Assembly (NCBI GenBank): GCA_040830765.1
Contig: JBFOMH010000013.1
Coordinates: 96,001 to 160,000 of the forward strand
DNA: 64,000 bases
Direction: 5' to 3'
Source: Puniceicoccaceae bacterium
GTDB taxonomy: Bacteria; Verrucomicrobiota; Verrucomicrobiia; Opitutales; Oceanipulchritudinaceae
The notes under the pieces: generated by a model
The model's database searches: none
Told to the model about the DNA's origin: nothing
Seen by the model: the letters and a program-made list of their open reading frames with translations, nothing else
Part shown: one piece after another, positions 1 through 64,000 of the stretch
Layout of the letters: every line of letters begins with the position of its first letter
Position numbering within the stretch: the first letter of the stretch is position 1
Position numbers and translations under genes: made by a program

Positions 1-1029
1 CTTCATGCTGTAACTGAAGACCCACGGCCAGTGTTCGTCGGCAATCCAGCCCATGCGGCCCATGTAGCCGTGCCCGGCCGGACCCCGGGCAACCGAATGC
101 CCCCACCATGAACCGATGGGAATGATGTCCATGGCTTTTTGTGCCAATACAGCATGAGTGGCAGTGGTTGGGTGGAAGCCATCCCAGGAAAGATATTCAT
201 TGGGATTGGGAACAAGGGTTCCTGCGGTTAGATCCAAGGCCGGCATCCAGACCTCCACGAGGCCATAAGATCCCGGATCGGCTAACAATCCGCCATAAAG
301 GGTCTCAATGTCGAGTCGCAGAATGGTCACCTTGTCGTAGGCGTTCTCAATCCGGTTCAAAGCCTGCTCAAGCCCGGCATTAAATCCATTGACCAGAAGC
401 TCCAGCTGGGCTTGGGCCTCCGGTGGCTGGGACAATCCGTACGGGGTCAGGTGCAATGGCGGCATGTTCATGACAAGGAACATCCGCGCGCCCAGTTCAT
501 GCAGGCCAACGATGCCACGGGCGATATTGGTCACGGAATTCTGAATATCCTCCCGCGTTACCGGCCGCTGCTCGGTTTCGATAATGCGGAGGAAATCATT
601 GGGGCCGAACCAGACCGTGAAAAGTTGCCATGGCATCGGTCCCGGAATCTCCTCATTGGCGACCGCATTTTGCCACATGCGGATCTGGGCCCAGAAATTG
701 GGTGTGTCCTGATCACTCAGGCCGGCTCCGGATTCAGCACCGCCAAAGGCAAAGTTTGTTCCTCCTGCAAGTGAAGGGCTGACATCGAAACCGTAGGCAC
801 CAGCCGCGATCTCAATCCAAACAAGGCCGTTGGAAGCGCGGTTGTTGTAATAGGGGAACGGGTAATTGGGTGGGAGTGTGGGATCATCCCGGCCTTCTGC
901 CCAAATGGCTGAATTGCCATTGGCCGAGAGACTGTCACCAAAGACAACAATGCTCTTAATGCCGGGTTTTGCCTGTACCCCCGCAACAATAAAGCAGCAT
1001 ACCGCTGCAAGGAGACATCTGTTAAACAT
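1..1029 (-). CDS. Secreted SGNH/GDSL lipase-esterase with C-terminal Trp-rich module (3' end runs off window)
   Basis: Not in ORF track (no stop in window). Hand translation from ATG 1029: MFNRCLLAAVCCFIVAGVQAKPGIKSIVVFGDSLS (signal peptide + GDSL), NFAFGGA (block II), WFGPNDF (block III), WDGFHPT (block V), then MGWIADEHWPWVFSYSMK; AAAGG upstream of ATG. Confidence 0.9.
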   Translation of the reverse strand, partial: MFNRCLLAAVCCFIVAGVQAKPGIKSIVVFGDSLSANGNSAIWAEGRDDPTLPPNYPFPYYNNRASNGLVWIEIAAGAYGFDVSPSLAGGTNFAFGGAESGAGLSDQDTPNFWAQIRMWQNAVANEEIPGPMPWQLFTVWFGPNDFLRIIETEQRPVTREDIQNSVTNIARGIVGLHELGARMFLVMNMPPLHLTPYGLSQPPEAQAQLELLVNGFNAGLEQALNRIENAYDKVTILRLDIETLYGGLLADPGSYGLVEVWMPALDLTAGTLVPNPNEYLSWDGFHPTTATHAVLAQKAMDIIPIGSWWGHSVARGPAGHGYMGRMGWIADEHWPWVFSYSMK

Positions 1030-1125
1030 AGTAGTACCTTTCTCTGGGGGATAGTACCCACTTGCAAGTGCAAGTCAACACAATCCAGATGGCCAGACTG
1101 GAGTCCTGTTCCGGAGTCCCGGCCG

Positions 1126-1878
1126 CTAAAACTGCACCTTGATACGCGCTTTGACAACAGTTGGCCGTCCATTACACCGTGGTGGCGCGAAGCGAAACTG
1201 CTCAACAGTCTGGTGGGCAGCATCCCTCAAAAACGGGTCATCTTCCTGATCAGAGCGGACGACCCTGGGGATCCCATCCTGATCAATATAAAATTCCACC
1301 TCCTGTTCGCCGGAGACGCGGTTTCCTGCCTCATCAATGAAGACGACCGGCTTCCCCTCGCTGATTAGCTTCAATGGTTCATCCAAGGCATGGCCTGGGG
1401 CCACCCGGAGACCGTACAGGCCGCCACTCATCCGGTTGAGCTTTATTTCAAGGTAAGTGGCCGGATCGAGATTGATAATTCCGTAGTAGCCAACCTCCCC
1501 CACCGGAACATCGACAACAATGTCAATCAGGACTGCTTCCCCATCCATCATTGCTGGTTGGAACCGAGCGGATTGGAAGGCGCGGTCAAGGGGCCGAATC
1601 AAATCGTAGTGCGGTAAGTCCAAGGCTACCCAGTCGATAACGGATCCTGACTCATCAATTCGTAAAATAACCGTTGCGGTGGCATCCGCATCAACCAAGT
1701 GGACAATGGTGTAGGGGATATTAATATGGAGGGGCCACAACAGCACGGGATCGATGATCTCGGGACCATCTGCGTTCCCGGCTGATGTGGCTGACTGCCC
1801 GCCTGTTGAAAGTATAAGGAAAATGAGCCCGGCAATCAGCAACCGGGCCAGACAGCGAAGACTGTTGCCCCTCCTCAT
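1126..1878 (-). CDS. TonB family protein with two TonB C-terminal-like domains
   Basis: N-terminal hydrophobic segment; two units of the type (IDESG/IDQDG)...(ARFQPAMMDGEAV / FRFAPPRCNGRPTVVK). Confidence 0.7.
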   Translation of the reverse strand: MRRGNSLRCLARLLIAGLIFLILSTGGQSATSAGNADGPEIIDPVLLWPLHINIPYTIVHLVDADATATVILRIDESGSVIDWVALDLPHYDLIRPLDRAFQSARFQPAMMDGEAVLIDIVVDVPVGEVGYYGIINLDPATYLEIKLNRMSGGLYGLRVAPGHALDEPLKLISEGKPVVFIDEAGNRVSGEQEVEFYIDQDGIPRVVRSDQEDDPFLRDAAHQTVEQFRFAPPRCNGRPTVVKARIKVQF

Positions 1879-1903
1879 TGGAACACCAGTAACTTATTGC
1901 AAA

Positions 1904-3040
1904 TCAGGCCTGGTGGCAACTGGAATCGGTGGAACTCACCGCGGCGGTGAAGGCAGCATCGTACCTTGGCGACAGGCGGGCCCAGTCATACCGGCCAACT
2001 GCCCCAGCCTGCTGGCATGGTTCCCGCCAGGCACCGGATTCAATCAGCGCGGAGATGCTGTCAACTGCCTCCTCCAGATGCTCGTAGAAGTACCGTTTGT
2101 CATCCAGATGCTCGGGATAAGCCAACCTTCGCGGAAGGACTGGATGATTACCGGTATATATAGCCTCCACCACACTACCGCCAAAGAAGTCCTGGATGCT
2201 GGTCACCGGCAGGATATCTGACCGCCAAAGCCAGCGGGCATAGTCGGCAAAGGCCTCCACGGGTCCATCATGGACAATAGCCGGGCCCAGTACCTTCCTT
2301 GTTTCGGCAAGGCCGGAAGGCTCCCCGGACCCGCGTTCGCCGAGGAGGGCCACTTCGAAAGTGAGACCACGCTGATGCAACTGCAGGAGAATCTGCAGGA
2401 AGGCTTCCGGACATTTGTCGAACTCCCAACGGTGGTTCCACAGGATCAGGGGAACGGCTTTGGTTTCCGGTCGCGAAGGGCGGTATTCGTCAAGGGCCCG
2501 GAGATCCAGTCCGAGCGGCAACACATCCGACTTCGCCACTATCTCGTCAACCGTTTCAAGGTTCACGGAGTCGGGATAACGTTTCAGGATTTCCGGCAGG
2601 GACGAGAGGAAACTGTCCTTGTGGTAGTGGGAATTAAAATACACCTTTTGTACGGCCAATGCACTGGTGTAATTGATCCAGCCGTAATGCAGGTCGCGGG
2701 ACTCCGTGACATCCGTATCCCGCGGGGAAACAGGATAGGAAATCTGGTTCTCGTGGAAATAGGCGACTACGGGAGTCCTGATTCCTGCCTGGCGTATCAA
2801 GGAAATAAATACAGCGACATCCATCATGTCACTGACGAGGAACAGGTCATACCGGGATCCCGAATGAATGACCTGCCGGGCCAGGGTCACCGCCGCCCCA
2901 TGCATCCTCCACTTCCAGTGACGAGCGGGCAGGGAAAGAATTTCGATATGGTGTTCAGAGTACTGTACCAGCCCGTCGGCCCAGCGTCGGTGGGATCCAC
3001 CGTACCAAGGCTCGAGCAACCCGATTTGCAACCCGCTCAT
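1904..3040 (-). CDS. GT-B glycosyltransferase, DUF3524/GTDC1-like
   Basis: YGGSHRRWADGL, WKWRMHG, YFHENQ, FNSHYH, ILWNHRWEFDK, LAYPE motifs; start overlaps upstream stop (ATGA). Confidence 0.85.
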   Translation of the reverse strand: MSGLQIGLLEPWYGGSHRRWADGLVQYSEHHIEILSLPARHWKWRMHGAAVTLARQVIHSGSRYDLFLVSDMMDVAVFISLIRQAGIRTPVVAYFHENQISYPVSPRDTDVTESRDLHYGWINYTSALAVQKVYFNSHYHKDSFLSSLPEILKRYPDSVNLETVDEIVAKSDVLPLGLDLRALDEYRPSRPETKAVPLILWNHRWEFDKCPEAFLQILLQLHQRGLTFEVALLGERGSGEPSGLAETRKVLGPAIVHDGPVEAFADYARWLWRSDILPVTSIQDFFGGSVVEAIYTGNHPVLPRRLAYPEHLDDKRYFYEHLEEAVDSISALIESGAWREPCQQAGAVGRYDWARLSPRYDAAFTAAVSSTDSSCHQA

Positions 3041-5211
3041 TTATCAAGGGCCCAGAAGAGGAAGGCATAAACATCCGCCTGTTCCTCCCAGATAGCACTC
3101 CGGGCAACGCCCCCATGCCCGGCCTCGAACTCCACCCGCAGAAAGAAGGGACCCCCCTCGTCATCGGCCTGCTGCAGGCGGGCCGCCATCTTGCCCGGCA
3201 TCCAGGGGTCAACCCGGGTATCGTTGTATCCGCAGGTTAGCAGGACCGGCGGATAACGCACCCCGTCCTGAACGCCAAAATAGCTGTCCATTGCGAGTAC
3301 GTATGGGAACTCCTCCGGATCGAGGGGGTTTCCATATTCAGGATAGTTCGCCGGGCCGTTGGCCCGCCGGTGATTCCGGACAGGGTTGTGGTTGCCCACC
3401 GAGGAAACAATGGCCCCGAACAAGCCGGGATCGGCTTGCATCGCCTTGCCAACAAGGACACCGCCCATGCTGCCTCCCTGCGCAGCAATGCGTCCGCGGG
3501 AAGTATACCCCTGCTCGATGAGAAATTCCGCGCAGGCATTCAAGTCGAGCCAGCTGTTGCGCTTGGTCTCCAAATGGCCGCCATCATGCCATGCCTTGCC
3601 CAGTTCGCCACCGCCGCGGACATGCGCCACCACAAAAACACCACCCCGCTCAATCCACGGAAGCCGTAACGGCCCGTAACCCGGGCGCAGGGAAGTACCA
3701 TAGGCCCCGTAACCCCAGATACGAGCTAGATTGGTTCCATCCAGCTGAACGGATTCATGGTGCACGACCGTCAGGGGTACCTTCACCCCATCGTGCGAGG
3801 GAACCATGTAGCGCTTCGTAACCATGCCTTCGGGGGCGTCAAACGGCCCCAGTGGACGCAAGTCACTCTGTTCCACTGTTCCGTCTTCCGGGTTGTAGCG
3901 GTAATAGGCGAAGGCGCGGGTCCACGAGGTCAGGGCAAGGTATGGATCCGGCATCCGGTAGTCGTTGCTGAGGATAGTAACCCGGCCCACCACTGGCAGG
4001 TCGACCATCTTGAAGACGGAACCGGGATCACCCAAATCTTTTGTCATGAGGAAATCGATACCTACTTCCATTCCCGTCACATAGAGCCTGCCTCCAAGCA
4101 CATTGATACCGGACAGAACCTTGTCGCTTTGCGGGAGAATCTCCACGATGCGCGACTTATCGAAACCCTCAATGGCAGCAGAGAGGACCTTACGCCTCGG
4201 GGCATCCTTGTGGGACAGCATGTAGAGCATGCCGTCGTGATAATCGACCGATTCAATGCCATCCTCCTTCGTGCAGATGTTCGTCCACACTGTCTCACTC
4301 GCCTTCGCGGGGTCAAAGTCCCTGGCCACGAAATAACTGTCTGCCCGTTCCACCCCGTGGGAAATTACCGCCATGGTGTAGGGACTGTCAGGAAGCGGAA
4401 ACAGATAAGCCGTATCCACCTCGCTCATCCCGGGAAGCGGCAGATTGTCGTACCAGACGACCAGCTCGTCCCGCCCAAGGTCGGTACCCAACTTGTGGAA
4501 CTTGGTATACTGGCGCTTATAGCGGTCGCCGGGATCCTGGTCAGGACTGTCCGGGCGCAGTTGGGTATAGTAGAATCCGCTCCCGTCCTGCAACCAGCCG
4601 GGATAGGACCGTACCCTCGGGATGGGCCCGTCAACCACTTCACCGGTTTCCACCTCAATGATATAAAGGTCCGGAATTTCCGCTCCTCCGGCCCCAATAG
4701 TCACCCCAACCAAATCGCCATCATAGGATGGCTGATAGCCCAATATCGAATGGATGGTATCCGTGGCGGCGAAATTGGCTGCGTCGGCCACCAAGCGACC
4801 CTCCCCGTCAATCCCATCACGGTAATACAACTTGCCGACCTCTTCCCCGACTTCCTGCTTAAGGTAGAAGAAGCGGTCAAAACGGCGATTGAAGGAGGAA
4901 ATTTTAACCGTCTTGGCTTCGTCAATCTCCTTGATACGCTCGTAGAGCTCATCTCGACCGGGCATCTTGCCAATCTGCTTGCGGGCAAAGGCATCCTGGT
5001 CCCGGAACCACTCCTCGTTGTCCGGGTCATTCTTGTCCTCCAGCCAGACAAAAGGATCCGGCAGGCGTACATTGCCATACTCGTGGACGACTTCCTTGAC
5101 CGGGGTTTTCGGGTAGCGGAGCTTCTTGGCTACTGAGGTCAGGGGAGCCAACAGCAGTCCGGCTGTTACAAGCATAAGGACGACACGACGGAATAAACTA
5201 ATACGATCCAT
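3037..5211 (-). CDS. Prolyl oligopeptidase family S9A, secreted
   Basis: Signal peptide; DPFVWLED, GYGAYG, VRGGGELGKAWH, GGSMGG nucleophile, DTRV, AGHG. Confidence 0.93.
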   Translation of the reverse strand: MDRISLFRRVVLMLVTAGLLLAPLTSVAKKLRYPKTPVKEVVHEYGNVRLPDPFVWLEDKNDPDNEEWFRDQDAFARKQIGKMPGRDELYERIKEIDEAKTVKISSFNRRFDRFFYLKQEVGEEVGKLYYRDGIDGEGRLVADAANFAATDTIHSILGYQPSYDGDLVGVTIGAGGAEIPDLYIIEVETGEVVDGPIPRVRSYPGWLQDGSGFYYTQLRPDSPDQDPGDRYKRQYTKFHKLGTDLGRDELVVWYDNLPLPGMSEVDTAYLFPLPDSPYTMAVISHGVERADSYFVARDFDPAKASETVWTNICTKEDGIESVDYHDGMLYMLSHKDAPRRKVLSAAIEGFDKSRIVEILPQSDKVLSGINVLGGRLYVTGMEVGIDFLMTKDLGDPGSVFKMVDLPVVGRVTILSNDYRMPDPYLALTSWTRAFAYYRYNPEDGTVEQSDLRPLGPFDAPEGMVTKRYMVPSHDGVKVPLTVVHHESVQLDGTNLARIWGYGAYGTSLRPGYGPLRLPWIERGGVFVVAHVRGGGELGKAWHDGGHLETKRNSWLDLNACAEFLIEQGYTSRGRIAAQGGSMGGVLVGKAMQADPGLFGAIVSSVGNHNPVRNHRRANGPANYPEYGNPLDPEEFPYVLAMDSYFGVQDGVRYPPVLLTCGYNDTRVDPWMPGKMAARLQQADDEGGPFFLRVEFEAGHGGVARSAIWEEQADVYAFLFWALDK

Positions 5212-5269
5212 GACGGAAAAGGAATGCCGGCAGGCCTGTTTTGCAAGTTCCCTCAGCCAATCAGTACTA

Positions 5270-6424
5270 TCACCAGAGGTTGGTATGGGTAAGGATCAAT
5301 TCCACAGGATCGTTCAGAACCGGCTCCTCCTGCCGGCTGCGGATGAGACCCACGCCCGGGGCCAGCCACATTTCCGTCTCAAGGTCCTCAGAGGGACCCC
5401 CGAACGGATCCGGGGAGTGGACAGAGGCACGGATGACCACGACATCACTGTAGGACCTTCCCTGAAGAATATAGAGGGGGATCTTGTCGATCAATTCGTA
5501 GCGGATTGCCGGATAAAAGGGTGTAGAGAAATTCTGTCTATCCTCCAGAAAATCGTTCGCCCAAACCTCATAGGTGCCTGACACCCAGCCACCGGAGGCC
5601 CATTGCTCATAAACCGTCCCGACTGGGAGCTGATACAGGTCAGCCCGCCATGGAAGGTTGACCAGCAACTCACCGATGACATTGGTATTGGCCGATGCAT
5701 TAACGAGAAAGCTGTTCCCGACGACGCTGAATGCCAGGGACAGGTTTATTGAACTATCATCGAGATAAACACCCAGGTCATCACGCACAAATTGGCTGCT
5801 TTCCGCCCCGGTCAGGACGCCGACAATTGGATAGTAGAAACCATCGACTAAAACTCGTCCAGTGGCATCCGCCTCCATCGTTGAGTTCTGCAGCAGGTCC
5901 CTTCCTGAGAAACGGACAGAATACTTACTGAAGCTCAGGAACAATTCGACATCATCAACCTGGCCACCAACGGGATTACCGCCATTGACACTATAGTCCC
6001 AGGTGAAGACCTGCGATCCTTCCGGTACCGGAAAGTAACTGGCACTCGACGCAACCGCCGCATCGCTGACCCATTCCTCCGGAGCCCGGTCGAAAAACCA
6101 GCGGGGATTAACGGATCCCCTCGCATAATAGATCCATCCACGATTCTGTTCATAGATGTTGGGGTAGCTTTCCTTGCTCGTCCAGAGCCACCCTAGGCCG
6201 GGGCTCCACAACCAGAGACTCGAAGGGTTTTCATCACCACTGTAGAGCCAGCCATGGTCAAAATGGTAAACCCATGGATAAAATTGGTCGTTGAAGTAAT
6301 CGAACCATTCCAGGTAACGGTTGCCACCCCCTAAATCAACGGCGCCTTCAAAGGGGCTCGCCGGCAGAAGGCTACCACCCCAGGAAAGGGCTGATAGCAT
6401 TAACAATATCCTGCACGCTTTCAT
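5270..6424 (-). CDS. Secreted hypothetical protein with N-terminal Trp-rich module
   Basis: GAGGAG SD before ATG 6424 (MKACRILL signal peptide); WFDYFNDQFYPWVYHFDHGWLY...LGWLWTSKESYPNIY; C-terminal WLAPGVGLIR motif. Confidence 0.75.
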   Translation of the reverse strand: MKACRILLMLSALSWGGSLLPASPFEGAVDLGGGNRYLEWFDYFNDQFYPWVYHFDHGWLYSGDENPSSLWLWSPGLGWLWTSKESYPNIYEQNRGWIYYARGSVNPRWFFDRAPEEWVSDAAVASSASYFPVPEGSQVFTWDYSVNGGNPVGGQVDDVELFLSFSKYSVRFSGRDLLQNSTMEADATGRVLVDGFYYPIVGVLTGAESSQFVRDDLGVYLDDSSINLSLAFSVVGNSFLVNASANTNVIGELLVNLPWRADLYQLPVGTVYEQWASGGWVSGTYEVWANDFLEDRQNFSTPFYPAIRYELIDKIPLYILQGRSYSDVVVIRASVHSPDPFGGPSEDLETEMWLAPGVGLIRSRQEEPVLNDPVELILTHTNLW

Positions 6425-6515
6425 GAAAATCTCCTCCTCACGGAATAATAATATACGCCGCCTCGAATTTCCCGGCAACTCGAAAAAGGTTGGAGCTCCG
6501 CCTTCAGGCGGCCCT

Positions 6516-7064
6516 TCATCCCTCCCAATGGAGTCGCCGGACCCGGACCTGGACCTCGAATTTTTTCAGGAACCAGGGAGTAAAGGGCCCGTTCCAATAA
6601 ACCGCATAGGGCTTGCCGAGAACTTCGAGGTCACTCTCTGTCCGAACCCACCGCAGAAGCTGGGCCCGCGCCTTTTCAAAATTCCTTTTCGTGTAGGCCC
6701 CACGGCCCCCGATAGCCGCCACCATCCGCTCCTCAACCTCAATGACCCGGACCTTTTCAGTATCATTGGTGGCCTTGTCGACCTGGTCATCAGCCACCCA
6801 GAAATACATTGTACCGGGCTCGATCTTCGCCTCCACCGGAGTGGTCATGGAAATGTCGTGCTCCTTGATATACTGGAAGAGCGGCCCAAACAAGCTGTTC
6901 GCCTGGTCGAAATAGTTCCCTTCCCCGATGGACTCGAGGAGGCGGCCTTCCGGCAAGACCTTGACCTCGAATTCACCCGGTTCGGTACGCGGGAATGCCT
7001 GCTGATATGCATGAGCGTTCGACATGAGAAAGAGAATAATGGTGCTGAGAATAACCCGGCTCAT
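6516..7064 (-). CDS. SOUL heme-binding family protein
   Basis: FGPLFQYI, ISMTTPVE, YWNGPFTPWFLKKFEV; signal peptide; start at 7064 inferred. Confidence 0.85.
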   Translation of the reverse strand: MSRVILSTIILFLMSNAHAYQQAFPRTEPGEFEVKVLPEGRLLESIGEGNYFDQANSLFGPLFQYIKEHDISMTTPVEAKIEPGTMYFWVADDQVDKATNDTEKVRVIEVEERMVAAIGGRGAYTKRNFEKARAQLLRWVRTESDLEVLGKPYAVYWNGPFTPWFLKKFEVQVRVRRLHWEG

Positions 7065-7162
7065 GCGGCAAGCTAACCGTTCATTGAAAAATTGCAATCG
7101 GAAGTGCAGCCTTGTGAAATTTGCCTTGGGTCGCTTGGGAATTGCCGCTAAACCCCTAGGGC

Positions 7163-8542
7163 ATGAAAACGGGAAACAGTTACGAAGCCCTGGGTAATCA
7201 ATTGACCGGCCGCCTTATTGAGGCGGGTGATCCATCTTTTGAGGATATCCGATCCATCTGGAACAGCCGGCTGGCGAAAATACCGGCGGCGATTGTCCAG
7301 TGTGCCAATGCGGCCGATGTGGCGGTGACTGTCCAGTTTGCCAACGCCCACGGACTGCGACTGGCTGTTCGCGGGGGCGGGCACAGCTATGCCGGACTGG
7401 GAACCGCCGATGACTGCCTCCTGCTCGATTTCTCCGGCATGAAGGGAATTGAGATCGATCCCTCCACCCGCACCGCAACCGTGCAACCGGGCGTCCTCTG
7501 GGGTGAATTCTATGAAGCCACCCTCCCCCATGGCCTTTTGCCAGTCGGCGGAACGGTTTCCTCGGTCGGCGTGGCCGGTTTCACCCTCGGCGGCGGCAGT
7601 GGCTGGCTGACCCGTAAGCACGGTTTGGCACTCGACAACCTGCTCTCGGTCGAAGCGGTAACCGCCAATGGCGAAATCCTGACCGCCAGCGAAACGGAGA
7701 ATCCTGACCTCTTCTGGGGCATCCGTGGGAGTGCCGGCAATCTCGCCATTGTCACCCGATTTGAATTCCAGCTCCATCGGGTTCCGGCAGAGATATTTGC
7801 GGGGCAGGTTATCTACCCGATGGAGTTGGCCGGGAAGGCCATGCAAGTCTACCGGGAGGTCATGCTATCGGCCCCGGAGGCGTTTACCTGTTATCCAGCG
7901 ACTTTCCGTATACCACCGATTGAGGCCTTTCCGGCAGAGTTGCATGGGCAGGTGGTTTTTGATTTCATTCTCGCCCACATTGGGGATGTTTCTGAGGGAG
8001 AGACGATCGCCGGGCCCCTGCGTGAGATGGGCACGCCCATTATGGACCTCTGCGCACCTCAGCCCCTGGCCAACCACCTCAAGGTCTTTGATGCCGGGAC
8101 GCCGCCCGGGCAGCGCTGGTATTCACGTTCCCACTACTTAAGTGAGTTGAGCGACGATGCCGTTGCGGTCTTTCTCAAGCACTCCGCCAAAATGCAGGGT
8201 GCCTTCACCTTCGCCTACTTTGAGTGGCTCGGCGGAGCGGTCGGTCGAGTCGATCCCGGCGCTACCGCCTTTCCCCATCGCAAGGCCCCTTGTGATTACC
8301 ACATCCTTGCCGGCTGGCCAGGGGAAGAGGAAGACACCGCTGTCATGCAGTGGGTCCGGGACTTCCATCAGGACATGGCGCAATTCTCCAACGGCGGGGT
8401 CTACGTCAACCTACTCGGCGAGGATGAAGGGGCACGGGTCCGGGAAGCATATGGGAGCAATTACGACCGCCTCGTTGAATTGAAACAACGATGGGATCCA
8501 GAGAATCGCCTCCAGAATAACCAGAATATCCGACCACATTAG
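7163..8542 (+). CDS. FAD-binding oxidoreductase, berberine-bridge-enzyme family
   Basis: VRGGGHS covalent-FAD His motif, [22 protein letters not shown] and [14 protein letters not shown] tail. Confidence 0.92.
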
Positions 8543-8742
8543 GATTCCTCCTGTTCGTCGTTGAAAACATCCTCGATGTGCCGGTCAAAGACCCGGCCAA
8601 TGGCAAAGGCCAGTTTCAGGCTGGGATCGTACTTCCCGTTCTCGAGGGCGATGATGGTCTGGCGGGAGACCCCCAGTTTATCACCCAACGCCACCTGGGA
8701 CCAGCCAGCCTCCGTGCGTAGTTCCTTGAGGGTGTTTTTCAC
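8539..8742 (-). CDS. XRE-family helix-turn-helix regulator
   Basis: GTG start overlapping upstream stop (GTGA); [32 protein letters not shown]. Confidence 0.92.
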
Positions 8743-9125
8743 TCGTAGCGCCTCCGGGCAATGGCTTGTCCGATCGTCCACAGAACCATCAGCATCGGGA
8801 ATATCCAGATGGTATCCAGCTTCGGGTAGCCAATTTTCTCGAGAAAACCGTAGGCCACCGTCAACAGGGCCGTCAGGACAGCTGCAAACACCACCGCGTC
8901 CAGCTGAATTTTCCGCTGCAGTTCATCGAGATTGTGCATGCAGCTCATGATGATCTGCATCAACCAGATAATGGGCAGCATTGGCACCAGGGCGATGACC
9001 GTCTGCAGGGCAAAGTTCTCGATGCCGGATGTTTTCAAAACGTAGATAGAGCCGGCTACAGTCGAACAGTAAACCACCGCCCACAGTAGCAGCTTGTTTC
9101 GGTATTTGGGATCACAGGTTGTCAT
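8739..9125 (-). CDS. Small membrane protein (about 4 TM) coupled to XRE gene
   Basis: Hydrophobic segments, [12 protein letters not shown], ends RRYE; AAAGGA upstream. Confidence 0.8.
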
Positions 9126-9164
9126 TTCTTTAGTCCTTTCCGTTCAGGATAGCGTGTTTTTCAA

Positions 9165-9218
9165 TGTAAAGTATCCTTAACATGTAAAGCGTGCTTAACA
9201 TGTCAAGCACGCTTTACA
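9165..9218. promoter_or_regulatory. Three tandem 18-bp palindromic operators overlapping a TTGACA -35
   Basis: TGTAAAGTATCCTTAACA (9165-9182), TGTAAAGCGTGCTTAACA (9183-9200), TGTCAAGCACGCTTTACA (9201-9218). Confidence 0.8.
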
Positions 9219-9272
9219 TAAAAATGGAGAAACCTGCCCGGCTAACCGAATTCAACAGGCAGCAGGCGGATC

Positions 9273-9947
9273 CTATCTCCCTGGCATCATGCCGCCCATG
9301 CCGGCTGGCATATTAAACTTCATGAAGCCCTCAGGGGGCTGAAACAGGGCTTCCGGCAGTTCCTTGGGTTCAATCCGCTGGACGGTCATGCGGAAGGACT
9401 CCTTCCCTTTTTCGTAGCCGATTGTCTCGAGCGGGAAAAAGGCCTTGAGCCCTGTCACCATGCGCATGGCCGCTCCCCATCCCTCAAGGATGGGGTTCTC
9501 GGAGTAAGGCATCGTCCCAAGGCCCTCGGTGGCCCAGATGACCATCTTCTCCGCGCCGTCCTCCATCAGGAACTCGTGAGCTTTGAAGCCGAGGATAGTC
9601 CGCGTCTCGCCGGTCCGCTTGAAGGGAAAGTCCTCCTCCAGTTCCTCCTCGTCCGGCGCCGGGACACTGATTCCCTCCGGAATCTCCATTTCCATGTACA
9701 TCCGCTGTGAGGGCACGATCATGATCATCGTCGAAGTCCCGTTGCGGAAAATCATCTCGCCGGACTCCTGTCCCTTACCGGAGATCTTCATCCGCATATT
9801 GCCAGTCTTGACCCAGAAGGTGCAATTGACGACCTCCCCGTCTCCCTGCAGTTGCATGTCGTACTCACCCTCGAAGGCCTTGCCCGACAAGAGCGGAGCA
9901 GCCATCAGGAACAAAAGTATTACTCCCGTTAAGATTGTCTTGTGCAT
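9273..9947 (-). CDS. DUF4412-like secreted protein
   Basis: Signal peptide then AFEGEYDM; FKRTGETRTILGFKAHEF, IWATEGLG, LFQPPEGF. Confidence 0.75.
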   Translation of the reverse strand: MHKTILTGVILLFLMAAPLLSGKAFEGEYDMQLQGDGEVVNCTFWVKTGNMRMKISGKGQESGEMIFRNGTSTMIMIVPSQRMYMEMEIPEGISVPAPDEEELEEDFPFKRTGETRTILGFKAHEFLMEDGAEKMVIWATEGLGTMPYSENPILEGWGAAMRMVTGLKAFFPLETIGYEKGKESFRMTVQRIEPKELPEALFQPPEGFMKFNMPAGMGGMMPGR

Positions 9948-10020
9948 GGGCGGAACTGTACCGATTCCCCGGCCCCCGGCAATGCCTATTGTTAACCACA
10001 AAGAGAGAAAACATATCCCT

Positions 10021-10449
10021 TCATCTAACAGTCTGCAGCAGATCCCGGGCCTCGCGCAGGTGCTTGGGGACGATTTCCTTGCCGACCGGCATCAGGGCGG
10101 CCCCGGCCAGCTTGAAGTGCGCCACGCCAAACGGGATCCCAATGATGGTGATGAAGAAAAAGATACCGGCCAGGATATGGGTAATGGCAATCCAGATACC
10201 AGCAAAGATCAGCCAGACGACATTGAGGATGCCGGACAGCGCCGCACCGGTCATTCCCTTGGGTGAGCTGATCATTTGCTGACCGAAAGGAAAGGCGGAA
10301 AAAAGGGCGATCCGCCAAATGCCCGGGACAAAGGGAATGCCAATGATGGTTATGGCCAGGACAATCCCGCCGATGAACCATTCAATCGCCAGTAGCCATC
10401 CTCCCAAAAGAAACCAGATCACATTCAATAAAAGTGCCAATCCACGCAT
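10021..10449 (-). CDS. YccF-domain inner membrane protein
   Basis: Duplicated LNVIWFLLGGW..ITIIGIPF..PFG / LNVVWLIFAGIW..ITIIGIPFG. Confidence 0.9.
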   Translation of the reverse strand: MRGLALLLNVIWFLLGGWLLAIEWFIGGIVLAITIIGIPFVPGIWRIALFSAFPFGQQMISSPKGMTGAALSGILNVVWLIFAGIWIAITHILAGIFFFITIIGIPFGVAHFKLAGAALMPVGKEIVPKHLREARDLLQTVR

Positions 10450-10545
10450 GCCGGCAGCATAGCAGGCAGAACGGGAGAAGGAATCATAAAATCCGGCAAT
10501 TGCCACTCAACCCCTTAGACCCAGAGGCGCTATCCGTAATAGAGA

Positions 10546-10579
10546 GCGCCCCGCCGCGGAAGAATCCGCAACGGGGCGC
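10546..10579 (-). terminator. GC-rich hairpin downstream of the 1105-aa gene
   Basis: GCGCCCCG-CC-GCGGA AGAA TCCGC-AA-CGGGGCGC. Confidence 0.6.
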
Positions 10580-10604
10580 ACATGGAACAGTTAGCGGAGA
10601 CCGA

Positions 10605-13600
10605 TCAGACCCCGGATTCGTGGAGGTATTCTCCGGAGCTCAAGGAAAAGTACCAGCGGTTCGGCGTGGTCGTCGTCTCGAAGTAGTAGTACCACGTTCC
10701 TTGCCCACCCTCAAACCGGTAGACATAGGGCCAATAAGCCGGTGCGCTCCAGAACCACTCGCCAAGGGCATAGTCGAAGTAGAAGAAGGAATCCGGACTC
10801 GCCCCTTCCGGGATGTAGATGTTGTGCATGTTGAGGTGGAAGACGACCGGGAACTTGTCCTGGTTCATCCAGCCCAGCCACTTCGACTCGATCCAGCCGT
10901 CCTCGAAGACCGAGGCATCCGGCCAGAGTGACCCGCCGTAGGCATTGAGAAGGGCCCAGCCGGTATTGTTGTCCTCGTGGATTTCCGCGACGAGATTCTC
11001 CTCATCGATCACGGCATAGATACGTGCGTTTGGATTAATGATCCAAGGCACCGTCCAGTCCGTAAGAATCATGACAAAGGATTCCCGCGGAGCCATGCCG
11101 GGGATAGTCAGGACCGATTGCCCTTCCCCACCGACCATCGGGATAGGCGGGCGTCCGTCCTTGTTGTCGAGATAGAACCGGAGGCTGGCTGGTGACGATC
11201 CGCCCGGGTCGAGGGAGTAGTTATGGATACGGGCCATGACGTCGACCTTGTCACCGGCACGCGGCTTGGAAGGATTGACGAGGATGTTCCGCGTCCGCTG
11301 CACCTGATCCTGAGGGATGTTTGAACCCCGCTCGATGTCGTAGCGCCAGGGAAGCGTGAAGGCGAGGTCCGGCTGATGGGCATATTTCTGCTGCCACCAG
11401 CCCTCGTAGCCATCGCCGAGAACCGGGTCCACGGCATAGTCGAGGACAAGGGCCCCATTGGTTCCCCAGTAAAGGTATGGCGTGACCTCGTAAGTGGTGT
11501 CCCCAAGAATCCCGACATCGACGTTGCCGAAGTTGACCAGGACCGTGTGGTCCACGGAGACGGTTGTCTTGTGCGTACTGACCGTGGACCGGGAATAGTC
11601 CCCCTGGATGTAGCCACCCACGGTGACCCCCAGCGAGCCGGTGACAAACTTGGCAATCGGCAGTTCCACGGAAGCCTCCCGCTCGACCTCAACGCGCGCA
11701 CTGATGCTCATGTTGGTCGTCCGGGTCAGCTGGTTCTGCTGGTATTGTGACAGTTCCAGTGTCCAGGAAGAGGTTCCCTGGCCCTGCATTTCCCAGCTGA
11801 ATCCGGTGAAGGACGTCACCGGACTGGCGACCAGCGGGTTGTCGATCATCTCCACCGACGGGCGATAGGAGAGGATGTTGCCCGGTTCATGCGGCGTGAC
11901 ATACTCGGCCGCCCGCGGGCTCTTGGAGTTGAAGGTCACCAGCTTGGGGCGCTTCGGAACCACCGAGGCGATCGTCCCGAGAAACTCCCCGGCCCGGTAG
12001 ACCGGATATTCGAGGATATCGTAATCGGCCACCGAGGCGTAGATGAGATCATCCCCCCGGGCAACAAACTCCCGCGTTTCCCGGATCGTCGTGCCCGAGT
12101 TGCGGACCCTCGAGAAGCCTTGCCCGTATTTGCCGTCGAGGCTGGCCTTGACCCGTTGCTTGGCCTTGCCGATGGGAGTGCTGATACCGCCCTCCACTTC
12201 AACCGAGACGCCCGCCGAAATGGCCCAGTCCGCCCGGACCTCCGTCGAGACCTCCTGGATCAGTTCGTTCTGCAGGGTGTAGGAAGCATAGGTACCGCAG
12301 TCGCCGGAAAGGCAGCCGTTCACGTCGAAGACTTCTCCATTGAGAATATCGAAGTGCGTCGGGGGGGCATTGAGAATCATAACCGGATGGCCCAGCTCCG
12401 TCCGGCGGTAAATGGTGGGACGACCGAGACGGAGTGAATCAGCATCAATGTCCCCGGTAACCATGGCCACACAGGGGGGATCGTTGCTGCCGATTGAATA
12501 CATTTGAAAGTCACCGACGCTGACGATGTAGCTGCCGCCGGAGAGCTGTGCCGTGACGGAAACAACTTCCCCCTCCAGGTCAGCCTCGGTATCGGAGTTC
12601 AGGTCCGTGACAGAAACCCCGGAAGCAACCTGGATGTACTCGTTGTCACCATTCGTCGACGTAAAGCCAATCGAGCTCGGCTTGCCATCGATGTAAGAGC
12701 CATTGAGGTAGCGGGTCAGGGCACGGGCACCGCGTTTGCCCATCCAGCCCAGATCGTCGATGTTGTCGTAATTGTAGTCACCGGTATCGAGGGTCAGCGG
12801 ATACAGGTTGTTACCCAAGGTTGTTTCCATGATGAAAGGGAGGGATTGCGTGGCAACCAGGCCGTTCATCTCCGGATTCATGATGTAGTAACCGAGTTCA
12901 AAATAATTGGTCGCGCCCCCGGACCTGGATCCGATGGAACAGCCCATGGCAATCTCCTCGAGGCCGTCATTATTGAAGTCTCCTGCAGCCACTCCGAGAG
13001 CAAAGACCTGGTCGAAGGTCCGGCTGGTGGCATCCCAGTCCGGCTCCTCGATCTCGAAGCGGTAGGTGATAGATGTCTCGGCCTCCGGGTCAAAGTCATA
13101 GACCCGCGCAAAAACTTTCCGGTAGACTCCCGATGCCTTGGTCAAGTCCTGCCAGACATAGGCAAGGATGATTTCATCCCCATAATCTGTATCGAGGCTG
13201 CCGGCAGCGATGTCAAAACGGGCACTGTCACTCGCTGCCGAAACATCCAGGTCCGTATCGCTGACCATGCTGACGTCAGCAATGGAGCCAAGGACAACCA
13301 GGTCGCCTGACTTGCTGATTTCCGCAGCGATCAGTTGCACTTCACCCTCCCCGGCCCAGTAGCCAAGGATGAACTCAGAGGCCAGGTCCTTGTCCAGCTG
13401 GGCTGGAATTACCCGCATCAGGGAAACCGTCCGGGTGGACTTTTCCTCATAGAGCAGAGGAAATCCCAAGTCGCTCAGCATGTAGCGTTCTCCTGCGGTA
13501 AACTGACCTGTATTGGGATTGTAGCGGGGGCGCTGCAGGATCGGCTCCCGGTCCTCACCCTCAAAAAACACCAGCATGTCGTCGTGCATGTCCTTGTCCA

Positions 13601-13922
13601 GGTCCAGCATCGCCAGATCAACCACCGGGCTCTCGCGCTCAACGACCGAGCCAACGGGAATTTTCGCCCCGGGAAGGGATAAGCTGCCCAGCAGGGGATA
13701 ATCGTCCCCGTTGGGATCGTCATCAAGCAGCCGGAGCTCGATCATGCCGGAGGTCGCGTCGGCGACAGCGACGAGGATCTCGTTGGATGGGGCCAGGCGG
13801 TAGTTATCCGCAAACGGGTCCTCATCATTGAACTGTGCCAGGCACGCCGTTGTTCCTACCAGCAAGGGCGCGAACAGGCGTGACAAGCGTCGGGTCAGTG
13901 GGTTATTGCTTATATGTTCCAT
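10605..13922 (-). CDS. Large secreted protein: FG-GAP/VCBS-like repeats, two beta-hairpin regions, CARDB domain, C-terminal Trp-rich module
   Basis: About 7 DxD/NxD repeats (AAGDFNNDGLEEIAMG, AAGSLDTDYGDEIILAY...), YAVIDEENLVAEIHEDNN (CARDB-like), WLGWMNQDKFPVVF...YWPYVY tail. Confidence 0.8.
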   Translation of the reverse strand: MEHISNNPLTRRLSRLFAPLLVGTTACLAQFNDEDPFADNYRLAPSNEILVAVADATSGMIELRLLDDDPNGDDYPLLGSLSLPGAKIPVGSVVERESPVVDLAMLDLDKDMHDDMLVFFEGEDREPILQRPRYNPNTGQFTAGERYMLSDLGFPLLYEEKSTRTVSLMRVIPAQLDKDLASEFILGYWAGEGEVQLIAAEISKSGDLVVLGSIADVSMVSDTDLDVSAASDSARFDIAAGSLDTDYGDEIILAYVWQDLTKASGVYRKVFARVYDFDPEAETSITYRFEIEEPDWDATSRTFDQVFALGVAAGDFNNDGLEEIAMGCSIGSRSGGATNYFELGYYIMNPEMNGLVATQSLPFIMETTLGNNLYPLTLDTGDYNYDNIDDLGWMGKRGARALTRYLNGSYIDGKPSSIGFTSTNGDNEYIQVASGVSVTDLNSDTEADLEGEVVSVTAQLSGGSYIVSVGDFQMYSIGSNDPPCVAMVTGDIDADSLRLGRPTIYRRTELGHPVMILNAPPTHFDILNGEVFDVNGCLSGDCGTYASYTLQNELIQEVSTEVRADWAISAGVSVEVEGGISTPIGKAKQRVKASLDGKYGQGFSRVRNSGTTIRETREFVARGDDLIYASVADYDILEYPVYRAGEFLGTIASVVPKRPKLVTFNSKSPRAAEYVTPHEPGNILSYRPSVEMIDNPLVASPVTSFTGFSWEMQGQGTSSWTLELSQYQQNQLTRTTNMSISARVEVEREASVELPIAKFVTGSLGVTVGGYIQGDYSRSTVSTHKTTVSVDHTVLVNFGNVDVGILGDTTYEVTPYLYWGTNGALVLDYAVDPVLGDGYEGWWQQKYAHQPDLAFTLPWRYDIERGSNIPQDQVQRTRNILVNPSKPRAGDKVDVMARIHNYSLDPGGSSPASLRFYLDNKDGRPPIPMVGGEGQSVLTIPGMAPRESFVMILTDWTVPWIINPNARIYAVIDEENLVAEIHEDNNTGWALLNAYGGSLWPDASVFEDGWIESKWLGWMNQDKFPVVFHLNMHNIYIPEGASPDSFFYFDYALGEWFWSAPAYWPYVYRFEGGQGTWYYYFETTTTPNRWYFSLSSGEYLHESGV

Positions 13923-13957
13923 GAGACCAGCTTATCAACATCCGCATATTTCGGGAA

Positions 13958-13996
13958 TACCCCCTTGGGAGTATTCGACCTACTCCCTTTGGAGCA
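13958..13996. promoter_or_regulatory. Two NarL-type 7-2-7 inverted-repeat boxes
   Basis: TACCCCC-TT-GGGAGTA (13958-13973) and TACTCCC-TT-TGGAGCA (13981-13996) in the divergent intergenic region. Confidence 0.7.
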
Positions 13997-14035
13997 TGGC
14001 CGTGAACTAAGGTCCCTGTTATTCTGAGGAACACC

Positions 14036-17000
14036 ATGCTGACACGTTGCCGAACTATACCCTTTCGCCTCCTCCTGCCCGCCTGCCTGATCCTCGGCCT
14101 GGCCAGCCTCATTGCTCAACCGCTGATCGCCGGGGGGGCCTCTGAAATCGGGCTGTCGCGCATGGCTCATTACCCGCCGCACGCCTACAAGGGTCACAGC
14201 CAGGTCTTCCAGTCCGTGCAAGGGCCGGATGGTGTCATCTACATCACCAATTACGGAGCTGTCTTTACCTGGGACGGCGAACGATGGGGGAAAATTCCGG
14301 TCCCTGGAGCCGGGTTCCTCTACGGGATCTCCGTACTCGATGCGGACCGGTTCGCCGTCTGTGGCGTCAACACGATAGGATTGATTGAACCGGATGGCCA
14401 GGGAGGCTGGGCCTTCCGCTCACTCGCCCCCGACCTCCCGGAAGCTTACCAGGAAGGCCTTGGGGAAGTCTGGGACATGGCGGTGACCCCGGAGGGCCTG
14501 TTCTTCTTTACCCGTCGGGCGATGATCCGCTGGAAGGATGGAACGGCCAAGGTCTGGCCATTCGATACCGAGAAAATGATTTACGGATTCTGGAGCGGCT
14601 CCTCCATCTATGTGCAGAATCTTGATGATGGATTGTATCGACTGGATGGTGACAACCTTATTCCCGTCAGCCAGGATCCGTTGTTTAAGAAGCCCGGCCC
14701 GCGCTTGCTGGCCGACCGGGAAAACGGGGACCTCGTCATCGCTACCCAGAAGGAGGGCCTGTGGCTTTTCGATGGATCCACTCTCAGTCCTTTCGCGCCG
14801 GAAGCATCGGCCTACTTGTCTGAAGCGATCATGAACCGGGGGACCCGGATGGCCGACGGCCGCCTTGCGCTGGGCAGTTTCCAGGGAGGCGTGGCCATTG
14901 TCGACCCTGAGGGGAATTTCCAGATGCTCATCAATGAAGCCAGCGGACTGGCCAACAACACGGTGACCCACATCAGTCAGGACCGGGAGGGCGGGCTCTG
15001 GGTATCCCTGGCCAGTGGAATCAGCCGGGTGGAGGTTGATGGAGTGATCACCCGCTACAACCGCTCGGTCGGATTGCCCAGCGTCACGGTCACCGGTATC
15101 CTGCGCCATCAGGGGAGCATTTACCTGAGCTCCGCCGACGGGCTTTACCGCTTGCGCGGCGTCGAGCCACCGGAATTGCCCCGGTGGGAATTAGTCCCCG
15201 GGGCCAGCTCGGAGGTCAATACACTGGTCCCAAACGGGGAGGACCTATTTGTCACGACCAAGGGACAGGTCATTCGCTATGACGGTTCTGAAAGTGAAGT
15301 CGTGTGGGAAGATTTCGGGTTACTCCGGGACCTTCACCGGATGCGCTCAAAGGAAAACCATCTCATTGTCGGGGGACGCATCGGCATGGGGCTGATCTAT
15401 CGGGACGCGTCCGATGGAGAATGGAAACGCGCTGGACCGCTGCCCGGTTTGGAAGACCATGTCTACTCCATCAATGAGGATGCGAACGGGGACATCTGGA
15501 TGGGGACCGCCTTTTCCGGCGTGATTCGAGTCCGCAGCACAGGGAGTGGCTCCGACTGGCTCGAGAATGCCGAAATTACCCGCTTCGGGCTGGATTCCGG
15601 GCTTGGAGGGCTGGAGCATGTCTCTATCAAGTACCGCGATGGGCGGGTGGTGATCAGTCCTCCATCAGGGCCTCAGTACTTTGACGAGGAAAGTGGCCGC
15701 TTCATACCGGCGGAGGGCACCGCCAGCCTCCCGCCTCCGGAAGGATGGGCTTGGGATGTCGTGGTCCGCAACAAGACCCTGGGTGCCCTTGGTTCCGTCT
15801 ATCCCCTCACCGGGGCAGAGGACGACTTCACTCTCTATGTCGGCCGGCGCTCAATGGATGGAGACTGGACCTGGATTTCCCCCGACGTCTTTGAGGACAT
15901 CGGTGGCCTCCTCTTTCTCTTTGTGGAGGATAAAGAGTCGCCCGTCCTTTGGGCCGGTGGTTGGTCCGGTTTCCTCCGGTGGGAACTCAATAACGAATTA
16001 ACCGAATTAAAGTCCCCCACCCTCGATCTACGGATGCGGGAAATCCAGCTTCCCGACGGTTCACTGGCCCATGCCGGCTCCGGTCTGGCCAGCGACTTTG
16101 CGTTCCCGCACAGCCGCGGCAGCCTGAGCTTCCGGTTCACCGCTCCGGTTCACACACCCGGTATCAACCTCACCTACCGGTCCCGCCTCGAGGGCTATGA
16201 GGATGACTGGACGGATTGGATGGAGGTCCCTGAACGCGCCTTTACGAATCTCCCCGGTGGATCCTACAAGTTTGTCGCTGAAGTCCGGACTCCGTCGGGA
16301 CTGACGACCAGCGAAACGCTGGCCGAGTTCGACGTCCTGCCACCCTGGCATCAGACCCCACTCGCCTATGCCGGCTACGTCGCCCTTGCCGGGATCCTCT
16401 TCTGGGGAGGCGCCCGTCTCCGCCTCGCCGCCCTTCGACGGGAAAACCGGCGCCTCGAAGACAAGGTGGAGGAACGTACTGCTGAACTGGCTGAAAACGA
16501 AAAGGAACTCCGCAAGGCCCGCGATGCCGCCGAACATGCCAACAAGCAGAAAAGCCGCTTTCTCGCCAACATGAGCCACGAGCTGCGTACCCCCCTGAAC
16601 GCGATCATGGGCTATGCGCAGATTCTTGACCGGGATCCCGGACTGGACAGCCGCAACAAGCAAAGGGTGGGTATCCTTAACACCAGCTGCAACCTGCTCG
16701 TCCACCTCATCAACGAGGTTCTGGACCTTTCCAAGATTGAGGCCGGACGACTCGAGGTCCAGGAGAGTACCGTCAACCTCAAGCGGGCCGTTCATTCCCT
16801 CGTCGAAAGCTTTGGCGCCCGTGCTTCCCAGAAAAGCTTGTCACTGGAATTTACCGCTGGTCCTTCCGTTCCGGAATGGGTCATGGCGGATATCCGCAAG
16901 GTGGAGCAAATCCTCAGTAACCTCATCGGCAATGCCTTGAAATTCACCGAGACGGGAGGAATCAAGGTGGAAATGGAGGCAAAGGGCGAATTGCTCTGTA

Positions 17001-17905
17001 TTGATGTTACCGATACAGGTATCGGAATTGCCGAGGAGGAAGTTGAAGCCATTTTTGACGCCTTCTACCAGACCGGCGAGCAGCCCGGCCAGGAGCCGGG
17101 AACAGGACTGGGGCTGGCTATCTCCCGCCGCCTTTCCGAGGTCATGGGAGGGGGCCTGGAGTGCACCAGCCGTCTTGGCGAAGGAACCCGGTTCAGGCTT
17201 CAACTGCCATTGAAACCGGTTGAGGCCATCAATGCCCCCGCGACCGAGGAGGCAAGGCACCTGACTGGCTACAAAGGACCGCCCCGCTGTCTTCTCGTGG
17301 TCGACGATATTCCCGCCAACCGGGACATTGTCGTCGAGTTACTCAGTCCCCTTGGAATTGAGGTGAGGACATCCCCCGACGGCATGGATGCGCTGGCAAA
17401 GATCGAGGCTGGCGGCATTGATGTGGTGCTTCTTGATGTCCGCATGTCTCCCATGGGCGGGGAGGAGGTCCTCAAGCGTATTCGTCAATTACCGCAAGGG
17501 GATGAACTCCCGGTCGTCTCCTATTCGGCCAGCCTGATTGGTTTTACCCGCAAGGAAGCACTGGAGATGGGCTGCAATGACTGGTTGCCGAAGCCATTTT
17601 CCCCGGAAGACCTTTATGGCAAGCTGGGCCAGTTGCTCAATCTGGAGTGGGAGTATGCCGAGGCCGAGACCGCTTCGCCATCCGGGAGTGAGTTCACCTT
17701 CAAGGCGGGTGACCTTGAGAAGCTCCGTGCCCTTGCCTACCGGCGCGAACCGGTTGCGCTGAAGGAATGCCTGGACCAGATCCTCGAGAAGGAACCGGAG
17801 GCGAAAGTCATCATCAAGGAGTTACAGGACCTGGTCAGGAAATTCCGCCTCGCCGAATTGAGTGACACGTTGGATTCCCTGCAGCCCGGGGAGGAAGGGT
17901 CGTGA
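14036..17905 (+). CDS. Hybrid sensor histidine kinase (beta-propeller sensor, Y_Y_Y, TM, HisKA, HATPase, REC)
   Basis: GLANNTVTHISQDREGGLWV propeller repeats; YRSRLEGYEDDW..FTNLPGGSYKF; PPWHQT+TM; FLANMSHELRTPLN; NALKFT, DTGIGI, GTGLGL; VVDD..LLDVRM..KP. Confidence 0.95.
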   Translation: MLTRCRTIPFRLLLPACLILGLASLIAQPLIAGGASEIGLSRMAHYPPHAYKGHSQVFQSVQGPDGVIYITNYGAVFTWDGERWGKIPVPGAGFLYGISVLDADRFAVCGVNTIGLIEPDGQGGWAFRSLAPDLPEAYQEGLGEVWDMAVTPEGLFFFTRRAMIRWKDGTAKVWPFDTEKMIYGFWSGSSIYVQNLDDGLYRLDGDNLIPVSQDPLFKKPGPRLLADRENGDLVIATQKEGLWLFDGSTLSPFAPEASAYLSEAIMNRGTRMADGRLALGSFQGGVAIVDPEGNFQMLINEASGLANNTVTHISQDREGGLWVSLASGISRVEVDGVITRYNRSVGLPSVTVTGILRHQGSIYLSSADGLYRLRGVEPPELPRWELVPGASSEVNTLVPNGEDLFVTTKGQVIRYDGSESEVVWEDFGLLRDLHRMRSKENHLIVGGRIGMGLIYRDASDGEWKRAGPLPGLEDHVYSINEDANGDIWMGTAFSGVIRVRSTGSGSDWLENAEITRFGLDSGLGGLEHVSIKYRDGRVVISPPSGPQYFDEESGRFIPAEGTASLPPPEGWAWDVVVRNKTLGALGSVYPLTGAEDDFTLYVGRRSMDGDWTWISPDVFEDIGGLLFLFVEDKESPVLWAGGWSGFLRWELNNELTELKSPTLDLRMREIQLPDGSLAHAGSGLASDFAFPHSRGSLSFRFTAPVHTPGINLTYRSRLEGYEDDWTDWMEVPERAFTNLPGGSYKFVAEVRTPSGLTTSETLAEFDVLPPWHQTPLAYAGYVALAGILFWGGARLRLAALRRENRRLEDKVEERTAELAENEKELRKARDAAEHANKQKSRFLANMSHELRTPLNAIMGYAQILDRDPGLDSRNKQRVGILNTSCNLLVHLINEVLDLSKIEAGRLEVQESTVNLKRAVHSLVESFGARASQKSLSLEFTAGPSVPEWVMADIRKVEQILSNLIGNALKFTETGGIKVEMEAKGELLCIDVTDTGIGIAEEEVEAIFDAFYQTGEQPGQEPGTGLGLAISRRLSEVMGGGLECTSRLGEGTRFRLQLPLKPVEAINAPATEEARHLTGYKGPPRCLLVVDDIPANRDIVVELLSPLGIEVRTSPDGMDALAKIEAGGIDVVLLDVRMSPMGGEEVLKRIRQLPQGDELPVVSYSASLIGFTRKEALEMGCNDWLPKPFSPEDLYGKLGQLLNLEWEYAEAETASPSGSEFTFKAGDLEKLRALAYRREPVALKECLDQILEKEPEAKVIIKELQDLVRKFRLAELSDTLDSLQPGEEGS

Positions 17906-18840
17906 AGCGCCAGGGGACAGTCCTTGTCATCGATGATGTGCCGGAGAACCTGGCCGTTGTCTTTGATGTGCTCTCGAGCGCCGGTTACGAGGTTCTGGTC
18001 GTGGAAAGTGGGGAAATCGCACTGGAGCGGATGGAACTGATGCGACCCGACCTGATCCTTCTTGATGTCCGCCTGCCGGGTGCCGATGGCTTCAGCATTT
18101 GCCGCCAGTTGAAAAGTGAGCCGGAAACAGCCGAGATCCCGGTCATCATGATGACCGGCCTGAACGAGACCAAGGACATGGTCACGGGCTTCAAGGCAGG
18201 GGCGGTTGACTATGTCTGCAAGCCAGTGGCCCCGGAGGAAGTGCTGGTTCGCGTTGATACCCATATTCAGCTCCGGCGCCTCAGGATCGAACTCCAGAAA
18301 CGCAATAAGGATCTTCTCCGGGAAGTCCGCAGAAGAAAAAGGGCGGAGCGACAACTGGAGCAATCCCTTGATCAAGCCGTGCTGCTGATCGACGAGGAGG
18401 GATCCACCCAGTTTGCCACGGAGCGGGCGTGGGACCTCCTGTCCCGATTCTTCCCTGATGCCCCGCTGGCCGGCTTGCCACCTGCCCTCAAGGACTGGCT
18501 CGATTCAGGGGACGATCCAACCCACGAATTTGAGAACCCGCAGGGAATCCTCTTTGCCAAGCGCTTCTCCAGCACCACCGGAAGCGGCAGCGTCCTCAAG
18601 CTGGAAGAGCGGTTGACGGTGCCTTCCAGTGAACAACTGCAATCCCTCGGCCTGACCCCGAAGGAGGCCGAAGTCCTCTACTGGATGGCCCAGGGGAAAA
18701 CCAGTCCGGAAATCGCGACCATTCTCGAAAGCGCGCCCAACACCGTCAAGAAACACGCCCAGCGGATATACCAGAAACTCGGGGTCGAAAACAGGACCGC
18801 CGCAGCCATGCGGGCCGCGGAAATGACGAGCGAGAGCTAA
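17902..18840 (+). CDS. Response regulator, REC plus LuxR/NarL-type HTH
   Basis: VIDD..LLDVRLP..KP receiver; LTPKEAEVLYWMAQGKTSPEIA..TVKKHAQRIYQKLGV; GTGA overlap with kinase. Confidence 0.95.
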   Translation: MKRQGTVLVIDDVPENLAVVFDVLSSAGYEVLVVESGEIALERMELMRPDLILLDVRLPGADGFSICRQLKSEPETAEIPVIMMTGLNETKDMVTGFKAGAVDYVCKPVAPEEVLVRVDTHIQLRRLRIELQKRNKDLLREVRRRKRAERQLEQSLDQAVLLIDEEGSTQFATERAWDLLSRFFPDAPLAGLPPALKDWLDSGDDPTHEFENPQGILFAKRFSSTTGSGSVLKLEERLTVPSSEQLQSLGLTPKEAEVLYWMAQGKTSPEIATILESAPNTVKKHAQRIYQKLGVENRTAAAMRAAEMTSES

Positions 18841-18841
18841 G

Positions 18842-18858
18842 TCCCTTTCAGAAAGGGA
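18842..18858. terminator. Short hairpin between convergent genes
   Basis: TCCCTTT CAG AAAGGGA right after the stop at 18840. Confidence 0.4.
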
Positions 18859-18890
18859 ACCTGTTCATGCTCCGGAAAGCCTCGCTGAGC

Positions 18891-20468
18891 TCACCGGCAG
18901 GTACTCCTGAAAAAGACCGGATTGCCGGATACCGTTTGAATGAATGGACTGAAGGGCTGAGGGATGACATCGGTCCATGTCTCCAAGTCGTCACTCCTTT
19001 GCAACCAACCTTCAAACTCGATGTGAACCTGGTTCGCCTCCCCCCGGGAGATGGCGTGACTGGCCTCTAGATTGGGCTGCATTCGCCGGATGATGCCATC
19101 CTGCTTGTTGATAAGATAAATCCGTCCGGGTGTGTTAACACTGAAACGCAGATCCGCACGACTGGTGGTTGAGAGGGAACGCGCGGTTCGCGCCGAATTG
19201 ATGACATCAAGCATGCGCATGGCAGAACCGCCTCCCTCACGGACAAGAACTTCAACAAAGCCATCCTGGCCCCCAACCAAAGGGTCGCTATCGAGGTCGA
19301 GAAGAAAAATAATCCCGGTTGGAAAGTCGGCCGTTAGGAGATTGCCATCCAACCCATCAATGCAGGTGCCCCGGGCCACTTCTCCAATCGTGATCGCCCG
19401 GTTGCTGATAGACGGTTGCGGATCCGTGACAAAATCGACATGTCCATACTCCGCAACGGGATCCGTCAGTCCGGTTGTTGTTCCACCTTCAAGCTCCTGG
19501 CTTCCTTCCCGCACATCCCAACCGTAGTTGGCCCCGTTGGATGCCAGGTTAATTTCCTCGAGCGCATCGTGCCCGATATCAGCAATAAACAAATAACCGG
19601 TGGCGACGTCCCAACCGAACCGCTGCGGATTTCGCAATCCATAGCAAAAAATCTCCGCCAGCGTTCCTGAATCGCCATCGGAGGCAAAAAGATTCTCCGG
19701 GACAATCCCGTATTCTCCGTTGGCACTGTTGCTCCCGAGGGGATTGATCCTGAGGATCGCCCCGTAGGGATTGGCGGGATTCTCGGCGTTCTCGAGCGGG
19801 TCAGCCTCCCCGCCCCCCTGTGCTCCGTCCCCTAGGGCAATGTAAAGATTTCCACGATCGGGATGCCCGGAGGATACACTGCAGTTGAACGCAATCAATC
19901 CTCCAACGTGTCCCCCGAGAGGCTGGTTGATACGCAGTACCTCACGATAGGGATTGGCCAGGTTAGCGGCAACGAAGGTCAGGTCCGCGGGACTATCCGT
20001 CCGCCACTCAAGGAGCAGGGTATGGAAACTGGTCCCCTCTCCAGAGGTAAAATCAGGATCAGGCTCCGTGGCGTTTGAACTGAAGAGGGTATAGAAACGG
20101 CCAAAGCCGGGTTTGCCGGATTTATGAAAGTCTGGATGGAAGGCAAAACTTTGCAAACCATGGAATCCGGCATTGAGGTCGAGCTCGGGATAGTCCCTCA
20201 GGTCGAGATACTCGGTAACACTGCCGCTGTCCTCATCGACGTGAAACAGTGGCCCCCGCAGGTCATTAACAAAAAGGCGACCCATTGGATCCTCCGTCAT
20301 CACCGTACACCGCGGAACCACTCCCGGAGTCGAGTCGGGAACAACAGCGATCTCACTGACCTCCATGACCAATGAGGATAACGGCACCGGCAATGGATAG
20401 ACGTCCGTCGAGGCCCCTGTGTTGAATGCACCCAACAAGCCAGTCAGGAGGAACACGTATCGCTGCAT
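18891..20468 (-). CDS. PQQ-dependent sugar dehydrogenase (GSDH family), secreted, with C-terminal extension
   Basis: GLQSFAFHPDF, LYIALGDG, GAILRINP, YGLRNPQRFGWD, DIGHDALEEIN, NYGW; tail LQRSDDLETWTDV..FFR. Confidence 0.88.
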   Translation of the reverse strand: MQRYVFLLTGLLGAFNTGASTDVYPLPVPLSSLVMEVSEIAVVPDSTPGVVPRCTVMTEDPMGRLFVNDLRGPLFHVDEDSGSVTEYLDLRDYPELDLNAGFHGLQSFAFHPDFHKSGKPGFGRFYTLFSSNATEPDPDFTSGEGTSFHTLLLEWRTDSPADLTFVAANLANPYREVLRINQPLGGHVGGLIAFNCSVSSGHPDRGNLYIALGDGAQGGGEADPLENAENPANPYGAILRINPLGSNSANGEYGIVPENLFASDGDSGTLAEIFCYGLRNPQRFGWDVATGYLFIADIGHDALEEINLASNGANYGWDVREGSQELEGGTTTGLTDPVAEYGHVDFVTDPQPSISNRAITIGEVARGTCIDGLDGNLLTADFPTGIIFLLDLDSDPLVGGQDGFVEVLVREGGGSAMRMLDVINSARTARSLSTTSRADLRFSVNTPGRIYLINKQDGIIRRMQPNLEASHAISRGEANQVHIEFEGWLQRSDDLETWTDVIPQPFSPFIQTVSGNPVFFRSTCR

Positions 20469-20514
20469 GCAACTCTATTAACAGGTCATCCCCTCGCTGG
20501 GCGAGCTTGAATTG

Positions 20515-20778
20515 CTACTGGGGAGCCAACCCCCTCCTGACCAGCTGCTCCTTCTCCGGCTTGCTCAATTGCTTGATCCGCCACTCTTCGCTGGCCGCCT
20601 CGGAGCGGGTTCCCAATTTCATGGAATAAACAAGCTTCAAGGGCAGGCGCCCGCGAACGTATCGGGCTGACTTAGGCCCCTGGGAGCGATGCTCTTCCAG
20701 CCGCCGCTCAACATCGGTTGCGATACCTGTGTACAGGCTATCGTCACCGCAGCGGAGAATGTAGACGTACCAGTCCAC
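20515..20778 (-). CDS. GIY-YIG nuclease family protein (YhbQ/UPF0213-like)
   Basis: YVYILRCGDDSLYTGIATDVERRLEEH..EWRIKQL. Confidence 0.92.
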   Translation of the reverse strand: MDWYVYILRCGDDSLYTGIATDVERRLEEHRSQGPKSARYVRGRLPLKLVYSMKLGTRSEAASEEWRIKQLSKPEKEQLVRRGLAPQ

Positions 20779-20784
20779 CTTCGG

Positions 20785-21132
20785 CTAGCTGCGGGCCCGG
20801 CTGAGCATGAACTGGTTGCCATCGGTGTCTTCACACATTGCCAGATGCGGCGGTTCGCCGTTTTCCGGCTGCGGTTCGCGCTCACACTTGCCGCCGGCAG
20901 CCCTGACCTCGGCTGCCCCGGCAACTACGTCAGCCACCTGGAAGGTCAGTCCGGTCCATGTCTGTTTGCCTTCCCCGCCCCCGTGGATGGCAATGAGTCC
21001 GCCTGCGACCGCCAGTTCGGTAATGTGGGGATTCTGCCGCTCTACCGTGGCCCCGAAAACGGACTGGTAAAACGCTGCCGCCCGGCCGGCATCCGCGGCC
21101 CAGATGGTGTACTTGAGTTTTTCAACCTGCAT
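20785..21132 (-). CDS. VOC/glyoxalase family protein
   Basis: AAAFYQSVFG, LTFQVADV, EDTDGNQFML. Confidence 0.85.
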   Translation of the reverse strand: MQVEKLKYTIWAADAGRAAAFYQSVFGATVERQNPHITELAVAGGLIAIHGGGEGKQTWTGLTFQVADVVAGAAEVRAAGGKCEREPQPENGEPPHLAMCEDTDGNQFMLSRARS

Positions 21133-21147
21133 GGCTCTACCTGGCAG

Positions 21148-22224
21148 TTACCTTTCCAGTTTCATAAGGGCGTTACCCAGACCGGAGGCATAAACGATGC
21201 CCCTTTCCTCGTCGAGGATCATCCCGGTCATGAGCCCCGGGGCAGGGGCAGACAGTTCGGGCAGGGCAAGATCCGCCCAGGACACGCCATTGGCGAGGCG
21301 TTCGTTGATTTGCCCGATCAACAACTCGCTCTCTTGTGTTGAAATTCTGAATACAGATTCCGATTCGCCAGTTGCCGGATCAAAGACGACAATTTCGCTT
21401 CTTAACGGGCAGGCAATCCAGAGGCGACCCTCCTCGTCAAGGTCGAGATTGTCCGGGACGTTGATCTCAACGGCCTTTGTCCGTCCGGAAGCTTTCCCGG
21501 AATGGAAATCAACGTCAAAGCGCCACACGCAACTGCCAAGAGACTCCGCGACATAGAGCAGGCCACCCGCCTCATCCAACACCAGCCCGTTGGCAAAGAC
21601 AAAATCATCTGCCAGGTAGACCGCCTTGCGCTCGACCTCCGCACCTTCCGGTGGAACGTAGCAGACGGCCCCATCCGGCCGGCCCACCCAGACACTATCC
21701 CACAGCCCGGAGGAATTCTGCTCAGGCCGGTTGCGGGTCGACTGGGTAAACCAGATGCCGCCATGGCTGTCGTAACGGGCCATATTCACTCCGAATTCAT
21801 GCTGGTAGACCTTGCGAGTGGCCTCGGTGGCAATCTCCACTGCATAAATACCTCCGCGAAAGACATCAGCCACGAGGAGGTGCGTCCCGGCAGGATTCAT
21901 CGTCACCCCATTGGCGCAGCCCTCCGTTTCGGGGGGATTATGGACATAGCCCGCCTCTGCCATTTTTCCAAACGGTCGGTTACTGCCGTCCTGGTTCACC
22001 AGTCGCAATCCTGTGGCCTGGTCCGTGACAACGAGGCGGCCATCGGGCAAAACCACCCCATCCTCCGGTCGGTTCAAGGATCGGTCAGCAGGAAAGATCT
22101 CCGCATTCTCGAAAGTCCACTGTGGTAAAGCGGAAACCGGTTGCGGATTTTCACAGGTGCAACCGGAGAACAGAATGAAGGTGCACAGTGGCAGGCAGGC
22201 AATGAAGGATTTGCTCAAGGTCAT
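21148..22224 (-). CDS. SMP-30/gluconolactonase family propeller, probable lipoprotein
   Basis: LFSGC lipobox-like; RPEDG, FANGLVLD, LYVAES, PDNLDLDEEGRLWIA. Confidence 0.85.
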   Translation of the reverse strand: MTLSKSFIACLPLCTFILFSGCTCENPQPVSALPQWTFENAEIFPADRSLNRPEDGVVLPDGRLVVTDQATGLRLVNQDGSNRPFGKMAEAGYVHNPPETEGCANGVTMNPAGTHLLVADVFRGGIYAVEIATEATRKVYQHEFGVNMARYDSHGGIWFTQSTRNRPEQNSSGLWDSVWVGRPDGAVCYVPPEGAEVERKAVYLADDFVFANGLVLDEAGGLLYVAESLGSCVWRFDVDFHSGKASGRTKAVEINVPDNLDLDEEGRLWIACPLRSEIVVFDPATGESESVFRISTQESELLIGQINERLANGVSWADLALPELSAPAPGLMTGMILDEERGIVYASGLGNALMKLER

Positions 22225-22349
22225 TCCGCATAATCAAAAATGCAGGAGCAGCAGGCAATGGAAAATGCATATCCCGATTCCCCCTTGGCAAAAATCCCGG
22301 GACGGTTCACGATGTGGAGAACAACAAGAATACAACGGGGGCAGGAAGC

Positions 22350-23570
22350 ATGAGTGAAGTCATAATCATCGGGGCCGGCATGAGCGGATTATCCTGTGCC
22401 TGTACACTCCAGGCTGCAGGCAGAAAGGTAACCGTGCTTGAGGCTGCGGATCACATCGGCGGACGTGTGGCCACAGACGAACTGGGCGGCTTCCGCTTTG
22501 ATCGTGGGTTCCAGGTCCTGCTGACGGCCTATCCGGAGGCACAAAATCAACTGGATTATAAGGCCCTCGATCTGAAGACCATCTATCCCGGTGCCTTGGT
22601 CCGCTACAACCGTCGCTGGCACCGGACGGCAGACCCCTTCCGACGTCCCTTGGCAGGCCTGTTCAGTTGTCTTAATCCCATCGGTAGCCTGAAGGACAAG
22701 TTGCTCCTCGGCCAGATGCGGCTCAAGGGATTCGATTTCTCGCGTCATCCTGACTCGCGGACTGCCCTGGAGACCTTGAGAGCCGAAGGTTTCAGCGACT
22801 CGATGATTGAGCGCTTTTTCCGTCCCTTCCTTGGGGGCATTTTCCTCGAAACCGGGTTGAAGACCAGTGTCCGTAAAATGGAGGATGTCCTGAGAAATTT
22901 CGCCAGGGGCTCCGCGGCTGTACCGGCTAACGGCATGGGCGAGATTCCTGCGCAATTGGCTGCCTGCCTCCCGGATGGCACAATTCGGACTGGCTTACGG
23001 GTTCTGGACTGCAAACCGGGGCATGTTCAGCTCGATGATGGAACACACATGGAGGCCGGTGCGGTTGTCATCGCCACGGATGTCCGGGCTGCACAGCACC
23101 TGCTGGGACACGAGGGGCCTCAAGCAAAAGTGAATAAGGTCGTCAGTCTCTATTTTGACGCCCCGGATCCACCTCCAACCAAGGCCATGCTTGTCCTCAA
23201 CGGGGACAAGCGCGGACCGATCAACAATCTCATCAACCTGAGTGCGGTCAGCCCCGCCTATGCTCCCGAAGGACGACACTTGATTTCCGTCAGTGTCGTT
23301 GATCCCATTGCCGCTGGGGCCGATGACCTGGTCGACCGTGTCAGGCAGCAGCTGGATGTGTGGTTCGGCCCGGAAGCCAGCCTTTGGCGGCACCTGCGGA
23401 CCTACCACATACCCGAGGCCGTCCCGGCCAAGCCGGTTGTCCCCGCCATCCATCCCCGCATCGAGAAGGGCTTGTATGCCTGCGGCGACTACAGCGGGGT
23501 GGCTTCTCTCAATACCGCCATGGTAAGCGGGAGGCAGGCGGCGGAGGCGGTGCTGGAGGAGATGGACTGA
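22350..23570 (+). CDS. FAD-dependent oxidoreductase, amine oxidase/protoporphyrinogen oxidase superfamily
   Basis: IIGAGMSGL, EAADHIGGRV, FDRGFQVLLTAYPE, ACGDY..AMVSGRQAAE. Confidence 0.9.
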   Translation: MSEVIIIGAGMSGLSCACTLQAAGRKVTVLEAADHIGGRVATDELGGFRFDRGFQVLLTAYPEAQNQLDYKALDLKTIYPGALVRYNRRWHRTADPFRRPLAGLFSCLNPIGSLKDKLLLGQMRLKGFDFSRHPDSRTALETLRAEGFSDSMIERFFRPFLGGIFLETGLKTSVRKMEDVLRNFARGSAAVPANGMGEIPAQLAACLPDGTIRTGLRVLDCKPGHVQLDDGTHMEAGAVVIATDVRAAQHLLGHEGPQAKVNKVVSLYFDAPDPPPTKAMLVLNGDKRGPINNLINLSAVSPAYAPEGRHLISVSVVDPIAAGADDLVDRVRQQLDVWFGPEASLWRHLRTYHIPEAVPAKPVVPAIHPRIEKGLYACGDYSGVASLNTAMVSGRQAAEAVLEEMD

Positions 23571-23617
23571 GGAGGCATTAAGTCCAGGTTGCCATAGTCT
23601 TTGGAAGGGCAATTCGA

Positions 23618-23646
23618 TTGACCTTGATATTCCAATTGGCTACAAT
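23618..23646 (+). promoter_or_regulatory. Sigma70-type promoter
   Basis: TTGACC-N17-TACAAT, 9 nt before ATG 23656. Confidence 0.7.
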
Positions 23647-23655
23647 CCGAGCATC

Positions 23656-24522
23656 ATGAAATGGAGCATTATGGGGATATGCTCCCTTATGTTGGTGGGC
23701 TTGACGGGATGCGACGTCGATTCCGATTCGAGCACGTCGTCACAACCACGGCAACGCGCGCCAGTGGCGAAGTTCAAGCAGGTGCATCCGATCGAGGAAA
23801 CAGCCAACGGTGTGGAAGTACCGTTAAGCCAAAAAAGGGAAATAATTTCATTTATTGAAGCTGGTATTGCGCAAGCAAAGGCCAAAGGAACTGACGATCT
23901 GGCCCAGCGGGAACGGATCCTGCGGGATGCAGCAAGGCGATTCGGGATCGACCAGGAAACCGTGGAAACAATCCACAGCCAGATGTCCGCGGTTGAAACC
24001 GACCCGGGGAAGTCCGGGACTGGAGGTGTTTACGAGGAGTCGGTGGCCTCCGACATGCTATTGGCCGAGCAAGGGGACGCTGCTGCCCAGTATCGCCTGG
24101 GGATGCGCTACATGGTTGGCGAAGGTTTGCCCCAGGACTTTGCCATGGCGGCGCAGTGGCTCAACCTGGCCGCTGAACAGGGGCATGTGGAGGCAGCCTA
24201 CCGGCTTGGCCTGTGTTACAAGGATGGTCTTGGCGTCAGTCTGGATCCCTTGGTGGCCCTTCACTGGTGGCGCTACGCGGCCGAGCAATACCACGTAGAC
24301 GCGCAGGATGAATTGGCCAATGCTTACTTTGTCGGATTCGGGGCAAGGCGCGATGTGGTCACCGCCGGGATGTGGTCGATCATCGCCACTACCTTGGAAC
24401 CGGACAATCCCGCCTGCCGGATGACCCGTCAGGCCATTGCCAACGAGCTGACTTATCTCGAAGAGGAGCAGGCCAGGGAACGGGCCAGCATGTGGCTTTC
24501 ATCCGTGCCGCCGGGTGGTTAG
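23656..24522 (+). CDS. Sel1-repeat lipoprotein
   Basis: LTGC lipobox; AEQGDAAAQYRLG..YMVGEGLPQD, AAEQGHVEAAYRLG..GLGV repeats. Confidence 0.88.
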   Translation: MKWSIMGICSLMLVGLTGCDVDSDSSTSSQPRQRAPVAKFKQVHPIEETANGVEVPLSQKREIISFIEAGIAQAKAKGTDDLAQRERILRDAARRFGIDQETVETIHSQMSAVETDPGKSGTGGVYEESVASDMLLAEQGDAAAQYRLGMRYMVGEGLPQDFAMAAQWLNLAAEQGHVEAAYRLGLCYKDGLGVSLDPLVALHWWRYAAEQYHVDAQDELANAYFVGFGARRDVVTAGMWSIIATTLEPDNPACRMTRQAIANELTYLEEEQARERASMWLSSVPPGG

Positions 24523-24548
24523 CACTCCCGAACAGGAGGGGAAGGGCT

Positions 24549-25304
24549 TTAATCCGAAGGCAGTTCCTTGACCCGCATTCCGCGAAAGAGGATGGTCCCC
24601 TGCTTTCCGGAATGAGATTGGAGGGCGAAGAATCCTGAAGGGAACTCATCGAGTATCACCTTTCCGGCAGGAATGCCGTTGATCCAGGTCATCAGCAAAT
24701 CGCCCCTGGCATAAATCGTGACCCGGTTCCAATTATCATAATCCACGGCCTCGCGAACAGCCTTGTGCGCATCCAGCCAGAGGGGATACCAGTAGCCCCC
24801 ACAGCTCTGGCCGTAAATGCCGCCCGACCAGCCGCGGATGCGGGATTCCTCCTCCATCTCAAATTGAGGACCGTAGACCACCTCCTTGCCATCCTCCGTG
24901 CGGACGCCTGAACGAAACTGGATACCGGTATTGGCGTCGACAACATACTTCACTTCGCAGGTGAAGATAAAGTCGGTGTAATCGTCCTTCACAGTTGTCA
25001 GGTAAGTACTGGGGGAGCCGGGAACACAAATTGCCTGGATCCATTCCCCCTTGGCCTCAAACAAATGCTCGCCGCCGCGGACCACCCAACCGTCAAGGTT
25101 CCGGCCGTTGTACAATTCGACAAAGCCGGTTTCCAGATCAGCCGGTTCAGGCGCCGTGTTGAGGAGCATCTCCTCCGGATCCGGCGCATTCGCCTGTTTG
25201 CTGTACCTCGGATACCAGTCCTTCATCTGGTCCTCCGAAACCGTGTTTATCCCCCAACCGGTCAGCGCTCCCAGCAGGAACAAGGCAAGTGTCATGGTCT
25301 TCAT
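24549..25304 (-). CDS. DUF1080 (3-keto-disaccharide hydrolase family) protein
   Basis: LYNGRNLDGW, ANTGIQFRS, SGGIYG, WNRVTI, GFFALQSH, FRGMRVKEL; start at 25304 inferred. Confidence 0.9.
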   Translation of the reverse strand: MKTMTLALFLLGALTGWGINTVSEDQMKDWYPRYSKQANAPDPEEMLLNTAPEPADLETGFVELYNGRNLDGWVVRGGEHLFEAKGEWIQAICVPGSPSTYLTTVKDDYTDFIFTCEVKYVVDANTGIQFRSGVRTEDGKEVVYGPQFEMEEESRIRGWSGGIYGQSCGGYWYPLWLDAHKAVREAVDYDNWNRVTIYARGDLLMTWINGIPAGKVILDEFPSGFFALQSHSGKQGTILFRGMRVKELPSD

Positions 25305-25649
25305 GGAACCAACGATTACGACTTCCTCGGCAAATGGCAAGGGGTCAACCCTTGGAATTTGGCCTTCCGGTCGAACCCAGAAAGGAGAAGGACTCGTCCG
25401 CGATATCCAGTGATGCCTTGGGTGCGTTGTGCGGCTTGCCGCTACGGCAGGGCTAGACGAAGCATGGGCCTGTTGCTGGTGCTATGCGTCGGGGTTAATC
25501 CGTATGGATTAGACGCGGATCCATTAAGTTGATGTATTAGCACTGCTATTCTGCGTAATTAGGATTGCTAAACCGGGACTTCGTCGTTTAATCAGGCATT
25601 CCCCGGATCAAATATAATGGCCATCAACGACAAAGGGAGAAGAACAAGG

Positions 25650-26933
25650 ATGCAAAAAGCGAAAGTGACAATTTGTGGACTGGCATGGGGAATCCTGCTT
25701 GGGGCAACGCCTGTCAATGCCAACTACCTGCAAGGGCTGGGCACTCTTGCCAATGCGCCAGTCCGATTCACTGAAGCAACGGCTATTTCGGCAGATGGCT
25801 CTGTGGTTGTGGGGAAGACCGTTCAAGCTGATGGGTCGGAATTCGGGAGCGAAATTGCCTACTGGTGGAAGAACGGCGTGGGCATGCACAGCCTCGGTGA
25901 AATTCCCCAGGATCTAAAAACATTTAACGCCACCGCGGTTTCGGGAGATGGCACAATCGTTGCCGGAATCAGCGTTACCGGAGACGTCTTTTTAGCGCGG
26001 GTGGATGTGAACGGGATGGTAACCGACGGAAATTCCGTCACCGGGATGCGCTTTGCCGGGGCCATATCTGCAGATGGAAAAACAATTGTTGGCGCCAGCG
26101 GATCATTTCCCACGACAGCGGAAACGCGCATCATTCGCAACCTCGATGCGGCAAATCCACTAACCGCGGTACCGATTGTCGTAGAGGAATTAAATGACCA
26201 GAATGAATTGGTTAATGTGAATGTCCAAGGCGTTGCAACAGCCACCAACAGTGACGGCTCAGTTATTGTTGGATACCGGGGTAGCGAGGCCTTCCGTATT
26301 GAGAACAATACTGAGGTGACGATTGAGAAGGACTCCACAGACCAAGGCCTTGGCCCTGTCGGGGTCAGTGACGACGGATTGATTGTTGCCGGGACGCGGT
26401 CAACGTCGGAATTCCTGAGCATGCCTTTCGTGTGGAAGAAAGGTGAGCTCAATATACGGGAATTGTCCACCGGTGCATACACCCAGGTCGTTGCAAGGGG
26501 CCTTTCCGGTGATGGAAAAACCATTCTCGGCGAAGGTCGGGATGCCTTTTCCCGGAAACGCGCCCTGCTGTGGCTGGATGATGATGGGGACGGGAATTAC
26601 GCAGGTCCGGGAGAAGTCCTTTTCACTGGGACAAACACGTCAGGGAATTTCCAGATTCAAACAGTTGCCGGCCTGAGTGCCGATGGAAAATTCGCTGCCG
26701 GCTGGGGTACCGAATCCGGGGCCCGGGTTGCCTTCCGCATCGTTTTTGATGCCACAATATGGGCCCGTTACCTGGCCCATTCAGATGGAGTGAACGTAGA
26801 TACGGGCGATTTTCTTGGCTGGATAAACATCAGTTCCCCACCATGGGTTTATGTGTATAGCCTGGATAACTACGTCTATCTGCCGGAGGAATTTGTCCAG
26901 GACAGCGGCGCCTGGGTCTGGATCGGGCCCTGA
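25650..26933 (+). CDS. Secreted HAF-type repeat (propeller) protein with C-terminal Trp-rich module
   Basis: Signal peptide; repeated A(I/V)S(A/G)DG(S/K/T)(V/I)VG; tail DTGDFLGWINISSPPWVYVYSL. Confidence 0.82.
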   Translation: MQKAKVTICGLAWGILLGATPVNANYLQGLGTLANAPVRFTEATAISADGSVVVGKTVQADGSEFGSEIAYWWKNGVGMHSLGEIPQDLKTFNATAVSGDGTIVAGISVTGDVFLARVDVNGMVTDGNSVTGMRFAGAISADGKTIVGASGSFPTTAETRIIRNLDAANPLTAVPIVVEELNDQNELVNVNVQGVATATNSDGSVIVGYRGSEAFRIENNTEVTIEKDSTDQGLGPVGVSDDGLIVAGTRSTSEFLSMPFVWKKGELNIRELSTGAYTQVVARGLSGDGKTILGEGRDAFSRKRALLWLDDDGDGNYAGPGEVLFTGTNTSGNFQIQTVAGLSADGKFAAGWGTESGARVAFRIVFDATIWARYLAHSDGVNVDTGDFLGWINISSPPWVYVYSLDNYVYLPEEFVQDSGAWVWIGP

Positions 26934-26937
26934 GCCC

Positions 26938-27744
26938 CTACTCCACCAGGCGCATCGTCTGGAGGTTCTTTTCCCGGATCTCATCTGCCCGGGCAATGAG
27001 GTCGTCGAGGTCATGGGCCGAGGCGTGGATATAGCGCCCGGACAACTTGTCCGCCTTGCCCGAGGCCAGGGCGAGGCAAAGCTCGGCTGACTTCTCGATG
27101 GGCGTCCATTCCGCCTTGGCGACGAACTCATCCGGTATTTCGCGGGTCATCTCGGTCTTGACCAGTCCGGGGCTGATGGTGAAGACGGATATTCCCTGCT
27201 CATGGAGGGCCTCGGCCAGGTTATCCCCCAGCCGGATAAGGGCCGCCTTGCTGCAACCATAGGCCGATTTCATTGGGAAGGGCCAAAAGGCCATATTGCT
27301 TCCGACCATGATGATGCGGCCGGTCTTTCGCTTGATCATCCCAGGTATGACCGCCTTGGCACAAAGGTAAGGTCCGCGGAGGTTGACTTCAAAGGTCTGC
27401 CACCAATCTGCCGATTCAACCTCCCAGGGCATCCCGTCAGGACCTGACGTGCCCGCGTTGTTAACCAGCAGGTCGACATGTCCATAGGTGGACTCTATGG
27501 TCGCGAAGGTGGCCTTGATGGCAGCTTCGTCACTGACGTCGAGGGCCATGCTGCTGCACCGGCCGCCGGTTGCTCGAATTAACTGGCAAGTTTCCTCCAA
27601 CTGGGCGACTGTCCGCGCAGTCACGACCACGCGTGCCCCGGCAGCCGCCAGCTGACGGGCCACCTCTCGCCCAATTCCCCGGCCGCCGCCGGTAACCACG
27701 GCCACCTGGCCACTCAACAAGTTGTTACCCATGTTCTCAGTCAT
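26938..27744 (-). CDS. Short-chain dehydrogenase/reductase
   Basis: TGGGRGIG, NNAG, YGCSK (YxxxK), ISPGLVKT. Confidence 0.93.
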   Translation of the reverse strand: MTENMGNNLLSGQVAVVTGGGRGIGREVARQLAAAGARVVVTARTVAQLEETCQLIRATGGRCSSMALDVSDEAAIKATFATIESTYGHVDLLVNNAGTSGPDGMPWEVESADWWQTFEVNLRGPYLCAKAVIPGMIKRKTGRIIMVGSNMAFWPFPMKSAYGCSKAALIRLGDNLAEALHEQGISVFTISPGLVKTEMTREIPDEFVAKAEWTPIEKSAELCLALASGKADKLSGRYIHASAHDLDDLIARADEIREKNLQTMRLVE

Positions 27745-27817
27745 GGCTGCAGTTTACAGGTTCTGGCACAAGGTACCAGCACTTTGCATGACGAATTGCT
27801 GTGACAGGAGAGGTCTC

Positions 27818-29158
27818 TTATTGACCAAGCCACATCCAACTGCCGGATTCGGTCACGAATTCCTCCGGCAGATAGGCATAGCTGCCCAGGGCATAGATAT
27901 AAACCCACGGTGGACTGCTGGTATCGATCCAGCCCAGGAATCCACCCGTATCGACACTAACACCATCCTGGGCAATATCCCAGATGCCGGCCCACTGATT
28001 GGAACCTTTCAAGGTTATCCCGCTGAAAACCTGTACCGGGGTGGTGACTTCATCCGGGGCACTAACGCCCAATTGGTCAAAGAAATTGGAGCCACAGGCC
28101 CAGACGGTCCCGTCATTCTTGAGGATGAGAGTGTAATAGGGACCCGCTTCCATCGCTGCGACATCGCTGAGTAACTGGAATGGGGTGGCCTTGTCATCGT
28201 TTGTGCCATCGCCTAATGCGCCCCAGATATTGCTGCCAACAGCCCACAAGGCGCCGTTACTTTTCAGGAAAAGGCTGTGCCCGAATCCCGCATCAATAGC
28301 GATAATGTCTGTCATCCCCGGCACGGGCTGGAGAGCACCGGAACTCGAAAACTCCCCATTGCCCAGCTGGCCGGTATTGTTGCGGCCGACTGCGCTGACC
28401 GTTCCATCATTCATGAGGAACAAACTGTGGTAACCGCCTGCGGAAATCGCTTTGACTCCTGTCTGGGTAATCGTCGCAATGGACCGGTCAGTGTTGGTTC
28501 CATCACCCAATTGGCCAAACGTATTGAAGCCTGCGGCCCAGGCATTGCCATCCTTGTCCAGGAAGAGCGCGTGTGCCTGCCCCACTGAAACCGTCTCGAT
28601 ATTACTGATCCCCTGAACCTGGACCGGGCTGGACTTGTCCTCCGTCGTCCCGTCTCCCAGCTGGCCGGTGCTGTTGCCTCCTGTGGCCCAGACAGTCCCG
28701 TCCTCCATGATAAAATAGCTGCTGGCATCGTAGGCGGCAATGGCCTTGACCCCGGTCAGTCCGGACACTGGAACGGGCGTGATGCGAAATTCCAGCGTCC
28801 CGTCGCCGAGTTGGCCACTAAAGTTGTCACCGGTCCCAACAACTGTCTTGTCATCCTTCAGGAAGAGGCTGTAGGCATTTCCGGAAGCAACCATGGTGAT
28901 TCCACTGAGGTGGTCCAATTTGGTATACACGGAGGCTGGTGTCTGGGACCCGTTGCCAAACTCATAATTGGTGTTGGAACCGGTTCCCCAGACCGACCCG
29001 TCATCCTTGAGAATAAGGCTGGTAAAGTATCCAGTAGAAAAATACACCCCGTTGGGGACTTTCCCAATGGCCGCTTCCGCAAGCGGGCCACTGGCAAGAA
29101 AAGGAAGCAGCAGGCAGGTAAACGTAAACGCTCGTTTCAAGCGGGTCGTGGAGAACAT
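27818..29158 (-). CDS. Secreted RCC1-repeat protein with C-terminal Trp-rich module
   Basis: Seven repeats of HSLFL..DGTVWA.G.N..GQLGDGT; tail DTGGFLGWIDTSSPPWVYIYAL. Confidence 0.9.
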   Translation of the reverse strand: MFSTTRLKRAFTFTCLLLPFLASGPLAEAAIGKVPNGVYFSTGYFTSLILKDDGSVWGTGSNTNYEFGNGSQTPASVYTKLDHLSGITMVASGNAYSLFLKDDKTVVGTGDNFSGQLGDGTLEFRITPVPVSGLTGVKAIAAYDASSYFIMEDGTVWATGGNSTGQLGDGTTEDKSSPVQVQGISNIETVSVGQAHALFLDKDGNAWAAGFNTFGQLGDGTNTDRSIATITQTGVKAISAGGYHSLFLMNDGTVSAVGRNNTGQLGNGEFSSSGALQPVPGMTDIIAIDAGFGHSLFLKSNGALWAVGSNIWGALGDGTNDDKATPFQLLSDVAAMEAGPYYTLILKNDGTVWACGSNFFDQLGVSAPDEVTTPVQVFSGITLKGSNQWAGIWDIAQDGVSVDTGGFLGWIDTSSPPWVYIYALGSYAYLPEEFVTESGSWMWLGQ

Positions 29159-29375
29159 TATATGAACCTTGGTTGGCAATTAGAGAATGAGAGAGTTTGT
29201 GCCATGAAGGCAACGAAGCTGGCGCAACTCAGCCCATTGAATGGTCAAAGGTCAATTCTTATGTGGAAGCTGGCCAAGCCATGACGGAAGCTTCCCGGAC
29301 AAAGCATTGACCTCCCGGCCCCTGGGGGATAATAATCGTCCTTCAACAATTAATTTCTCAAAGGAGACACTTGTC

Positions 29376-30050
29376 ATGAAAAACCTGCCATTAGCCCTTT
29401 TGATTACCGCCACTGTCCTCTCCGGATGCGGCAAGAAGGATGAAACACCCTCCACCGTTGCGGCTTCCGCTCCGGAAGCACCCGTTGTCGAAGAGGTTCC
29501 CCAGGAACCTGTAGCCGAAGAGGCCGCACCGGCAACTGAATCTGCCTCCTCGCTGGTTTCATCGCTGACCGCACAGGTAGAGGAAACGGTTAAGGCGGCC
29601 ATGCCGGAGGCCGAGGAGACTGCCACCGCAGCCGCTCCGGAAGTGGAAGAGACTGTTGCCGCCGCGATGCCGGAAGTTGAAGAGTCCGCCACCTCCGTCA
29701 TGCCGGATATCAAGGAAGCCGCCATGGCGGCAGCCAGCTCGGTCGACTGGGCCAACCTTTCCTGGAATGATGTCTCGGCCATTCCCTATGATGACAAGGA
29801 AAAGCTCCTCGCATGGGCAGCCCCCCAAATCGACTCCCTGAAGGATCAACTTTCGAAAGCCGTCATGGACAAGGGACTGACCGGCCTGGCCAGCCTCGGC
29901 GACAGTGGCTGGCAGGGGGCGGTCAAGACAGCCGTCGAGGCTCTCGATACCGTGCGCAACTCCTCCCCGGAAACCTGGGAACTGGCCCGCGGTGCCCTGG
30001 TCAGCGCCTGGCAGACCCTGGAAACCGAAGCGCGGAAGTATCTTGAATAG
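29376..30050 (+). CDS. Acidic Ala/Glu-rich lipoprotein with 11-aa repeats
   Basis: AAGGAG SD, MKNLPLALLITATVLSGC lipobox; TTGACC...GATAAT upstream. Confidence 0.8.
   Translation: MKNLPLALLITATVLSGCGKKDETPSTVAASAPEAPVVEEVPQEPVAEEAAPATESASSLVSSLTAQVEETVKAAMPEAEETATAAAPEVEETVAAAMPEVEESATSVMPDIKEAAMAAASSVDWANLSWNDVSAIPYDDKEKLLAWAAPQIDSLKDQLSKAVMDKGLTGLASLGDSGWQGAVKTAVEALDTVRNSSPETWELARGALVSAWQTLETEARKYLE
29577..29735 (+). repeat. Imperfect 33-bp tandem repeat, 4 copies plus a partial one
   Basis: VEETVKAAMPE / AEETATAAAPE / VEETVAAAMPE / VEESATSVMPD / IKEAAMAAA. Confidence 0.8.
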
Positions 30051-30527
30051 ATGACCCGGCATTTGCTTTCCAAATCCTCCAGCCGTCAGTCCTGTAGGTT
30101 GCGGATTTCCATCCTCACGGGGATTGGACTGATCGCCCTGCTCCTATCCGGGGGCTGCTCAACCAGTTCCACCGTGGTCACCGGTGATACGCGCGAGCCG
30201 ACCGATCCATCATCGGTGCAGATTTACCGCGAGGTGCCGCCCGTTTTTGAGGAAATCGGCCTGGTTCAAGCAACCAGCAAGGGGGCGATGGCATTTTCAG
30301 AGCAGGAGAAATCGGATGTCGCCATCGAGCGATTGAAGGAAGCCGCTGCCGAGCTTGGAGCGAATGGGATAATCCTTGAAAGCATGACGGATGAATACGG
30401 AGGCAGTTTCTCCCTCGGTTTTGGTACCGGAAGCTACTCCGGAAGCGGGGGGGCATCCGTGGGGGTCGGCAGCTCCACCGCAACCTCATTCAAGATGGCC
30501 AGTGGCGTTGCCATCTGGGTCCCCTGA
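30051..30527 (+). CDS. Lipoprotein, YbjQ-like fold suspected
   Basis: LSGGC lipobox; FEEIGLVQA..LKEAAAELGANGII; Gly/Ser-rich tail. Confidence 0.7.
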   Translation: MTRHLLSKSSSRQSCRLRISILTGIGLIALLLSGGCSTSSTVVTGDTREPTDPSSVQIYREVPPVFEEIGLVQATSKGAMAFSEQEKSDVAIERLKEAAAELGANGIILESMTDEYGGSFSLGFGTGSYSGSGGASVGVGSSTATSFKMASGVAIWVP

Positions 30528-30532
30528 GTCGA

Positions 30533-32695
30533 TTACTCCAACTCCACCGTCAACCGGAAGTAACGGGAATCATCTTCACCCGCAAGGACCAGTTCCTCGA
30601 CACGGTAGGTGATGCCATCCACTGTCTCGGTCTGGCTGCTGGAAGGGCTCTTGCCGGCATACGGACCCTCTGGTGTAGCGGCTCCCTGAATACCAATTCC
30701 GGCCTCAAGGGCAGCCTCGTTGTAAGGATAGCGGAAGGTAAAGGTGACCGGCCCATCGACAGAGAAGTCGACAATCTCGAATCCGGGGTCGGCATCGGGG
30801 CTGGCCAGATCTGTCCCAATGGCCCATTCCAGAAGATTAGGCAAACGGTCGCCATCGGCATCCTGCCCGGCGAAGGGAATTAAGTCGGAACCCGGCAAAA
30901 TGCTCTCTCCAGTTGCCCCTTCAAGGGCCTTGCGGAAGTTTTCCGTTCGTTCGTAGGCAACAACGACCGCCACATCACCATAGGCGAGGACATACTCGAA
31001 ACCCTCAGCAGGCACTGGCAGGGAAACCTCGCTGAAGGTGCCACTGACCGCGCTGCCACTGAGAATTGTCCAAACATTGCCCGGAACGGGGTTGAATCCA
31101 TTCTCGAGGGAGACAACCAAAGTTCCATCAAGGCTGAGGGTTCCCGAGGTGGAAAGCCGATCCGAGGCATTTCCGGCACCGAGCTCGATCTCGAGAGTGG
31201 CAGTCGAGGAAAGTTCAGCCTTGCCCGTGACAGCCAAGGTCCCGATGGATTGGCCCGGCTGGGTTGGCCCGCTGAATACAACGGTAGTTGCCCGAATCGT
31301 ACCCCCGCCACGGAGCGTGGAGCTGTCGCCAAAGATCAGGCTGCTCCCGCCTCTCAAGGTGGTCCCCTCAAGGACCTCGATGGTCCCGCTCAGGGTTAAT
31401 CCAGAATAGGGAGCACGAAGCGTCCCGGTCTCGACCCTGAGGGTGCCACCGCCACTGTAGTCCCGCGCCACAAGGAGAGACTCACCCGTGCCGCCGGTCT
31501 TGGTAATGGACCCGTTATTGATGATCGTAAGGTAAGAGAAATTGTTGATGGGGCCATTGTTGTTGATGTCACCATCATCACTGAACTCGAGGCTGCCATC
31601 GACACGCAGGGTGGCGGTTCCGTTGTTCACCAGCGCGGAACCGGCTTCGTCAAAGACGATCGTGCCCCCTGTGTTGATGTGCAGTTCGGACGTTCCCTCC
31701 AGGTTTGTCTGGGTACCTCCCTTGACCGCAAGCTCAGCCCCGTTTGTCACCTGGACAAGGACGGCATCTCCTAGTTTTCCGGACTCGAATTCGAGGGAGT
31801 TCCCGCTGAGCTTGACCGTTCCCTCACCTCCGATGAAGCCGCTGCTGGCAAGGGTAAAATTATTGACGGGTACAGTTACTCCGTCCGGCACAGACATTTT
31901 CGCTGCCAGACGCGTTTCCCCATCTCCGATAATTGTCGATCCGTCCTCGAAGACAATTTCCCGGGACATCAAGCGGATGATTCCGGGTGTTTCCGTCCGG
32001 AACTGGCCTGAATTAACCCCTCCACCGGCTACCCGCAGCAAACCCTCTCCACAAAAAACCTCCAGCTGATTATCAAAAGGCGCGCTGAAAGTCGCGGTGC
32101 CGGTTCCGGCTTCCTTGCGGATGAAACCTGTATTGATGACCGACGGGGGTACCGGCGGAAAGAGCAAATCGTTATCGTCGATACTGGAGCCGTCGAACAG
32201 GAGGATAGTGTTCTTGTTCTCGAAGCGGGCACTGTTCTTCATGAACAACTGGTTGATGGTCAACGTCCCATCGTTGATCACAGTAAGCTGTTCAAAACCG
32301 TTCCCCTGGCCGCCTCCGATAATTCCGCTTTCCACTATCCTGACAGTGCCTGTTCCATCCAGGGTACCACCGAGGATCATTGTGCTCGTGGTCAGGCTGT
32401 TATCCTGGTTGATAACAATCCTCGCGGACCCCAGCGCTTCCAGTGCCGAAATGACGATGTCGCTTCCGACATTGACCAGCGCACCCTCAATGCGCGCACC
32501 CTCCGTGATGGAATCCGGAACCAGGTTGGGATTCCAGTTTGTCGGACTCTCCCAAACGGCTCCACTTTCCCCGACATACGTGCGGAATTCCTGGGCCTGC
32601 AAACTTGCGCCCATGAATGCGAGAAACAGGAGTGGTAAACGGATTGCATTGAAAACTCGATACAACAGGCAGAGGTCGTTCATAGGAAATGTCAT
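30533..32695 (-). CDS. Secreted beta-helix/autotransporter-passenger-like protein with DxDGD...FR C-terminal domain
   Basis: WESPTNWNPNLVP, KTGGTGES, PGQSIGTLAVTG, LEIELG..SDRL..GTLSLDGTL; DADGDRLPNLLEWAIGTD..YFRLTVE. Confidence 0.75.
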   Translation of the reverse strand: MTFPMNDLCLLYRVFNAIRLPLLFLAFMGASLQAQEFRTYVGESGAVWESPTNWNPNLVPDSITEGARIEGALVNVGSDIVISALEALGSARIVINQDNSLTTSTMILGGTLDGTGTVRIVESGIIGGGQGNGFEQLTVINDGTLTINQLFMKNSARFENKNTILLFDGSSIDDNDLLFPPVPPSVINTGFIRKEAGTGTATFSAPFDNQLEVFCGEGLLRVAGGGVNSGQFRTETPGIIRLMSREIVFEDGSTIIGDGETRLAAKMSVPDGVTVPVNNFTLASSGFIGGEGTVKLSGNSLEFESGKLGDAVLVQVTNGAELAVKGGTQTNLEGTSELHINTGGTIVFDEAGSALVNNGTATLRVDGSLEFSDDGDINNNGPINNFSYLTIINNGSITKTGGTGESLLVARDYSGGGTLRVETGTLRAPYSGLTLSGTIEVLEGTTLRGGSSLIFGDSSTLRGGGTIRATTVVFSGPTQPGQSIGTLAVTGKAELSSTATLEIELGAGNASDRLSTSGTLSLDGTLVVSLENGFNPVPGNVWTILSGSAVSGTFSEVSLPVPAEGFEYVLAYGDVAVVVAYERTENFRKALEGATGESILPGSDLIPFAGQDADGDRLPNLLEWAIGTDLASPDADPGFEIVDFSVDGPVTFTFRYPYNEAALEAGIGIQGAATPEGPYAGKSPSSSQTETVDGITYRVEELVLAGEDDSRYFRLTVELE

Positions 32696-32758
32696 TTTAC
32701 TTATTAATAAAATAAGTCAAGGTTGGGAACATGTTTGGTTTCAGGTAGGTAATATAAA

Positions 32759-32783
32759 GGCGCGGCCCAAGCTGGGCCGCGCC
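32759..32783 (-). terminator. Intrinsic terminator
   Basis: GGCGCGGCCCA AGC TGGGCCGCGCC followed by TTTATATT on the minus strand. Confidence 0.8.
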
Positions 32784-32808
32784 CGATAATTGACTGCTGC
32801 AAGACAAA

Positions 32809-35800
32809 TCAGAAGGCGACGGTAACAATGTCCGAACAGACGGAATTGTCATCAGCACAGACCTGATAATCGATAATGGGCCCACCCTTGAGATTTGTGT
32901 TATCCGTGTAGGCTCCATCCGCCCGCGGCACAGTGGCTATCGTTTCCCAGATTCCACCATCCACGCTGCGCAGGATGTCGACTGTCTCGATTGACGAACC
33001 ACCCTGCCAGGTGAGATCAACGACGGCCTTGCCCCGCTTCTTGGATCCGGCGGCTTGCAGGGCAATGCCATCCGGGGTTGTGACAGGACCGCTGATATTG
33101 GATGCCGCACTGAAGCTGGCCGTGTAGGCAACAACCTGGTACCAGTAGGTGCCATTGGGAATGGCTGTGCCATCGGTGAACTCGGACGCATCCACCGGTG
33201 CAACACCGATTTCAGTGAAACTGGTCCCATCGGTCGAACGCATGACCCGGAAGCCCCGCTCGTTGGTGGAATTATCGGACCAAGTCAGCTGTACTTCAGC
33301 CGAGGAAACAACCGCTGCTAAAAGGCCGCTTGGTGCACTGGGAGGGGAATCATTGGGATCCAGGTCCGTTCTGAGGAACAGCTGATCGATACGAACGGAG
33401 TCCAGACTGCGGTAACCCTGAGTCCCGTCGCTGTCAACAACCCGGACTAGCATGTCGGCCGGATCACTAGTCGGCAGAGCACCCGAGTAGATCGTCCCCG
33501 GGTTACTGTTCTGGGGAACTGTCAAGGTGGTTGTCCAGCTGTTGCCACCATCGGTGGAGACCTCGAAATGGAAATCATCTCCTTCAGAGTTGGCGGGTGC
33601 CCAGGCATTGGCAAAAAGCGTGATGGCGAGGCCGCCACGGACACCCGGGAAAGACCATTGGTGCTCGGCAAAGGATCGGCGCCGGCTGGGTTTACCTCCT
33701 GACTCCTCCTCTGTAATGACCTGTTCGATACCATCAGCTTCATGAGTGTCCGAATAACTGCCCTGCACCGACCCGGAAACAGGAACGTCCTGCGCCGCAA
33801 ATGCATCCACCCAAGCAGGAGGAGGATCTGTCGTAGTGAAGGTTGTATTGGAACCACTCTCGCCCCAGGCGTTACTGGAGAACACCTGATACGTGTAGGT
33901 TGTATCCGCCATCAGGCCGGTATCCTGATAGGATGTGGAACCAGCGGCCAGGGTGGCCACCTCGATCCAAGTCACATTGTCGGTTGTCCGCCGTAAAATG
34001 AAGGCGTCCTCATTATTTGAATTGTCCAGCCAGGAAAGACTGATAGCGGCATCAGAATCCGTTGTTGCGACTAGCCCGGAGGGCGCAGCAGGTGGTGGAG
34101 GCGGTGGCGCAGTGGTTGCCGAATCCGGAGAAGTGTAGGCGGAATTGCCGGCAATATTGGAGGCCCGGACCCGATAGTGATAGGTCGTGGACGGGGTCAG
34201 GCCTGTGTCGGTGTATCCTGTCACATCAGTCGCCACGGAAGCGATCTCACCCCATGCAATTCCATCCGGCGAACGCTCGATCCTGAAACTCGACTCATCA
34301 CTTGAGTTGTCGAGCCAGGAAATATCGATCGATTCGTAGGAAGCAGAAGTGGCCACCAGGGCAGAGGGAGCCAAGGGGGGGGTCGTAGGTGTGCCAACCA
34401 CCTCATAGGAGAAGGACATGGTCGGACCCGAGGCACTGATGTCATAGATGCGATTATTCGTCTGCACGAAAACATTCCCCTGATAAGCGTCAGTATTCGG
34501 CCACGGACCCGTATTCGGATTCACGGATACGGTAAGTTCATTGTTTCCGCCGGCATGCCAGGTGTCGTAGCGGTCACCGCGGTCACGCCCCTGCTCAAGG
34601 TCATAGGCCCCATCCGCCTGCAGGACAGCAACCCGGTAATGGCTGCCAGACCAGACCCCACCGGAGGGGAAGCCTTCAATGTTGTAACCTGCGGACTCAT
34701 CGATGTGCCAGATAACCATTCCACCCTGGGGCATCGCCCAATCAAATCCAGTCGGCTGGCGATTCTCCAGCAGCAGGTATTCACCGGATGGATACCCATG
34801 GTCGATGCGATATGCCTCGGAATGGAATTCCGCTTCATTGAGAGTGTAAGTCCCCGCTGTGTCCAGGATTGTCGGGCTCAACCAACCCAATCGGACCTTG
34901 CTCCAGGGACACATGTGCGGAGGCGACTTCTGGGAACCATCGAATCCCCAGGAATTTGCCATCAGGCCAAAGGAACCGATCCCCTCCCCGGGACTACTGT
35001 CGGTGTCATAAAGGTCGGGCAATCCAAGGAAATGACCTGTTTCATGCGCGATAACCCCGATGCGCCCAATCGCAGAGCCGCTCGTTCCCCAGACTGCCGG
35101 GCTGATATGGTAATTACTGACCGCAACGCCTTCCTGGCTGGTCCAGCCACCGGAGATAGTCCACTTGTGTGACCAGATGCGGTCAATGTAATTGGTCCCG
35201 TAGGCATCGTTCCCACCCCACTCTGCACCATATCCCGAGTGGAGAAAAGTGATGGAATCAATGAGCCCATTCCCGTCCAGGTCAAACTCACTGAAATCAA
35301 TCAAGGCATCGACTTTGGTCAGGGCATCCTTTAACGCCGCATGGATGAGCGACGTCAATCCCCTGTTTCCGTTGGCATAATAGGTCTCTGTGTTATCAGA
35401 GGTTACCCATACGGCGACTGTCGATTCAAGTGACAAGGTGCCATAGGAGTTTTCCAAGTATACATCCCGCACGCTGCCTGTCGGGGCAAGGACGGGATCA
35501 CCGCCCGGGGCATTCATGAGTATGTCGATGTCCGACTCTGAAGGAATCGTTCTACCGGCATGGTCCGACCAACGGATCAGGACAACCAGGTTCTTCAGTA
35601 CTCCCGACGTTGCTGAAGCCAAGGTAGGACCTTCGCTTCCCGCACTTCCAGAGGTTCCGTCACTGGTTTGCGGGAAACCGTGGGCACGGGCGCGCTCCGA
35701 CATGACCTTGGCCGAGGGCAATTCGCCCGGCTTGAGACCACGCGCCTTGGGATTGTCAACTCCCACCCGTAATCCGCTTGATACAAGCCGTCCCGTAGCC

Positions 35801-36063
35801 TGGTCACGTTTTCCATAGACATACCAGCCCCGGTCACGGATGACCGTGAAGCCGTGAATGTCCTGTTCAAAACTGAACCACTCGTCACCGCGAACCTGTA
35901 ACCGGATCTCCTGGCCATCCGGTTGCTGGACGACGTATGGGTCTGGATTGGCCTGAATGGCAAAGACCGTAGCGGCTGGGATTAAGCAGCCGATGAGCAT
36001 GAATAATTTGGGCAGCGAAAAAGCAACTACACCCAAGCGACGATTGTGTGTGAACCGTTTCAT
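32809..36063 (-). CDS. M6 (immune inhibitor A) family metalloprotease with fibronectin type III domains
   Basis: QPDG..VRGDEW prodomain; HETGHFLGLPDLYD; GLMANSW; EYLLLENRQ; three WxDNS.(N/D)E..F...R FN3 units; start inferred at 36063. Confidence 0.93.
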   Translation of the reverse strand: MKRFTHNRRLGVVAFSLPKLFMLIGCLIPAATVFAIQANPDPYVVQQPDGQEIRLQVRGDEWFSFEQDIHGFTVIRDRGWYVYGKRDQATGRLVSSGLRVGVDNPKARGLKPGELPSAKVMSERARAHGFPQTSDGTSGSAGSEGPTLASATSGVLKNLVVLIRWSDHAGRTIPSESDIDILMNAPGGDPVLAPTGSVRDVYLENSYGTLSLESTVAVWVTSDNTETYYANGNRGLTSLIHAALKDALTKVDALIDFSEFDLDGNGLIDSITFLHSGYGAEWGGNDAYGTNYIDRIWSHKWTISGGWTSQEGVAVSNYHISPAVWGTSGSAIGRIGVIAHETGHFLGLPDLYDTDSSPGEGIGSFGLMANSWGFDGSQKSPPHMCPWSKVRLGWLSPTILDTAGTYTLNEAEFHSEAYRIDHGYPSGEYLLLENRQPTGFDWAMPQGGMVIWHIDESAGYNIEGFPSGGVWSGSHYRVAVLQADGAYDLEQGRDRGDRYDTWHAGGNNELTVSVNPNTGPWPNTDAYQGNVFVQTNNRIYDISASGPTMSFSYEVVGTPTTPPLAPSALVATSASYESIDISWLDNSSDESSFRIERSPDGIAWGEIASVATDVTGYTDTGLTPSTTYHYRVRASNIAGNSAYTSPDSATTAPPPPPPAAPSGLVATTDSDAAISLSWLDNSNNEDAFILRRTTDNVTWIEVATLAAGSTSYQDTGLMADTTYTYQVFSSNAWGESGSNTTFTTTDPPPAWVDAFAAQDVPVSGSVQGSYSDTHEADGIEQVITEEESGGKPSRRRSFAEHQWSFPGVRGGLAITLFANAWAPANSEGDDFHFEVSTDGGNSWTTTLTVPQNSNPGTIYSGALPTSDPADMLVRVVDSDGTQGYRSLDSVRIDQLFLRTDLDPNDSPPSAPSGLLAAVVSSAEVQLTWSDNSTNERGFRVMRSTDGTSFTEIGVAPVDASEFTDGTAIPNGTYWYQVVAYTASFSAASNISGPVTTPDGIALQAAGSKKRGKAVVDLTWQGGSSIETVDILRSVDGGIWETIATVPRADGAYTDNTNLKGGPIIDYQVCADDNSVCSDIVTVAF

Positions 36064-36251
36064 AAGACAGCAGATTTGAGTTATTAGAAGGTCCCGCGAA
36101 GTTTGCAGCTGCGGGATTGTGGACAATGAAGACAACAAAAGTTGAGGTCTTTACCCTATGAAATGCGCCGCGAGGGTCAAGCTCAATAGCCGCCCTCAAG
36201 GCCCATGAAAACTGGCAAAATTCTCTTTTACCAATTTTTTAAACCACTCTT

Positions 36252-37094
36252 TCAGAGGGCTTCTACAGCTTGGCTGACGGCTTTTTCCAAATCATCGCCG
36301 CGCAGATCCTTGGCGATGATTTTCCCCTCCGGACCGATGAGGTAAGTAGTTGGAATACTGCTCACCGCGTATTTGTTGGAAAGCTCGTTGTCCCAGCCCT
36401 TTCCATCATAATACTGCGGCCAGTCCATTTTGTTTTCCGCTATAAAGGATTCCAGCTTTTCCTTGTCCTTGTCGAGGCTGATACCGATAATTTCAAAACC
36501 ACTGTCATTAAATTCCTGATACGTTTCCAGGAGATGAGGGAGCTCGGCGATACAGGGCGGACACCATGTGGCCCAAAAGTCGATCAGGACAACCTTGCCC
36601 TTGTAATCCGCAAGGGAGATGGCCTTACCCTCAAGATCGGAAAAAGAGAGGTCGGGAAAGACACCACCGACCTGCAAGGACTCCAGCATGTCGATCTGGG
36701 CGACCAGCTTTTCCACTTTGGCGATCAGTTCAGTGTCTGTAAAATCGCTTAAAATGCGTTCATATTCCTGGCGGGCAGCAGGCAGGTCGTCGAGGATGTT
36801 CTGGTAGACCATGCCCTTGAAGATCAGTACAGAGAAACGCTCTTGCTGCATCCCGGCATCAATCTTGTCATAAAGGGTATCCAGTTCATTCAGATACTTG
36901 GCATATTCCACGGCGTCCGTTTCACCGCTGCGGTACATGGAGAGAATAGTCTGCATCGCCGCTTTCAGCTCCCTGGCCGGAGCGGCATTCTCCGGTGCAG
37001 TCGTGTCGCCATCACTGGCAGGCTCTGTTTCTGCACCAAGGGGAAGGAGGAACGCACTGAAAAGGATAAGGATAAAGGAAATCCGTTTGAACAT
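36252..37094 (-). CDS. TlpA-family thiol:disulfide oxidoreductase, exported
   Basis: Signal peptide; GKVVLIDFWATWCPPCIAELP; IPTTYLIGPEGKI. Confidence 0.92.
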   Translation of the reverse strand: MFKRISFILILFSAFLLPLGAETEPASDGDTTAPENAAPARELKAAMQTILSMYRSGETDAVEYAKYLNELDTLYDKIDAGMQQERFSVLIFKGMVYQNILDDLPAARQEYERILSDFTDTELIAKVEKLVAQIDMLESLQVGGVFPDLSFSDLEGKAISLADYKGKVVLIDFWATWCPPCIAELPHLLETYQEFNDSGFEIIGISLDKDKEKLESFIAENKMDWPQYYDGKGWDNELSNKYAVSSIPTTYLIGPEGKIIAKDLRGDDLEKAVSQAVEAL

Positions 37095-37277
37095 AATGGT
37101 GGGCCTTTCGAAATGAAGTTGTTAAATTACCCTGATACGGGAATGTCTGGGTATTTAGCTGAACCAGAATCTGGAATCAAGGGCATTCAGGAACTTCCTG
37201 CTTTCCTGCATCATGATGTGGAGGCGAATCGACCCCGTGGCTTGCGGAAATGTCAACCAGCCCCTATTTGTTCGACC

Positions 37278-38359
37278 ATGCAAGCAAAGAGAAAACGTCT
37301 GCTGGAGCCTATGAAAATGGGTGACTGGGACCTTCCCAACCGTTTCATAATGGCACCCCTTACCCGATGCCGGGCCAGCGCTGGACGCGTCCCAAACGCC
37401 CTCATGGCCCAGTATTACGCCCAGCGGGCCTCAGCAGGCCTGATTATCTCGGAGGCCACTGCGGTGACCCCGATGGGAGTTGGTTACCCGGACACCCCGG
37501 GCATCTGGGCGGAGGAGCAAGTAGCAGGATGGAAGCTCGTTACCAAGGCGGTCCACGAAGCCGGCGGACGGATAATTTGCCAATTGTGGCACGTTGGACG
37601 CATTTCTGATCCATACTATCTCGACGGGAAAACTCCCGTAGCTCCGAGTGCTGTCCGACCGGAGGGTTACGTCAGTGTCATCCGCCCCAAAAAGCGATTT
37701 GTCACCCCGCGAGCCCTGGAACGGGAGGAAATCCCGGAAGTTGTGGAGGCGTACCGGAAAGGGGCCGAAAACGCCCTCCGGGCCGGATTTGACGGCGTGG
37801 AACTGCACGGGGCCAACGGCTATCTGCTCGACCAGTTCCTGAGGGACTGCACCAACAAACGGACAGATGATTATGGTGGCTCCATCGAAAACCGGGCCCG
37901 CCTGATGCTGGAAACCGTTGACGCAGCCATTTCGGTCTGGGGGGCGGGCAAGGTTGGCCTCCACATCTCCCCCCGCAGCGAGGGTGAGGATTACAGGGAT
38001 TCAACGCCAGCAGAGACCTATGGTCATGTGGCCCGGAGGCTGGCAAACGGGGCATTGCCTTTATTTTCGCCCGGGAGTCCCTTGAAGAACCGCGTCTCGG
38101 GCCGGCACTAAAATCAACCTTTGGCGGTACTTACATTGCCAATCAGGGCCTTACGCTGGCCCAGGGCGAAGCATTACTGGAGGCTGGCGAGGCCGACGCG
38201 ATATCATGGGGCCAACTCTACATTGCCAATCCGGACTTGGTGCGACGGCATGAGCTCGACGTACCGCTGAATGAACCGGATCCGTCAACTTTCGGGGCCA
38301 ATGCACAAGGTTCGGCCCGGGGGTACACGGATTACCCGACATTGGAAGAGAACGAATGA
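37278..38359 (+). pseudogene. Old yellow enzyme alkene reductase (NemA/XenB-like), frameshifted near 38042
   Basis: MAPLTRCRA, YYAQRASAGLIISEAT, QLWHVGR, HGANGYL in the first frame; GKRGIAFIFARE..YIANPDLV..GYTDYP continues in the -1 frame to TGA 38357-38359. Confidence 0.85.
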
Positions 38360-38769
38360 TTAAGAAGCGCCATTATATAAATTACCTTCTCCCTGCAGGA
38401 CTGCTGATCCTCCCGGCCATTGCCTTGTATCGTTCAGGATGGGACTTGCGATGGATTGGTGCCTACATCCTGGTCGTCAATGGAGTCACCTTCCTGACTT
38501 ACCGGCGGGACAAATTACGAGCCGGAACCGGCGAATGGCGCGTTCCGGAAAGGCGCCTTCACCTGCTGGAACTACTGGGTGGGTGGCCCGCCGCCTGGTT
38601 GGCCCGTGAAGTTCTCCGCCACAAGTCCGCCAAGCTCTCCTTCAGGATAGTTTCCTGGATGATTGTCGGGGCCTACCAACTATTGTCCCTGGACGCCTTG
38701 CTGGGCTGGCCAGTCATGGAGGGACTGGTTGATTCCATTGATCTCATCCTGAAAAGCCGGGGCTCTTGA
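38356..38769 (+). CDS. DUF1294 membrane protein
   Basis: YRRDKLRA..WRVPERRLHLLELLGGWPAA..RHKSAK; ATGA overlap with restored OYE stop. Confidence 0.9.
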   Translation: MIKKRHYINYLLPAGLLILPAIALYRSGWDLRWIGAYILVVNGVTFLTYRRDKLRAGTGEWRVPERRLHLLELLGGWPAAWLAREVLRHKSAKLSFRIVSWMIVGAYQLLSLDALLGWPVMEGLVDSIDLILKSRGS

Positions 38770-38827
38770 ACTCAGGCTATCATTGGGATTCCTTGCCAAA
38801 TCCCATCTTACCACCAAGCTATCGATG

Positions 38828-39943
38828 ATGAAGCTTTGTCCGCTCACCCTGCTTTTGATATTCATGAACCTTAGTTACGCAGAAACAGTATTCTTCGGCA
38901 CCAACACCGGTGGCAACGGGAGTTCCAAGGGGATTTACGCAACCCGCTTTGACTCCGGGGCTGGCGCCTTTGCCAGCGAGGCCCGCCTTATGGCGGAAAT
39001 CCCGTTCCCCGGATTCCTCGCCAAGCATCCGAACCTGCCGGTCCTGTACTCGGTCAGCTCGGACCGGGTGGCCAGTTATCGCATTGTCGAAGGAGGCAGC
39101 CAGCCGGATCTGGAACCCCTGAATGCGGTTCCTTCAGGAACAGGCCGGGGGACACATCTCGATGTCCACCCTAACGGCAAGGCACTTGTCACCGTTCATT
39201 ACGGCGATGGGGATGTCGTGGTTTTTCCACTACAATCAGACGGAAGCATTGGCGAAAGGACCCAGACAATCGCATTAACGGCCTTCAGTGGCGTTAATCC
39301 AAAACGGCAGGAAGGACCGCATCCGCACAGCGTCTATTTTGATGATACGGGTGCCTTTGCCCTCATCCCCGACCTTGGAGCCGATGCGACCTACATCTTT
39401 CGCTTCAACAGTGAGAGCACGACCCTCACTCAGCAAGGTAAAGGAGATGCCTTACCGGGCGAGGGCCCGCGTCACATGAAGTTCTCGGTGGACAGTCGCT
39501 TCGTCTACGTTCTCAACGAGCTGGGCCTGTCGGTCGACTGCTTTGAATGGAATGCCCAAGAGGGCAGCCTGACCAAGGTTGGTTCAGCCCCTACCCTGAC
39601 AAAGGAGGAGCAGGCCGGATTCAACGATATCAAGGCTTCGGAGATTCGGATTCACCCCAACGGCAAGTTCCTCTACGCCGCCAACCGCGAACACGATTCC
39701 ATCAGCGTCTTCCGTATCCATCCGGAATCCGGACTCATCAAGCGGATACAACTTGTGCCAACCGTGGTCAGATGGCCGCGCAATTTCAATATCGACCCTG
39801 CCGGCCGGTGGCTTCTCTGCGCCGGCCAGAATTCGAACACGGTCGGCATCTTCGCCATCAACGAGGGATCGGGCGAGTTACTCTATAAGGAAGGATCCGA
39901 ATTAGACGTACCCCGGGCGATCTGCGTCCTCTTTGCGCCTTGA
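38828..39943 (+). CDS. Lactonase, 6-phosphogluconolactonase (Pgl/YbhE) family
   Basis: RQEGPHPHS, PDLGAD, GPRHMKF, LYAANREHDSI, PRNFNIDPAGRWL; start inferred. Confidence 0.9.
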   Translation: MKLCPLTLLLIFMNLSYAETVFFGTNTGGNGSSKGIYATRFDSGAGAFASEARLMAEIPFPGFLAKHPNLPVLYSVSSDRVASYRIVEGGSQPDLEPLNAVPSGTGRGTHLDVHPNGKALVTVHYGDGDVVVFPLQSDGSIGERTQTIALTAFSGVNPKRQEGPHPHSVYFDDTGAFALIPDLGADATYIFRFNSESTTLTQQGKGDALPGEGPRHMKFSVDSRFVYVLNELGLSVDCFEWNAQEGSLTKVGSAPTLTKEEQAGFNDIKASEIRIHPNGKFLYAANREHDSISVFRIHPESGLIKRIQLVPTVVRWPRNFNIDPAGRWLLCAGQNSNTVGIFAINEGSGELLYKEGSELDVPRAICVLFAP

Positions 39944-39962
39944 GGGGGGAACCCTAATCGGT

Positions 39963-40238
39963 TCAAGCCTCGGCCGTAGTCGGATCGATCACCCTCCGGA
40001 CTTCCGCCACGCTGTTGGAGGGAAACTCACCCTTCCGGGCATGCTCGCGGACCATTTCCTCATTCGGGGCGATATAGACACAGTATATCTTGTTGTCCGT
40101 GACAAAACTCTGAACCCATTGGATTTGTGGGCCCAAATCATTGAGCACACTGCAGGACTTTTGCGAAATGGCCTGCAGTTGTTCGCCAGTCAAGTCACCG
40201 GCACCGGGAATTTCTCTTTCAATCACATACTTTGGCAT
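39963..40238 (-). CDS. DUF4242 domain protein
   Basis: MPKYVIEREIPGAG..QWVQSFVTDNKIYCVYIAPNEE..HA..FP. Confidence 0.88.
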   Translation of the reverse strand: MPKYVIEREIPGAGDLTGEQLQAISQKSCSVLNDLGPQIQWVQSFVTDNKIYCVYIAPNEEMVREHARKGEFPSNSVAEVRRVIDPTTAEA

Positions 40239-40329
40239 AATTGTTCCTTTTGTTTACTTGGTTACGGCTTGCGCCGACCATTAGGCCAATTTCGAAATTG
40301 AAGTCAATCCATCTCATGGACAATCCTGA

Positions 40330-40653
40330 TCACCCCGACAAGCCATCGAGCACCTGCTGCATCTGCTTGGCATATGCCTGCATGGCTCGCCGGCCCTTGG
40401 CGGTTAAACGGATTAGGGTCCGTGGCATGCGATTGACGAAATCCTTCCTGATCCCGACATATCCAGCCTCCTCCAACTTACCCAGGTTGACCGACAAGTT
40501 CCCCCGGGTGAGGCCGGTCTGGTTAAGCAAAAAGGTAAAGTCCGCCACTTTCACAACCGCCAGGCAACTCAGGATTGTCAGCCTTGCTGGCGCATGCACG
40601 GTCCGGTCGATTTCCCCGATAATCGTCACCGCCTCCTCACTCATCCCCGGCAT
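40330..40653 (-). CDS. Winged-helix transcriptional regulator
   Basis: HAPARLTILSCL..DFTFL..LTRGNLSVNLGKLEEAGYV..PRT..LTAKGR. Confidence 0.88.
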   Translation of the reverse strand: MPGMSEEAVTIIGEIDRTVHAPARLTILSCLAVVKVADFTFLLNQTGLTRGNLSVNLGKLEEAGYVGIRKDFVNRMPRTLIRLTAKGRRAMQAYAKQMQQVLDGLSG

Positions 40654-41257
40654 TCTCCTCGTTTGACGGTTGATTGCGGTACCGCATCAGAAACCGTATC
40701 AGGACAATTGTCCCGCAAGATACGATGATTACACCGGGAATGATGATTCCCATTTCCCGCGACACGCCTGCCAGCCGTGACAGCACCACCGAAAGAATGA
40801 CCACCGCGCTGTAGGCGTGCAACCGGACAGTGCCCAGCAACAGCCCAACGCTGCTGATCAAGACCGCGAAAATCAATCCCAGCATCAGGTAACCGCTTTG
40901 CTGCAGAATCCCCGGAAGCTCTCCCCCGGATACCACAACCGCATAGACCAGCACTCCCAGCAGGAAAGTCAGGCTGCCGAGCAGGAAAAGATAAATCAGT
41001 CCCCGCTTCTCCTTTGCCTTCCTCCCTTCGCTGAATTCCACATAGCCAAGCCGCTTCTCCGTGATGCCCCGCTTCGCCGCCAACCACAGCGGGTACGCCG
41101 TCGCCGCGAATATCGGGGCCAGCCAGGTCTGGTCAAATTGCATCCCCAATCCAAATAACAGGACCACCATTCCCAGCGCCAAGTCCGCCAGCCCGTCTCC
41201 GTGATACATCAAATAGGCCCGCTTCTCCAGGCTTTCCAGGCTCATTACCCGATCCAT
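40637..41257 (-). CDS. Membrane protein (about 6 TM)
   Basis: DGLADL, ITEKRLGYVEF, several hydrophobic segments; overlaps regulator gene. Confidence 0.8.
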   Translation of the reverse strand: MDRVMSLESLEKRAYLMYHGDGLADLALGMVVLLFGLGMQFDQTWLAPIFAATAYPLWLAAKRGITEKRLGYVEFSEGRKAKEKRGLIYLFLLGSLTFLLGVLVYAVVVSGGELPGILQQSGYLMLGLIFAVLISSVGLLLGTVRLHAYSAVVILSVVLSRLAGVSREMGIIIPGVIIVSCGTIVLIRFLMRYRNQPSNEENAGDE

Positions 41258-41281
41258 TTTTCTTCCCTCAATAATTGTTCA

Positions 41282-41310
41282 TAAATAGGTTTAGTTTTTA
41301 AACCTATTTA
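41282..41310. promoter_or_regulatory. Perfect 12-bp inverted repeat, candidate operator
   Basis: TAAATAGGTTTA-GTTTT-TAAACCTATTTA, 25 bp upstream of 41257. Confidence 0.7.
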
Positions 41311-41367
41311 AAACAAGCAATCCGGATCAGTAAAGTCAAGCAGATCCGATAAAAAGCTCCGTTGGGC

Positions 41368-42165
41368 TCACCCGAGGGCGAACTCGATATCGACGCTGGG
41401 GTCGGATCCGACGAGGAGGTAGACGGTGGATGAAGAAACCCAACCGGCGGTCTCAAGGCCGCTGGAGCGGGCGACAGCATCAATTCCGCTGAACTGGTTG
41501 TCGGTCGCGTTATCGCGGTCAAGGAGGAAGAGGTGAACAATCCGACCATCCGCGGTATGGAAGCAGACGAGGGAGACATCAAGACCCTGCCATTGCAGCT
41601 GTTTACAGCCGATGGGGTCAAGATTGGTCAGGGCATCGGGCAGATCCTCATAGACAGGCGACTGCTTGCTCGACAACCAGGACCTGATGGAGTCGAGGTC
41701 CTGCGTGGTGTGGTCGAGCCGGAAATATACATCATTAATGTAGTAGGCCATACCATCGCGGAAGTGACTAAAGTCGTCGGGGCTGACCCCGCTGACCGAA
41801 TGCTGCAGATTCTGCACAATGGACTCGTTTTCCCGGAGTAACCAAAAGGTGCTGACAGAAACAAGCAGGGTAGCTGCAATCCCCCAACCAACAAGACGCA
41901 GCCTTCTTGCAGGTGACCGGCTTCCGGCAACCTTCTCATCCTCGCGGACCGTCTCCAGCAGCCTTGCCTCAAGGTCCTTGGGCACTGGAATGTCGGACAG
42001 AGCATCACGAAGAGCCGGGTCCATTTCCGTTTGCAATTGCATCCACTCGATCAGTTCCGGATCGGATTCCGCCAACTCGAGGGCACGTTGAATCTCAGGA
42101 TCGGCCTCCGAAGAGGAATCCTTCAAGTAGGCACTGAGTAGTTCCTTGGCACGTTGTTTGTTCAT
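41368..42165 (-). CDS. Putative anti-sigma factor
   Basis: ATGA-coupled to ECF sigma; N-terminal helical domain (IPVPKDLEARLL), one TM, GCK..W..VSLVCF..VHLF periplasmic part. Confidence 0.75.
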   Translation of the reverse strand: MNKQRAKELLSAYLKDSSSEADPEIQRALELAESDPELIEWMQLQTEMDPALRDALSDIPVPKDLEARLLETVREDEKVAGSRSPARRLRLVGWGIAATLLVSVSTFWLLRENESIVQNLQHSVSGVSPDDFSHFRDGMAYYINDVYFRLDHTTQDLDSIRSWLSSKQSPVYEDLPDALTNLDPIGCKQLQWQGLDVSLVCFHTADGRIVHLFLLDRDNATDNQFSGIDAVARSSGLETAGWVSSSTVYLLVGSDPSVDIEFALG

Positions 42166-42743
42166 TTTGTGTTTCCGGTTAGACGGTTGAATAATTTTAC
42201 CTTGCCCCGGTAAAGGCGGGACATGACCGTCCCAACTGGGAGGTCAAGGATACGGGCAATCTCCTTGTAGGGGATGGATTCGAGGTAAAAGAGAGACAGG
42301 GGAGCACGAAGATCATCTTCCAGTTCATGCAGGGCTGCGAGGGCCGTCTTGGCATCCAGTTTCCTCGAGGGATTGGTCACGATCGGATCCGATCCCACCG
42401 CTTCCTCATCAATGGGAACACTGGGAAAGCGGATGACTTTACGCCGCTGATCAATAAATTTCCGGTAGACGACTGCATTGAGCCAGGACTTTACCTTGGC
42501 CGGATCACGGACTTCCCGGTGCTTCCTGGTCAGTTGTTCGTAGGCGAATTGGGTCAGGTCCGCCGCATCGTCCTGGTTTCGACAAAGGTGCATGGCGAAG
42601 CGGAAGATGTCCTTGTAATGATCGCGGACGGCTTCCTCGAGGTCGACAACTGGCTCGCCGGTTCCCATACCGAATGACCTATGGGAGTCCTCGCCGGAGG
42701 TAAAGGTTATCCGTTCAGGGTTACTTTTGATTGCAGCCTCCAT
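42162..42743 (-). CDS. ECF RNA polymerase sigma factor (true start possibly 42668)
   Basis: DAADLTQ, KSWL, YKEIARILDLPVGTVMSRLYRGK. Confidence 0.93.
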   Translation of the reverse strand: MEAAIKSNPERITFTSGEDSHRSFGMGTGEPVVDLEEAVRDHYKDIFRFAMHLCRNQDDAADLTQFAYEQLTRKHREVRDPAKVKSWLNAVVYRKFIDQRRKVIRFPSVPIDEEAVGSDPIVTNPSRKLDAKTALAALHELEDDLRAPLSLFYLESIPYKEIARILDLPVGTVMSRLYRGKVKLFNRLTGNTK

Positions 42744-42759
42744 AGGGGATAAGAAAGGG

Positions 42760-42792
42760 TCGACAGGCCCGCCGGATTGGCGGGCCTGCCGA
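42760..42792 (-). terminator. Hairpin terminator
   Basis: CAGGCCCGCC GGATT GGCGGGCCTG core. Confidence 0.7.
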
Positions 42793-42832
42793 AGTTAGAG
42801 TGACGTGTGGACAAGAGAACGCATGTCAGCCT

Positions 42833-43291
42833 TTAACGGCCGGACTTCACCAGCGGGCAGGAGAAGTAGAAGTTGGCCGGCATGATTTCCAGATGACCGA
42901 TTTCTGCATGATGGAGAACCATTTCCGCGGAGGTCAGCTCGAAGTTGACGATGCCGTCACCATCCGGATCGTGGGCCATCTTGCCAACCTCGGTGAAGAC
43001 GACGATCTGCACCGACCAGCGACCGCCATTGTAATGCTGGTCCCCAGGAGCGGCATCGGAAACCGGGCGTTGGCCTTCGAGACCACTCATCATGAAGTTG
43101 TAGAGGTAGTCAACGGAATGCGCGGGTGCATTCTTGAAACTGTTGGTCGTCAGGACTGTGGAGTAGATTTCACCGTTGGCCCAGATGACATCATCAACCA
43201 AGGTGGCGGCCTTTTCGCTTCGGGCATTGAGCGAGGCAACAGCAAAGGCAGAGATGAGCAGGAGAAAGAACTTTTTCGTTAGATTATTCAT
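42833..43291 (-). CDS. Small secreted hypothetical protein
   Basis: MNNLTKKFFLLLISAFAVASLNA signal peptide; APGDQHYNGGRW, DPDGDG, FSCPL. Confidence 0.75.
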   Translation of the reverse strand: MNNLTKKFFLLLISAFAVASLNARSEKAATLVDDVIWANGEIYSTVLTTNSFKNAPAHSVDYLYNFMMSGLEGQRPVSDAAPGDQHYNGGRWSVQIVVFTEVGKMAHDPDGDGIVNFELTSAEMVLHHAEIGHLEIMPANFYFSCPLVKSGR

Positions 43292-43540
43292 GGTTAGAAC
43301 TATAGGTCGTTGAAATGAACCGGTGGGCTGTTGGGCCCAGACGGGCAGGAACGGAAGTGTTCCATACCTCAAGGACGAACCAAGGTTGGGTTTATTCACG
43401 AACGCCCAAAAAAAATTTCTTCCTGTCAATTCACTGTAAAAGAATTGGGAGGGGTCGAATTGAAGGTGCAGGGACGTCACGGAAGGCTTAACAGGTGAAG
43501 ATATCAACCATTGCACCGTAACCCAATAACCTATCGCGCC

Positions 43541-44386
43541 ATGAAACGACACATAGCACAACTGTCGGCCGTCCTTGGCGTCGGCCTCACCATCGTCCTT
43601 CCCCTCAAGGCAAGCCCGTACACCTACACCTTCACGGATTCCAGTATCCAGGAAGGAGACATGGCTTCGGTTTTTATCGGGGACATCATCAGCGGAACCG
43701 TGGAATTCTACCCGGCCACCGGAAATTACACCGTAACCTGGAAAGCCAACCCACAGGCTCTCTTCATGCCCCCAATGCAGTTCATCCTCAACCTGGGCAA
43801 TGTCAGCGTTGGAGACGTGGTTTCGCTATCCATGGATTACAACGGCAGTGAACTGATCGAGAGTTTCAGTTACTCCGGAAATGAGCCGGCCCTGATGGAC
43901 TGGATGCCCGGAGATATTCTTGTCACGAGCGGAAGTGTCGAGGAATTCGGCGTGTCCTTTGAATCAGGCATCTACTCCCTGTTCACCAACCTTCCACCGG
44001 GATTTGGTATCGATCTCCTTACCCATTCCGGTGTTCTCGAAGGAGAAATTGTTCCTGATGAGCCGATACTCCTCGATTCGGATGGGGATGGCCTGATGGA
44101 TGATGTCGATCCCTACCCGCTCTCTGACATGAGCCCGACTGTCGTCCTTCTTGGTGTCGATACGGGGGTCCCCAACATGATTCCCGGGGTTCCGGTGGAG
44201 GAATCCGGCACCACCCTCGCAGACGTGGTCCTTGATTTGGAACAGTCGGCAGCCAGCTCGACGGACAATCATGGCCAGTATGTGAAGGAACTGGGCCAGG
44301 CCTTCAAACTTCTCGAAAGGGATGGCTGGATCAATGGCCGTCAAAGGGCGGGACTGCTCCGCGTTATCGCCCAATCGGTCAACTGA
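43541..44386 (+). CDS. Secreted hypothetical protein with DSDGDG (TSP3-like) motif and helical C-terminal domain
   Basis: MKRHIAQ..LKA signal peptide; DSDGDGLMDDVDPYP; NHGQYV..DGWING. Confidence 0.75.
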   Translation: MKRHIAQLSAVLGVGLTIVLPLKASPYTYTFTDSSIQEGDMASVFIGDIISGTVEFYPATGNYTVTWKANPQALFMPPMQFILNLGNVSVGDVVSLSMDYNGSELIESFSYSGNEPALMDWMPGDILVTSGSVEEFGVSFESGIYSLFTNLPPGFGIDLLTHSGVLEGEIVPDEPILLDSDGDGLMDDVDPYPLSDMSPTVVLLGVDTGVPNMIPGVPVEESGTTLADVVLDLEQSAASSTDNHGQYVKELGQAFKLLERDGWINGRQRAGLLRVIAQSVN

Positions 44387-44412
44387 ACTGGCCGCCTTTC
44401 GGTAAGGTACAG

Positions 44413-44446
44413 CCTCCACGCCCTCCCCCCAACGAGGGCGTGGAGG
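44413..44446 (+). terminator. Intrinsic terminator
   Basis: CCTCCACGCCCTC..GAGGGCGTGGAGG followed by TCTTCCTT. Confidence 0.8.
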
Positions 44447-44563
44447 TCTTCCTTACTTATCCCAGGTTCGGGGTAAATGGGAGATGCAAACGCGGTCTTG
44501 CAAATGGACAGCTTGCATATATCTTAGGAAAACTACTTCCCTCACACTCCCCCTACCCCTTTC

Positions 44564-45574
44564 ATGAAAAGCCGTTCGGAACCCCTTGAAACGATCCCTG
44601 GTCCCTTTCTGGGCAAACCGGTCAACTTCGAGGAGCGTGCGGAAATGCGAACGGCCATTGAGGAGACCTTGCGCCTTATCCGGCGCGGCCAGATGCCCTT
44701 GAAGATTCCCCGGATCAAGGGCCGGATGCAACGTCACCCGGGAATGCATTACCACTTCAAGCCGGAGTTCTTTCTCCAGACTCGTGGCACTACGGAGTTT
44801 GAGATGCCAAGGGAACGTATCCTCGTTAAGCCTGGAGAGATGTGCATCATGCCAGCCGGCATTCCGCATCGGGAGCAGGTTGAAAGCGAGCCTCAGGCTC
44901 CTTTTCGCAATCTGGTCTGCGGTTTCTACAGCAAGACCCTGAGCTTGCACTGGGCCTTTGAAATTGAGCCCGGCAAGCCGGAGATTGAGGCGATTGAGTT
45001 TTTCGACACCCCCAACCTGGAGATCTTCACCTCGATGATGGGGCAAATTGTCTCCACCTTTCATGCCAAGTCCCCCGCCCGGGATCATATCCTGCACGGT
45101 CTAGTGACCGCCTTCCTCGGCATGTGCCTCAATCTCATCGAGGCTGGCAGCGCCAACCTCAACAAGGACATCGAGAAAATCTTCCAGACCAAGTGGCTTG
45201 TCCGCGAACAGATCTCCAACCCGAAATTAAACGTCAAGAACGTGGCCGAGAAACTGCGCTGTTCGCCGGACTACCTCTCCCACCTGTTCCACAAACAGAC
45301 GGGTGAAAAACTCATCCACTATATCCAGCGGATCCGTATCGAGGCAGCCATGCTGGCCTTGAAATCAACCCAGTTGTATATTTCCGAGATTGCATTTTCC
45401 AGTGGCTTCCAGGACCCGGCCTACTTTACGCGCGTCTTCAAGAAGTTTACCGGCGAGTCACCACAGGAATTCCGCTCGCGCATGGAGACGGAACGGAGCA
45501 AGGAAGAGTCGATGCCGAAGACCATCTACTACGACCGCGAGGATTATTCCCACGGGACACCAGCGGGCGCATGA
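44564..45574 (+). CDS. AraC-family transcriptional regulator
   Basis: Cupin H.H..PE..PAGIPH; SPDYLSHLF..ISEIAFSSGFQDPAYFTRVFKKFTGESP. Confidence 0.93.
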   Translation: MKSRSEPLETIPGPFLGKPVNFEERAEMRTAIEETLRLIRRGQMPLKIPRIKGRMQRHPGMHYHFKPEFFLQTRGTTEFEMPRERILVKPGEMCIMPAGIPHREQVESEPQAPFRNLVCGFYSKTLSLHWAFEIEPGKPEIEAIEFFDTPNLEIFTSMMGQIVSTFHAKSPARDHILHGLVTAFLGMCLNLIEAGSANLNKDIEKIFQTKWLVREQISNPKLNVKNVAEKLRCSPDYLSHLFHKQTGEKLIHYIQRIRIEAAMLALKSTQLYISEIAFSSGFQDPAYFTRVFKKFTGESPQEFRSRMETERSKEESMPKTIYYDREDYSHGTPAGA

Positions 45575-45598
45575 TCCCTCTTATTAAGAGCGATTGCC

Positions 45599-46912
45599 TC
45601 AGCCCTCCCCTTCAGAGCCTTTTTCATCGACCAGGCGCAACGTGACAGCCGCGACAAGAAGGGCAGCGCCTCCAAGCAGGACGGCGTTCATGGCATTGTT
45701 GTTGAGGAAATTGCTGAGAATCCATCCCAGGCCAACCGAGGCGAAGATCTGGGGAAGGACGATGAAGAAATTAAAGACCCCCATGTAGAATCCCATCTTT
45801 TCTCCCGGAATACCATTTGAGAGCATGGCATAGGGCATGGCCAGTATGCTGGCCCAAGCGATGCCGATGCCGATCATGGAGACGATCAGCAACAAAGGAT
45901 TCTCGATGAAGCCAACCGAGACCATGCCAATGCCTCCGATAGCCAGACAAACCGTGTGGATGGCCTTGGCCGAAAAGCGCCTCACCAGCATGAGCAGGAA
46001 AAAGGAGAAAAAGAAGGCGACAAAGTTGTAGATGGAGAAACAAACACCGGCCCACTCGGCCCCGGAACGGTAGGCAGCAGAGGTAGGGTCGGCATCATAA
46101 AGGCTGGAAGCCACGGCGGGGACGAAATTTATCCAGAGGCAGAAAAGGGCAAACCAGGTGAAGAACTGGGGAATGGCCAATTGGCGCATCAATTTCGGCA
46201 TGCTGAGGATACCTTCGAAGATCTCCTTGAAGGCATGCAACGGGCCAGCACCTTCGGCTTTCATTTTTCGGAAGGCTTCCATGTCCTCTGGCGGATATTC
46301 CCGGGTCCGTAAAACGGTATAGAGAACGGCACCGAAGAATATGAAGGAACCGGCATAAAAGGCGATATGTACCGTCAAGGGAATGGGAGAATCCCCGGTC
46401 GGCTCATTGCTCATGCCGAATAGATTGGTCAGGATCCATGGCAAGGCCGAGGAAAGGACAGCCCCGAGACCAATGAGCAGGCTCTGCATAGCAAAGCCGA
46501 ACTTGCGCTGTTTCGGCGGAAGCATGTCACCGACAAAGGCCCGGAATGGTTCCATGGAAATATTAACCGAGGCATCCAGAATCCAAAGCAGCCCGGCGGC
46601 CATCCACAAAGTGGAGGAATTTGGCATGGCGATGAGGGCCAGGCTGGCGAGAATGGCCCCGACGAGGAAATATGGACGCCGCCGGCCGAGGCGGTTCCAG
46701 GTCCGATCACTATAGTAGCCGACAATAGGCTGGACAATGAGACCGGTCAGTGGTGCCGCCAGCCAGAGTAGCGGAATATCCTCCGGAGTGGCCCCAAGGT
46801 ACTGGTAGATGGCACTCATGTTGGCCATTTGCAGACCCCAGCCAAACTGGATTCCGAAGAATCCAAAGCTCATGTTCCAGATTTGCCAAAAGGATAGTTC
46901 AGGACGCTTCAT
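45599..46912 (-). CDS. MFS maltose/sucrose-type sugar transporter
   Basis: QIWNMSFGFFGIQFGWGLQMAN, GRRRPY, NISMEPFRAF, MGFYMGVFNFFIVLPQ. Confidence 0.92.
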   Translation of the reverse strand: MKRPELSFWQIWNMSFGFFGIQFGWGLQMANMSAIYQYLGATPEDIPLLWLAAPLTGLIVQPIVGYYSDRTWNRLGRRRPYFLVGAILASLALIAMPNSSTLWMAAGLLWILDASVNISMEPFRAFVGDMLPPKQRKFGFAMQSLLIGLGAVLSSALPWILTNLFGMSNEPTGDSPIPLTVHIAFYAGSFIFFGAVLYTVLRTREYPPEDMEAFRKMKAEGAGPLHAFKEIFEGILSMPKLMRQLAIPQFFTWFALFCLWINFVPAVASSLYDADPTSAAYRSGAEWAGVCFSIYNFVAFFFSFFLLMLVRRFSAKAIHTVCLAIGGIGMVSVGFIENPLLLIVSMIGIGIAWASILAMPYAMLSNGIPGEKMGFYMGVFNFFIVLPQIFASVGLGWILSNFLNNNAMNAVLLGGAALLVAAVTLRLVDEKGSEGEG

Positions 46913-46934
46913 TGTTTAGAGGTGTAGTGAGGAT

Positions 46935-48521
46935 TTAATGACTTTCGGATAGCGAGCCGGTCGGCGGTGCACTGTACTCCCGCTGCAGGGTGTCGCCTGT
47001 CCGATCGTAAAGCTGGTGCAACCGCTTTAATTCAGTAACGGTTCCATTCAACAAAAGGTCGAGCTGCTTCTCGGTGAACCGCCAGGTCCAGTTACCCCCG
47101 GTCGTCCCCGGAATATTGAACCGGGCCTCGTTGCCGAGATCGAGCAGGTCCTGCACGGGAAAGATGGCCAGCCGTGAAACGGAGGCAAAACCCGCCTCAA
47201 TAAGGGGCCAGGCAGAATTGTCTCCAGCCTTGAGCCGGAAGTAGGCCCGCACGTTTTTCTCCTGGGTCCCGTTGAGTGACGAGAGCCAACCACGGGTTGT
47301 CTCGTTGTCATGGGTGCCGGTGTAGACAACGGAATTGCGGGCATAAAAATGAGGCAGGTTGACGTTGTTCTCGTCATGCCCAAAGGCAAACTGGAGAATC
47401 TTCATGCCGGGAAAACCGGCCGCCTGTCGCAGTTTGACCACGCCTTCAGTGATGTAGCCGAGGTCCTCGGCGATGATGGGTACGGCCGGAAGCTTTTCCG
47501 CCATCGCCTTGAAGAAGGCGGACCCGGGCCCCTCGCACATCCGTCCCTTGCGGGTGTCGGTGGTCCAGGCAGGAATTTCCCAATAGGAATCAAATGCCCG
47601 GAAGTGATCCAGACGGAGAATGTCGCAACATTCAAAGGCGAATCCGAGTCGTTTGGCCCACCACTCGTAGCCCGTGGATGCGAGGTACTCCCAATCATAG
47701 AGCGGATTACCCCAGAACTGCCCCTCCTCGGAAAAGTAATCAGGCGGAACGCCAGCCACGGCAATCGGATTGCCTTCGGGATCCAGGCGGAAAACTTCCC
47801 GGAATTGCCAGGTATCGGCACTGTCCATGGAGACAAAGATGGGCAGATCGCCAATGATGCGAACTCCCTTGTCACGGGCATAATTGCGCAGCTTGTTCCA
47901 CTGGTGAAAGAAAACAAATTGGTAAAAGCGATGGGAATTGGCCAACTCCTTCACTTCAGGGGGAAGCTTCGATGAATCGAGCTTGGAATAATCCCGGTAG
48001 ATGGGCTCCCATTCACTCCAGGGTCTCCCCCCGTGATGAGCCTTGAGGGCCATGAAGGTTACATAACCTTCAAGCCAATGGGCATGGGTTTTACAGAATC
48101 GGGAATAGGATTGCCCCTGATAAGTATCGTCACCAAGCGCGGCAAAGCGCTGGTGGGCGGTTTCCAGAATGGGCCAGAATTCCGTGTAGAGGCGTCCGAA
48201 ATCAACCGCACCCTGGGGGAGTTCACGCAAGGGTTGCAGTTCCTCCAACTCCAGAAGTCCTGCTTCACAAAGTTCTTCAAGGTCTATGAAGTAAGCATTG
48301 CCGGCAAAGCTGGAAAAACTCTGGTAGGGGGAATCGCCAAAGCCCGTTGGGCCAATGGGGCAGATTTGCCAGTGCTGGAAGCCTGCCTCTGCGAGAAAGT
48401 CGATAAACTGGCTGGCAGAAGTTCCCAGGTTGCCAATCCCATAAGCACCTGGAAGGGAAGAGATGTGCGCCAGTATACCGGAAGAGCGATAATTGAGCCA
48501 GTTGCTGTCGGAAGCAGTCAC
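46935..48521 (-). CDS. malQ: 4-alpha-glucanotransferase (GH77)
   Basis: SPYQSFSSFAGN, GVPPDYFS..GQFWGNP, RLDHFR, IAEDLG, YTGTHDN, RFNIPG. Confidence 0.96.
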   Translation of the reverse strand: MTASDSNWLNYRSSGILAHISSLPGAYGIGNLGTSASQFIDFLAEAGFQHWQICPIGPTGFGDSPYQSFSSFAGNAYFIDLEELCEAGLLELEELQPLRELPQGAVDFGRLYTEFWPILETAHQRFAALGDDTYQGQSYSRFCKTHAHWLEGYVTFMALKAHHGGRPWSEWEPIYRDYSKLDSSKLPPEVKELANSHRFYQFVFFHQWNKLRNYARDKGVRIIGDLPIFVSMDSADTWQFREVFRLDPEGNPIAVAGVPPDYFSEEGQFWGNPLYDWEYLASTGYEWWAKRLGFAFECCDILRLDHFRAFDSYWEIPAWTTDTRKGRMCEGPGSAFFKAMAEKLPAVPIIAEDLGYITEGVVKLRQAAGFPGMKILQFAFGHDENNVNLPHFYARNSVVYTGTHDNETTRGWLSSLNGTQEKNVRAYFRLKAGDNSAWPLIEAGFASVSRLAIFPVQDLLDLGNEARFNIPGTTGGNWTWRFTEKQLDLLLNGTVTELKRLHQLYDRTGDTLQREYSAPPTGSLSESH

Positions 48522-48592
48522 GGATCAGGATGAGTTAAGGCGGAAAGGATAGAGAATTTTAAACAAATCACCGAAGCAAACCGGAGAGGGAA

Positions 48593-48620
48593 TCCCCTGG
48601 CGGGATGAACCGCCAGGGGA
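48593..48620 (-). terminator. Hairpin downstream of the TonB-dependent receptor
   Basis: TCCCCTGGCGG GATGAA CCGCCAGGGGA. Confidence 0.7.
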
Positions 48621-48642
48621 AATCCGTTTGAAGTAACAAGCC

Positions 48643-51384
48643 TTAGAACTTGTAGGAGGCGCCGATGGAGAATTGTTTTCCGTAGCGCTGGTAGTCCTTC
48701 ACGAGGCGCGAATCCTGATCACCTTCGAGGGCGAAGAGGGGCTCATCCGTGAGGTTGTAGCCCTGGAGGATGAGGGTCAGGCCTTCAAAGGCACCCGAGT
48801 GGAAGGAGTAGCTGATCTGGGCGTCAACCACGGTTTCCGCCTGCAGGTTGCGGAAAACAGCGCCCCGCGGGCCAAAGGTCGCAATGTCACCCCGGTAGTC
48901 GGAGCGGTAGCGGGTGCTGACCCGGGCGGCAAAGCCACCGCGCTCGTAGTAGAGGGTGGCATTGGCCACTTTCTCCGACAGTCCGGGGATCGGGGTGGCA
49001 GGATTGCCAAGGTCCGGCCGGATGGAGCTGTCCGTGTAGGATCCACTGAGGATCAAGCCAAGGCCGGACAGGGAATCACTGACCATTTCACCCGGAAGGG
49101 AGAGCGTAAGCTCAAGACCCTTGATGGAACCGCCTTGCCCGTTGTTCGGGATCGTGCGGTAACCTTCGTAGATGGCCGGCGTGACACCCTCGACTCCAGT
49201 CGGGTAACCGCTGAAGTCGGTGAGGATGGACTCATTGTAGGTGTAGCTGACTAGGTCCTTGTAGAAGGCAGCCAGTGCCCAGTAGCCCTTGTTGTCGGCG
49301 AAGTAGTTCTCGAATGAAACATCGAAGGAGTTTGAGCGCCATGGCTCGAGCTTCGGGTTACCCCCGTTACCGCTCCAGGGACTGTTCTGGACGTCAGTGG
49401 AGTCGGCCTTGGCTTCGTCGAAGCCATAGGTCGAACCGGCACGCATGTCGACCATCGCCTGGCGGGCCAACTGACGGGCAATGCTGAGGCGCAGGACATG
49501 CTTTTCGCTCAGCTCAAAGGCCAGGTTAACACTCGGTACCCAGTCTTCGTAATCATGGGAATCAGCAACCGGGGTAATCAGGGTACCCGTCGCCGCGAGG
49601 CCGGTGGCGTACTGATCGGTCATGATCAATTGGGTGCCGATGGATCCGGTAACCGGAATCGAGCCCAGCTTCATGTCGATGCCAAACTGGATATAGGCGG
49701 TCGTCACTTCTTCCTCAACGGTCCAGTTATTGGCCACATAGGAAGGATTGTCATTGGGAACCAGGTCATACAAACCACTTTCAAGAGCTGCTCTCGGATC
49801 AAAGGCATAAAGGTTACCCAGTCCAAGGAAGCTCAGGTCGGCAAAACCGATGTTGGGTGGTAGTGGACCTGTGGGTTGACCGCTGGCCAGACCGAGATGG
49901 AAGCCCTCCTTGCCATTCGGGCCGGCTTCAACCTCGAACTTGCCACGCTCGGTGTAAGCAAGTCCGGTCTCAAACTTGTTGAAGATCCCCCAGTCCATGT
50001 CCCGCTTGGCGAGAATCTTGTACTGATCGAGCTCGTCTTCGGTGATCGGACCCTTGAGGAAGCCAACCTGGCCACCTTCAACGGCATCGCCACCCCACCC
50101 TTGCGGGCTGGCCAGGAACATGTCGGAGGAACTGTAGCCGAGCTCACTGCTGAAGACCGCACCCGTACCAGTACCCATGTCGAGGGTGATGGTGTCCGGT
50201 GTACCAGTCTTGTTGGAGCCCCAGCCCATGTAGGTTTCAAGGACGTTGTCAGTCCGGTCAACGCGGGAGGTGCTGAGGTCGGCCTCATAGACCCAGCCGC
50301 TGCCATCACCGAAGCGCAGGTTGATACCGGCGTTCTTTACTTCGGCATCGCGCCAGACAATGTCATTACGGGCCACGCCGAAGAAGTCACCAATGGTGGC
50401 TCGGGTGATCAAGCCGTCCTCAACCGTGGAGTCGAGAATGGTCGTGCCGGTGCCCCAACCTGGGTTGATCGGCATTTCGACACCGCGGAGGATCTGGGTT
50501 TCCCCGAAGTCGGAATAGAAAAGGTCAACGATAGCCCGGAACTTGTCCGAGGGCTTGTACTCAATGACCCCCATGATGCTGTCACGCTCAAGGTTGCTGG
50601 AGCGGACGAAAGGCTTGGCACCACCGAGAAGGAGGCTGCCGTCGTCCTGTTCTGCATAGCCCCAGGCATTCCACTGCTCGCCCTGACCGGGCTGGTCGGT
50701 GTGGGCATAGCCAATGGCGATACCGAGGGTGCCGTCATTGAACTGATCGATATAGTTCATCGAATACCGCAGGCCGGTGTCGTCACCGTCCGGGTTGAGT
50801 TTGCCGAGGTCGGCCCACTCGTAGAAGGCGTTCACCGCAACCGTGCGGCGACCGTGCTCAAGGGGACGTGCGGTGCGCATGTCGATGGTTCCGGCAAGGC
50901 CCTGGCCGACAAGGTTGGCCTGGGTCGTCTTGTATACCATGACCCCGTTGAGGAGCTCGGCCGGATACTGGTCAAACTCGATGCCACGGCCGGCGTTGGT
51001 GCTGACCTGCTGGCGTCCATTGAGGAGACCCGTGCTGAAGTCACCGACGAGACCACGGATGACGATACCCTGGGCGCGGCTGTTGATCCGCTGGGTAGTC
51101 AGGCCGGGCAGGCGGGCGAGGGTTTCCGCGATACTGGTGTCCGGGAGCTTGCCGATGTCCTCGGCGGTTACTGCCTCGACGATCAGCGGGGCGCGTTTCT
51201 TGATTTCAGTCGATGCCTCGATACTTTGGGCAAAGCCGGTTGCTTCCACCTCGAAGGCTTCGAGATCAAAGACCAGGCTGTCATCTTCGGTAACAGCACC
51301 GCTGTCCTGTGCGGAAAGGGAGACGCTGACCGAAAGGATCGCCGCCAGGGCGGCAGTTCGGAGTGTTGTGTTTTTAGCCATCAT
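48643..51384 (-). CDS. TonB-dependent receptor, probably for maltodextrins
   Basis: Signal peptide; AEDIGKLPDTSIAETLARLPG plug, GNPKLEPW, NLTDEP, C-terminal YKF. Confidence 0.95.
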   Translation of the reverse strand: MMAKNTTLRTAALAAILSVSVSLSAQDSGAVTEDDSLVFDLEAFEVEATGFAQSIEASTEIKKRAPLIVEAVTAEDIGKLPDTSIAETLARLPGLTTQRINSRAQGIVIRGLVGDFSTGLLNGRQQVSTNAGRGIEFDQYPAELLNGVMVYKTTQANLVGQGLAGTIDMRTARPLEHGRRTVAVNAFYEWADLGKLNPDGDDTGLRYSMNYIDQFNDGTLGIAIGYAHTDQPGQGEQWNAWGYAEQDDGSLLLGGAKPFVRSSNLERDSIMGVIEYKPSDKFRAIVDLFYSDFGETQILRGVEMPINPGWGTGTTILDSTVEDGLITRATIGDFFGVARNDIVWRDAEVKNAGINLRFGDGSGWVYEADLSTSRVDRTDNVLETYMGWGSNKTGTPDTITLDMGTGTGAVFSSELGYSSSDMFLASPQGWGGDAVEGGQVGFLKGPITEDELDQYKILAKRDMDWGIFNKFETGLAYTERGKFEVEAGPNGKEGFHLGLASGQPTGPLPPNIGFADLSFLGLGNLYAFDPRAALESGLYDLVPNDNPSYVANNWTVEEEVTTAYIQFGIDMKLGSIPVTGSIGTQLIMTDQYATGLAATGTLITPVADSHDYEDWVPSVNLAFELSEKHVLRLSIARQLARQAMVDMRAGSTYGFDEAKADSTDVQNSPWSGNGGNPKLEPWRSNSFDVSFENYFADNKGYWALAAFYKDLVSYTYNESILTDFSGYPTGVEGVTPAIYEGYRTIPNNGQGGSIKGLELTLSLPGEMVSDSLSGLGLILSGSYTDSSIRPDLGNPATPIPGLSEKVANATLYYERGGFAARVSTRYRSDYRGDIATFGPRGAVFRNLQAETVVDAQISYSFHSGAFEGLTLILQGYNLTDEPLFALEGDQDSRLVKDYQRYGKQFSIGASYKF

Positions 51385-51540
51385 TTTTGCTTGCTTGTGG
51401 GTTAAAGGATACCCGGGATTCGGCCGGGTTTACCTGTGGGTTGAAATGAGGAGTTGAATCAGATGAACCGGAATGTGGGGCTTCCGATTGATGGAGTTAT
51501 GTAGAGCGAATCGCTGCACCGGAACGAGATGGATTCCTTC

Positions 51541-51573
51541 GATAAATCCTGACTAATCTGGACAAATCTTAGA
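51541..51573. promoter_or_regulatory. Candidate regulator site upstream of the receptor
   Basis: GATAAATCCTGACTAATCTGGACAAATCTTAGA, similar to 53049-53081. Confidence 0.55.
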
Positions 51574-51596
51574 ATTTTGAAAAATTCCGTCTTTCG

Positions 51597-52976
51597 TCAC
51601 TCACCCTGAACGAGGAGTCGATACTCCCAACTATCCAGTTCGAATTCAGCCGTTGCTTCCAGTTCGACAGGGGATCCGTCGAAGGCATCTATCCAGCTTC
51701 CGGCGATGTCCCCTGACCCAATGGAAACCTCAATGTCCTTGGCCGTCAAATTGCCGACGAAGAGCACCTTGCCGGAATCCGTATTCCGGAGCAGGGCATA
51801 GGCAGATTCGTCCATTGTGGAAGGGATACGTGCCGAAGGGGCGCCTGTGGCAAGAGCAGAGTGTCCGGCCTTGAGGTTGTTCATGGTACGGTAGACATCA
51901 AAAAGGTGATGTTCCCTCCAATCGATGGGATCATGAACAAAGAACTCGAGACGCTTGTCCAATCCTGCTTCCTGTCCGTTATAAATCAGCGGTATGCCAT
52001 CAAAGATATAGGTGAGGACGGCGAAGGTCTCCACCCCGCCACCGAGGCGTTGGAAGACAGTCCCGTTCCATGAGTTCTCATCATGGTTGGAGGTGACGTA
52101 AAGAAAGTCCGCACCATGGGGGAACTCTAAACGCATCCGGTTCAGGACATCGTCCAGATAAGAGGCCGGTTGCTTGCCTTGGGCAACATCATCAAAGGCG
52201 TGCATCATCGGCCAGCCATAGGAGGCATGGAATGCAGTTAACTGATGATCAGCAACTTCTGCCTCTGCCAGCATGAACAAGTCTGGCTTGGTTTCCAGCA
52301 AGGCAGCGGACAGTTTATCCCAGAATTCAGTTGGAATACCGGTTGCGTAATCACAACGATATCCATCGATACCAAACTCGGTAATCCAGTAACGCATCTC
52401 CTCAATGTGCCAATCAAGGACATCCGGATTGTCATAATCCACTTGGATGACGTCGCTCCAGTCGGGGAATTCCGGAGGCGGCATGAAGCCGCCATCAGCG
52501 TCCTTCATGTAGAAGTCCGGATTGGTAGCAGTCCGTGGATGGTCCCAGGCCGTGTGGTTGCCCACCCAGTCAAGGATGACTTTCATCCCCCGCGCCTTGG
52601 CGGCATCGACCAACGACTTGAAATCGGCCTTGGTACCAAACTCCGGGTTCACATCGCGGTAATCCTTGATGGAGTAGTAACTGCCGAGTTCCCCCTTGCG
52701 GTTGAGTTCACCAATTGGGTGGATGGGCATGAACCAGAGGGTCTTGACACCCAACTCCTCGATTCGGTCCAGATCCGCTTCGACGGCGGCAAATGTCCCT
52801 GCCTCGGAATACTGGCGTACGTTGACCTCGTAGATCACTTCATGCCGGACCCAGTCGGGCAATTCAGTCGAGGGCTGCGTCCAGAGCAGCTCTTCGGAAA
52901 ATGCAAACCCGGTCCCAAGGGACCAGACCACTAACAATAGAATTATGGGATAGCGCTTAAGGAAGTGTGATTTCAT
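51597..52976 (-). CDS. Alpha-amylase family GH13 protein, exported
   Basis: Signal peptide; IYEVNVRQ, DWVGNH, DGYRCD, MLAE, NHDENSW. Confidence 0.93.
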   Translation of the reverse strand: MKSHFLKRYPIILLLVVWSLGTGFAFSEELLWTQPSTELPDWVRHEVIYEVNVRQYSEAGTFAAVEADLDRIEELGVKTLWFMPIHPIGELNRKGELGSYYSIKDYRDVNPEFGTKADFKSLVDAAKARGMKVILDWVGNHTAWDHPRTATNPDFYMKDADGGFMPPPEFPDWSDVIQVDYDNPDVLDWHIEEMRYWITEFGIDGYRCDYATGIPTEFWDKLSAALLETKPDLFMLAEAEVADHQLTAFHASYGWPMMHAFDDVAQGKQPASYLDDVLNRMRLEFPHGADFLYVTSNHDENSWNGTVFQRLGGGVETFAVLTYIFDGIPLIYNGQEAGLDKRLEFFVHDPIDWREHHLFDVYRTMNNLKAGHSALATGAPSARIPSTMDESAYALLRNTDSGKVLFVGNLTAKDIEVSIGSGDIAGSWIDAFDGSPVELEATAEFELDSWEYRLLVQGE

Positions 52977-53048
52977 AAAAGATATTCAGGTTAGGATAAT
53001 TGCCTGAATGTCTCACATCGTTCCTTCCTTATCCCGCCCATTCATCCG

Positions 53049-53081
53049 GATAGACCTGACAACGCTTGGACAAAACCTAGA
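53049..53081. promoter_or_regulatory. Candidate regulator site upstream of GH13
   Basis: GATAGACCTGACAACGCTTGGACAAAACCTAGA, similar to 51541-51573. Confidence 0.55.
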
Positions 53082-53094
53082 CTGGCGCGCTGAC

Positions 53095-53439
53095 TCAGTC
53101 CTGAATGGCGTTCTTTTCGTCAACGTAGACCAGCAAGGGCTTGTGGGCCTGCGCTTCCCCTTCCTCGTATTCCGCATAGCTGGCAATAATGACAATATCT
53201 CCCGGTTGGACGAGGCGGGCAGCCGCCCCGTTCAGGCAGACTTCCCCGGGCTTGCCGAGGATGACGTAGGTATGGAAGCGTTCCCCGTTATTGCAGTTGT
53301 AGATATCGACCTGCTCAAACTCGAGCAAGTCAGCTGCCTTGAGAAACTCAGGGCCAAGGGAAATGGAGCCCGCATAGTTAAGATCCGCATCGGTGACCGT
53401 GGCGCGGTGGATTTTTGACTTCAATAATGTGCGTTTCAT
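53095..53439 (-). CDS. panD: Aspartate 1-decarboxylase
   Basis: [14 protein letters not shown] cleavage site, [15 protein letters not shown]. Confidence 0.96.
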
Positions 53440-53452
53440 GGAAAGGGAATAT

Positions 53453-54268
53453 TTATGATTGGAGTTCCGCCTTCGAGCGGTCCGGTTCATGGATTTGGTT
53501 CAATTCAACAGCCCGGCAAAGGCCGTGCAAAACAAGGTCGGGAACATAGGCGGTCACAATCGACTCATCCTTGAAAAAGCGGGCATGGCCACCTGTGACG
53601 ATGACCACAGGTTCCCTCCCCTCAAAAGCTTCGTCCTGTAAACGGCTAATGACTTCCCTCAACAGTCCGAGATGACTGAAGTAAAGGCCGCTTTGAATGC
53701 TCTCAATCGTGTTCTTGCCGAGACAGGCGGACGGAATTGCCAGGTCGACATAGGGCAACTTGGCGGTGTTCCGTGCCAATGCCCTCATGGAAAGTCCCAT
53801 CCCGGCGGCAATGACCCCGCCAAGGTATTCATCGCGCCTGTTGATGGCACAGAAGGTCGTCGCCGTTCCCATGTCGACCACGACCCGGTCCGTTTCCGGG
53901 AAGAGCTCAACCGCGGCAATGGCGTTGGCGATGCGGTCTGCTCCGACTTCAGCCGGATTCTTGGTCCGGATTTTCAAGCCGGTCCTTACCCCTGCCTGCA
54001 GCAGGAGAGGCTTGATGCCTAGATAGGTCAAACAGGCCTCAATAACCACTTGGTTGCAGTCTGGTACAACGGAAGCGACGGCAATGGCGTCAAGGGACTC
54101 CACTGCAATTCCCCGCGAGGAAAGAATCTGCAGCACAAATACACCGAAGTCGTCAGCAGTCGGTGACTGCTGGCTTGACTTGCGGAACTCGGCTATGACT
54201 TCACGACCGTGGCAAACCCCGCCGTAGATGTCTGTGTTCCCGATATCAAAACACAAAACCTTCATCAC
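53453..54268 (-). CDS. coaX: Type III pantothenate kinase
   Basis: [26 protein letters not shown]. Confidence 0.95.
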
Positions 54269-55023
54269 CGGATCTCCACGTTATCGATAAGTCTCACGCC
54301 CTCCAACTGGACGGCTCCTAATCGGCGACCATCCCGCTCGTCGACATATTCCACCGCAAATCCGAGCGACTCCAACTCGGCCCGTGCCATGGCACAGTCC
54401 ATGGCTGTTGAGAGGACCCGATGAAACTCCGGAGCCAGGGTTCGGGCTGATTCAGAGAGCCGGGCATTGCGGCTGCTCATCGCTAATCCATCCTCTTCCC
54501 TCACAGTGGGCACGCCAACGATTTCGGTGTTGATAAAGAATGCGTTGGCCAGCCCGCGGACCAGCTGCAGCTGCTGCCAGTCCTTCCCCCCAAAGTAGGC
54601 ACTGTCCGCAGCTGCCAGGATGAGTAATTTCAGGACGACCGTCATCACGCCGTCGAAGTGGCCCGGGCGCATGGCTCCCTCCAGTACCGTACTCATTTCA
54701 ATCTCGGAAATCCGGTAGATATAGTCGTCCGGGTAGAGCATCCCGTATTGTGGCATGAAGACAGCACTTGCACCCAGTTGCTGACACAGCTCCAAATCGG
54801 CATGCAGCGGGGTCGGATAAGTCGAGCAATCCTTGGCGTCATTAAACTGGGTCGGGTTGACGAAGATGCTGACCAAGGTCTGTTCGTTCTCCTTGACCGA
54901 TTGCTCAATGAGTGAGGCGTGCCCGGCATGCAGTGCCCCCATTGTGGGGACGAAACCGACAGTTACCTCGGCTGTCTCGTTGCGCCACTCACGGAGGGCT
55001 TCAATGGTTGCCAATTTTCTCAT
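54265..55023 (-). CDS. panC: Pantoate--beta-alanine ligase
   Basis: VPTMGALHAGH, SIFVNPTQF, RPGHFDGV, DGLAMSSRN, RLIDN. Confidence 0.96.
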   Translation of the reverse strand: MRKLATIEALREWRNETAEVTVGFVPTMGALHAGHASLIEQSVKENEQTLVSIFVNPTQFNDAKDCSTYPTPLHADLELCQQLGASAVFMPQYGMLYPDDYIYRISEIEMSTVLEGAMRPGHFDGVMTVVLKLLILAAADSAYFGGKDWQQLQLVRGLANAFFINTEIVGVPTVREEDGLAMSSRNARLSESARTLAPEFHRVLSTAMDCAMARAELESLGFAVEYVDERDGRRLGAVQLEGVRLIDNVEIR

Positions 55024-55813
55024 TGGAAAAACTCTCCTCGACCGACGGATAGGCCAAGGCCTTCACATCTTTATCATATCCGCTCAAGGCCTGCCGCATG
55101 GCCTCCGCTCCATTCATGTAGGTCCGCAGGAACTTGGGTTGAAATCCAAGATTCATGCCGAGGACATCCTGCAGGACGAGGATCTGCCCGCTGCAGCTGA
55201 CTCCGGAACCGATCCCGATCGTCGGGATGGTCAACTTGTCGGTTATCCGCCCGGCCAGGTCGGCCGGCACGCACTCCAGGACGATCGAAAAAACACCCGC
55301 CTCCTGCAAGGCCAGCGCATCCAGTTCAATTTGCCTTGCGGCGGCCTCTTCACGGCCCTGAACCCGGTAACCGCCGAACTGATGAACCGACTGTGGGGTT
55401 AGCCCGAGGTGACCCATCACCGGAACACCACTTCCGACGATGTGGGAAATCACATCCAGGTGGCCCTCGGCTCCTTCAATCTTCACCGCATTGGCACCTG
55501 CCTTCATGATTGTGTCAACACACTCCATGGCTGCAGGGATGCCCTTCCGGTGTTCCGGAAAGGGAACATCAGTAACGACGAATTTGTCCCCAATGCCGCG
55601 CCGTACGGCTGCAGTATGGGAGGCCATCATATTTGTCGTGGCATGCACCGTGTCCGGGTGTCCATGCATCACCATGGCTACGCTGTCGCCTACGAGGACA
55701 GCATCCACGGGGGATTCGGCGATAATCCGCGCGCTCCATGCATCATAGCAGGTCACCATGGAAATGGGATTTCCTTCTGCGCGGAAACGGGAGAAATCGG
55801 TCACTCGTTTCAT
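55001..55813 (-). CDS. panB: 3-methyl-2-oxobutanoate hydroxymethyltransferase
   Basis: TCYD, LVGDS, VKIEG, GHLGLTPQS, IGIGSG; AAGGAGG SD. Confidence 0.97.
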   Translation of the reverse strand: MKRVTDFSRFRAEGNPISMVTCYDAWSARIIAESPVDAVLVGDSVAMVMHGHPDTVHATTNMMASHTAAVRRGIGDKFVVTDVPFPEHRKGIPAAMECVDTIMKAGANAVKIEGAEGHLDVISHIVGSGVPVMGHLGLTPQSVHQFGGYRVQGREEAAARQIELDALALQEAGVFSIVLECVPADLAGRITDKLTIPTIGIGSGVSCSGQILVLQDVLGMNLGFQPKFLRTYMNGAEAMRQALSGYDKDVKALAYPSVEESFSNEKIGNH

Positions 55814-55932
55814 CGGTGACCTCCTTCAAAAAATAGGGGGCGAATGGCTCGCTGCTCGGGTACCTGTCTCATTGGATCAAGTCCTTCCTTCGGCTTTGAA
55901 TAAATTAAACTGTGGATTGTCGTTCGTCGCAT
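55810..55932 (-). CDS. Putative 40-aa leader peptide upstream of panB
   Basis: MRRTTIHSLIYSKPKEGLDPMRQVPEQRAIRPLFFEGGHR*; TGA overlaps panB ATG (ATGA). Confidence 0.35.
   Translation of the reverse strand: MRRTTIHSLIYSKPKEGLDPMRQVPEQRAIRPLFFEGGHR
55859..55884 (-). ncRNA. pan-motif-like cis-regulatory hairpin
   Basis: GGACUUGAUC-CAAU-GAGACAGGUACC in the panB leader; resembles the pan RNA motif as I recall it. Confidence 0.5.
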
Positions 55933-56035
55933 CCGGGTAATTCCAGTATGCGCGAATGGTCAATGGACTCCTTTTTTCGCCGGATATCAAGCAAGATCGC
56001 GCAAATCCATCCGGCCAAGGCCCGGGCAAGGAGGT

Positions 56036-56359
56036 TCAGTCGAGGTGGAAAATCTCCTCCATGGGGGCCCAAATCTCCCCTTCTGGCAGGGAATCAAGGG
56101 GTTTTAGACAGGGAATACAGACCGCCCACCATTCCTGGGTTGTCTTGTCTGCAGCCACCGCTGCAACATCCGCCTCAAAGTCATCCCCCAGGTATTCAAA
56201 GTAACTGAAGAGCCAGCCCTCCCGGTAGAAGATGGAGTAATTGCTGAAGTGGCTTGCCTTCAACCGGTCCAGTACACCTGGCCAGGCAGCGGCATGGAGG
56301 CGTTTGTATTCCTCGTACTTATGGGGATGAACCTCGACTACTGAGCCATAGCGCTTCAT
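56036..56359 (-). CDS. rhaM: L-rhamnose mutarotase family protein
   Basis: EEYKRLHAAAWP, NYSIF, LFSYFEY, TQEWW, MEEIFH. Confidence 0.88.
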   Translation of the reverse strand: MKRYGSVVEVHPHKYEEYKRLHAAAWPGVLDRLKASHFSNYSIFYREGWLFSYFEYLGDDFEADVAAVAADKTTQEWWAVCIPCLKPLDSLPEGEIWAPMEEIFHLD

Positions 56360-57420
56360 TGGTCGCTCCCTGACAGGGGTGCACGGGCGGCACGGAAAAG
56401 GGCCGCAATATTGGCTGGTGGCGTATCCGGCAGAATGGCCTCATGGCTTGGGGAGACGATCAATCCAGTCGGGAAAATGCGGCGCAGACGCTGGACTTCG
56501 GTCTCGACTTCTTCAGGAGTGCCGTTGACCAGCAGGTCCTGGGCGTCTACTCCCCCACAAAAGGCAACGCGGTTCCCGAATTGCTCCTTCAGGGCGGAAG
56601 CTTCCATCCCGGCAGCTTTCGCTTGGATCGGGTGGATCACGTCCGCACCAATTTCCACAAGGTCTTCAATAATCGGGCAAATCGACCCACACGAATGGTG
56701 AATGACCTTCAGCCCGTAGGCCTTCGCCTGCTCGATCAGTTGCTTGGTAAAGGGAAGACTGTACCTGCGGATCAATTCCCGGGAAAGCATCAGTCCTTGT
56801 TGGGAGCCGTAATCATTTCCAATCAGGACGGCGTCCAGCTTTCCCTTTGTTGCCTCGAAGAAGATGCTGTTGGCCTCGAGATAGAATTGCGTGATCCGGC
56901 GGTTGATAGCCTCAAAGATCTCCGGCTCCTCAAGCAGTGTCATGAGGGCATTTTCCATACCGAATGCGGCACAGGCATCCTGAAAGTGGGCCGACCAGAT
57001 GACCCCGAGGCAAACTTTGTCTCCCGGTATGCCATCCACCGCGGCACGGCACTTGTCCGGATCAATATAGAGGGAGGGATCCGGCCAGTCGAAGCGCTCC
57101 ACTTCCTCGAGGTCTTCGCAGTCGGCAAAATAACCCGGCGAGTTGAGCGTGCGCTCCTCGTTTTTGGCAAGGGAATGGCCACCGGTGAAGTCAAAAGCCA
57201 TGTAGATGGCATCTGCAGTTGGGGAATGATACGGTAATTCAACCGGCCAGATGTCGTCATCCAACTGATGAATCAATTCCGGGATGGAGCGCACTCCGAA
57301 ATGCGTAAACAGTCCAGGATAGGCCTTGGGATCGGGGATCCCCATCCAGGTGCATGGGCGGTCGACTTCCTCATGGGCAATCGTCCTGAGAAAGCGTTCT
57401 TTACTATTGAGGGTATTCAC
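56356..57420 (-). CDS. Uroporphyrinogen decarboxylase/MtaA-like family protein
   Basis: SKERF..HEEVDRP, NDYGSQQGLM, HHSCG, HPIQ, FCGGVDAQ, PPANIAA. Confidence 0.85.
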   Translation of the reverse strand: MNTLNSKERFLRTIAHEEVDRPCTWMGIPDPKAYPGLFTHFGVRSIPELIHQLDDDIWPVELPYHSPTADAIYMAFDFTGGHSLAKNEERTLNSPGYFADCEDLEEVERFDWPDPSLYIDPDKCRAAVDGIPGDKVCLGVIWSAHFQDACAAFGMENALMTLLEEPEIFEAINRRITQFYLEANSIFFEATKGKLDAVLIGNDYGSQQGLMLSRELIRRYSLPFTKQLIEQAKAYGLKVIHHSCGSICPIIEDLVEIGADVIHPIQAKAAGMEASALKEQFGNRVAFCGGVDAQDLLVNGTPEEVETEVQRLRRIFPTGLIVSPSHEAILPDTPPANIAALFRAARAPLSGSDQ

Positions 57421-57498
57421 TTGAGAGCTGCCACCAATGATGGATCAGCCAGCAGTAAATTCAACTGGATAATGCTACTGGATCCAGCCGGCGCTGGA

Positions 57499-59013
57499 TT
57501 AAAACGCGAAGAATCCCTGATAGAATCCCAGCAGGATAATTCCCGCAGAGAGCAATCCCATGACCACCCGGGCACCAATGCCAGGTGTCGTCACGGCATG
57601 CGGCACCTCATCGGCAATGAAGGGATTCTGCATCACGGCCGCCCGCATCCATCCAAAATAATAGTAGATGGAGATGACGACGCCAGCGAGGGCGAATCCG
57701 AGGACCCAGTAGAGGCCGGCCTGGAAAGCAGCGACAAAGATCAGAAGCTTGGCCACAAAGCCCGCCAAGGGGGGAATGCCTGCAAGGGAGCCCAGGCTGA
57801 CGAGCAGGGTTCCGCCGAGATAAGGTTCCTTTTTGAGGAGGTCGTCGAAATGGTCCAGTTCCTGATCGGCATCGGTCGGGCTGGCTACATGAGCCATGAC
57901 TTCGAAGACCCCGAAGGACGCCAGGGCGTAGGTGACGAGGTAGAAAAGGACGGCCACAAAAGCCCAGTCAACTGTCAGGCAGGCCAGAAGGCCCATCAGC
58001 AGAATCCCGGCATGGGCGACACCGGACATCCCCATGATCCGCTTCACGTTGTGCTGCCCGAGGGCGGCAACATTCCCAAAGAGCAAGGTCAGGATCGTGA
58101 CCACGGTCAGCAGGGGAACCGTCAAGAACTCGAGGGCGGCAAAGGGGCCGGTCAGGAGGAGATAAAGCAGGTAGAATCCCGCCGCCTTGGAGGAAACGGC
58201 AAGGAACGAGGTAACCGGTGTGGGTGCACCCTGATAGACATCGGGAATCCAGATTTGGAAGGGAACAACCCCTATCTTGAAGCAGATTCCGACCAGCACC
58301 AGGACCGCACCAAAAATGACGAGCAGGTTCTGGCTGTTATTGGCAAACTCCCCTGATGCGGCGATGAATGCACCAAGCTCGTCGAAGTTGAGCGGGGCGG
58401 TTGAGGAGGCTGGCAGGGCCGGATTGCTGGCGGCACCATAGAGGAGCGCCGTCCCGAAGAGCAGCATACCGGAACTGAAAGCTCCCATAATCAGGTACTT
58501 GAGCCCGGCCTCCAGGGAAAGACGGCTGTCCCGCTTATAGGCCACCAGGATATAGAACCCGATGGTCAAGGTCTCGAGGGCGACAAAGAGCATCAGGAAG
58601 TGATGGCTCTGCACCAGTACCATGAAAGTCGCGGTCACCACCAGGACAAGATGGTGGAACTCCACATGGGCCAGCTTCTGTTTTTTCAGGAATACCGAGC
58701 CAATGTGGGTAATAAAAATCGAGGAAACGAGAAGGAAGAGCCGGAGCCAGTCCCCGTTTGCGCTTTGGGCCAGCAAGCCACCGAAAAGGACCTCCGCCCC
58801 CTCGCGGCTGCAGTTGGCCTGCATCGAGAGCCCCAATAGGATAACGGCGATGACCTGCACCCCGATGGAGATTCGGGATAGGTGCGGACGAAAACGAGGA
58901 AGCAGCAAGTCGACAAAAAGAATCAGGACTGCAAAACAGCCCAGGACAATCTCCGGGAGAAGGGAGCTCCACCGGTTGCTGGCAGCGACGAGTTGAAGGG
59001 TTTCAGTATCCAT
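57499..59013 (-). CDS. nuoN: NADH-quinone oxidoreductase subunit N
   Basis: EAGLKYLIMG, FKIGVVPFQIWIPDVYQGAPT, SLAGIPPLAGFVAK. Confidence 0.96.
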   Translation of the reverse strand: MDTETLQLVAASNRWSSLLPEIVLGCFAVLILFVDLLLPRFRPHLSRISIGVQVIAVILLGLSMQANCSREGAEVLFGGLLAQSANGDWLRLFLLVSSIFITHIGSVFLKKQKLAHVEFHHLVLVVTATFMVLVQSHHFLMLFVALETLTIGFYILVAYKRDSRLSLEAGLKYLIMGAFSSGMLLFGTALLYGAASNPALPASSTAPLNFDELGAFIAASGEFANNSQNLLVIFGAVLVLVGICFKIGVVPFQIWIPDVYQGAPTPVTSFLAVSSKAAGFYLLYLLLTGPFAALEFLTVPLLTVVTILTLLFGNVAALGQHNVKRIMGMSGVAHAGILLMGLLACLTVDWAFVAVLFYLVTYALASFGVFEVMAHVASPTDADQELDHFDDLLKKEPYLGGTLLVSLGSLAGIPPLAGFVAKLLIFVAAFQAGLYWVLGFALAGVVISIYYYFGWMRAAVMQNPFIADEVPHAVTTPGIGARVVMGLLSAGIILLGFYQGFFAF

Positions 59014-59014
59014 C

Positions 59015-60607
59015 TTATTTCGTCATGGAAATTTCTGTCGAAGGGAGGGTGACGGTCAGGGTCTGGGCCGGGAAGGTATGTTCCACTCCCTCATTTGCCG
59101 GGTCGGCAACCAACCGGGGCCAAATGCCAATAACAAAGAGGGCAATCAGTAGCAGGAGAGCCGGAACCTTTTCCGAGGTCTTGATATCCCCGCCTTGAAA
59201 TTCCCCCTTGGTTTCACCAAAGAAAACAGAGGCGACCGCCCGAAGTCCATACACCGCGGAAATGATGATCCCGCACAAGGCGACATAAAGCACCCATGGT
59301 GTGTCCGAATTGAAAAGGGAAACGAAAATGCCCAACTCTCCCCAGAAATTGGCAAAGCCTGGCAATCCGATACTGGCCAGCATGGCGGCCGTGAACAAAC
59401 CCATCAGGACGGGTGCCTTTTGCCCCATCCCTCCGAGGTCCTTCATGTCAGCCGTCCCGCCGCGCTTCTCCACGACATCCGCGAGGAGGAAAAGCAAGGC
59501 CACCGACAAACCGTGGGCGAAAAGCATCATGATAGCAGCCCCGATTCCCACTGTGGAAAAAGCATACAACCCAAGGAAAGCGTACCCCATGTGCATCACT
59601 GAGGCATTCCCAAGCATTACCTTGAGGTCGCGCTGGGCCATCGTGACAAAACCGATGAGGATCAAGTTGCCGAGAGCCAGCCACATCAAGAGCGGAGCCC
59701 AGTCAGCCGCACCCTGCGGCAGAAGCGGGTAGGCCAGCTGAATCAATCCATAGAGCCCGAACTTCTTGAGCACCCCGGCATGGAGCATGGCTGCGGGCGC
59801 CGGTGCAGTGGAATAGGCCCGCGGGGCCCAGGTGTGGAACGGGAACAGGGAAACCAGCACACCAAAACCAATGAGGAGCAGGCCGAATATTGTTCCCTGT
59901 ACAGGAGCCTCCACCAGCCCTATCCGCAGTGCCGCCATGTTAAAATGCTCCGCCCCGCTGAAAACATAGAGGGCGATCAACCCGGCGAGGGTGATCATCG
60001 CACCAAAGGTGAGATAAATGGTCACTTCCAGGGCTACGGCCTTTCGCCCCGAACGGCCCCAGAGGGCAATCAGGATGAAGGTCGGAATAAGGGCAAACTC
60101 ATGGAAGAAATAGAAGAAAAGCACATCGACCGATGAAAAGACGCCCATCAGCCCGCCCTGCATGACAAGCAGCAGAATCAGGTAAAGACGCAAGCGCTCA
60201 ACCCCGCTCTGGATGGCATAGAGGCCTGCCGCCATGCCGACGATGCCGGCCAGGACATAGAATGGAAGCGCAATGCCGTTCAAGCCAAGGTGCAGCCGGA
60301 TACCAAAGCGTTCCAAACCGAGGTCACGGACGACCTGGAAGGCATATGCCCCATCGTGGTTGCCAGCAGCGTAGATAGCCGCCAGCCAGATACTGATCAG
60401 TCCCGGAATGATAAATCCGGCCAGGCCGCAGAATTTGACCGCAGGGTCCGGCAATTTGCCGGAGACCGTCAGCGCGATGGCCATCGTCAACGGAATGGCA
60501 ATGGCAAAGATGACAAGGTAGGCGTTTAAAACCGGTGAAGCTGCTCCCGCACTCTGCAGGAACTCTCCGATGCCTCCCAGAAAAGCAATGGGCATTTGCG
60601 TCGTCAT
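59015..60607 (-). CDS. nuoM: NADH-quinone oxidoreductase subunit M
   Basis: FFYFFHE, FPFHTWAP, LKKFGLYG, HMG, GLPGFANFWGE; ATG 60607 overlaps nuoL stop. Confidence 0.95.
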   Translation of the reverse strand: MTTQMPIAFLGGIGEFLQSAGAASPVLNAYLVIFAIAIPLTMAIALTVSGKLPDPAVKFCGLAGFIIPGLISIWLAAIYAAGNHDGAYAFQVVRDLGLERFGIRLHLGLNGIALPFYVLAGIVGMAAGLYAIQSGVERLRLYLILLLVMQGGLMGVFSSVDVLFFYFFHEFALIPTFILIALWGRSGRKAVALEVTIYLTFGAMITLAGLIALYVFSGAEHFNMAALRIGLVEAPVQGTIFGLLLIGFGVLVSLFPFHTWAPRAYSTAPAPAAMLHAGVLKKFGLYGLIQLAYPLLPQGAADWAPLLMWLALGNLILIGFVTMAQRDLKVMLGNASVMHMGYAFLGLYAFSTVGIGAAIMMLFAHGLSVALLFLLADVVEKRGGTADMKDLGGMGQKAPVLMGLFTAAMLASIGLPGFANFWGELGIFVSLFNSDTPWVLYVALCGIIISAVYGLRAVASVFFGETKGEFQGGDIKTSEKVPALLLLIALFVIGIWPRLVADPANEGVEHTFPAQTLTVTLPSTEISMTK

Positions 60608-62511
60608 TTCAAAATCCCCTCCAAAAATCCGCCGGCATAAGCACCGAACAGGACAAGGCCGACAAAGAACCACCAGACATAGGTGGAAACACTACCCGTG
60701 TGCAGGCGTCGGGCCACGATCCCGAGGAGGCCTGCAGCTCCGGCTGTCCCTCTGACCAGCACCCCGGAGATGACCAGGGTATCGAGGAAGCCGATGATGT
60801 CAGCCAGACGGTCCTGAACCTTCCTGATATAAAGCAGGTAAATCTCGTCGAAATAGAACCGTGATTTGGAAATCGCATAGACCGGCGGGAGGGTTGTCTC
60901 CAGTTTGTCGGTCTTGGCACCGGCCCCATAAATGACCCGGGCAAGGACAAGGCCAACAATCGAGGCCACTGCGGAAATAATGATCATCAACTGGTGGTCA
61001 GCGCCATGGGGATGGGGGACCCAATCATGGATGAGCACCTGCAGGGACGGAGGATACAGGATCAGGTAGCCACCACCGATGGAGAAGACCGCCAGTACCG
61101 CCAAGGGCAGGACAATCGTCCAGGGCGATTCGTGTGCCTTCTCGGCTGCCTTGCTCTTTGGCTTTCCAAGGAACGCGATGAAAAAGAGCCGGCCCATGTA
61201 GAGGGCAGTCAGCAGCGCGGTTCCCGTCAGCAGGTAGAAAGCCGGTGCACTGGTGGACTTGGCCACATAGAGGATGGCATCCTTGCTGAAGAAACCGGCC
61301 GCAATGAACGGCACCCCGGCAATGGCAATGACGCCCGCGGCAAAGGTGAGGGTAGTCAATGGCATCGTCTTGTAGAGTCCGCCCATCTTGAAGATGTCCT
61401 GCTCATGGTGGCAGGCATGGATGACTGAACCGGACCCGAGAAAGAGCAGCGCCTTGAAGAAGGCATGCGTTGTCAGGTGGAACATTGAGGCGCCGATACC
61501 GTAGTAGAGGGCAGTCTGGGCATCCCCCGCATGATGGAGGCCGTAGAGGGTCCCAAGGCCAAATCCGGCCACCATGTACCCCAGTTGCGACAAAGTCGAA
61601 TAGGCGAGGATCTTCTTGATGTCCCTCTGGGCAAAGGCCCATAGCGCCGCACTAACCGCTGTCACAACCCCGACCCAGGCGACGATGTGGAGGGCTTCCT
61701 CAGTAAAGAGGAAAAAGCTTCGCCCGAGAAAGTAGACACCGGCCGCGACCATGGTGGCGGCGTGGATAAGGGCGGAAATCGGAGTCGGGCCAGCCATGGC
61801 ATCCGGCAACCAGACATGAAGCGGCATCTGCGCGGACTTGCCGAGGACCCCGCAAAAGAGGAGCAGCCCCATCAGCGTAGTCACCGCTTCCGGTCGGATT
61901 CCGGCAGCTTGTTCCAGCTCAGTCAGGGAAACGGTCCCGAACGTCCAGTAGGTGATGATAATGCCGATAAGGAATCCAAAGTCCCCCACCCGGTTGACAA
62001 TAAAGGCTTTCTTGGCCGCCTGGGCTGCCTCATCCGTATGCAGGTAATGGCCGATCAGCATGTAGGAACTGAAGCCAACCAGTTCCCAGAAGATGAACAT
62101 CATGAAAAGATTGTCCGCGAGGACAATTCCCAGCATGGAGAACATGAAGATCGAGAGGCCTCCGAAGAAACGTCCCCGTGCCCCGTCATCGTTCATGTAG
62201 CCAACACTGAAGAGGTGAATCCAGAAGCCGACAAAGGCCACGATAAACAACATCAGCGCGCTGAGATCGTTGAGCAGGAAGCCGACGGACAACTTGAAAC
62301 TGCCCAGCGTAAGCCATTCCGTGCTCACCTCATAGGAAGCCCCATCCCAGAGGCCGAAGAAGAGCCAGCCACTGCAGAGGAGGATGACTCCAGCAGCACC
62401 GAGCGAGAGTGTCATTGCCAGGGCGGCCCGCTGGCGGGCAAACATCCAGATCAATCCGGCAGACACCAGCGGCGCCAGGAGGATTATGCTTAATACGGTT
62501 CCCAGTTCCAT
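60604..62511 (-). CDS. nuoL: NADH-quinone oxidoreductase subunit L
   Basis: GKSAQMPLHVWLPDAMAGPTPISALIHAATMV, AYSTLSQLGYM, HAFFKALLFL. Confidence 0.97.
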   Translation of the reverse strand: MELGTVLSIILLAPLVSAGLIWMFARQRAALAMTLSLGAAGVILLCSGWLFFGLWDGASYEVSTEWLTLGSFKLSVGFLLNDLSALMLFIVAFVGFWIHLFSVGYMNDDGARGRFFGGLSIFMFSMLGIVLADNLFMMFIFWELVGFSSYMLIGHYLHTDEAAQAAKKAFIVNRVGDFGFLIGIIITYWTFGTVSLTELEQAAGIRPEAVTTLMGLLLFCGVLGKSAQMPLHVWLPDAMAGPTPISALIHAATMVAAGVYFLGRSFFLFTEEALHIVAWVGVVTAVSAALWAFAQRDIKKILAYSTLSQLGYMVAGFGLGTLYGLHHAGDAQTALYYGIGASMFHLTTHAFFKALLFLGSGSVIHACHHEQDIFKMGGLYKTMPLTTLTFAAGVIAIAGVPFIAAGFFSKDAILYVAKSTSAPAFYLLTGTALLTALYMGRLFFIAFLGKPKSKAAEKAHESPWTIVLPLAVLAVFSIGGGYLILYPPSLQVLIHDWVPHPHGADHQLMIIISAVASIVGLVLARVIYGAGAKTDKLETTLPPVYAISKSRFYFDEIYLLYIRKVQDRLADIIGFLDTLVISGVLVRGTAGAAGLLGIVARRLHTGSVSTYVWWFFVGLVLFGAYAGGFLEGILK

Positions 62512-62831
62512 CAGTGCTTCAACTCCGTGATTTCATCCAGCTCCACCGTTTGATGGCGGCGCCAGAGGGCAACGATGATTGCCAGGCCAACCGCCACCTC
62601 ACAGGCGGCTATGGCGATTATGAAAAGGACGAACAGGTTGCCTTCCATCAGTGGAGCGCCCGGCGTCGTGTTGTAGCGCGAAAAGGCGATCAAGGCCAGG
62701 ATGGCCGCACTCAGCATCAATTCGAGGCACATGAAAACAACAAGGGTGTTCTTGCGCAGCAGGACCCCGAAAAAGCCGATCGCAAAAAGGAGGACGGAAA
62801 CAAAGAGGTAATGCTCAAGGCCAATGGTCAT
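62511..62831 (-). CDS. nuoK: NADH-quinone oxidoreductase subunit K
   Basis: [18 protein letters not shown]. Confidence 0.96.
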
Positions 62832-63343
62832 TGTTCACCTCCAGTCTCATCGGATTCAAACTTCCGGCTCAGGACGATGACCCCCACCATGGCAATGAGG
62901 AGCATGAAGCCCGTCATCTGGAATGGCAGAAGGTAGGTCGTGAACAGGGAGACCCCGAAGGTCCGGGAAAGGTTGCCGGGGGCCTCGGCGGTGATTTCCG
63001 CAAACGGACCGGCTCCCCCACCGAAGATGAGGTAGTACCCGGCGAAGACCATCAGGGCGAAGGCCGCCAGGCTGGCCAGGAAGCGGAGGAGGCGCGGGTG
63101 CGGGCTGCTTCCGGCATCAATCAGCATGATGATGAAAAGGAAGAGGACGACAATCGCTCCGGCATAGACCAGGATCTGGAGAATCGCCAGGAAGTAGGTC
63201 TCGAGGAGCACAAATAGCGCGGCCAGACCCACGAATGAGACCATCATGTTCATCGCGGCGTTCACAGGCTTGCGGCTGGTTGCCACGAAAAAGGCCGGAA
63301 CAATGGTCAGGGCGGCAAAGAAGTGAAAGAGGATTTCTCTCAT
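62828..63343 (-). CDS. nuoJ: NADH-quinone oxidoreductase subunit J
   Basis: [30 protein letters not shown]. Confidence 0.95.
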
Positions 63344-63412
63344 GATCGCTGGACGGTCATTAGAACACCGCAGTTGTTGTTTGGAAGGTAAAAGTCATGG
63401 CTGGAAAGTCGA

Positions 63413-63955
<543 letters not shown>

Positions 63956-63962
63956 GATGCGT

Positions 63963-64000
63963 TCAGAATTGTTCAATGAGGGCGATGACGACCGCGTAAA
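63963..64000 (-). CDS. nuoH: Probable 3' end of nuoH (partial)
   Basis: ...YAVVIALIEQF* hydrophobic end directly upstream of nuoI; assigned by canonical gene order only. Confidence 0.55.
   Translation of the reverse strand, partial: YAVVIALIEQF

Follow-up and report, generated by a model that had tools for sequence, protein, structure and literature searches.

The T9SS CTD of Bacteroidota (Por_Secre_tail, PF18962) is a folded all-beta C-terminal domain with a cargo range similar to that described below. SLH and CWB2 are non-covalent anchors to a glycan of the cell itself, and the SLH, CWB2, and RsaA anchors are helical. Trp/Tyr-rich hairpins suit membrane interfaces. Published work describes the RsaA N-terminal domain as a glycan-binding surface anchor (PMC6978808), DUF4214 as a glycan-binding, ‘helix-rich’ domain found in an O-antigen-binding protein (bioRxiv 10.64898/2026.09.02.748959), choline-binding modules as usually C-terminal and sometimes N-terminal, with LytA dimerising through its terminal hairpin (PMC4929436), and sorting tails as swapping on the same bodies (PMC3237569).

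The initial annotation of a 64,000-nucleotide stretch of a Puniceicoccaceae genome (hereafter the window) proposed that a Trp/Tyr-rich module is shared by five exported proteins. All five segments are present in the sequence, although their coordinates had to be corrected (Table 1). The carrier bodies are unrelated and carry the names proposed, as judged by Pfam and NCBIfam, with CARDB and FG-GAP below the cut-offs. The absence of a TM helix and of a basic tail also holds, but the proposed motif fits only roughly: PW is missing from the FG-GAP copy and GW from the copy that follows a signal peptide. The last 150 nt of the GDSL module and the stop codon lie outside the window (G000:C13:95848-96000), and the whole length of the protein (393 aa) shows its copy to be of the long type (~90 aa) rather than short. 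Of all the copies it diverges most (E 0.004 against the genome-built long profile, 1e-4 against profile A3). Elsewhere in the genome, two paralogues of the RCC1 body bear the long module instead.

Table 1. Module copies and their carriers in the window.
Feature	Position	Strand	Remarks
GDSL module, initial 40 residues of a divergent long-type copy	1..120	-	C-terminal
GDSL esterase carrier, signal peptide, 393 aa in all	1..1029	-	PF00657 above cut-off
Long module directly after signal peptide	6056..6373	-	profile; AlphaFold pLDDT 92
Exported carrier with N-terminal module, family without name	5270..6424	-	
Long module, extreme C-terminus of FG-GAP/CARDB protein	10611..10943	-	
FG-GAP/CARDB exported carrier, 1105 aa	10605..13922	-	both Pfam matches weak, below cut-off
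Short module, extreme C-terminus of HAF protein	26748..26930	+	AlphaFold pLDDT 94; modelled homodimer via last strand
HAF-repeat exported carrier	25617..26933	+	TIGR02913 above cut-off; start may be 25650
Short module, extreme C-terminus of RCC1 protein	27821..28009	-	59% identical to HAF copy
RCC1-repeat exported carrier	27818..29179	-	

In the whole genome, 94 ORFs contain the module according to the profiles, about 3% of all called genes, and about seven divergent copies can be added to these. The three profiles gave 41-55 forward matches each at E<1e-4 and 0 matches among 31,150 reversed ORFs at the same threshold, so the module is not a product of chance. The suggested many-to-one sharing on exported proteins is borne out: by a heuristic, a signal peptide is found in 79/87 carriers versus 793/2122 other genes, and lipoproteins make up 1/79 of these carriers versus 54/793 of the other signal-peptide genes. 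Most copies (78/94) stop no more than 10 aa short of the C-terminus; six are N-terminal and two internal, and among the best 150 matches elsewhere 19 are N-terminal and nine internal. The composition is aromatic (W+Y+F 21-25% vs 9% genome-wide) and acidic (D+E 11% vs K+R 2.5-4%). The cargo, including LTD, CotH, BspA-LRR, cadherin/Ig, S8 and trypsin proteases, FGE-like domains, and cyclophilins, is, judging by sequence, typical surface and extracellular matter. Further carriers are redoxin, cytochrome c, DUF3179, RCC1, and proteins of 2000-3000 aa, and a partial copy lies on a membrane protein with ~5 TM segments. A periplasmic place could be possible for the redoxin, cyclophilin, and cytochrome c cargo.

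We give about even credence to the reading, drawn by analogy, that this is a non-covalent envelope-binding module comparable to the choline-binding repeats without being one of them. A signal peptide, as called by the heuristic, would take the carrier from the cytoplasm, and surface cargo would cross the outer membrane, probably via a type II secretion-like system. The module would then fold into Trp/Tyr-lined hairpin units of ~40 aa. According to the models, the working unit would be a pair: a long form, a tandem, or one-and-a-half short forms would provide both halves within one chain, and a single short module would pair with a second chain via its terminal strand. The aromatic grooves might bind a neutral or cationic component of the cell’s own envelope, most likely a surface glycan. 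It is proposed that the module stays uncleaved and does the job of PEP-CTERM processing on sister proteins. In favour of this reading are the tail swaps with PEP-CTERM, the surface-type cargo, the free position (as in choline-binding modules), the aromatic and acidic composition, the sulfotransferase fusions, the DUF4214 match on one carrier, and the modelled pairing. Against it are the redoxin, cyclophilin, and cytochrome c cargo, the lack of a glycan gene following the module, a modelled interface no better conserved than its surroundings, the weakly replicated rule on non-terminal short modules, and the chance that the sulfotransferase fusions are functionless shuffling, the last four presented below.

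The short (~60 aa) and long (~105 aa) forms are both made of one ~40-aa unit. That they are real, as had been claimed, and homologous is supported by hhalign (probability 75% for the whole, 89% for the short form versus the first half of the long one), and the supposed internal duplication of the long form receives moderate support (61% and 70%). The central Trp of the short form is invariant in 61/61 copies; the module offers no conserved words for pattern scans of contig collections. AlphaFold yields confident all-beta folds for the short (pLDDT 94) and long (pLDDT 92) forms, the latter a meander of short hairpins with 11 short strands. Tandem arrays consist of two copies each, in 6/6 cases in this genome and 23/23 elsewhere (n=29). 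The short form is predicted to form a homodimer through a terminal Gly-x-Trp-x-Tyr strand. The dimer model reaches ipSAE 0.73 (best control 0.00), its runs agree in 100% of contacts with pLDDT of at least 92, and the invariant Trp is placed at the two-fold axis. The pairing mark was reached by 20/30 solved pairs and 1/23 single chains; as many as 19 in every 100 single chains might pass the test. Taken overall, the interface residues are conserved no better than the remaining ones (p=0.10), and the strongly conserved W5, W25, W33, Y35, W/Y42, and Y44 lie outside it. Non-terminal short modules have their own partner in 4/4 cases in this genome (p=0.004), a rule that was replicated weakly elsewhere (6 with, 5 without; p=0.083).

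These models raise an alternative in which the module is a protein-coupling tag, copies of which would pair, without any separate ligand, to join different enzymes, lectins, and adhesins into homo- or heterodimers or a surface coat. The dimer score, the Trp at the two-fold axis, and the constant two copies of the tandems favour it, and because it needs no partner gene, it agrees both with profiling that found none and with the ready spread of the module after transfer, described below. However, long forms and tandems would already find their partner within one chain, and it is the long form that is widespread; together with the conserved aromatics outside the interface and the single chains that may pass the test, this leaves the coupling tag distinctly unlikely. 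We also doubt, while granting it somewhat more, a reading that joins pairing to envelope binding: the module would be a new fold and the universal surface anchor of a whole branch of Verrucomicrobiota, with the short form as a split version completed in trans, such that ~40 different exported enzymes, lectins, and adhesins per cell would pair combinatorially via their common terminal strand and dock on the surface glycan of that cell. If true, mixed surface complexes of two proteins could be built scaffold-free, by means of one domain that can move between classes.

The preferred envelope-binding reading has an analogue in the choline-binding module (CW_binding_1, PF01473; pneumococcal LytA and relatives), which shares beta-hairpin repeats rich in aromatic residues, recurring about every 20 aa, and the role, proposed here by analogy, of a non-covalent anchor on unrelated exported proteins. 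It differs in that our module has two alternating hairpin types in its 40-aa unit and a diderm host. The PF01473 profile at E<=1 matched 0/22 long and 0/22 short copies, choline-binding chains were not among the fold-search rows listed for the module, and LicD (PF04991) and choline kinase (PF01633) were not found in the genome (97% complete), in a search in which the controls were detected. The remark that no characterised family was recognised for the module was upheld by blank searches of Pfam, NCBIfam, PDB sequences, and folds. No credible match was obtained in the fold libraries Foldseek PDB, VIA wide, and viral folds, and among 48,161 chains compared the best Z was 2.9 for the short and 3.3 for the long form, with no beta,beta-3 solenoid listed. 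A Kelch-design match in the PDB sequence search was dropped as a sum of 3-bit pieces. Blank library searches do not prove the fold new. The OCRE domain (RBM5/RBM10), likewise a twisted aromatic beta-meander, is found in each of the two fold lists (Z 2.5, rmsd 3.6, 51 aligned; Z 2.8, rmsd 3.1, 53 aligned). These Z values, however, do not rise above background and are equalled by those of unrelated rows, and OCRE is a eukaryotic splicing domain, which makes the resemblance a lead only.

The module swaps with PEP-CTERM on paralogues 57-65% identical. For three short-module proteins, a neighbouring protein of PEP-CTERM type shares 59-65% identity over 250-254 aa, another pair shows 57% identity over 215 aa, and the junction falls at the tag; PF07589 is over the cut-off for one swap partner and just under for the other. 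A second, FxR-ending C-terminal tail is exchanged for the module in 15 body pairs. The genome contains 23 PEP-CTERM-like ORFs (by pattern), and its own PEP-CTERM proteins explain its three exosortases (PF09721 matches over cut-off). The PEP-CTERM/exosortase system (PF07589, TIGR02595; PF09721) resembles the module as a many-to-one suffix on signal-peptide proteins with same-body swaps, coexisting here. Unlike it, the module has no PEP motif, TM helix, or basic cluster (alignments A1, A2), is a folded domain of 60-105 aa, and also occurs N-terminally, internally, and in tandem; its copies did not match the PF07589 profile. The T9SS CTD is similarly all-beta, and most module copies are C-terminal, but the module is free in position and, from its secondary structure, is a meander of short hairpins and not an Ig-like sandwich. 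A strict C-terminal rule does not hold, as 8/94 copies here and 28/150 of the best matches elsewhere are N-terminal or internal. Neither Por_Secre_tail nor TIGR04183 matched the module in Pfam or NCBIfam, and SprA (PF14349) was detected neither in the genome nor in any control genome.

Alternatively, the module might be a folded signal that an outer-membrane export machine (type II secretion or an unknown T9SS-like system) recognises, with cargo released or otherwise anchored. The C-terminal bias, the scarcity of lipoproteins, the overlap with known kinds of T9SS substrate, the exchange with the FxR-ending tail, and the genome's three secretins and its operon for a type II secretion-like system are consistent with it. 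It is nevertheless opposed by the N-terminal, internal, and tandem copies, the ~5-TM protein, and six Stf0-sulfotransferase-Ig proteins, which lack a visible signal peptide, have a complete long module at their end (E 1e-16 to 1e-28), and so argue against a pure secretion tag. The secretion recognition offered in the initial annotation is weakened by the same non-terminal copies and signal-less fusions, and we rate it as unlikely. One Stf0 fusion gene sits amid methyltransferases and PMT_2 membrane glycosyltransferases, and another adjoins a TylF methyltransferase. The fusions could also be functionless shuffling.

Two further readings place the ligand elsewhere. In one, the module would be a carbohydrate-binding module (CBM) for outside substrates, keeping released proteins on the food particle; it is aromatic, acidic, all-beta, and found at either end, and many carriers look polysaccharide-active. 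We hold this to be very unlikely, since the module is also on proteases, cyclophilins, cytochromes, LRR, RCC1, and signal-less sulfotransferases, matches no CBM by sequence or fold, and replaces PEP-CTERM, a signal for the cell’s own surface. Still more improbable, to the point of deserving little credence, is a periplasmic retention domain that would bind peptidoglycan or the membrane interface. Its Trp/Tyr hairpins and the redoxin, cyclophilin, and DUF3179 carriers would suit such a role, but adhesins and cargo of 2000-3000 aa would not, LysM, SPOR, and other peptidoglycan-binding profiles were unmatched, and the sulfotransferase fusions would be unexplained.

If the module binds the envelope as preferred here, its proposed mode, the anchoring of many proteins non-covalently to a self glycan, is that of SLH, CWB2, the RsaA N-terminal domain, and DUF4214. 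It matches none of these anchors, differing from SLH, CWB2, and DUF4214 in having no Pfam match, and its models are all-beta, not helical, and no glycan locus linked to the module, of the kind sought for such anchors, was found. In family f61, the module comes after a weak DUF4214 match (one protein scanned). A GT-C identity for a membrane protein at C1:61525 was dropped as a resemblance only, its Pfam search at E<=0.5 being blank and no homologue being found. Profiling revealed no partner gene; five candidates failed, and the distribution of the four glycan genes profiled does not follow the module. A GT4-GT2 glycosyltransferase (G000:C4:180249), present in 20/37 family genomes, has no orthologue in G442, G531, G538, G550, and G281; among 201 genomes it is full-length only in G000 and G080, where module genes flank it in the latter. 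The wzm gene occurs in 100/201 genomes, including 14/15 of the module-negative family f4. The GT4 gene at C4:228181 is found in 12/14 genomes of f4 and 0/14 of the module-positive f67, and that at C4:232845 has partial matches in only 3/5 carriers. An OEP-MFP-MacB-type operon beside the sole f61 module gene has a 53% orthologue in module-negative G060 and at most 30% identity in four transfer recipients. Adjacency of module and glycan genes is seen in G080, G538, and G033 and absent in G000, where 1/94 module genes versus 216/2749 of all genes lie near glycosyltransferase/wzm/wzt; general linkage to glycan loci was dropped for this genome.

Verrucomicrobiota are major degraders of complex polysaccharides, and the placement of their exported enzymes and adhesins is poorly known. 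With a profile of the module, exported proteins that are probably held at the surface can be predicted at once, and a domain of 60-105 aa should express well, making the localisation question testable. Real pairing would make the module a compact dimerisation tag; binding to a self glycan would make it a new anchor fold, one that could serve to probe an as yet uncharacterised envelope polymer.

The module was called lineage-specific, which fits the short form, found in 2/201 phylum-wide genomes, both of this family, but not the long form: the module is present in 75/251 genomes of the order (176 negative), and 5/201 phylum-wide genomes with the long form belong to another class. One of the latter, G531, has 24 copies in 14 regions amid housekeeping genes, with 63% mean identity versus 32-37% in G000, which makes contamination unlikely there; it could be the source in G080, G442, and G550. 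We infer, as we do the direction and number of transfers, that the module jumped into another class, where one copy then spread onto 24 proteins. Such a spread also counts against the secretion signal, because no machine peculiar to the order would be needed, unless one came along; no export machine was seen beside transferred copies in the loci read. Public data hold 4,923 module protein clusters at 50% identity, and the ESM Atlas matches are only unnamed Verrucomicrobiota clusters.

All five Trp/Tyr-rich segments that the initial annotation had placed on the GDSL, 5270-6424, FG-GAP/CARDB, HAF and RCC1 proteins of the window are present, and Pfam and NCBIfam support the claim that the bodies of these carriers are unrelated. 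The GDSL copy, of long type (~90 aa), runs 150 nt past the window edge. Iterated profiles searched against the 31,150 six-frame ORFs of the genome (3.99 Mb, 97% complete; 2,749 genes from a crude gene caller, used for comparison) detected the short form (~60 aa) in 55 ORFs with 61 copies, and the long form (~105 aa) in 41 ORFs in a first run and 43 in a later one, its profile still growing. The union is 93 ORFs, 94 with the GDSL copy, and seven divergent candidates from a Trp/Tyr window scan bring the total to ~100; reversed ORFs gave no matches at E<1e-4 with three profiles. The two forms are homologous (hhalign, 75%): the long one repeats a two-hairpin unit of ~40 aa (61% and 70%), whose first copy corresponds to the short one (89%), which has one closing strand in addition. 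The module is acidic, and W, Y and F constitute 21-25% of its residues vs 9% genome-wide. AlphaFold models based on 22-row alignments are all beta and confident (pLDDT 94 for the short and 92 for the long form). No credible match was found in Pfam, NCBIfam, PDB sequences, Foldseek or viral folds, or in a VIA fold search (best Z 2.9 and 3.3), in agreement with the annotation, which recognised no characterised family. Neither was a published description found, as judged by titles and abstract openings with subscription journals mostly uncovered, and no C-terminal domain is mentioned in the portions covered of a paper on a relative's proteome (PMC13274419). The module is a real, large, unnamed domain family. 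Short ORFs of almost pure module (Table) may be remnants or frameshifted genes.

The module also occurs beyond this genome. In surveys that were samples with a loose first filter, and whose misses apply to the genomes searched only, the long form was found in 36 of 37 genomes of the family Oceanipulchritudinaceae (27/27 near-complete ones) and, with a broader profile, in 75 of 251 genomes of the order. It is all-or-none in most families of the order (f1 14/14, f67 14/14, f66 7/7, f61 10/11) and was not found in f4, f7, f49, f50 or f54 (each 0/14). The short form is present in 33/37 family genomes and phylum-wide in 2/201, both from the family. For the module, a full-library search returned 4,923 clusters at E<=0.001. 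In another class, 5/201 genomes contain the long form. The 24 copies in one genome of that class (G531), from 14 regions, show 63% mean identity vs 32% (long) and 37% (short) in the genome under study, which would fit a single acquisition and subsequent spread.

The expected co-occurrence with signal peptides was confirmed: among called genes of at least 200 aa, a permissive heuristic was passed by 79/87 carriers vs 793/2122 others, and a lipobox was present in 1 of these 79 vs 54 of the 793. Retention of such carriers in the periplasm is considered a highly improbable role. In 78 of 94 carriers the protein ends within 10 aa of the module and in 8 a tail of up to 45 aa follows, while the module is N-terminal in 6 and internal in 2. 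A domain scan of 80 out of 150 top database hits revealed LTD, CotH, BspA-LRR, cadherin/Ig, FG-GAP, Kelch, RCC1, FGE-like, S8, CAP, endonuclease I and cyclophilin domains as cargo. In the genome, a PEP-CTERM-type protein on contig C34 is 59-65% identical to three nearby short-module proteins (250-254 aa), and another on C12 is 57% identical to an adjacent one; in both cases homology switches at the tag. The C12 protein exceeds the PF07589 cut-off (26 bits) and the C34 protein falls just under it (18.9 vs 20.7). Short and long modules are exchanged in twelve body pairs, and the module and an FxR-ending tail in fifteen further ones. This second tail (14 ORFs by profile, more by a looser pattern) and the module were not found together on any one protein, and no Pfam match covers the tail in either of the two window proteins bearing it. 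Sorting signals are known to exchange as tails (PMC3237569, available portion), and PEP-CTERM is presumed to act in sorting and surface localisation (PMC4960237, available portion). The genome also encodes three exosortases, three secretins and, as judged by the starts of its genes, an operon like those of type II secretion.

Two short modules were modelled as a symmetric dimer with a score of 0.73 (best of three controls 0.00), 100% contact agreement between runs and pLDDT of at least 92; the dimer mark was reached by 20/30 proteins solved as pairs and 1/23 solved as single chains, of which up to 19 in 100 may reach it. The modelled interface (residues 19-24, 36, 38-39, 41, 53-61) has the terminal strands at its centre and includes Trp56, invariant in 61/61 short copies; its overall conservation excess is not significant (p=0.10). 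According to the AlphaFold secondary structure, the corresponding strand of the long form has a hairpin partner within the same module (strands 52-57 and 61-66); the short form may therefore be one strand short, and a second copy would supply it. Tandem arrays consist of two copies in 6/6 cases in the genome and 23/23 in other family genomes, many windows behind this count being only 1-3 kb, and nine proteins of the genome combine a short module with a half copy. A same-chain partner accompanies 4/4 non-terminal vs 11/51 terminal short modules (p=0.004). Among 96 ORFs from other genomes, picked non-randomly from search hits, 6 non-terminal modules have a partner and 5 do not, vs 23 and 62 terminal ones (p=0.083); lone internal copies thus exist. 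That the module is a pure coupling tag is quite doubtful.

It is proposed, at about even confidence, that an uncleaved aromatic hairpin domain, acting in pairs, would retain exported proteins at the envelope of the producing cell, probably by binding a glycan. The observed basis is the domain family with its distribution, the excess of signal peptides among its carriers, the tail swaps, the free placement of the module and the fusions; fold and dimer are taken from models, and we infer the surface location, ligand and secretion route of the carriers. Among ten homologues returned for a protein from another class (genome G442), six are ~500-aa fusions of an Stf0-sulfotransferase, an Ig-like domain and the full long module, in which inspection by eye showed no signal peptide. 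Stf0-type sulfotransferases depend on cytoplasmic PAPS, and the module on them therefore reads better as a predicted glycan-binding domain. Such a gene adjoins a TylF methyltransferase in G442, and in another locus (L303) its neighbours are two methyltransferases and two PMT_2 membrane proteins. The six fusions argue against a pure secretion tag, as does a membrane protein of the genome with ~5 TM segments and a partial copy at its end; a role as secretion signal is regarded as unlikely. In one ~2100-aa protein from family f61 the module is C-terminal to a weak DUF4214 match, under threshold in two scanned orthologues; a Pseudomonas putida DUF4214 protein binds O-antigen (10.64898/2026.09.02.748959, available portion), which also speaks against a pure secretion tag. 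Recognition of outside carbohydrates is very unlikely.

A linked glycan was suspected at first because module genes in G080 (another class) and G033 adjoin glycosyltransferases and wzm/wzt. Glycan-gene adjacency was found in 3/3 windows of G080 (two contigs), 2/3 of G538, 1/1 of G033, 2/14 of G531, 0/4 of G442 and 0/19 of the rest; in the genome under study it concerns 1/94 module genes vs 216/2749 genes. Five candidate genes were examined for the suggested cognate partner, and none tracked the module. Within the 64-kb window the neighbours of module genes are ordinary, with no sign of a dedicated transporter. Outside the family, full-length orthologues of the GT4-GT2 fusion were found only in G080 among 201 genomes, adjoining module genes, which suggests that the whole locus, with wzm/wzt, may have been transferred. 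The OEP-MacB/FtsX operon adjoins wzm/wzt in f4 and a ~2000-aa module protein in f61. The protein with a Pro-rich linker, possibly a chaperone, adjoins large exported module proteins in the genome and G080.

Table. Further window genes and loci (G000, genome under study; other G, comparison genomes; C, contigs; L, loci)
Feature	Location	Strand	Basis
Protein with two TonB_C matches	window 1126-1878	-	domain search
SOUL protein	window 6516-7097	-	domain search
DUF4412 protein	window 9273-10001	-	domain search
Exported proteins, common second C-terminal tail, FxR-type end	window 18891-20468, 30533-32695	-	
Sel1-repeat protein	window 23656-24522	+	domain search
3-keto-disaccharide hydrolase	window 24549-25340	-	domain search
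M6-family metalloprotease, Fn3 repeats, exported, without module	window 32809-36138	-	Pfam, NCBIfam
Short ORFs, almost pure module, without signal peptide	G000:C21:23917-24336, C5:68295-68504		
Exosortase gene two genes from secretin and pilus-assembly-like genes	G000:C9:103619-110693		
wzm/wzt glycan locus, sulfotransferase, two GT4-GT2 fusion genes	G000:C4:175254-182480 and C4:223736-237239; L091-L092 (G080:C45)		
Conserved OEP, membrane-fusion, MacB/FtsX permease, ATPase operon	G000:C4:40905-45337; L280:11074-15614; L343; L344		
Membrane-anchored protein, Pro-rich linker, without Pfam match	L105:13145-14356 (G000:C20:81145-82440); L092:5244-6362		
Very large PA14/SpvB/FG-GAP/RHS protein, module inside (~residues 1120-1230)	L286:1-9852 (G373:C22)		
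Different Trp-rich, internally repeated N-terminal module	L244:1774-2916, L244:4903-6030, L248:10974-12110, L252:3842-4966, L091:6683-8911		
FGE-sulfatase-like (C-type lectin fold) proteins, carrying or clustered with module	L244 (G531:C41); L261; L093:15-1835		

The closest functional analogue is the choline-binding module, as both are aromatic hairpin repeats found at either terminus. A further parallel is dimerisation, which involves a terminal hairpin in the choline-binding module (PMC4929436, available portion) and the terminal strands in the model of the short form. The Trp-rich module is not a choline-binding member, giving no profile match, and the genome yielded neither LicD nor choline kinase; the rows listed by the fold searches include no choline-binding chain. 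By their defining features it also belongs to none of PEP-CTERM, T9SS CTD and SLH, the first of which the annotation had already set apart. The second Trp-rich module, N-terminal on FGE-like and papain-like proteins of the other-class genomes G531, G538 and G080, often adjoins module genes, and its profile weakly resembles that of the long form (hhalign, 62%). FGE-sulfatase-like domains are possible targets of diversity-generating retroelements.
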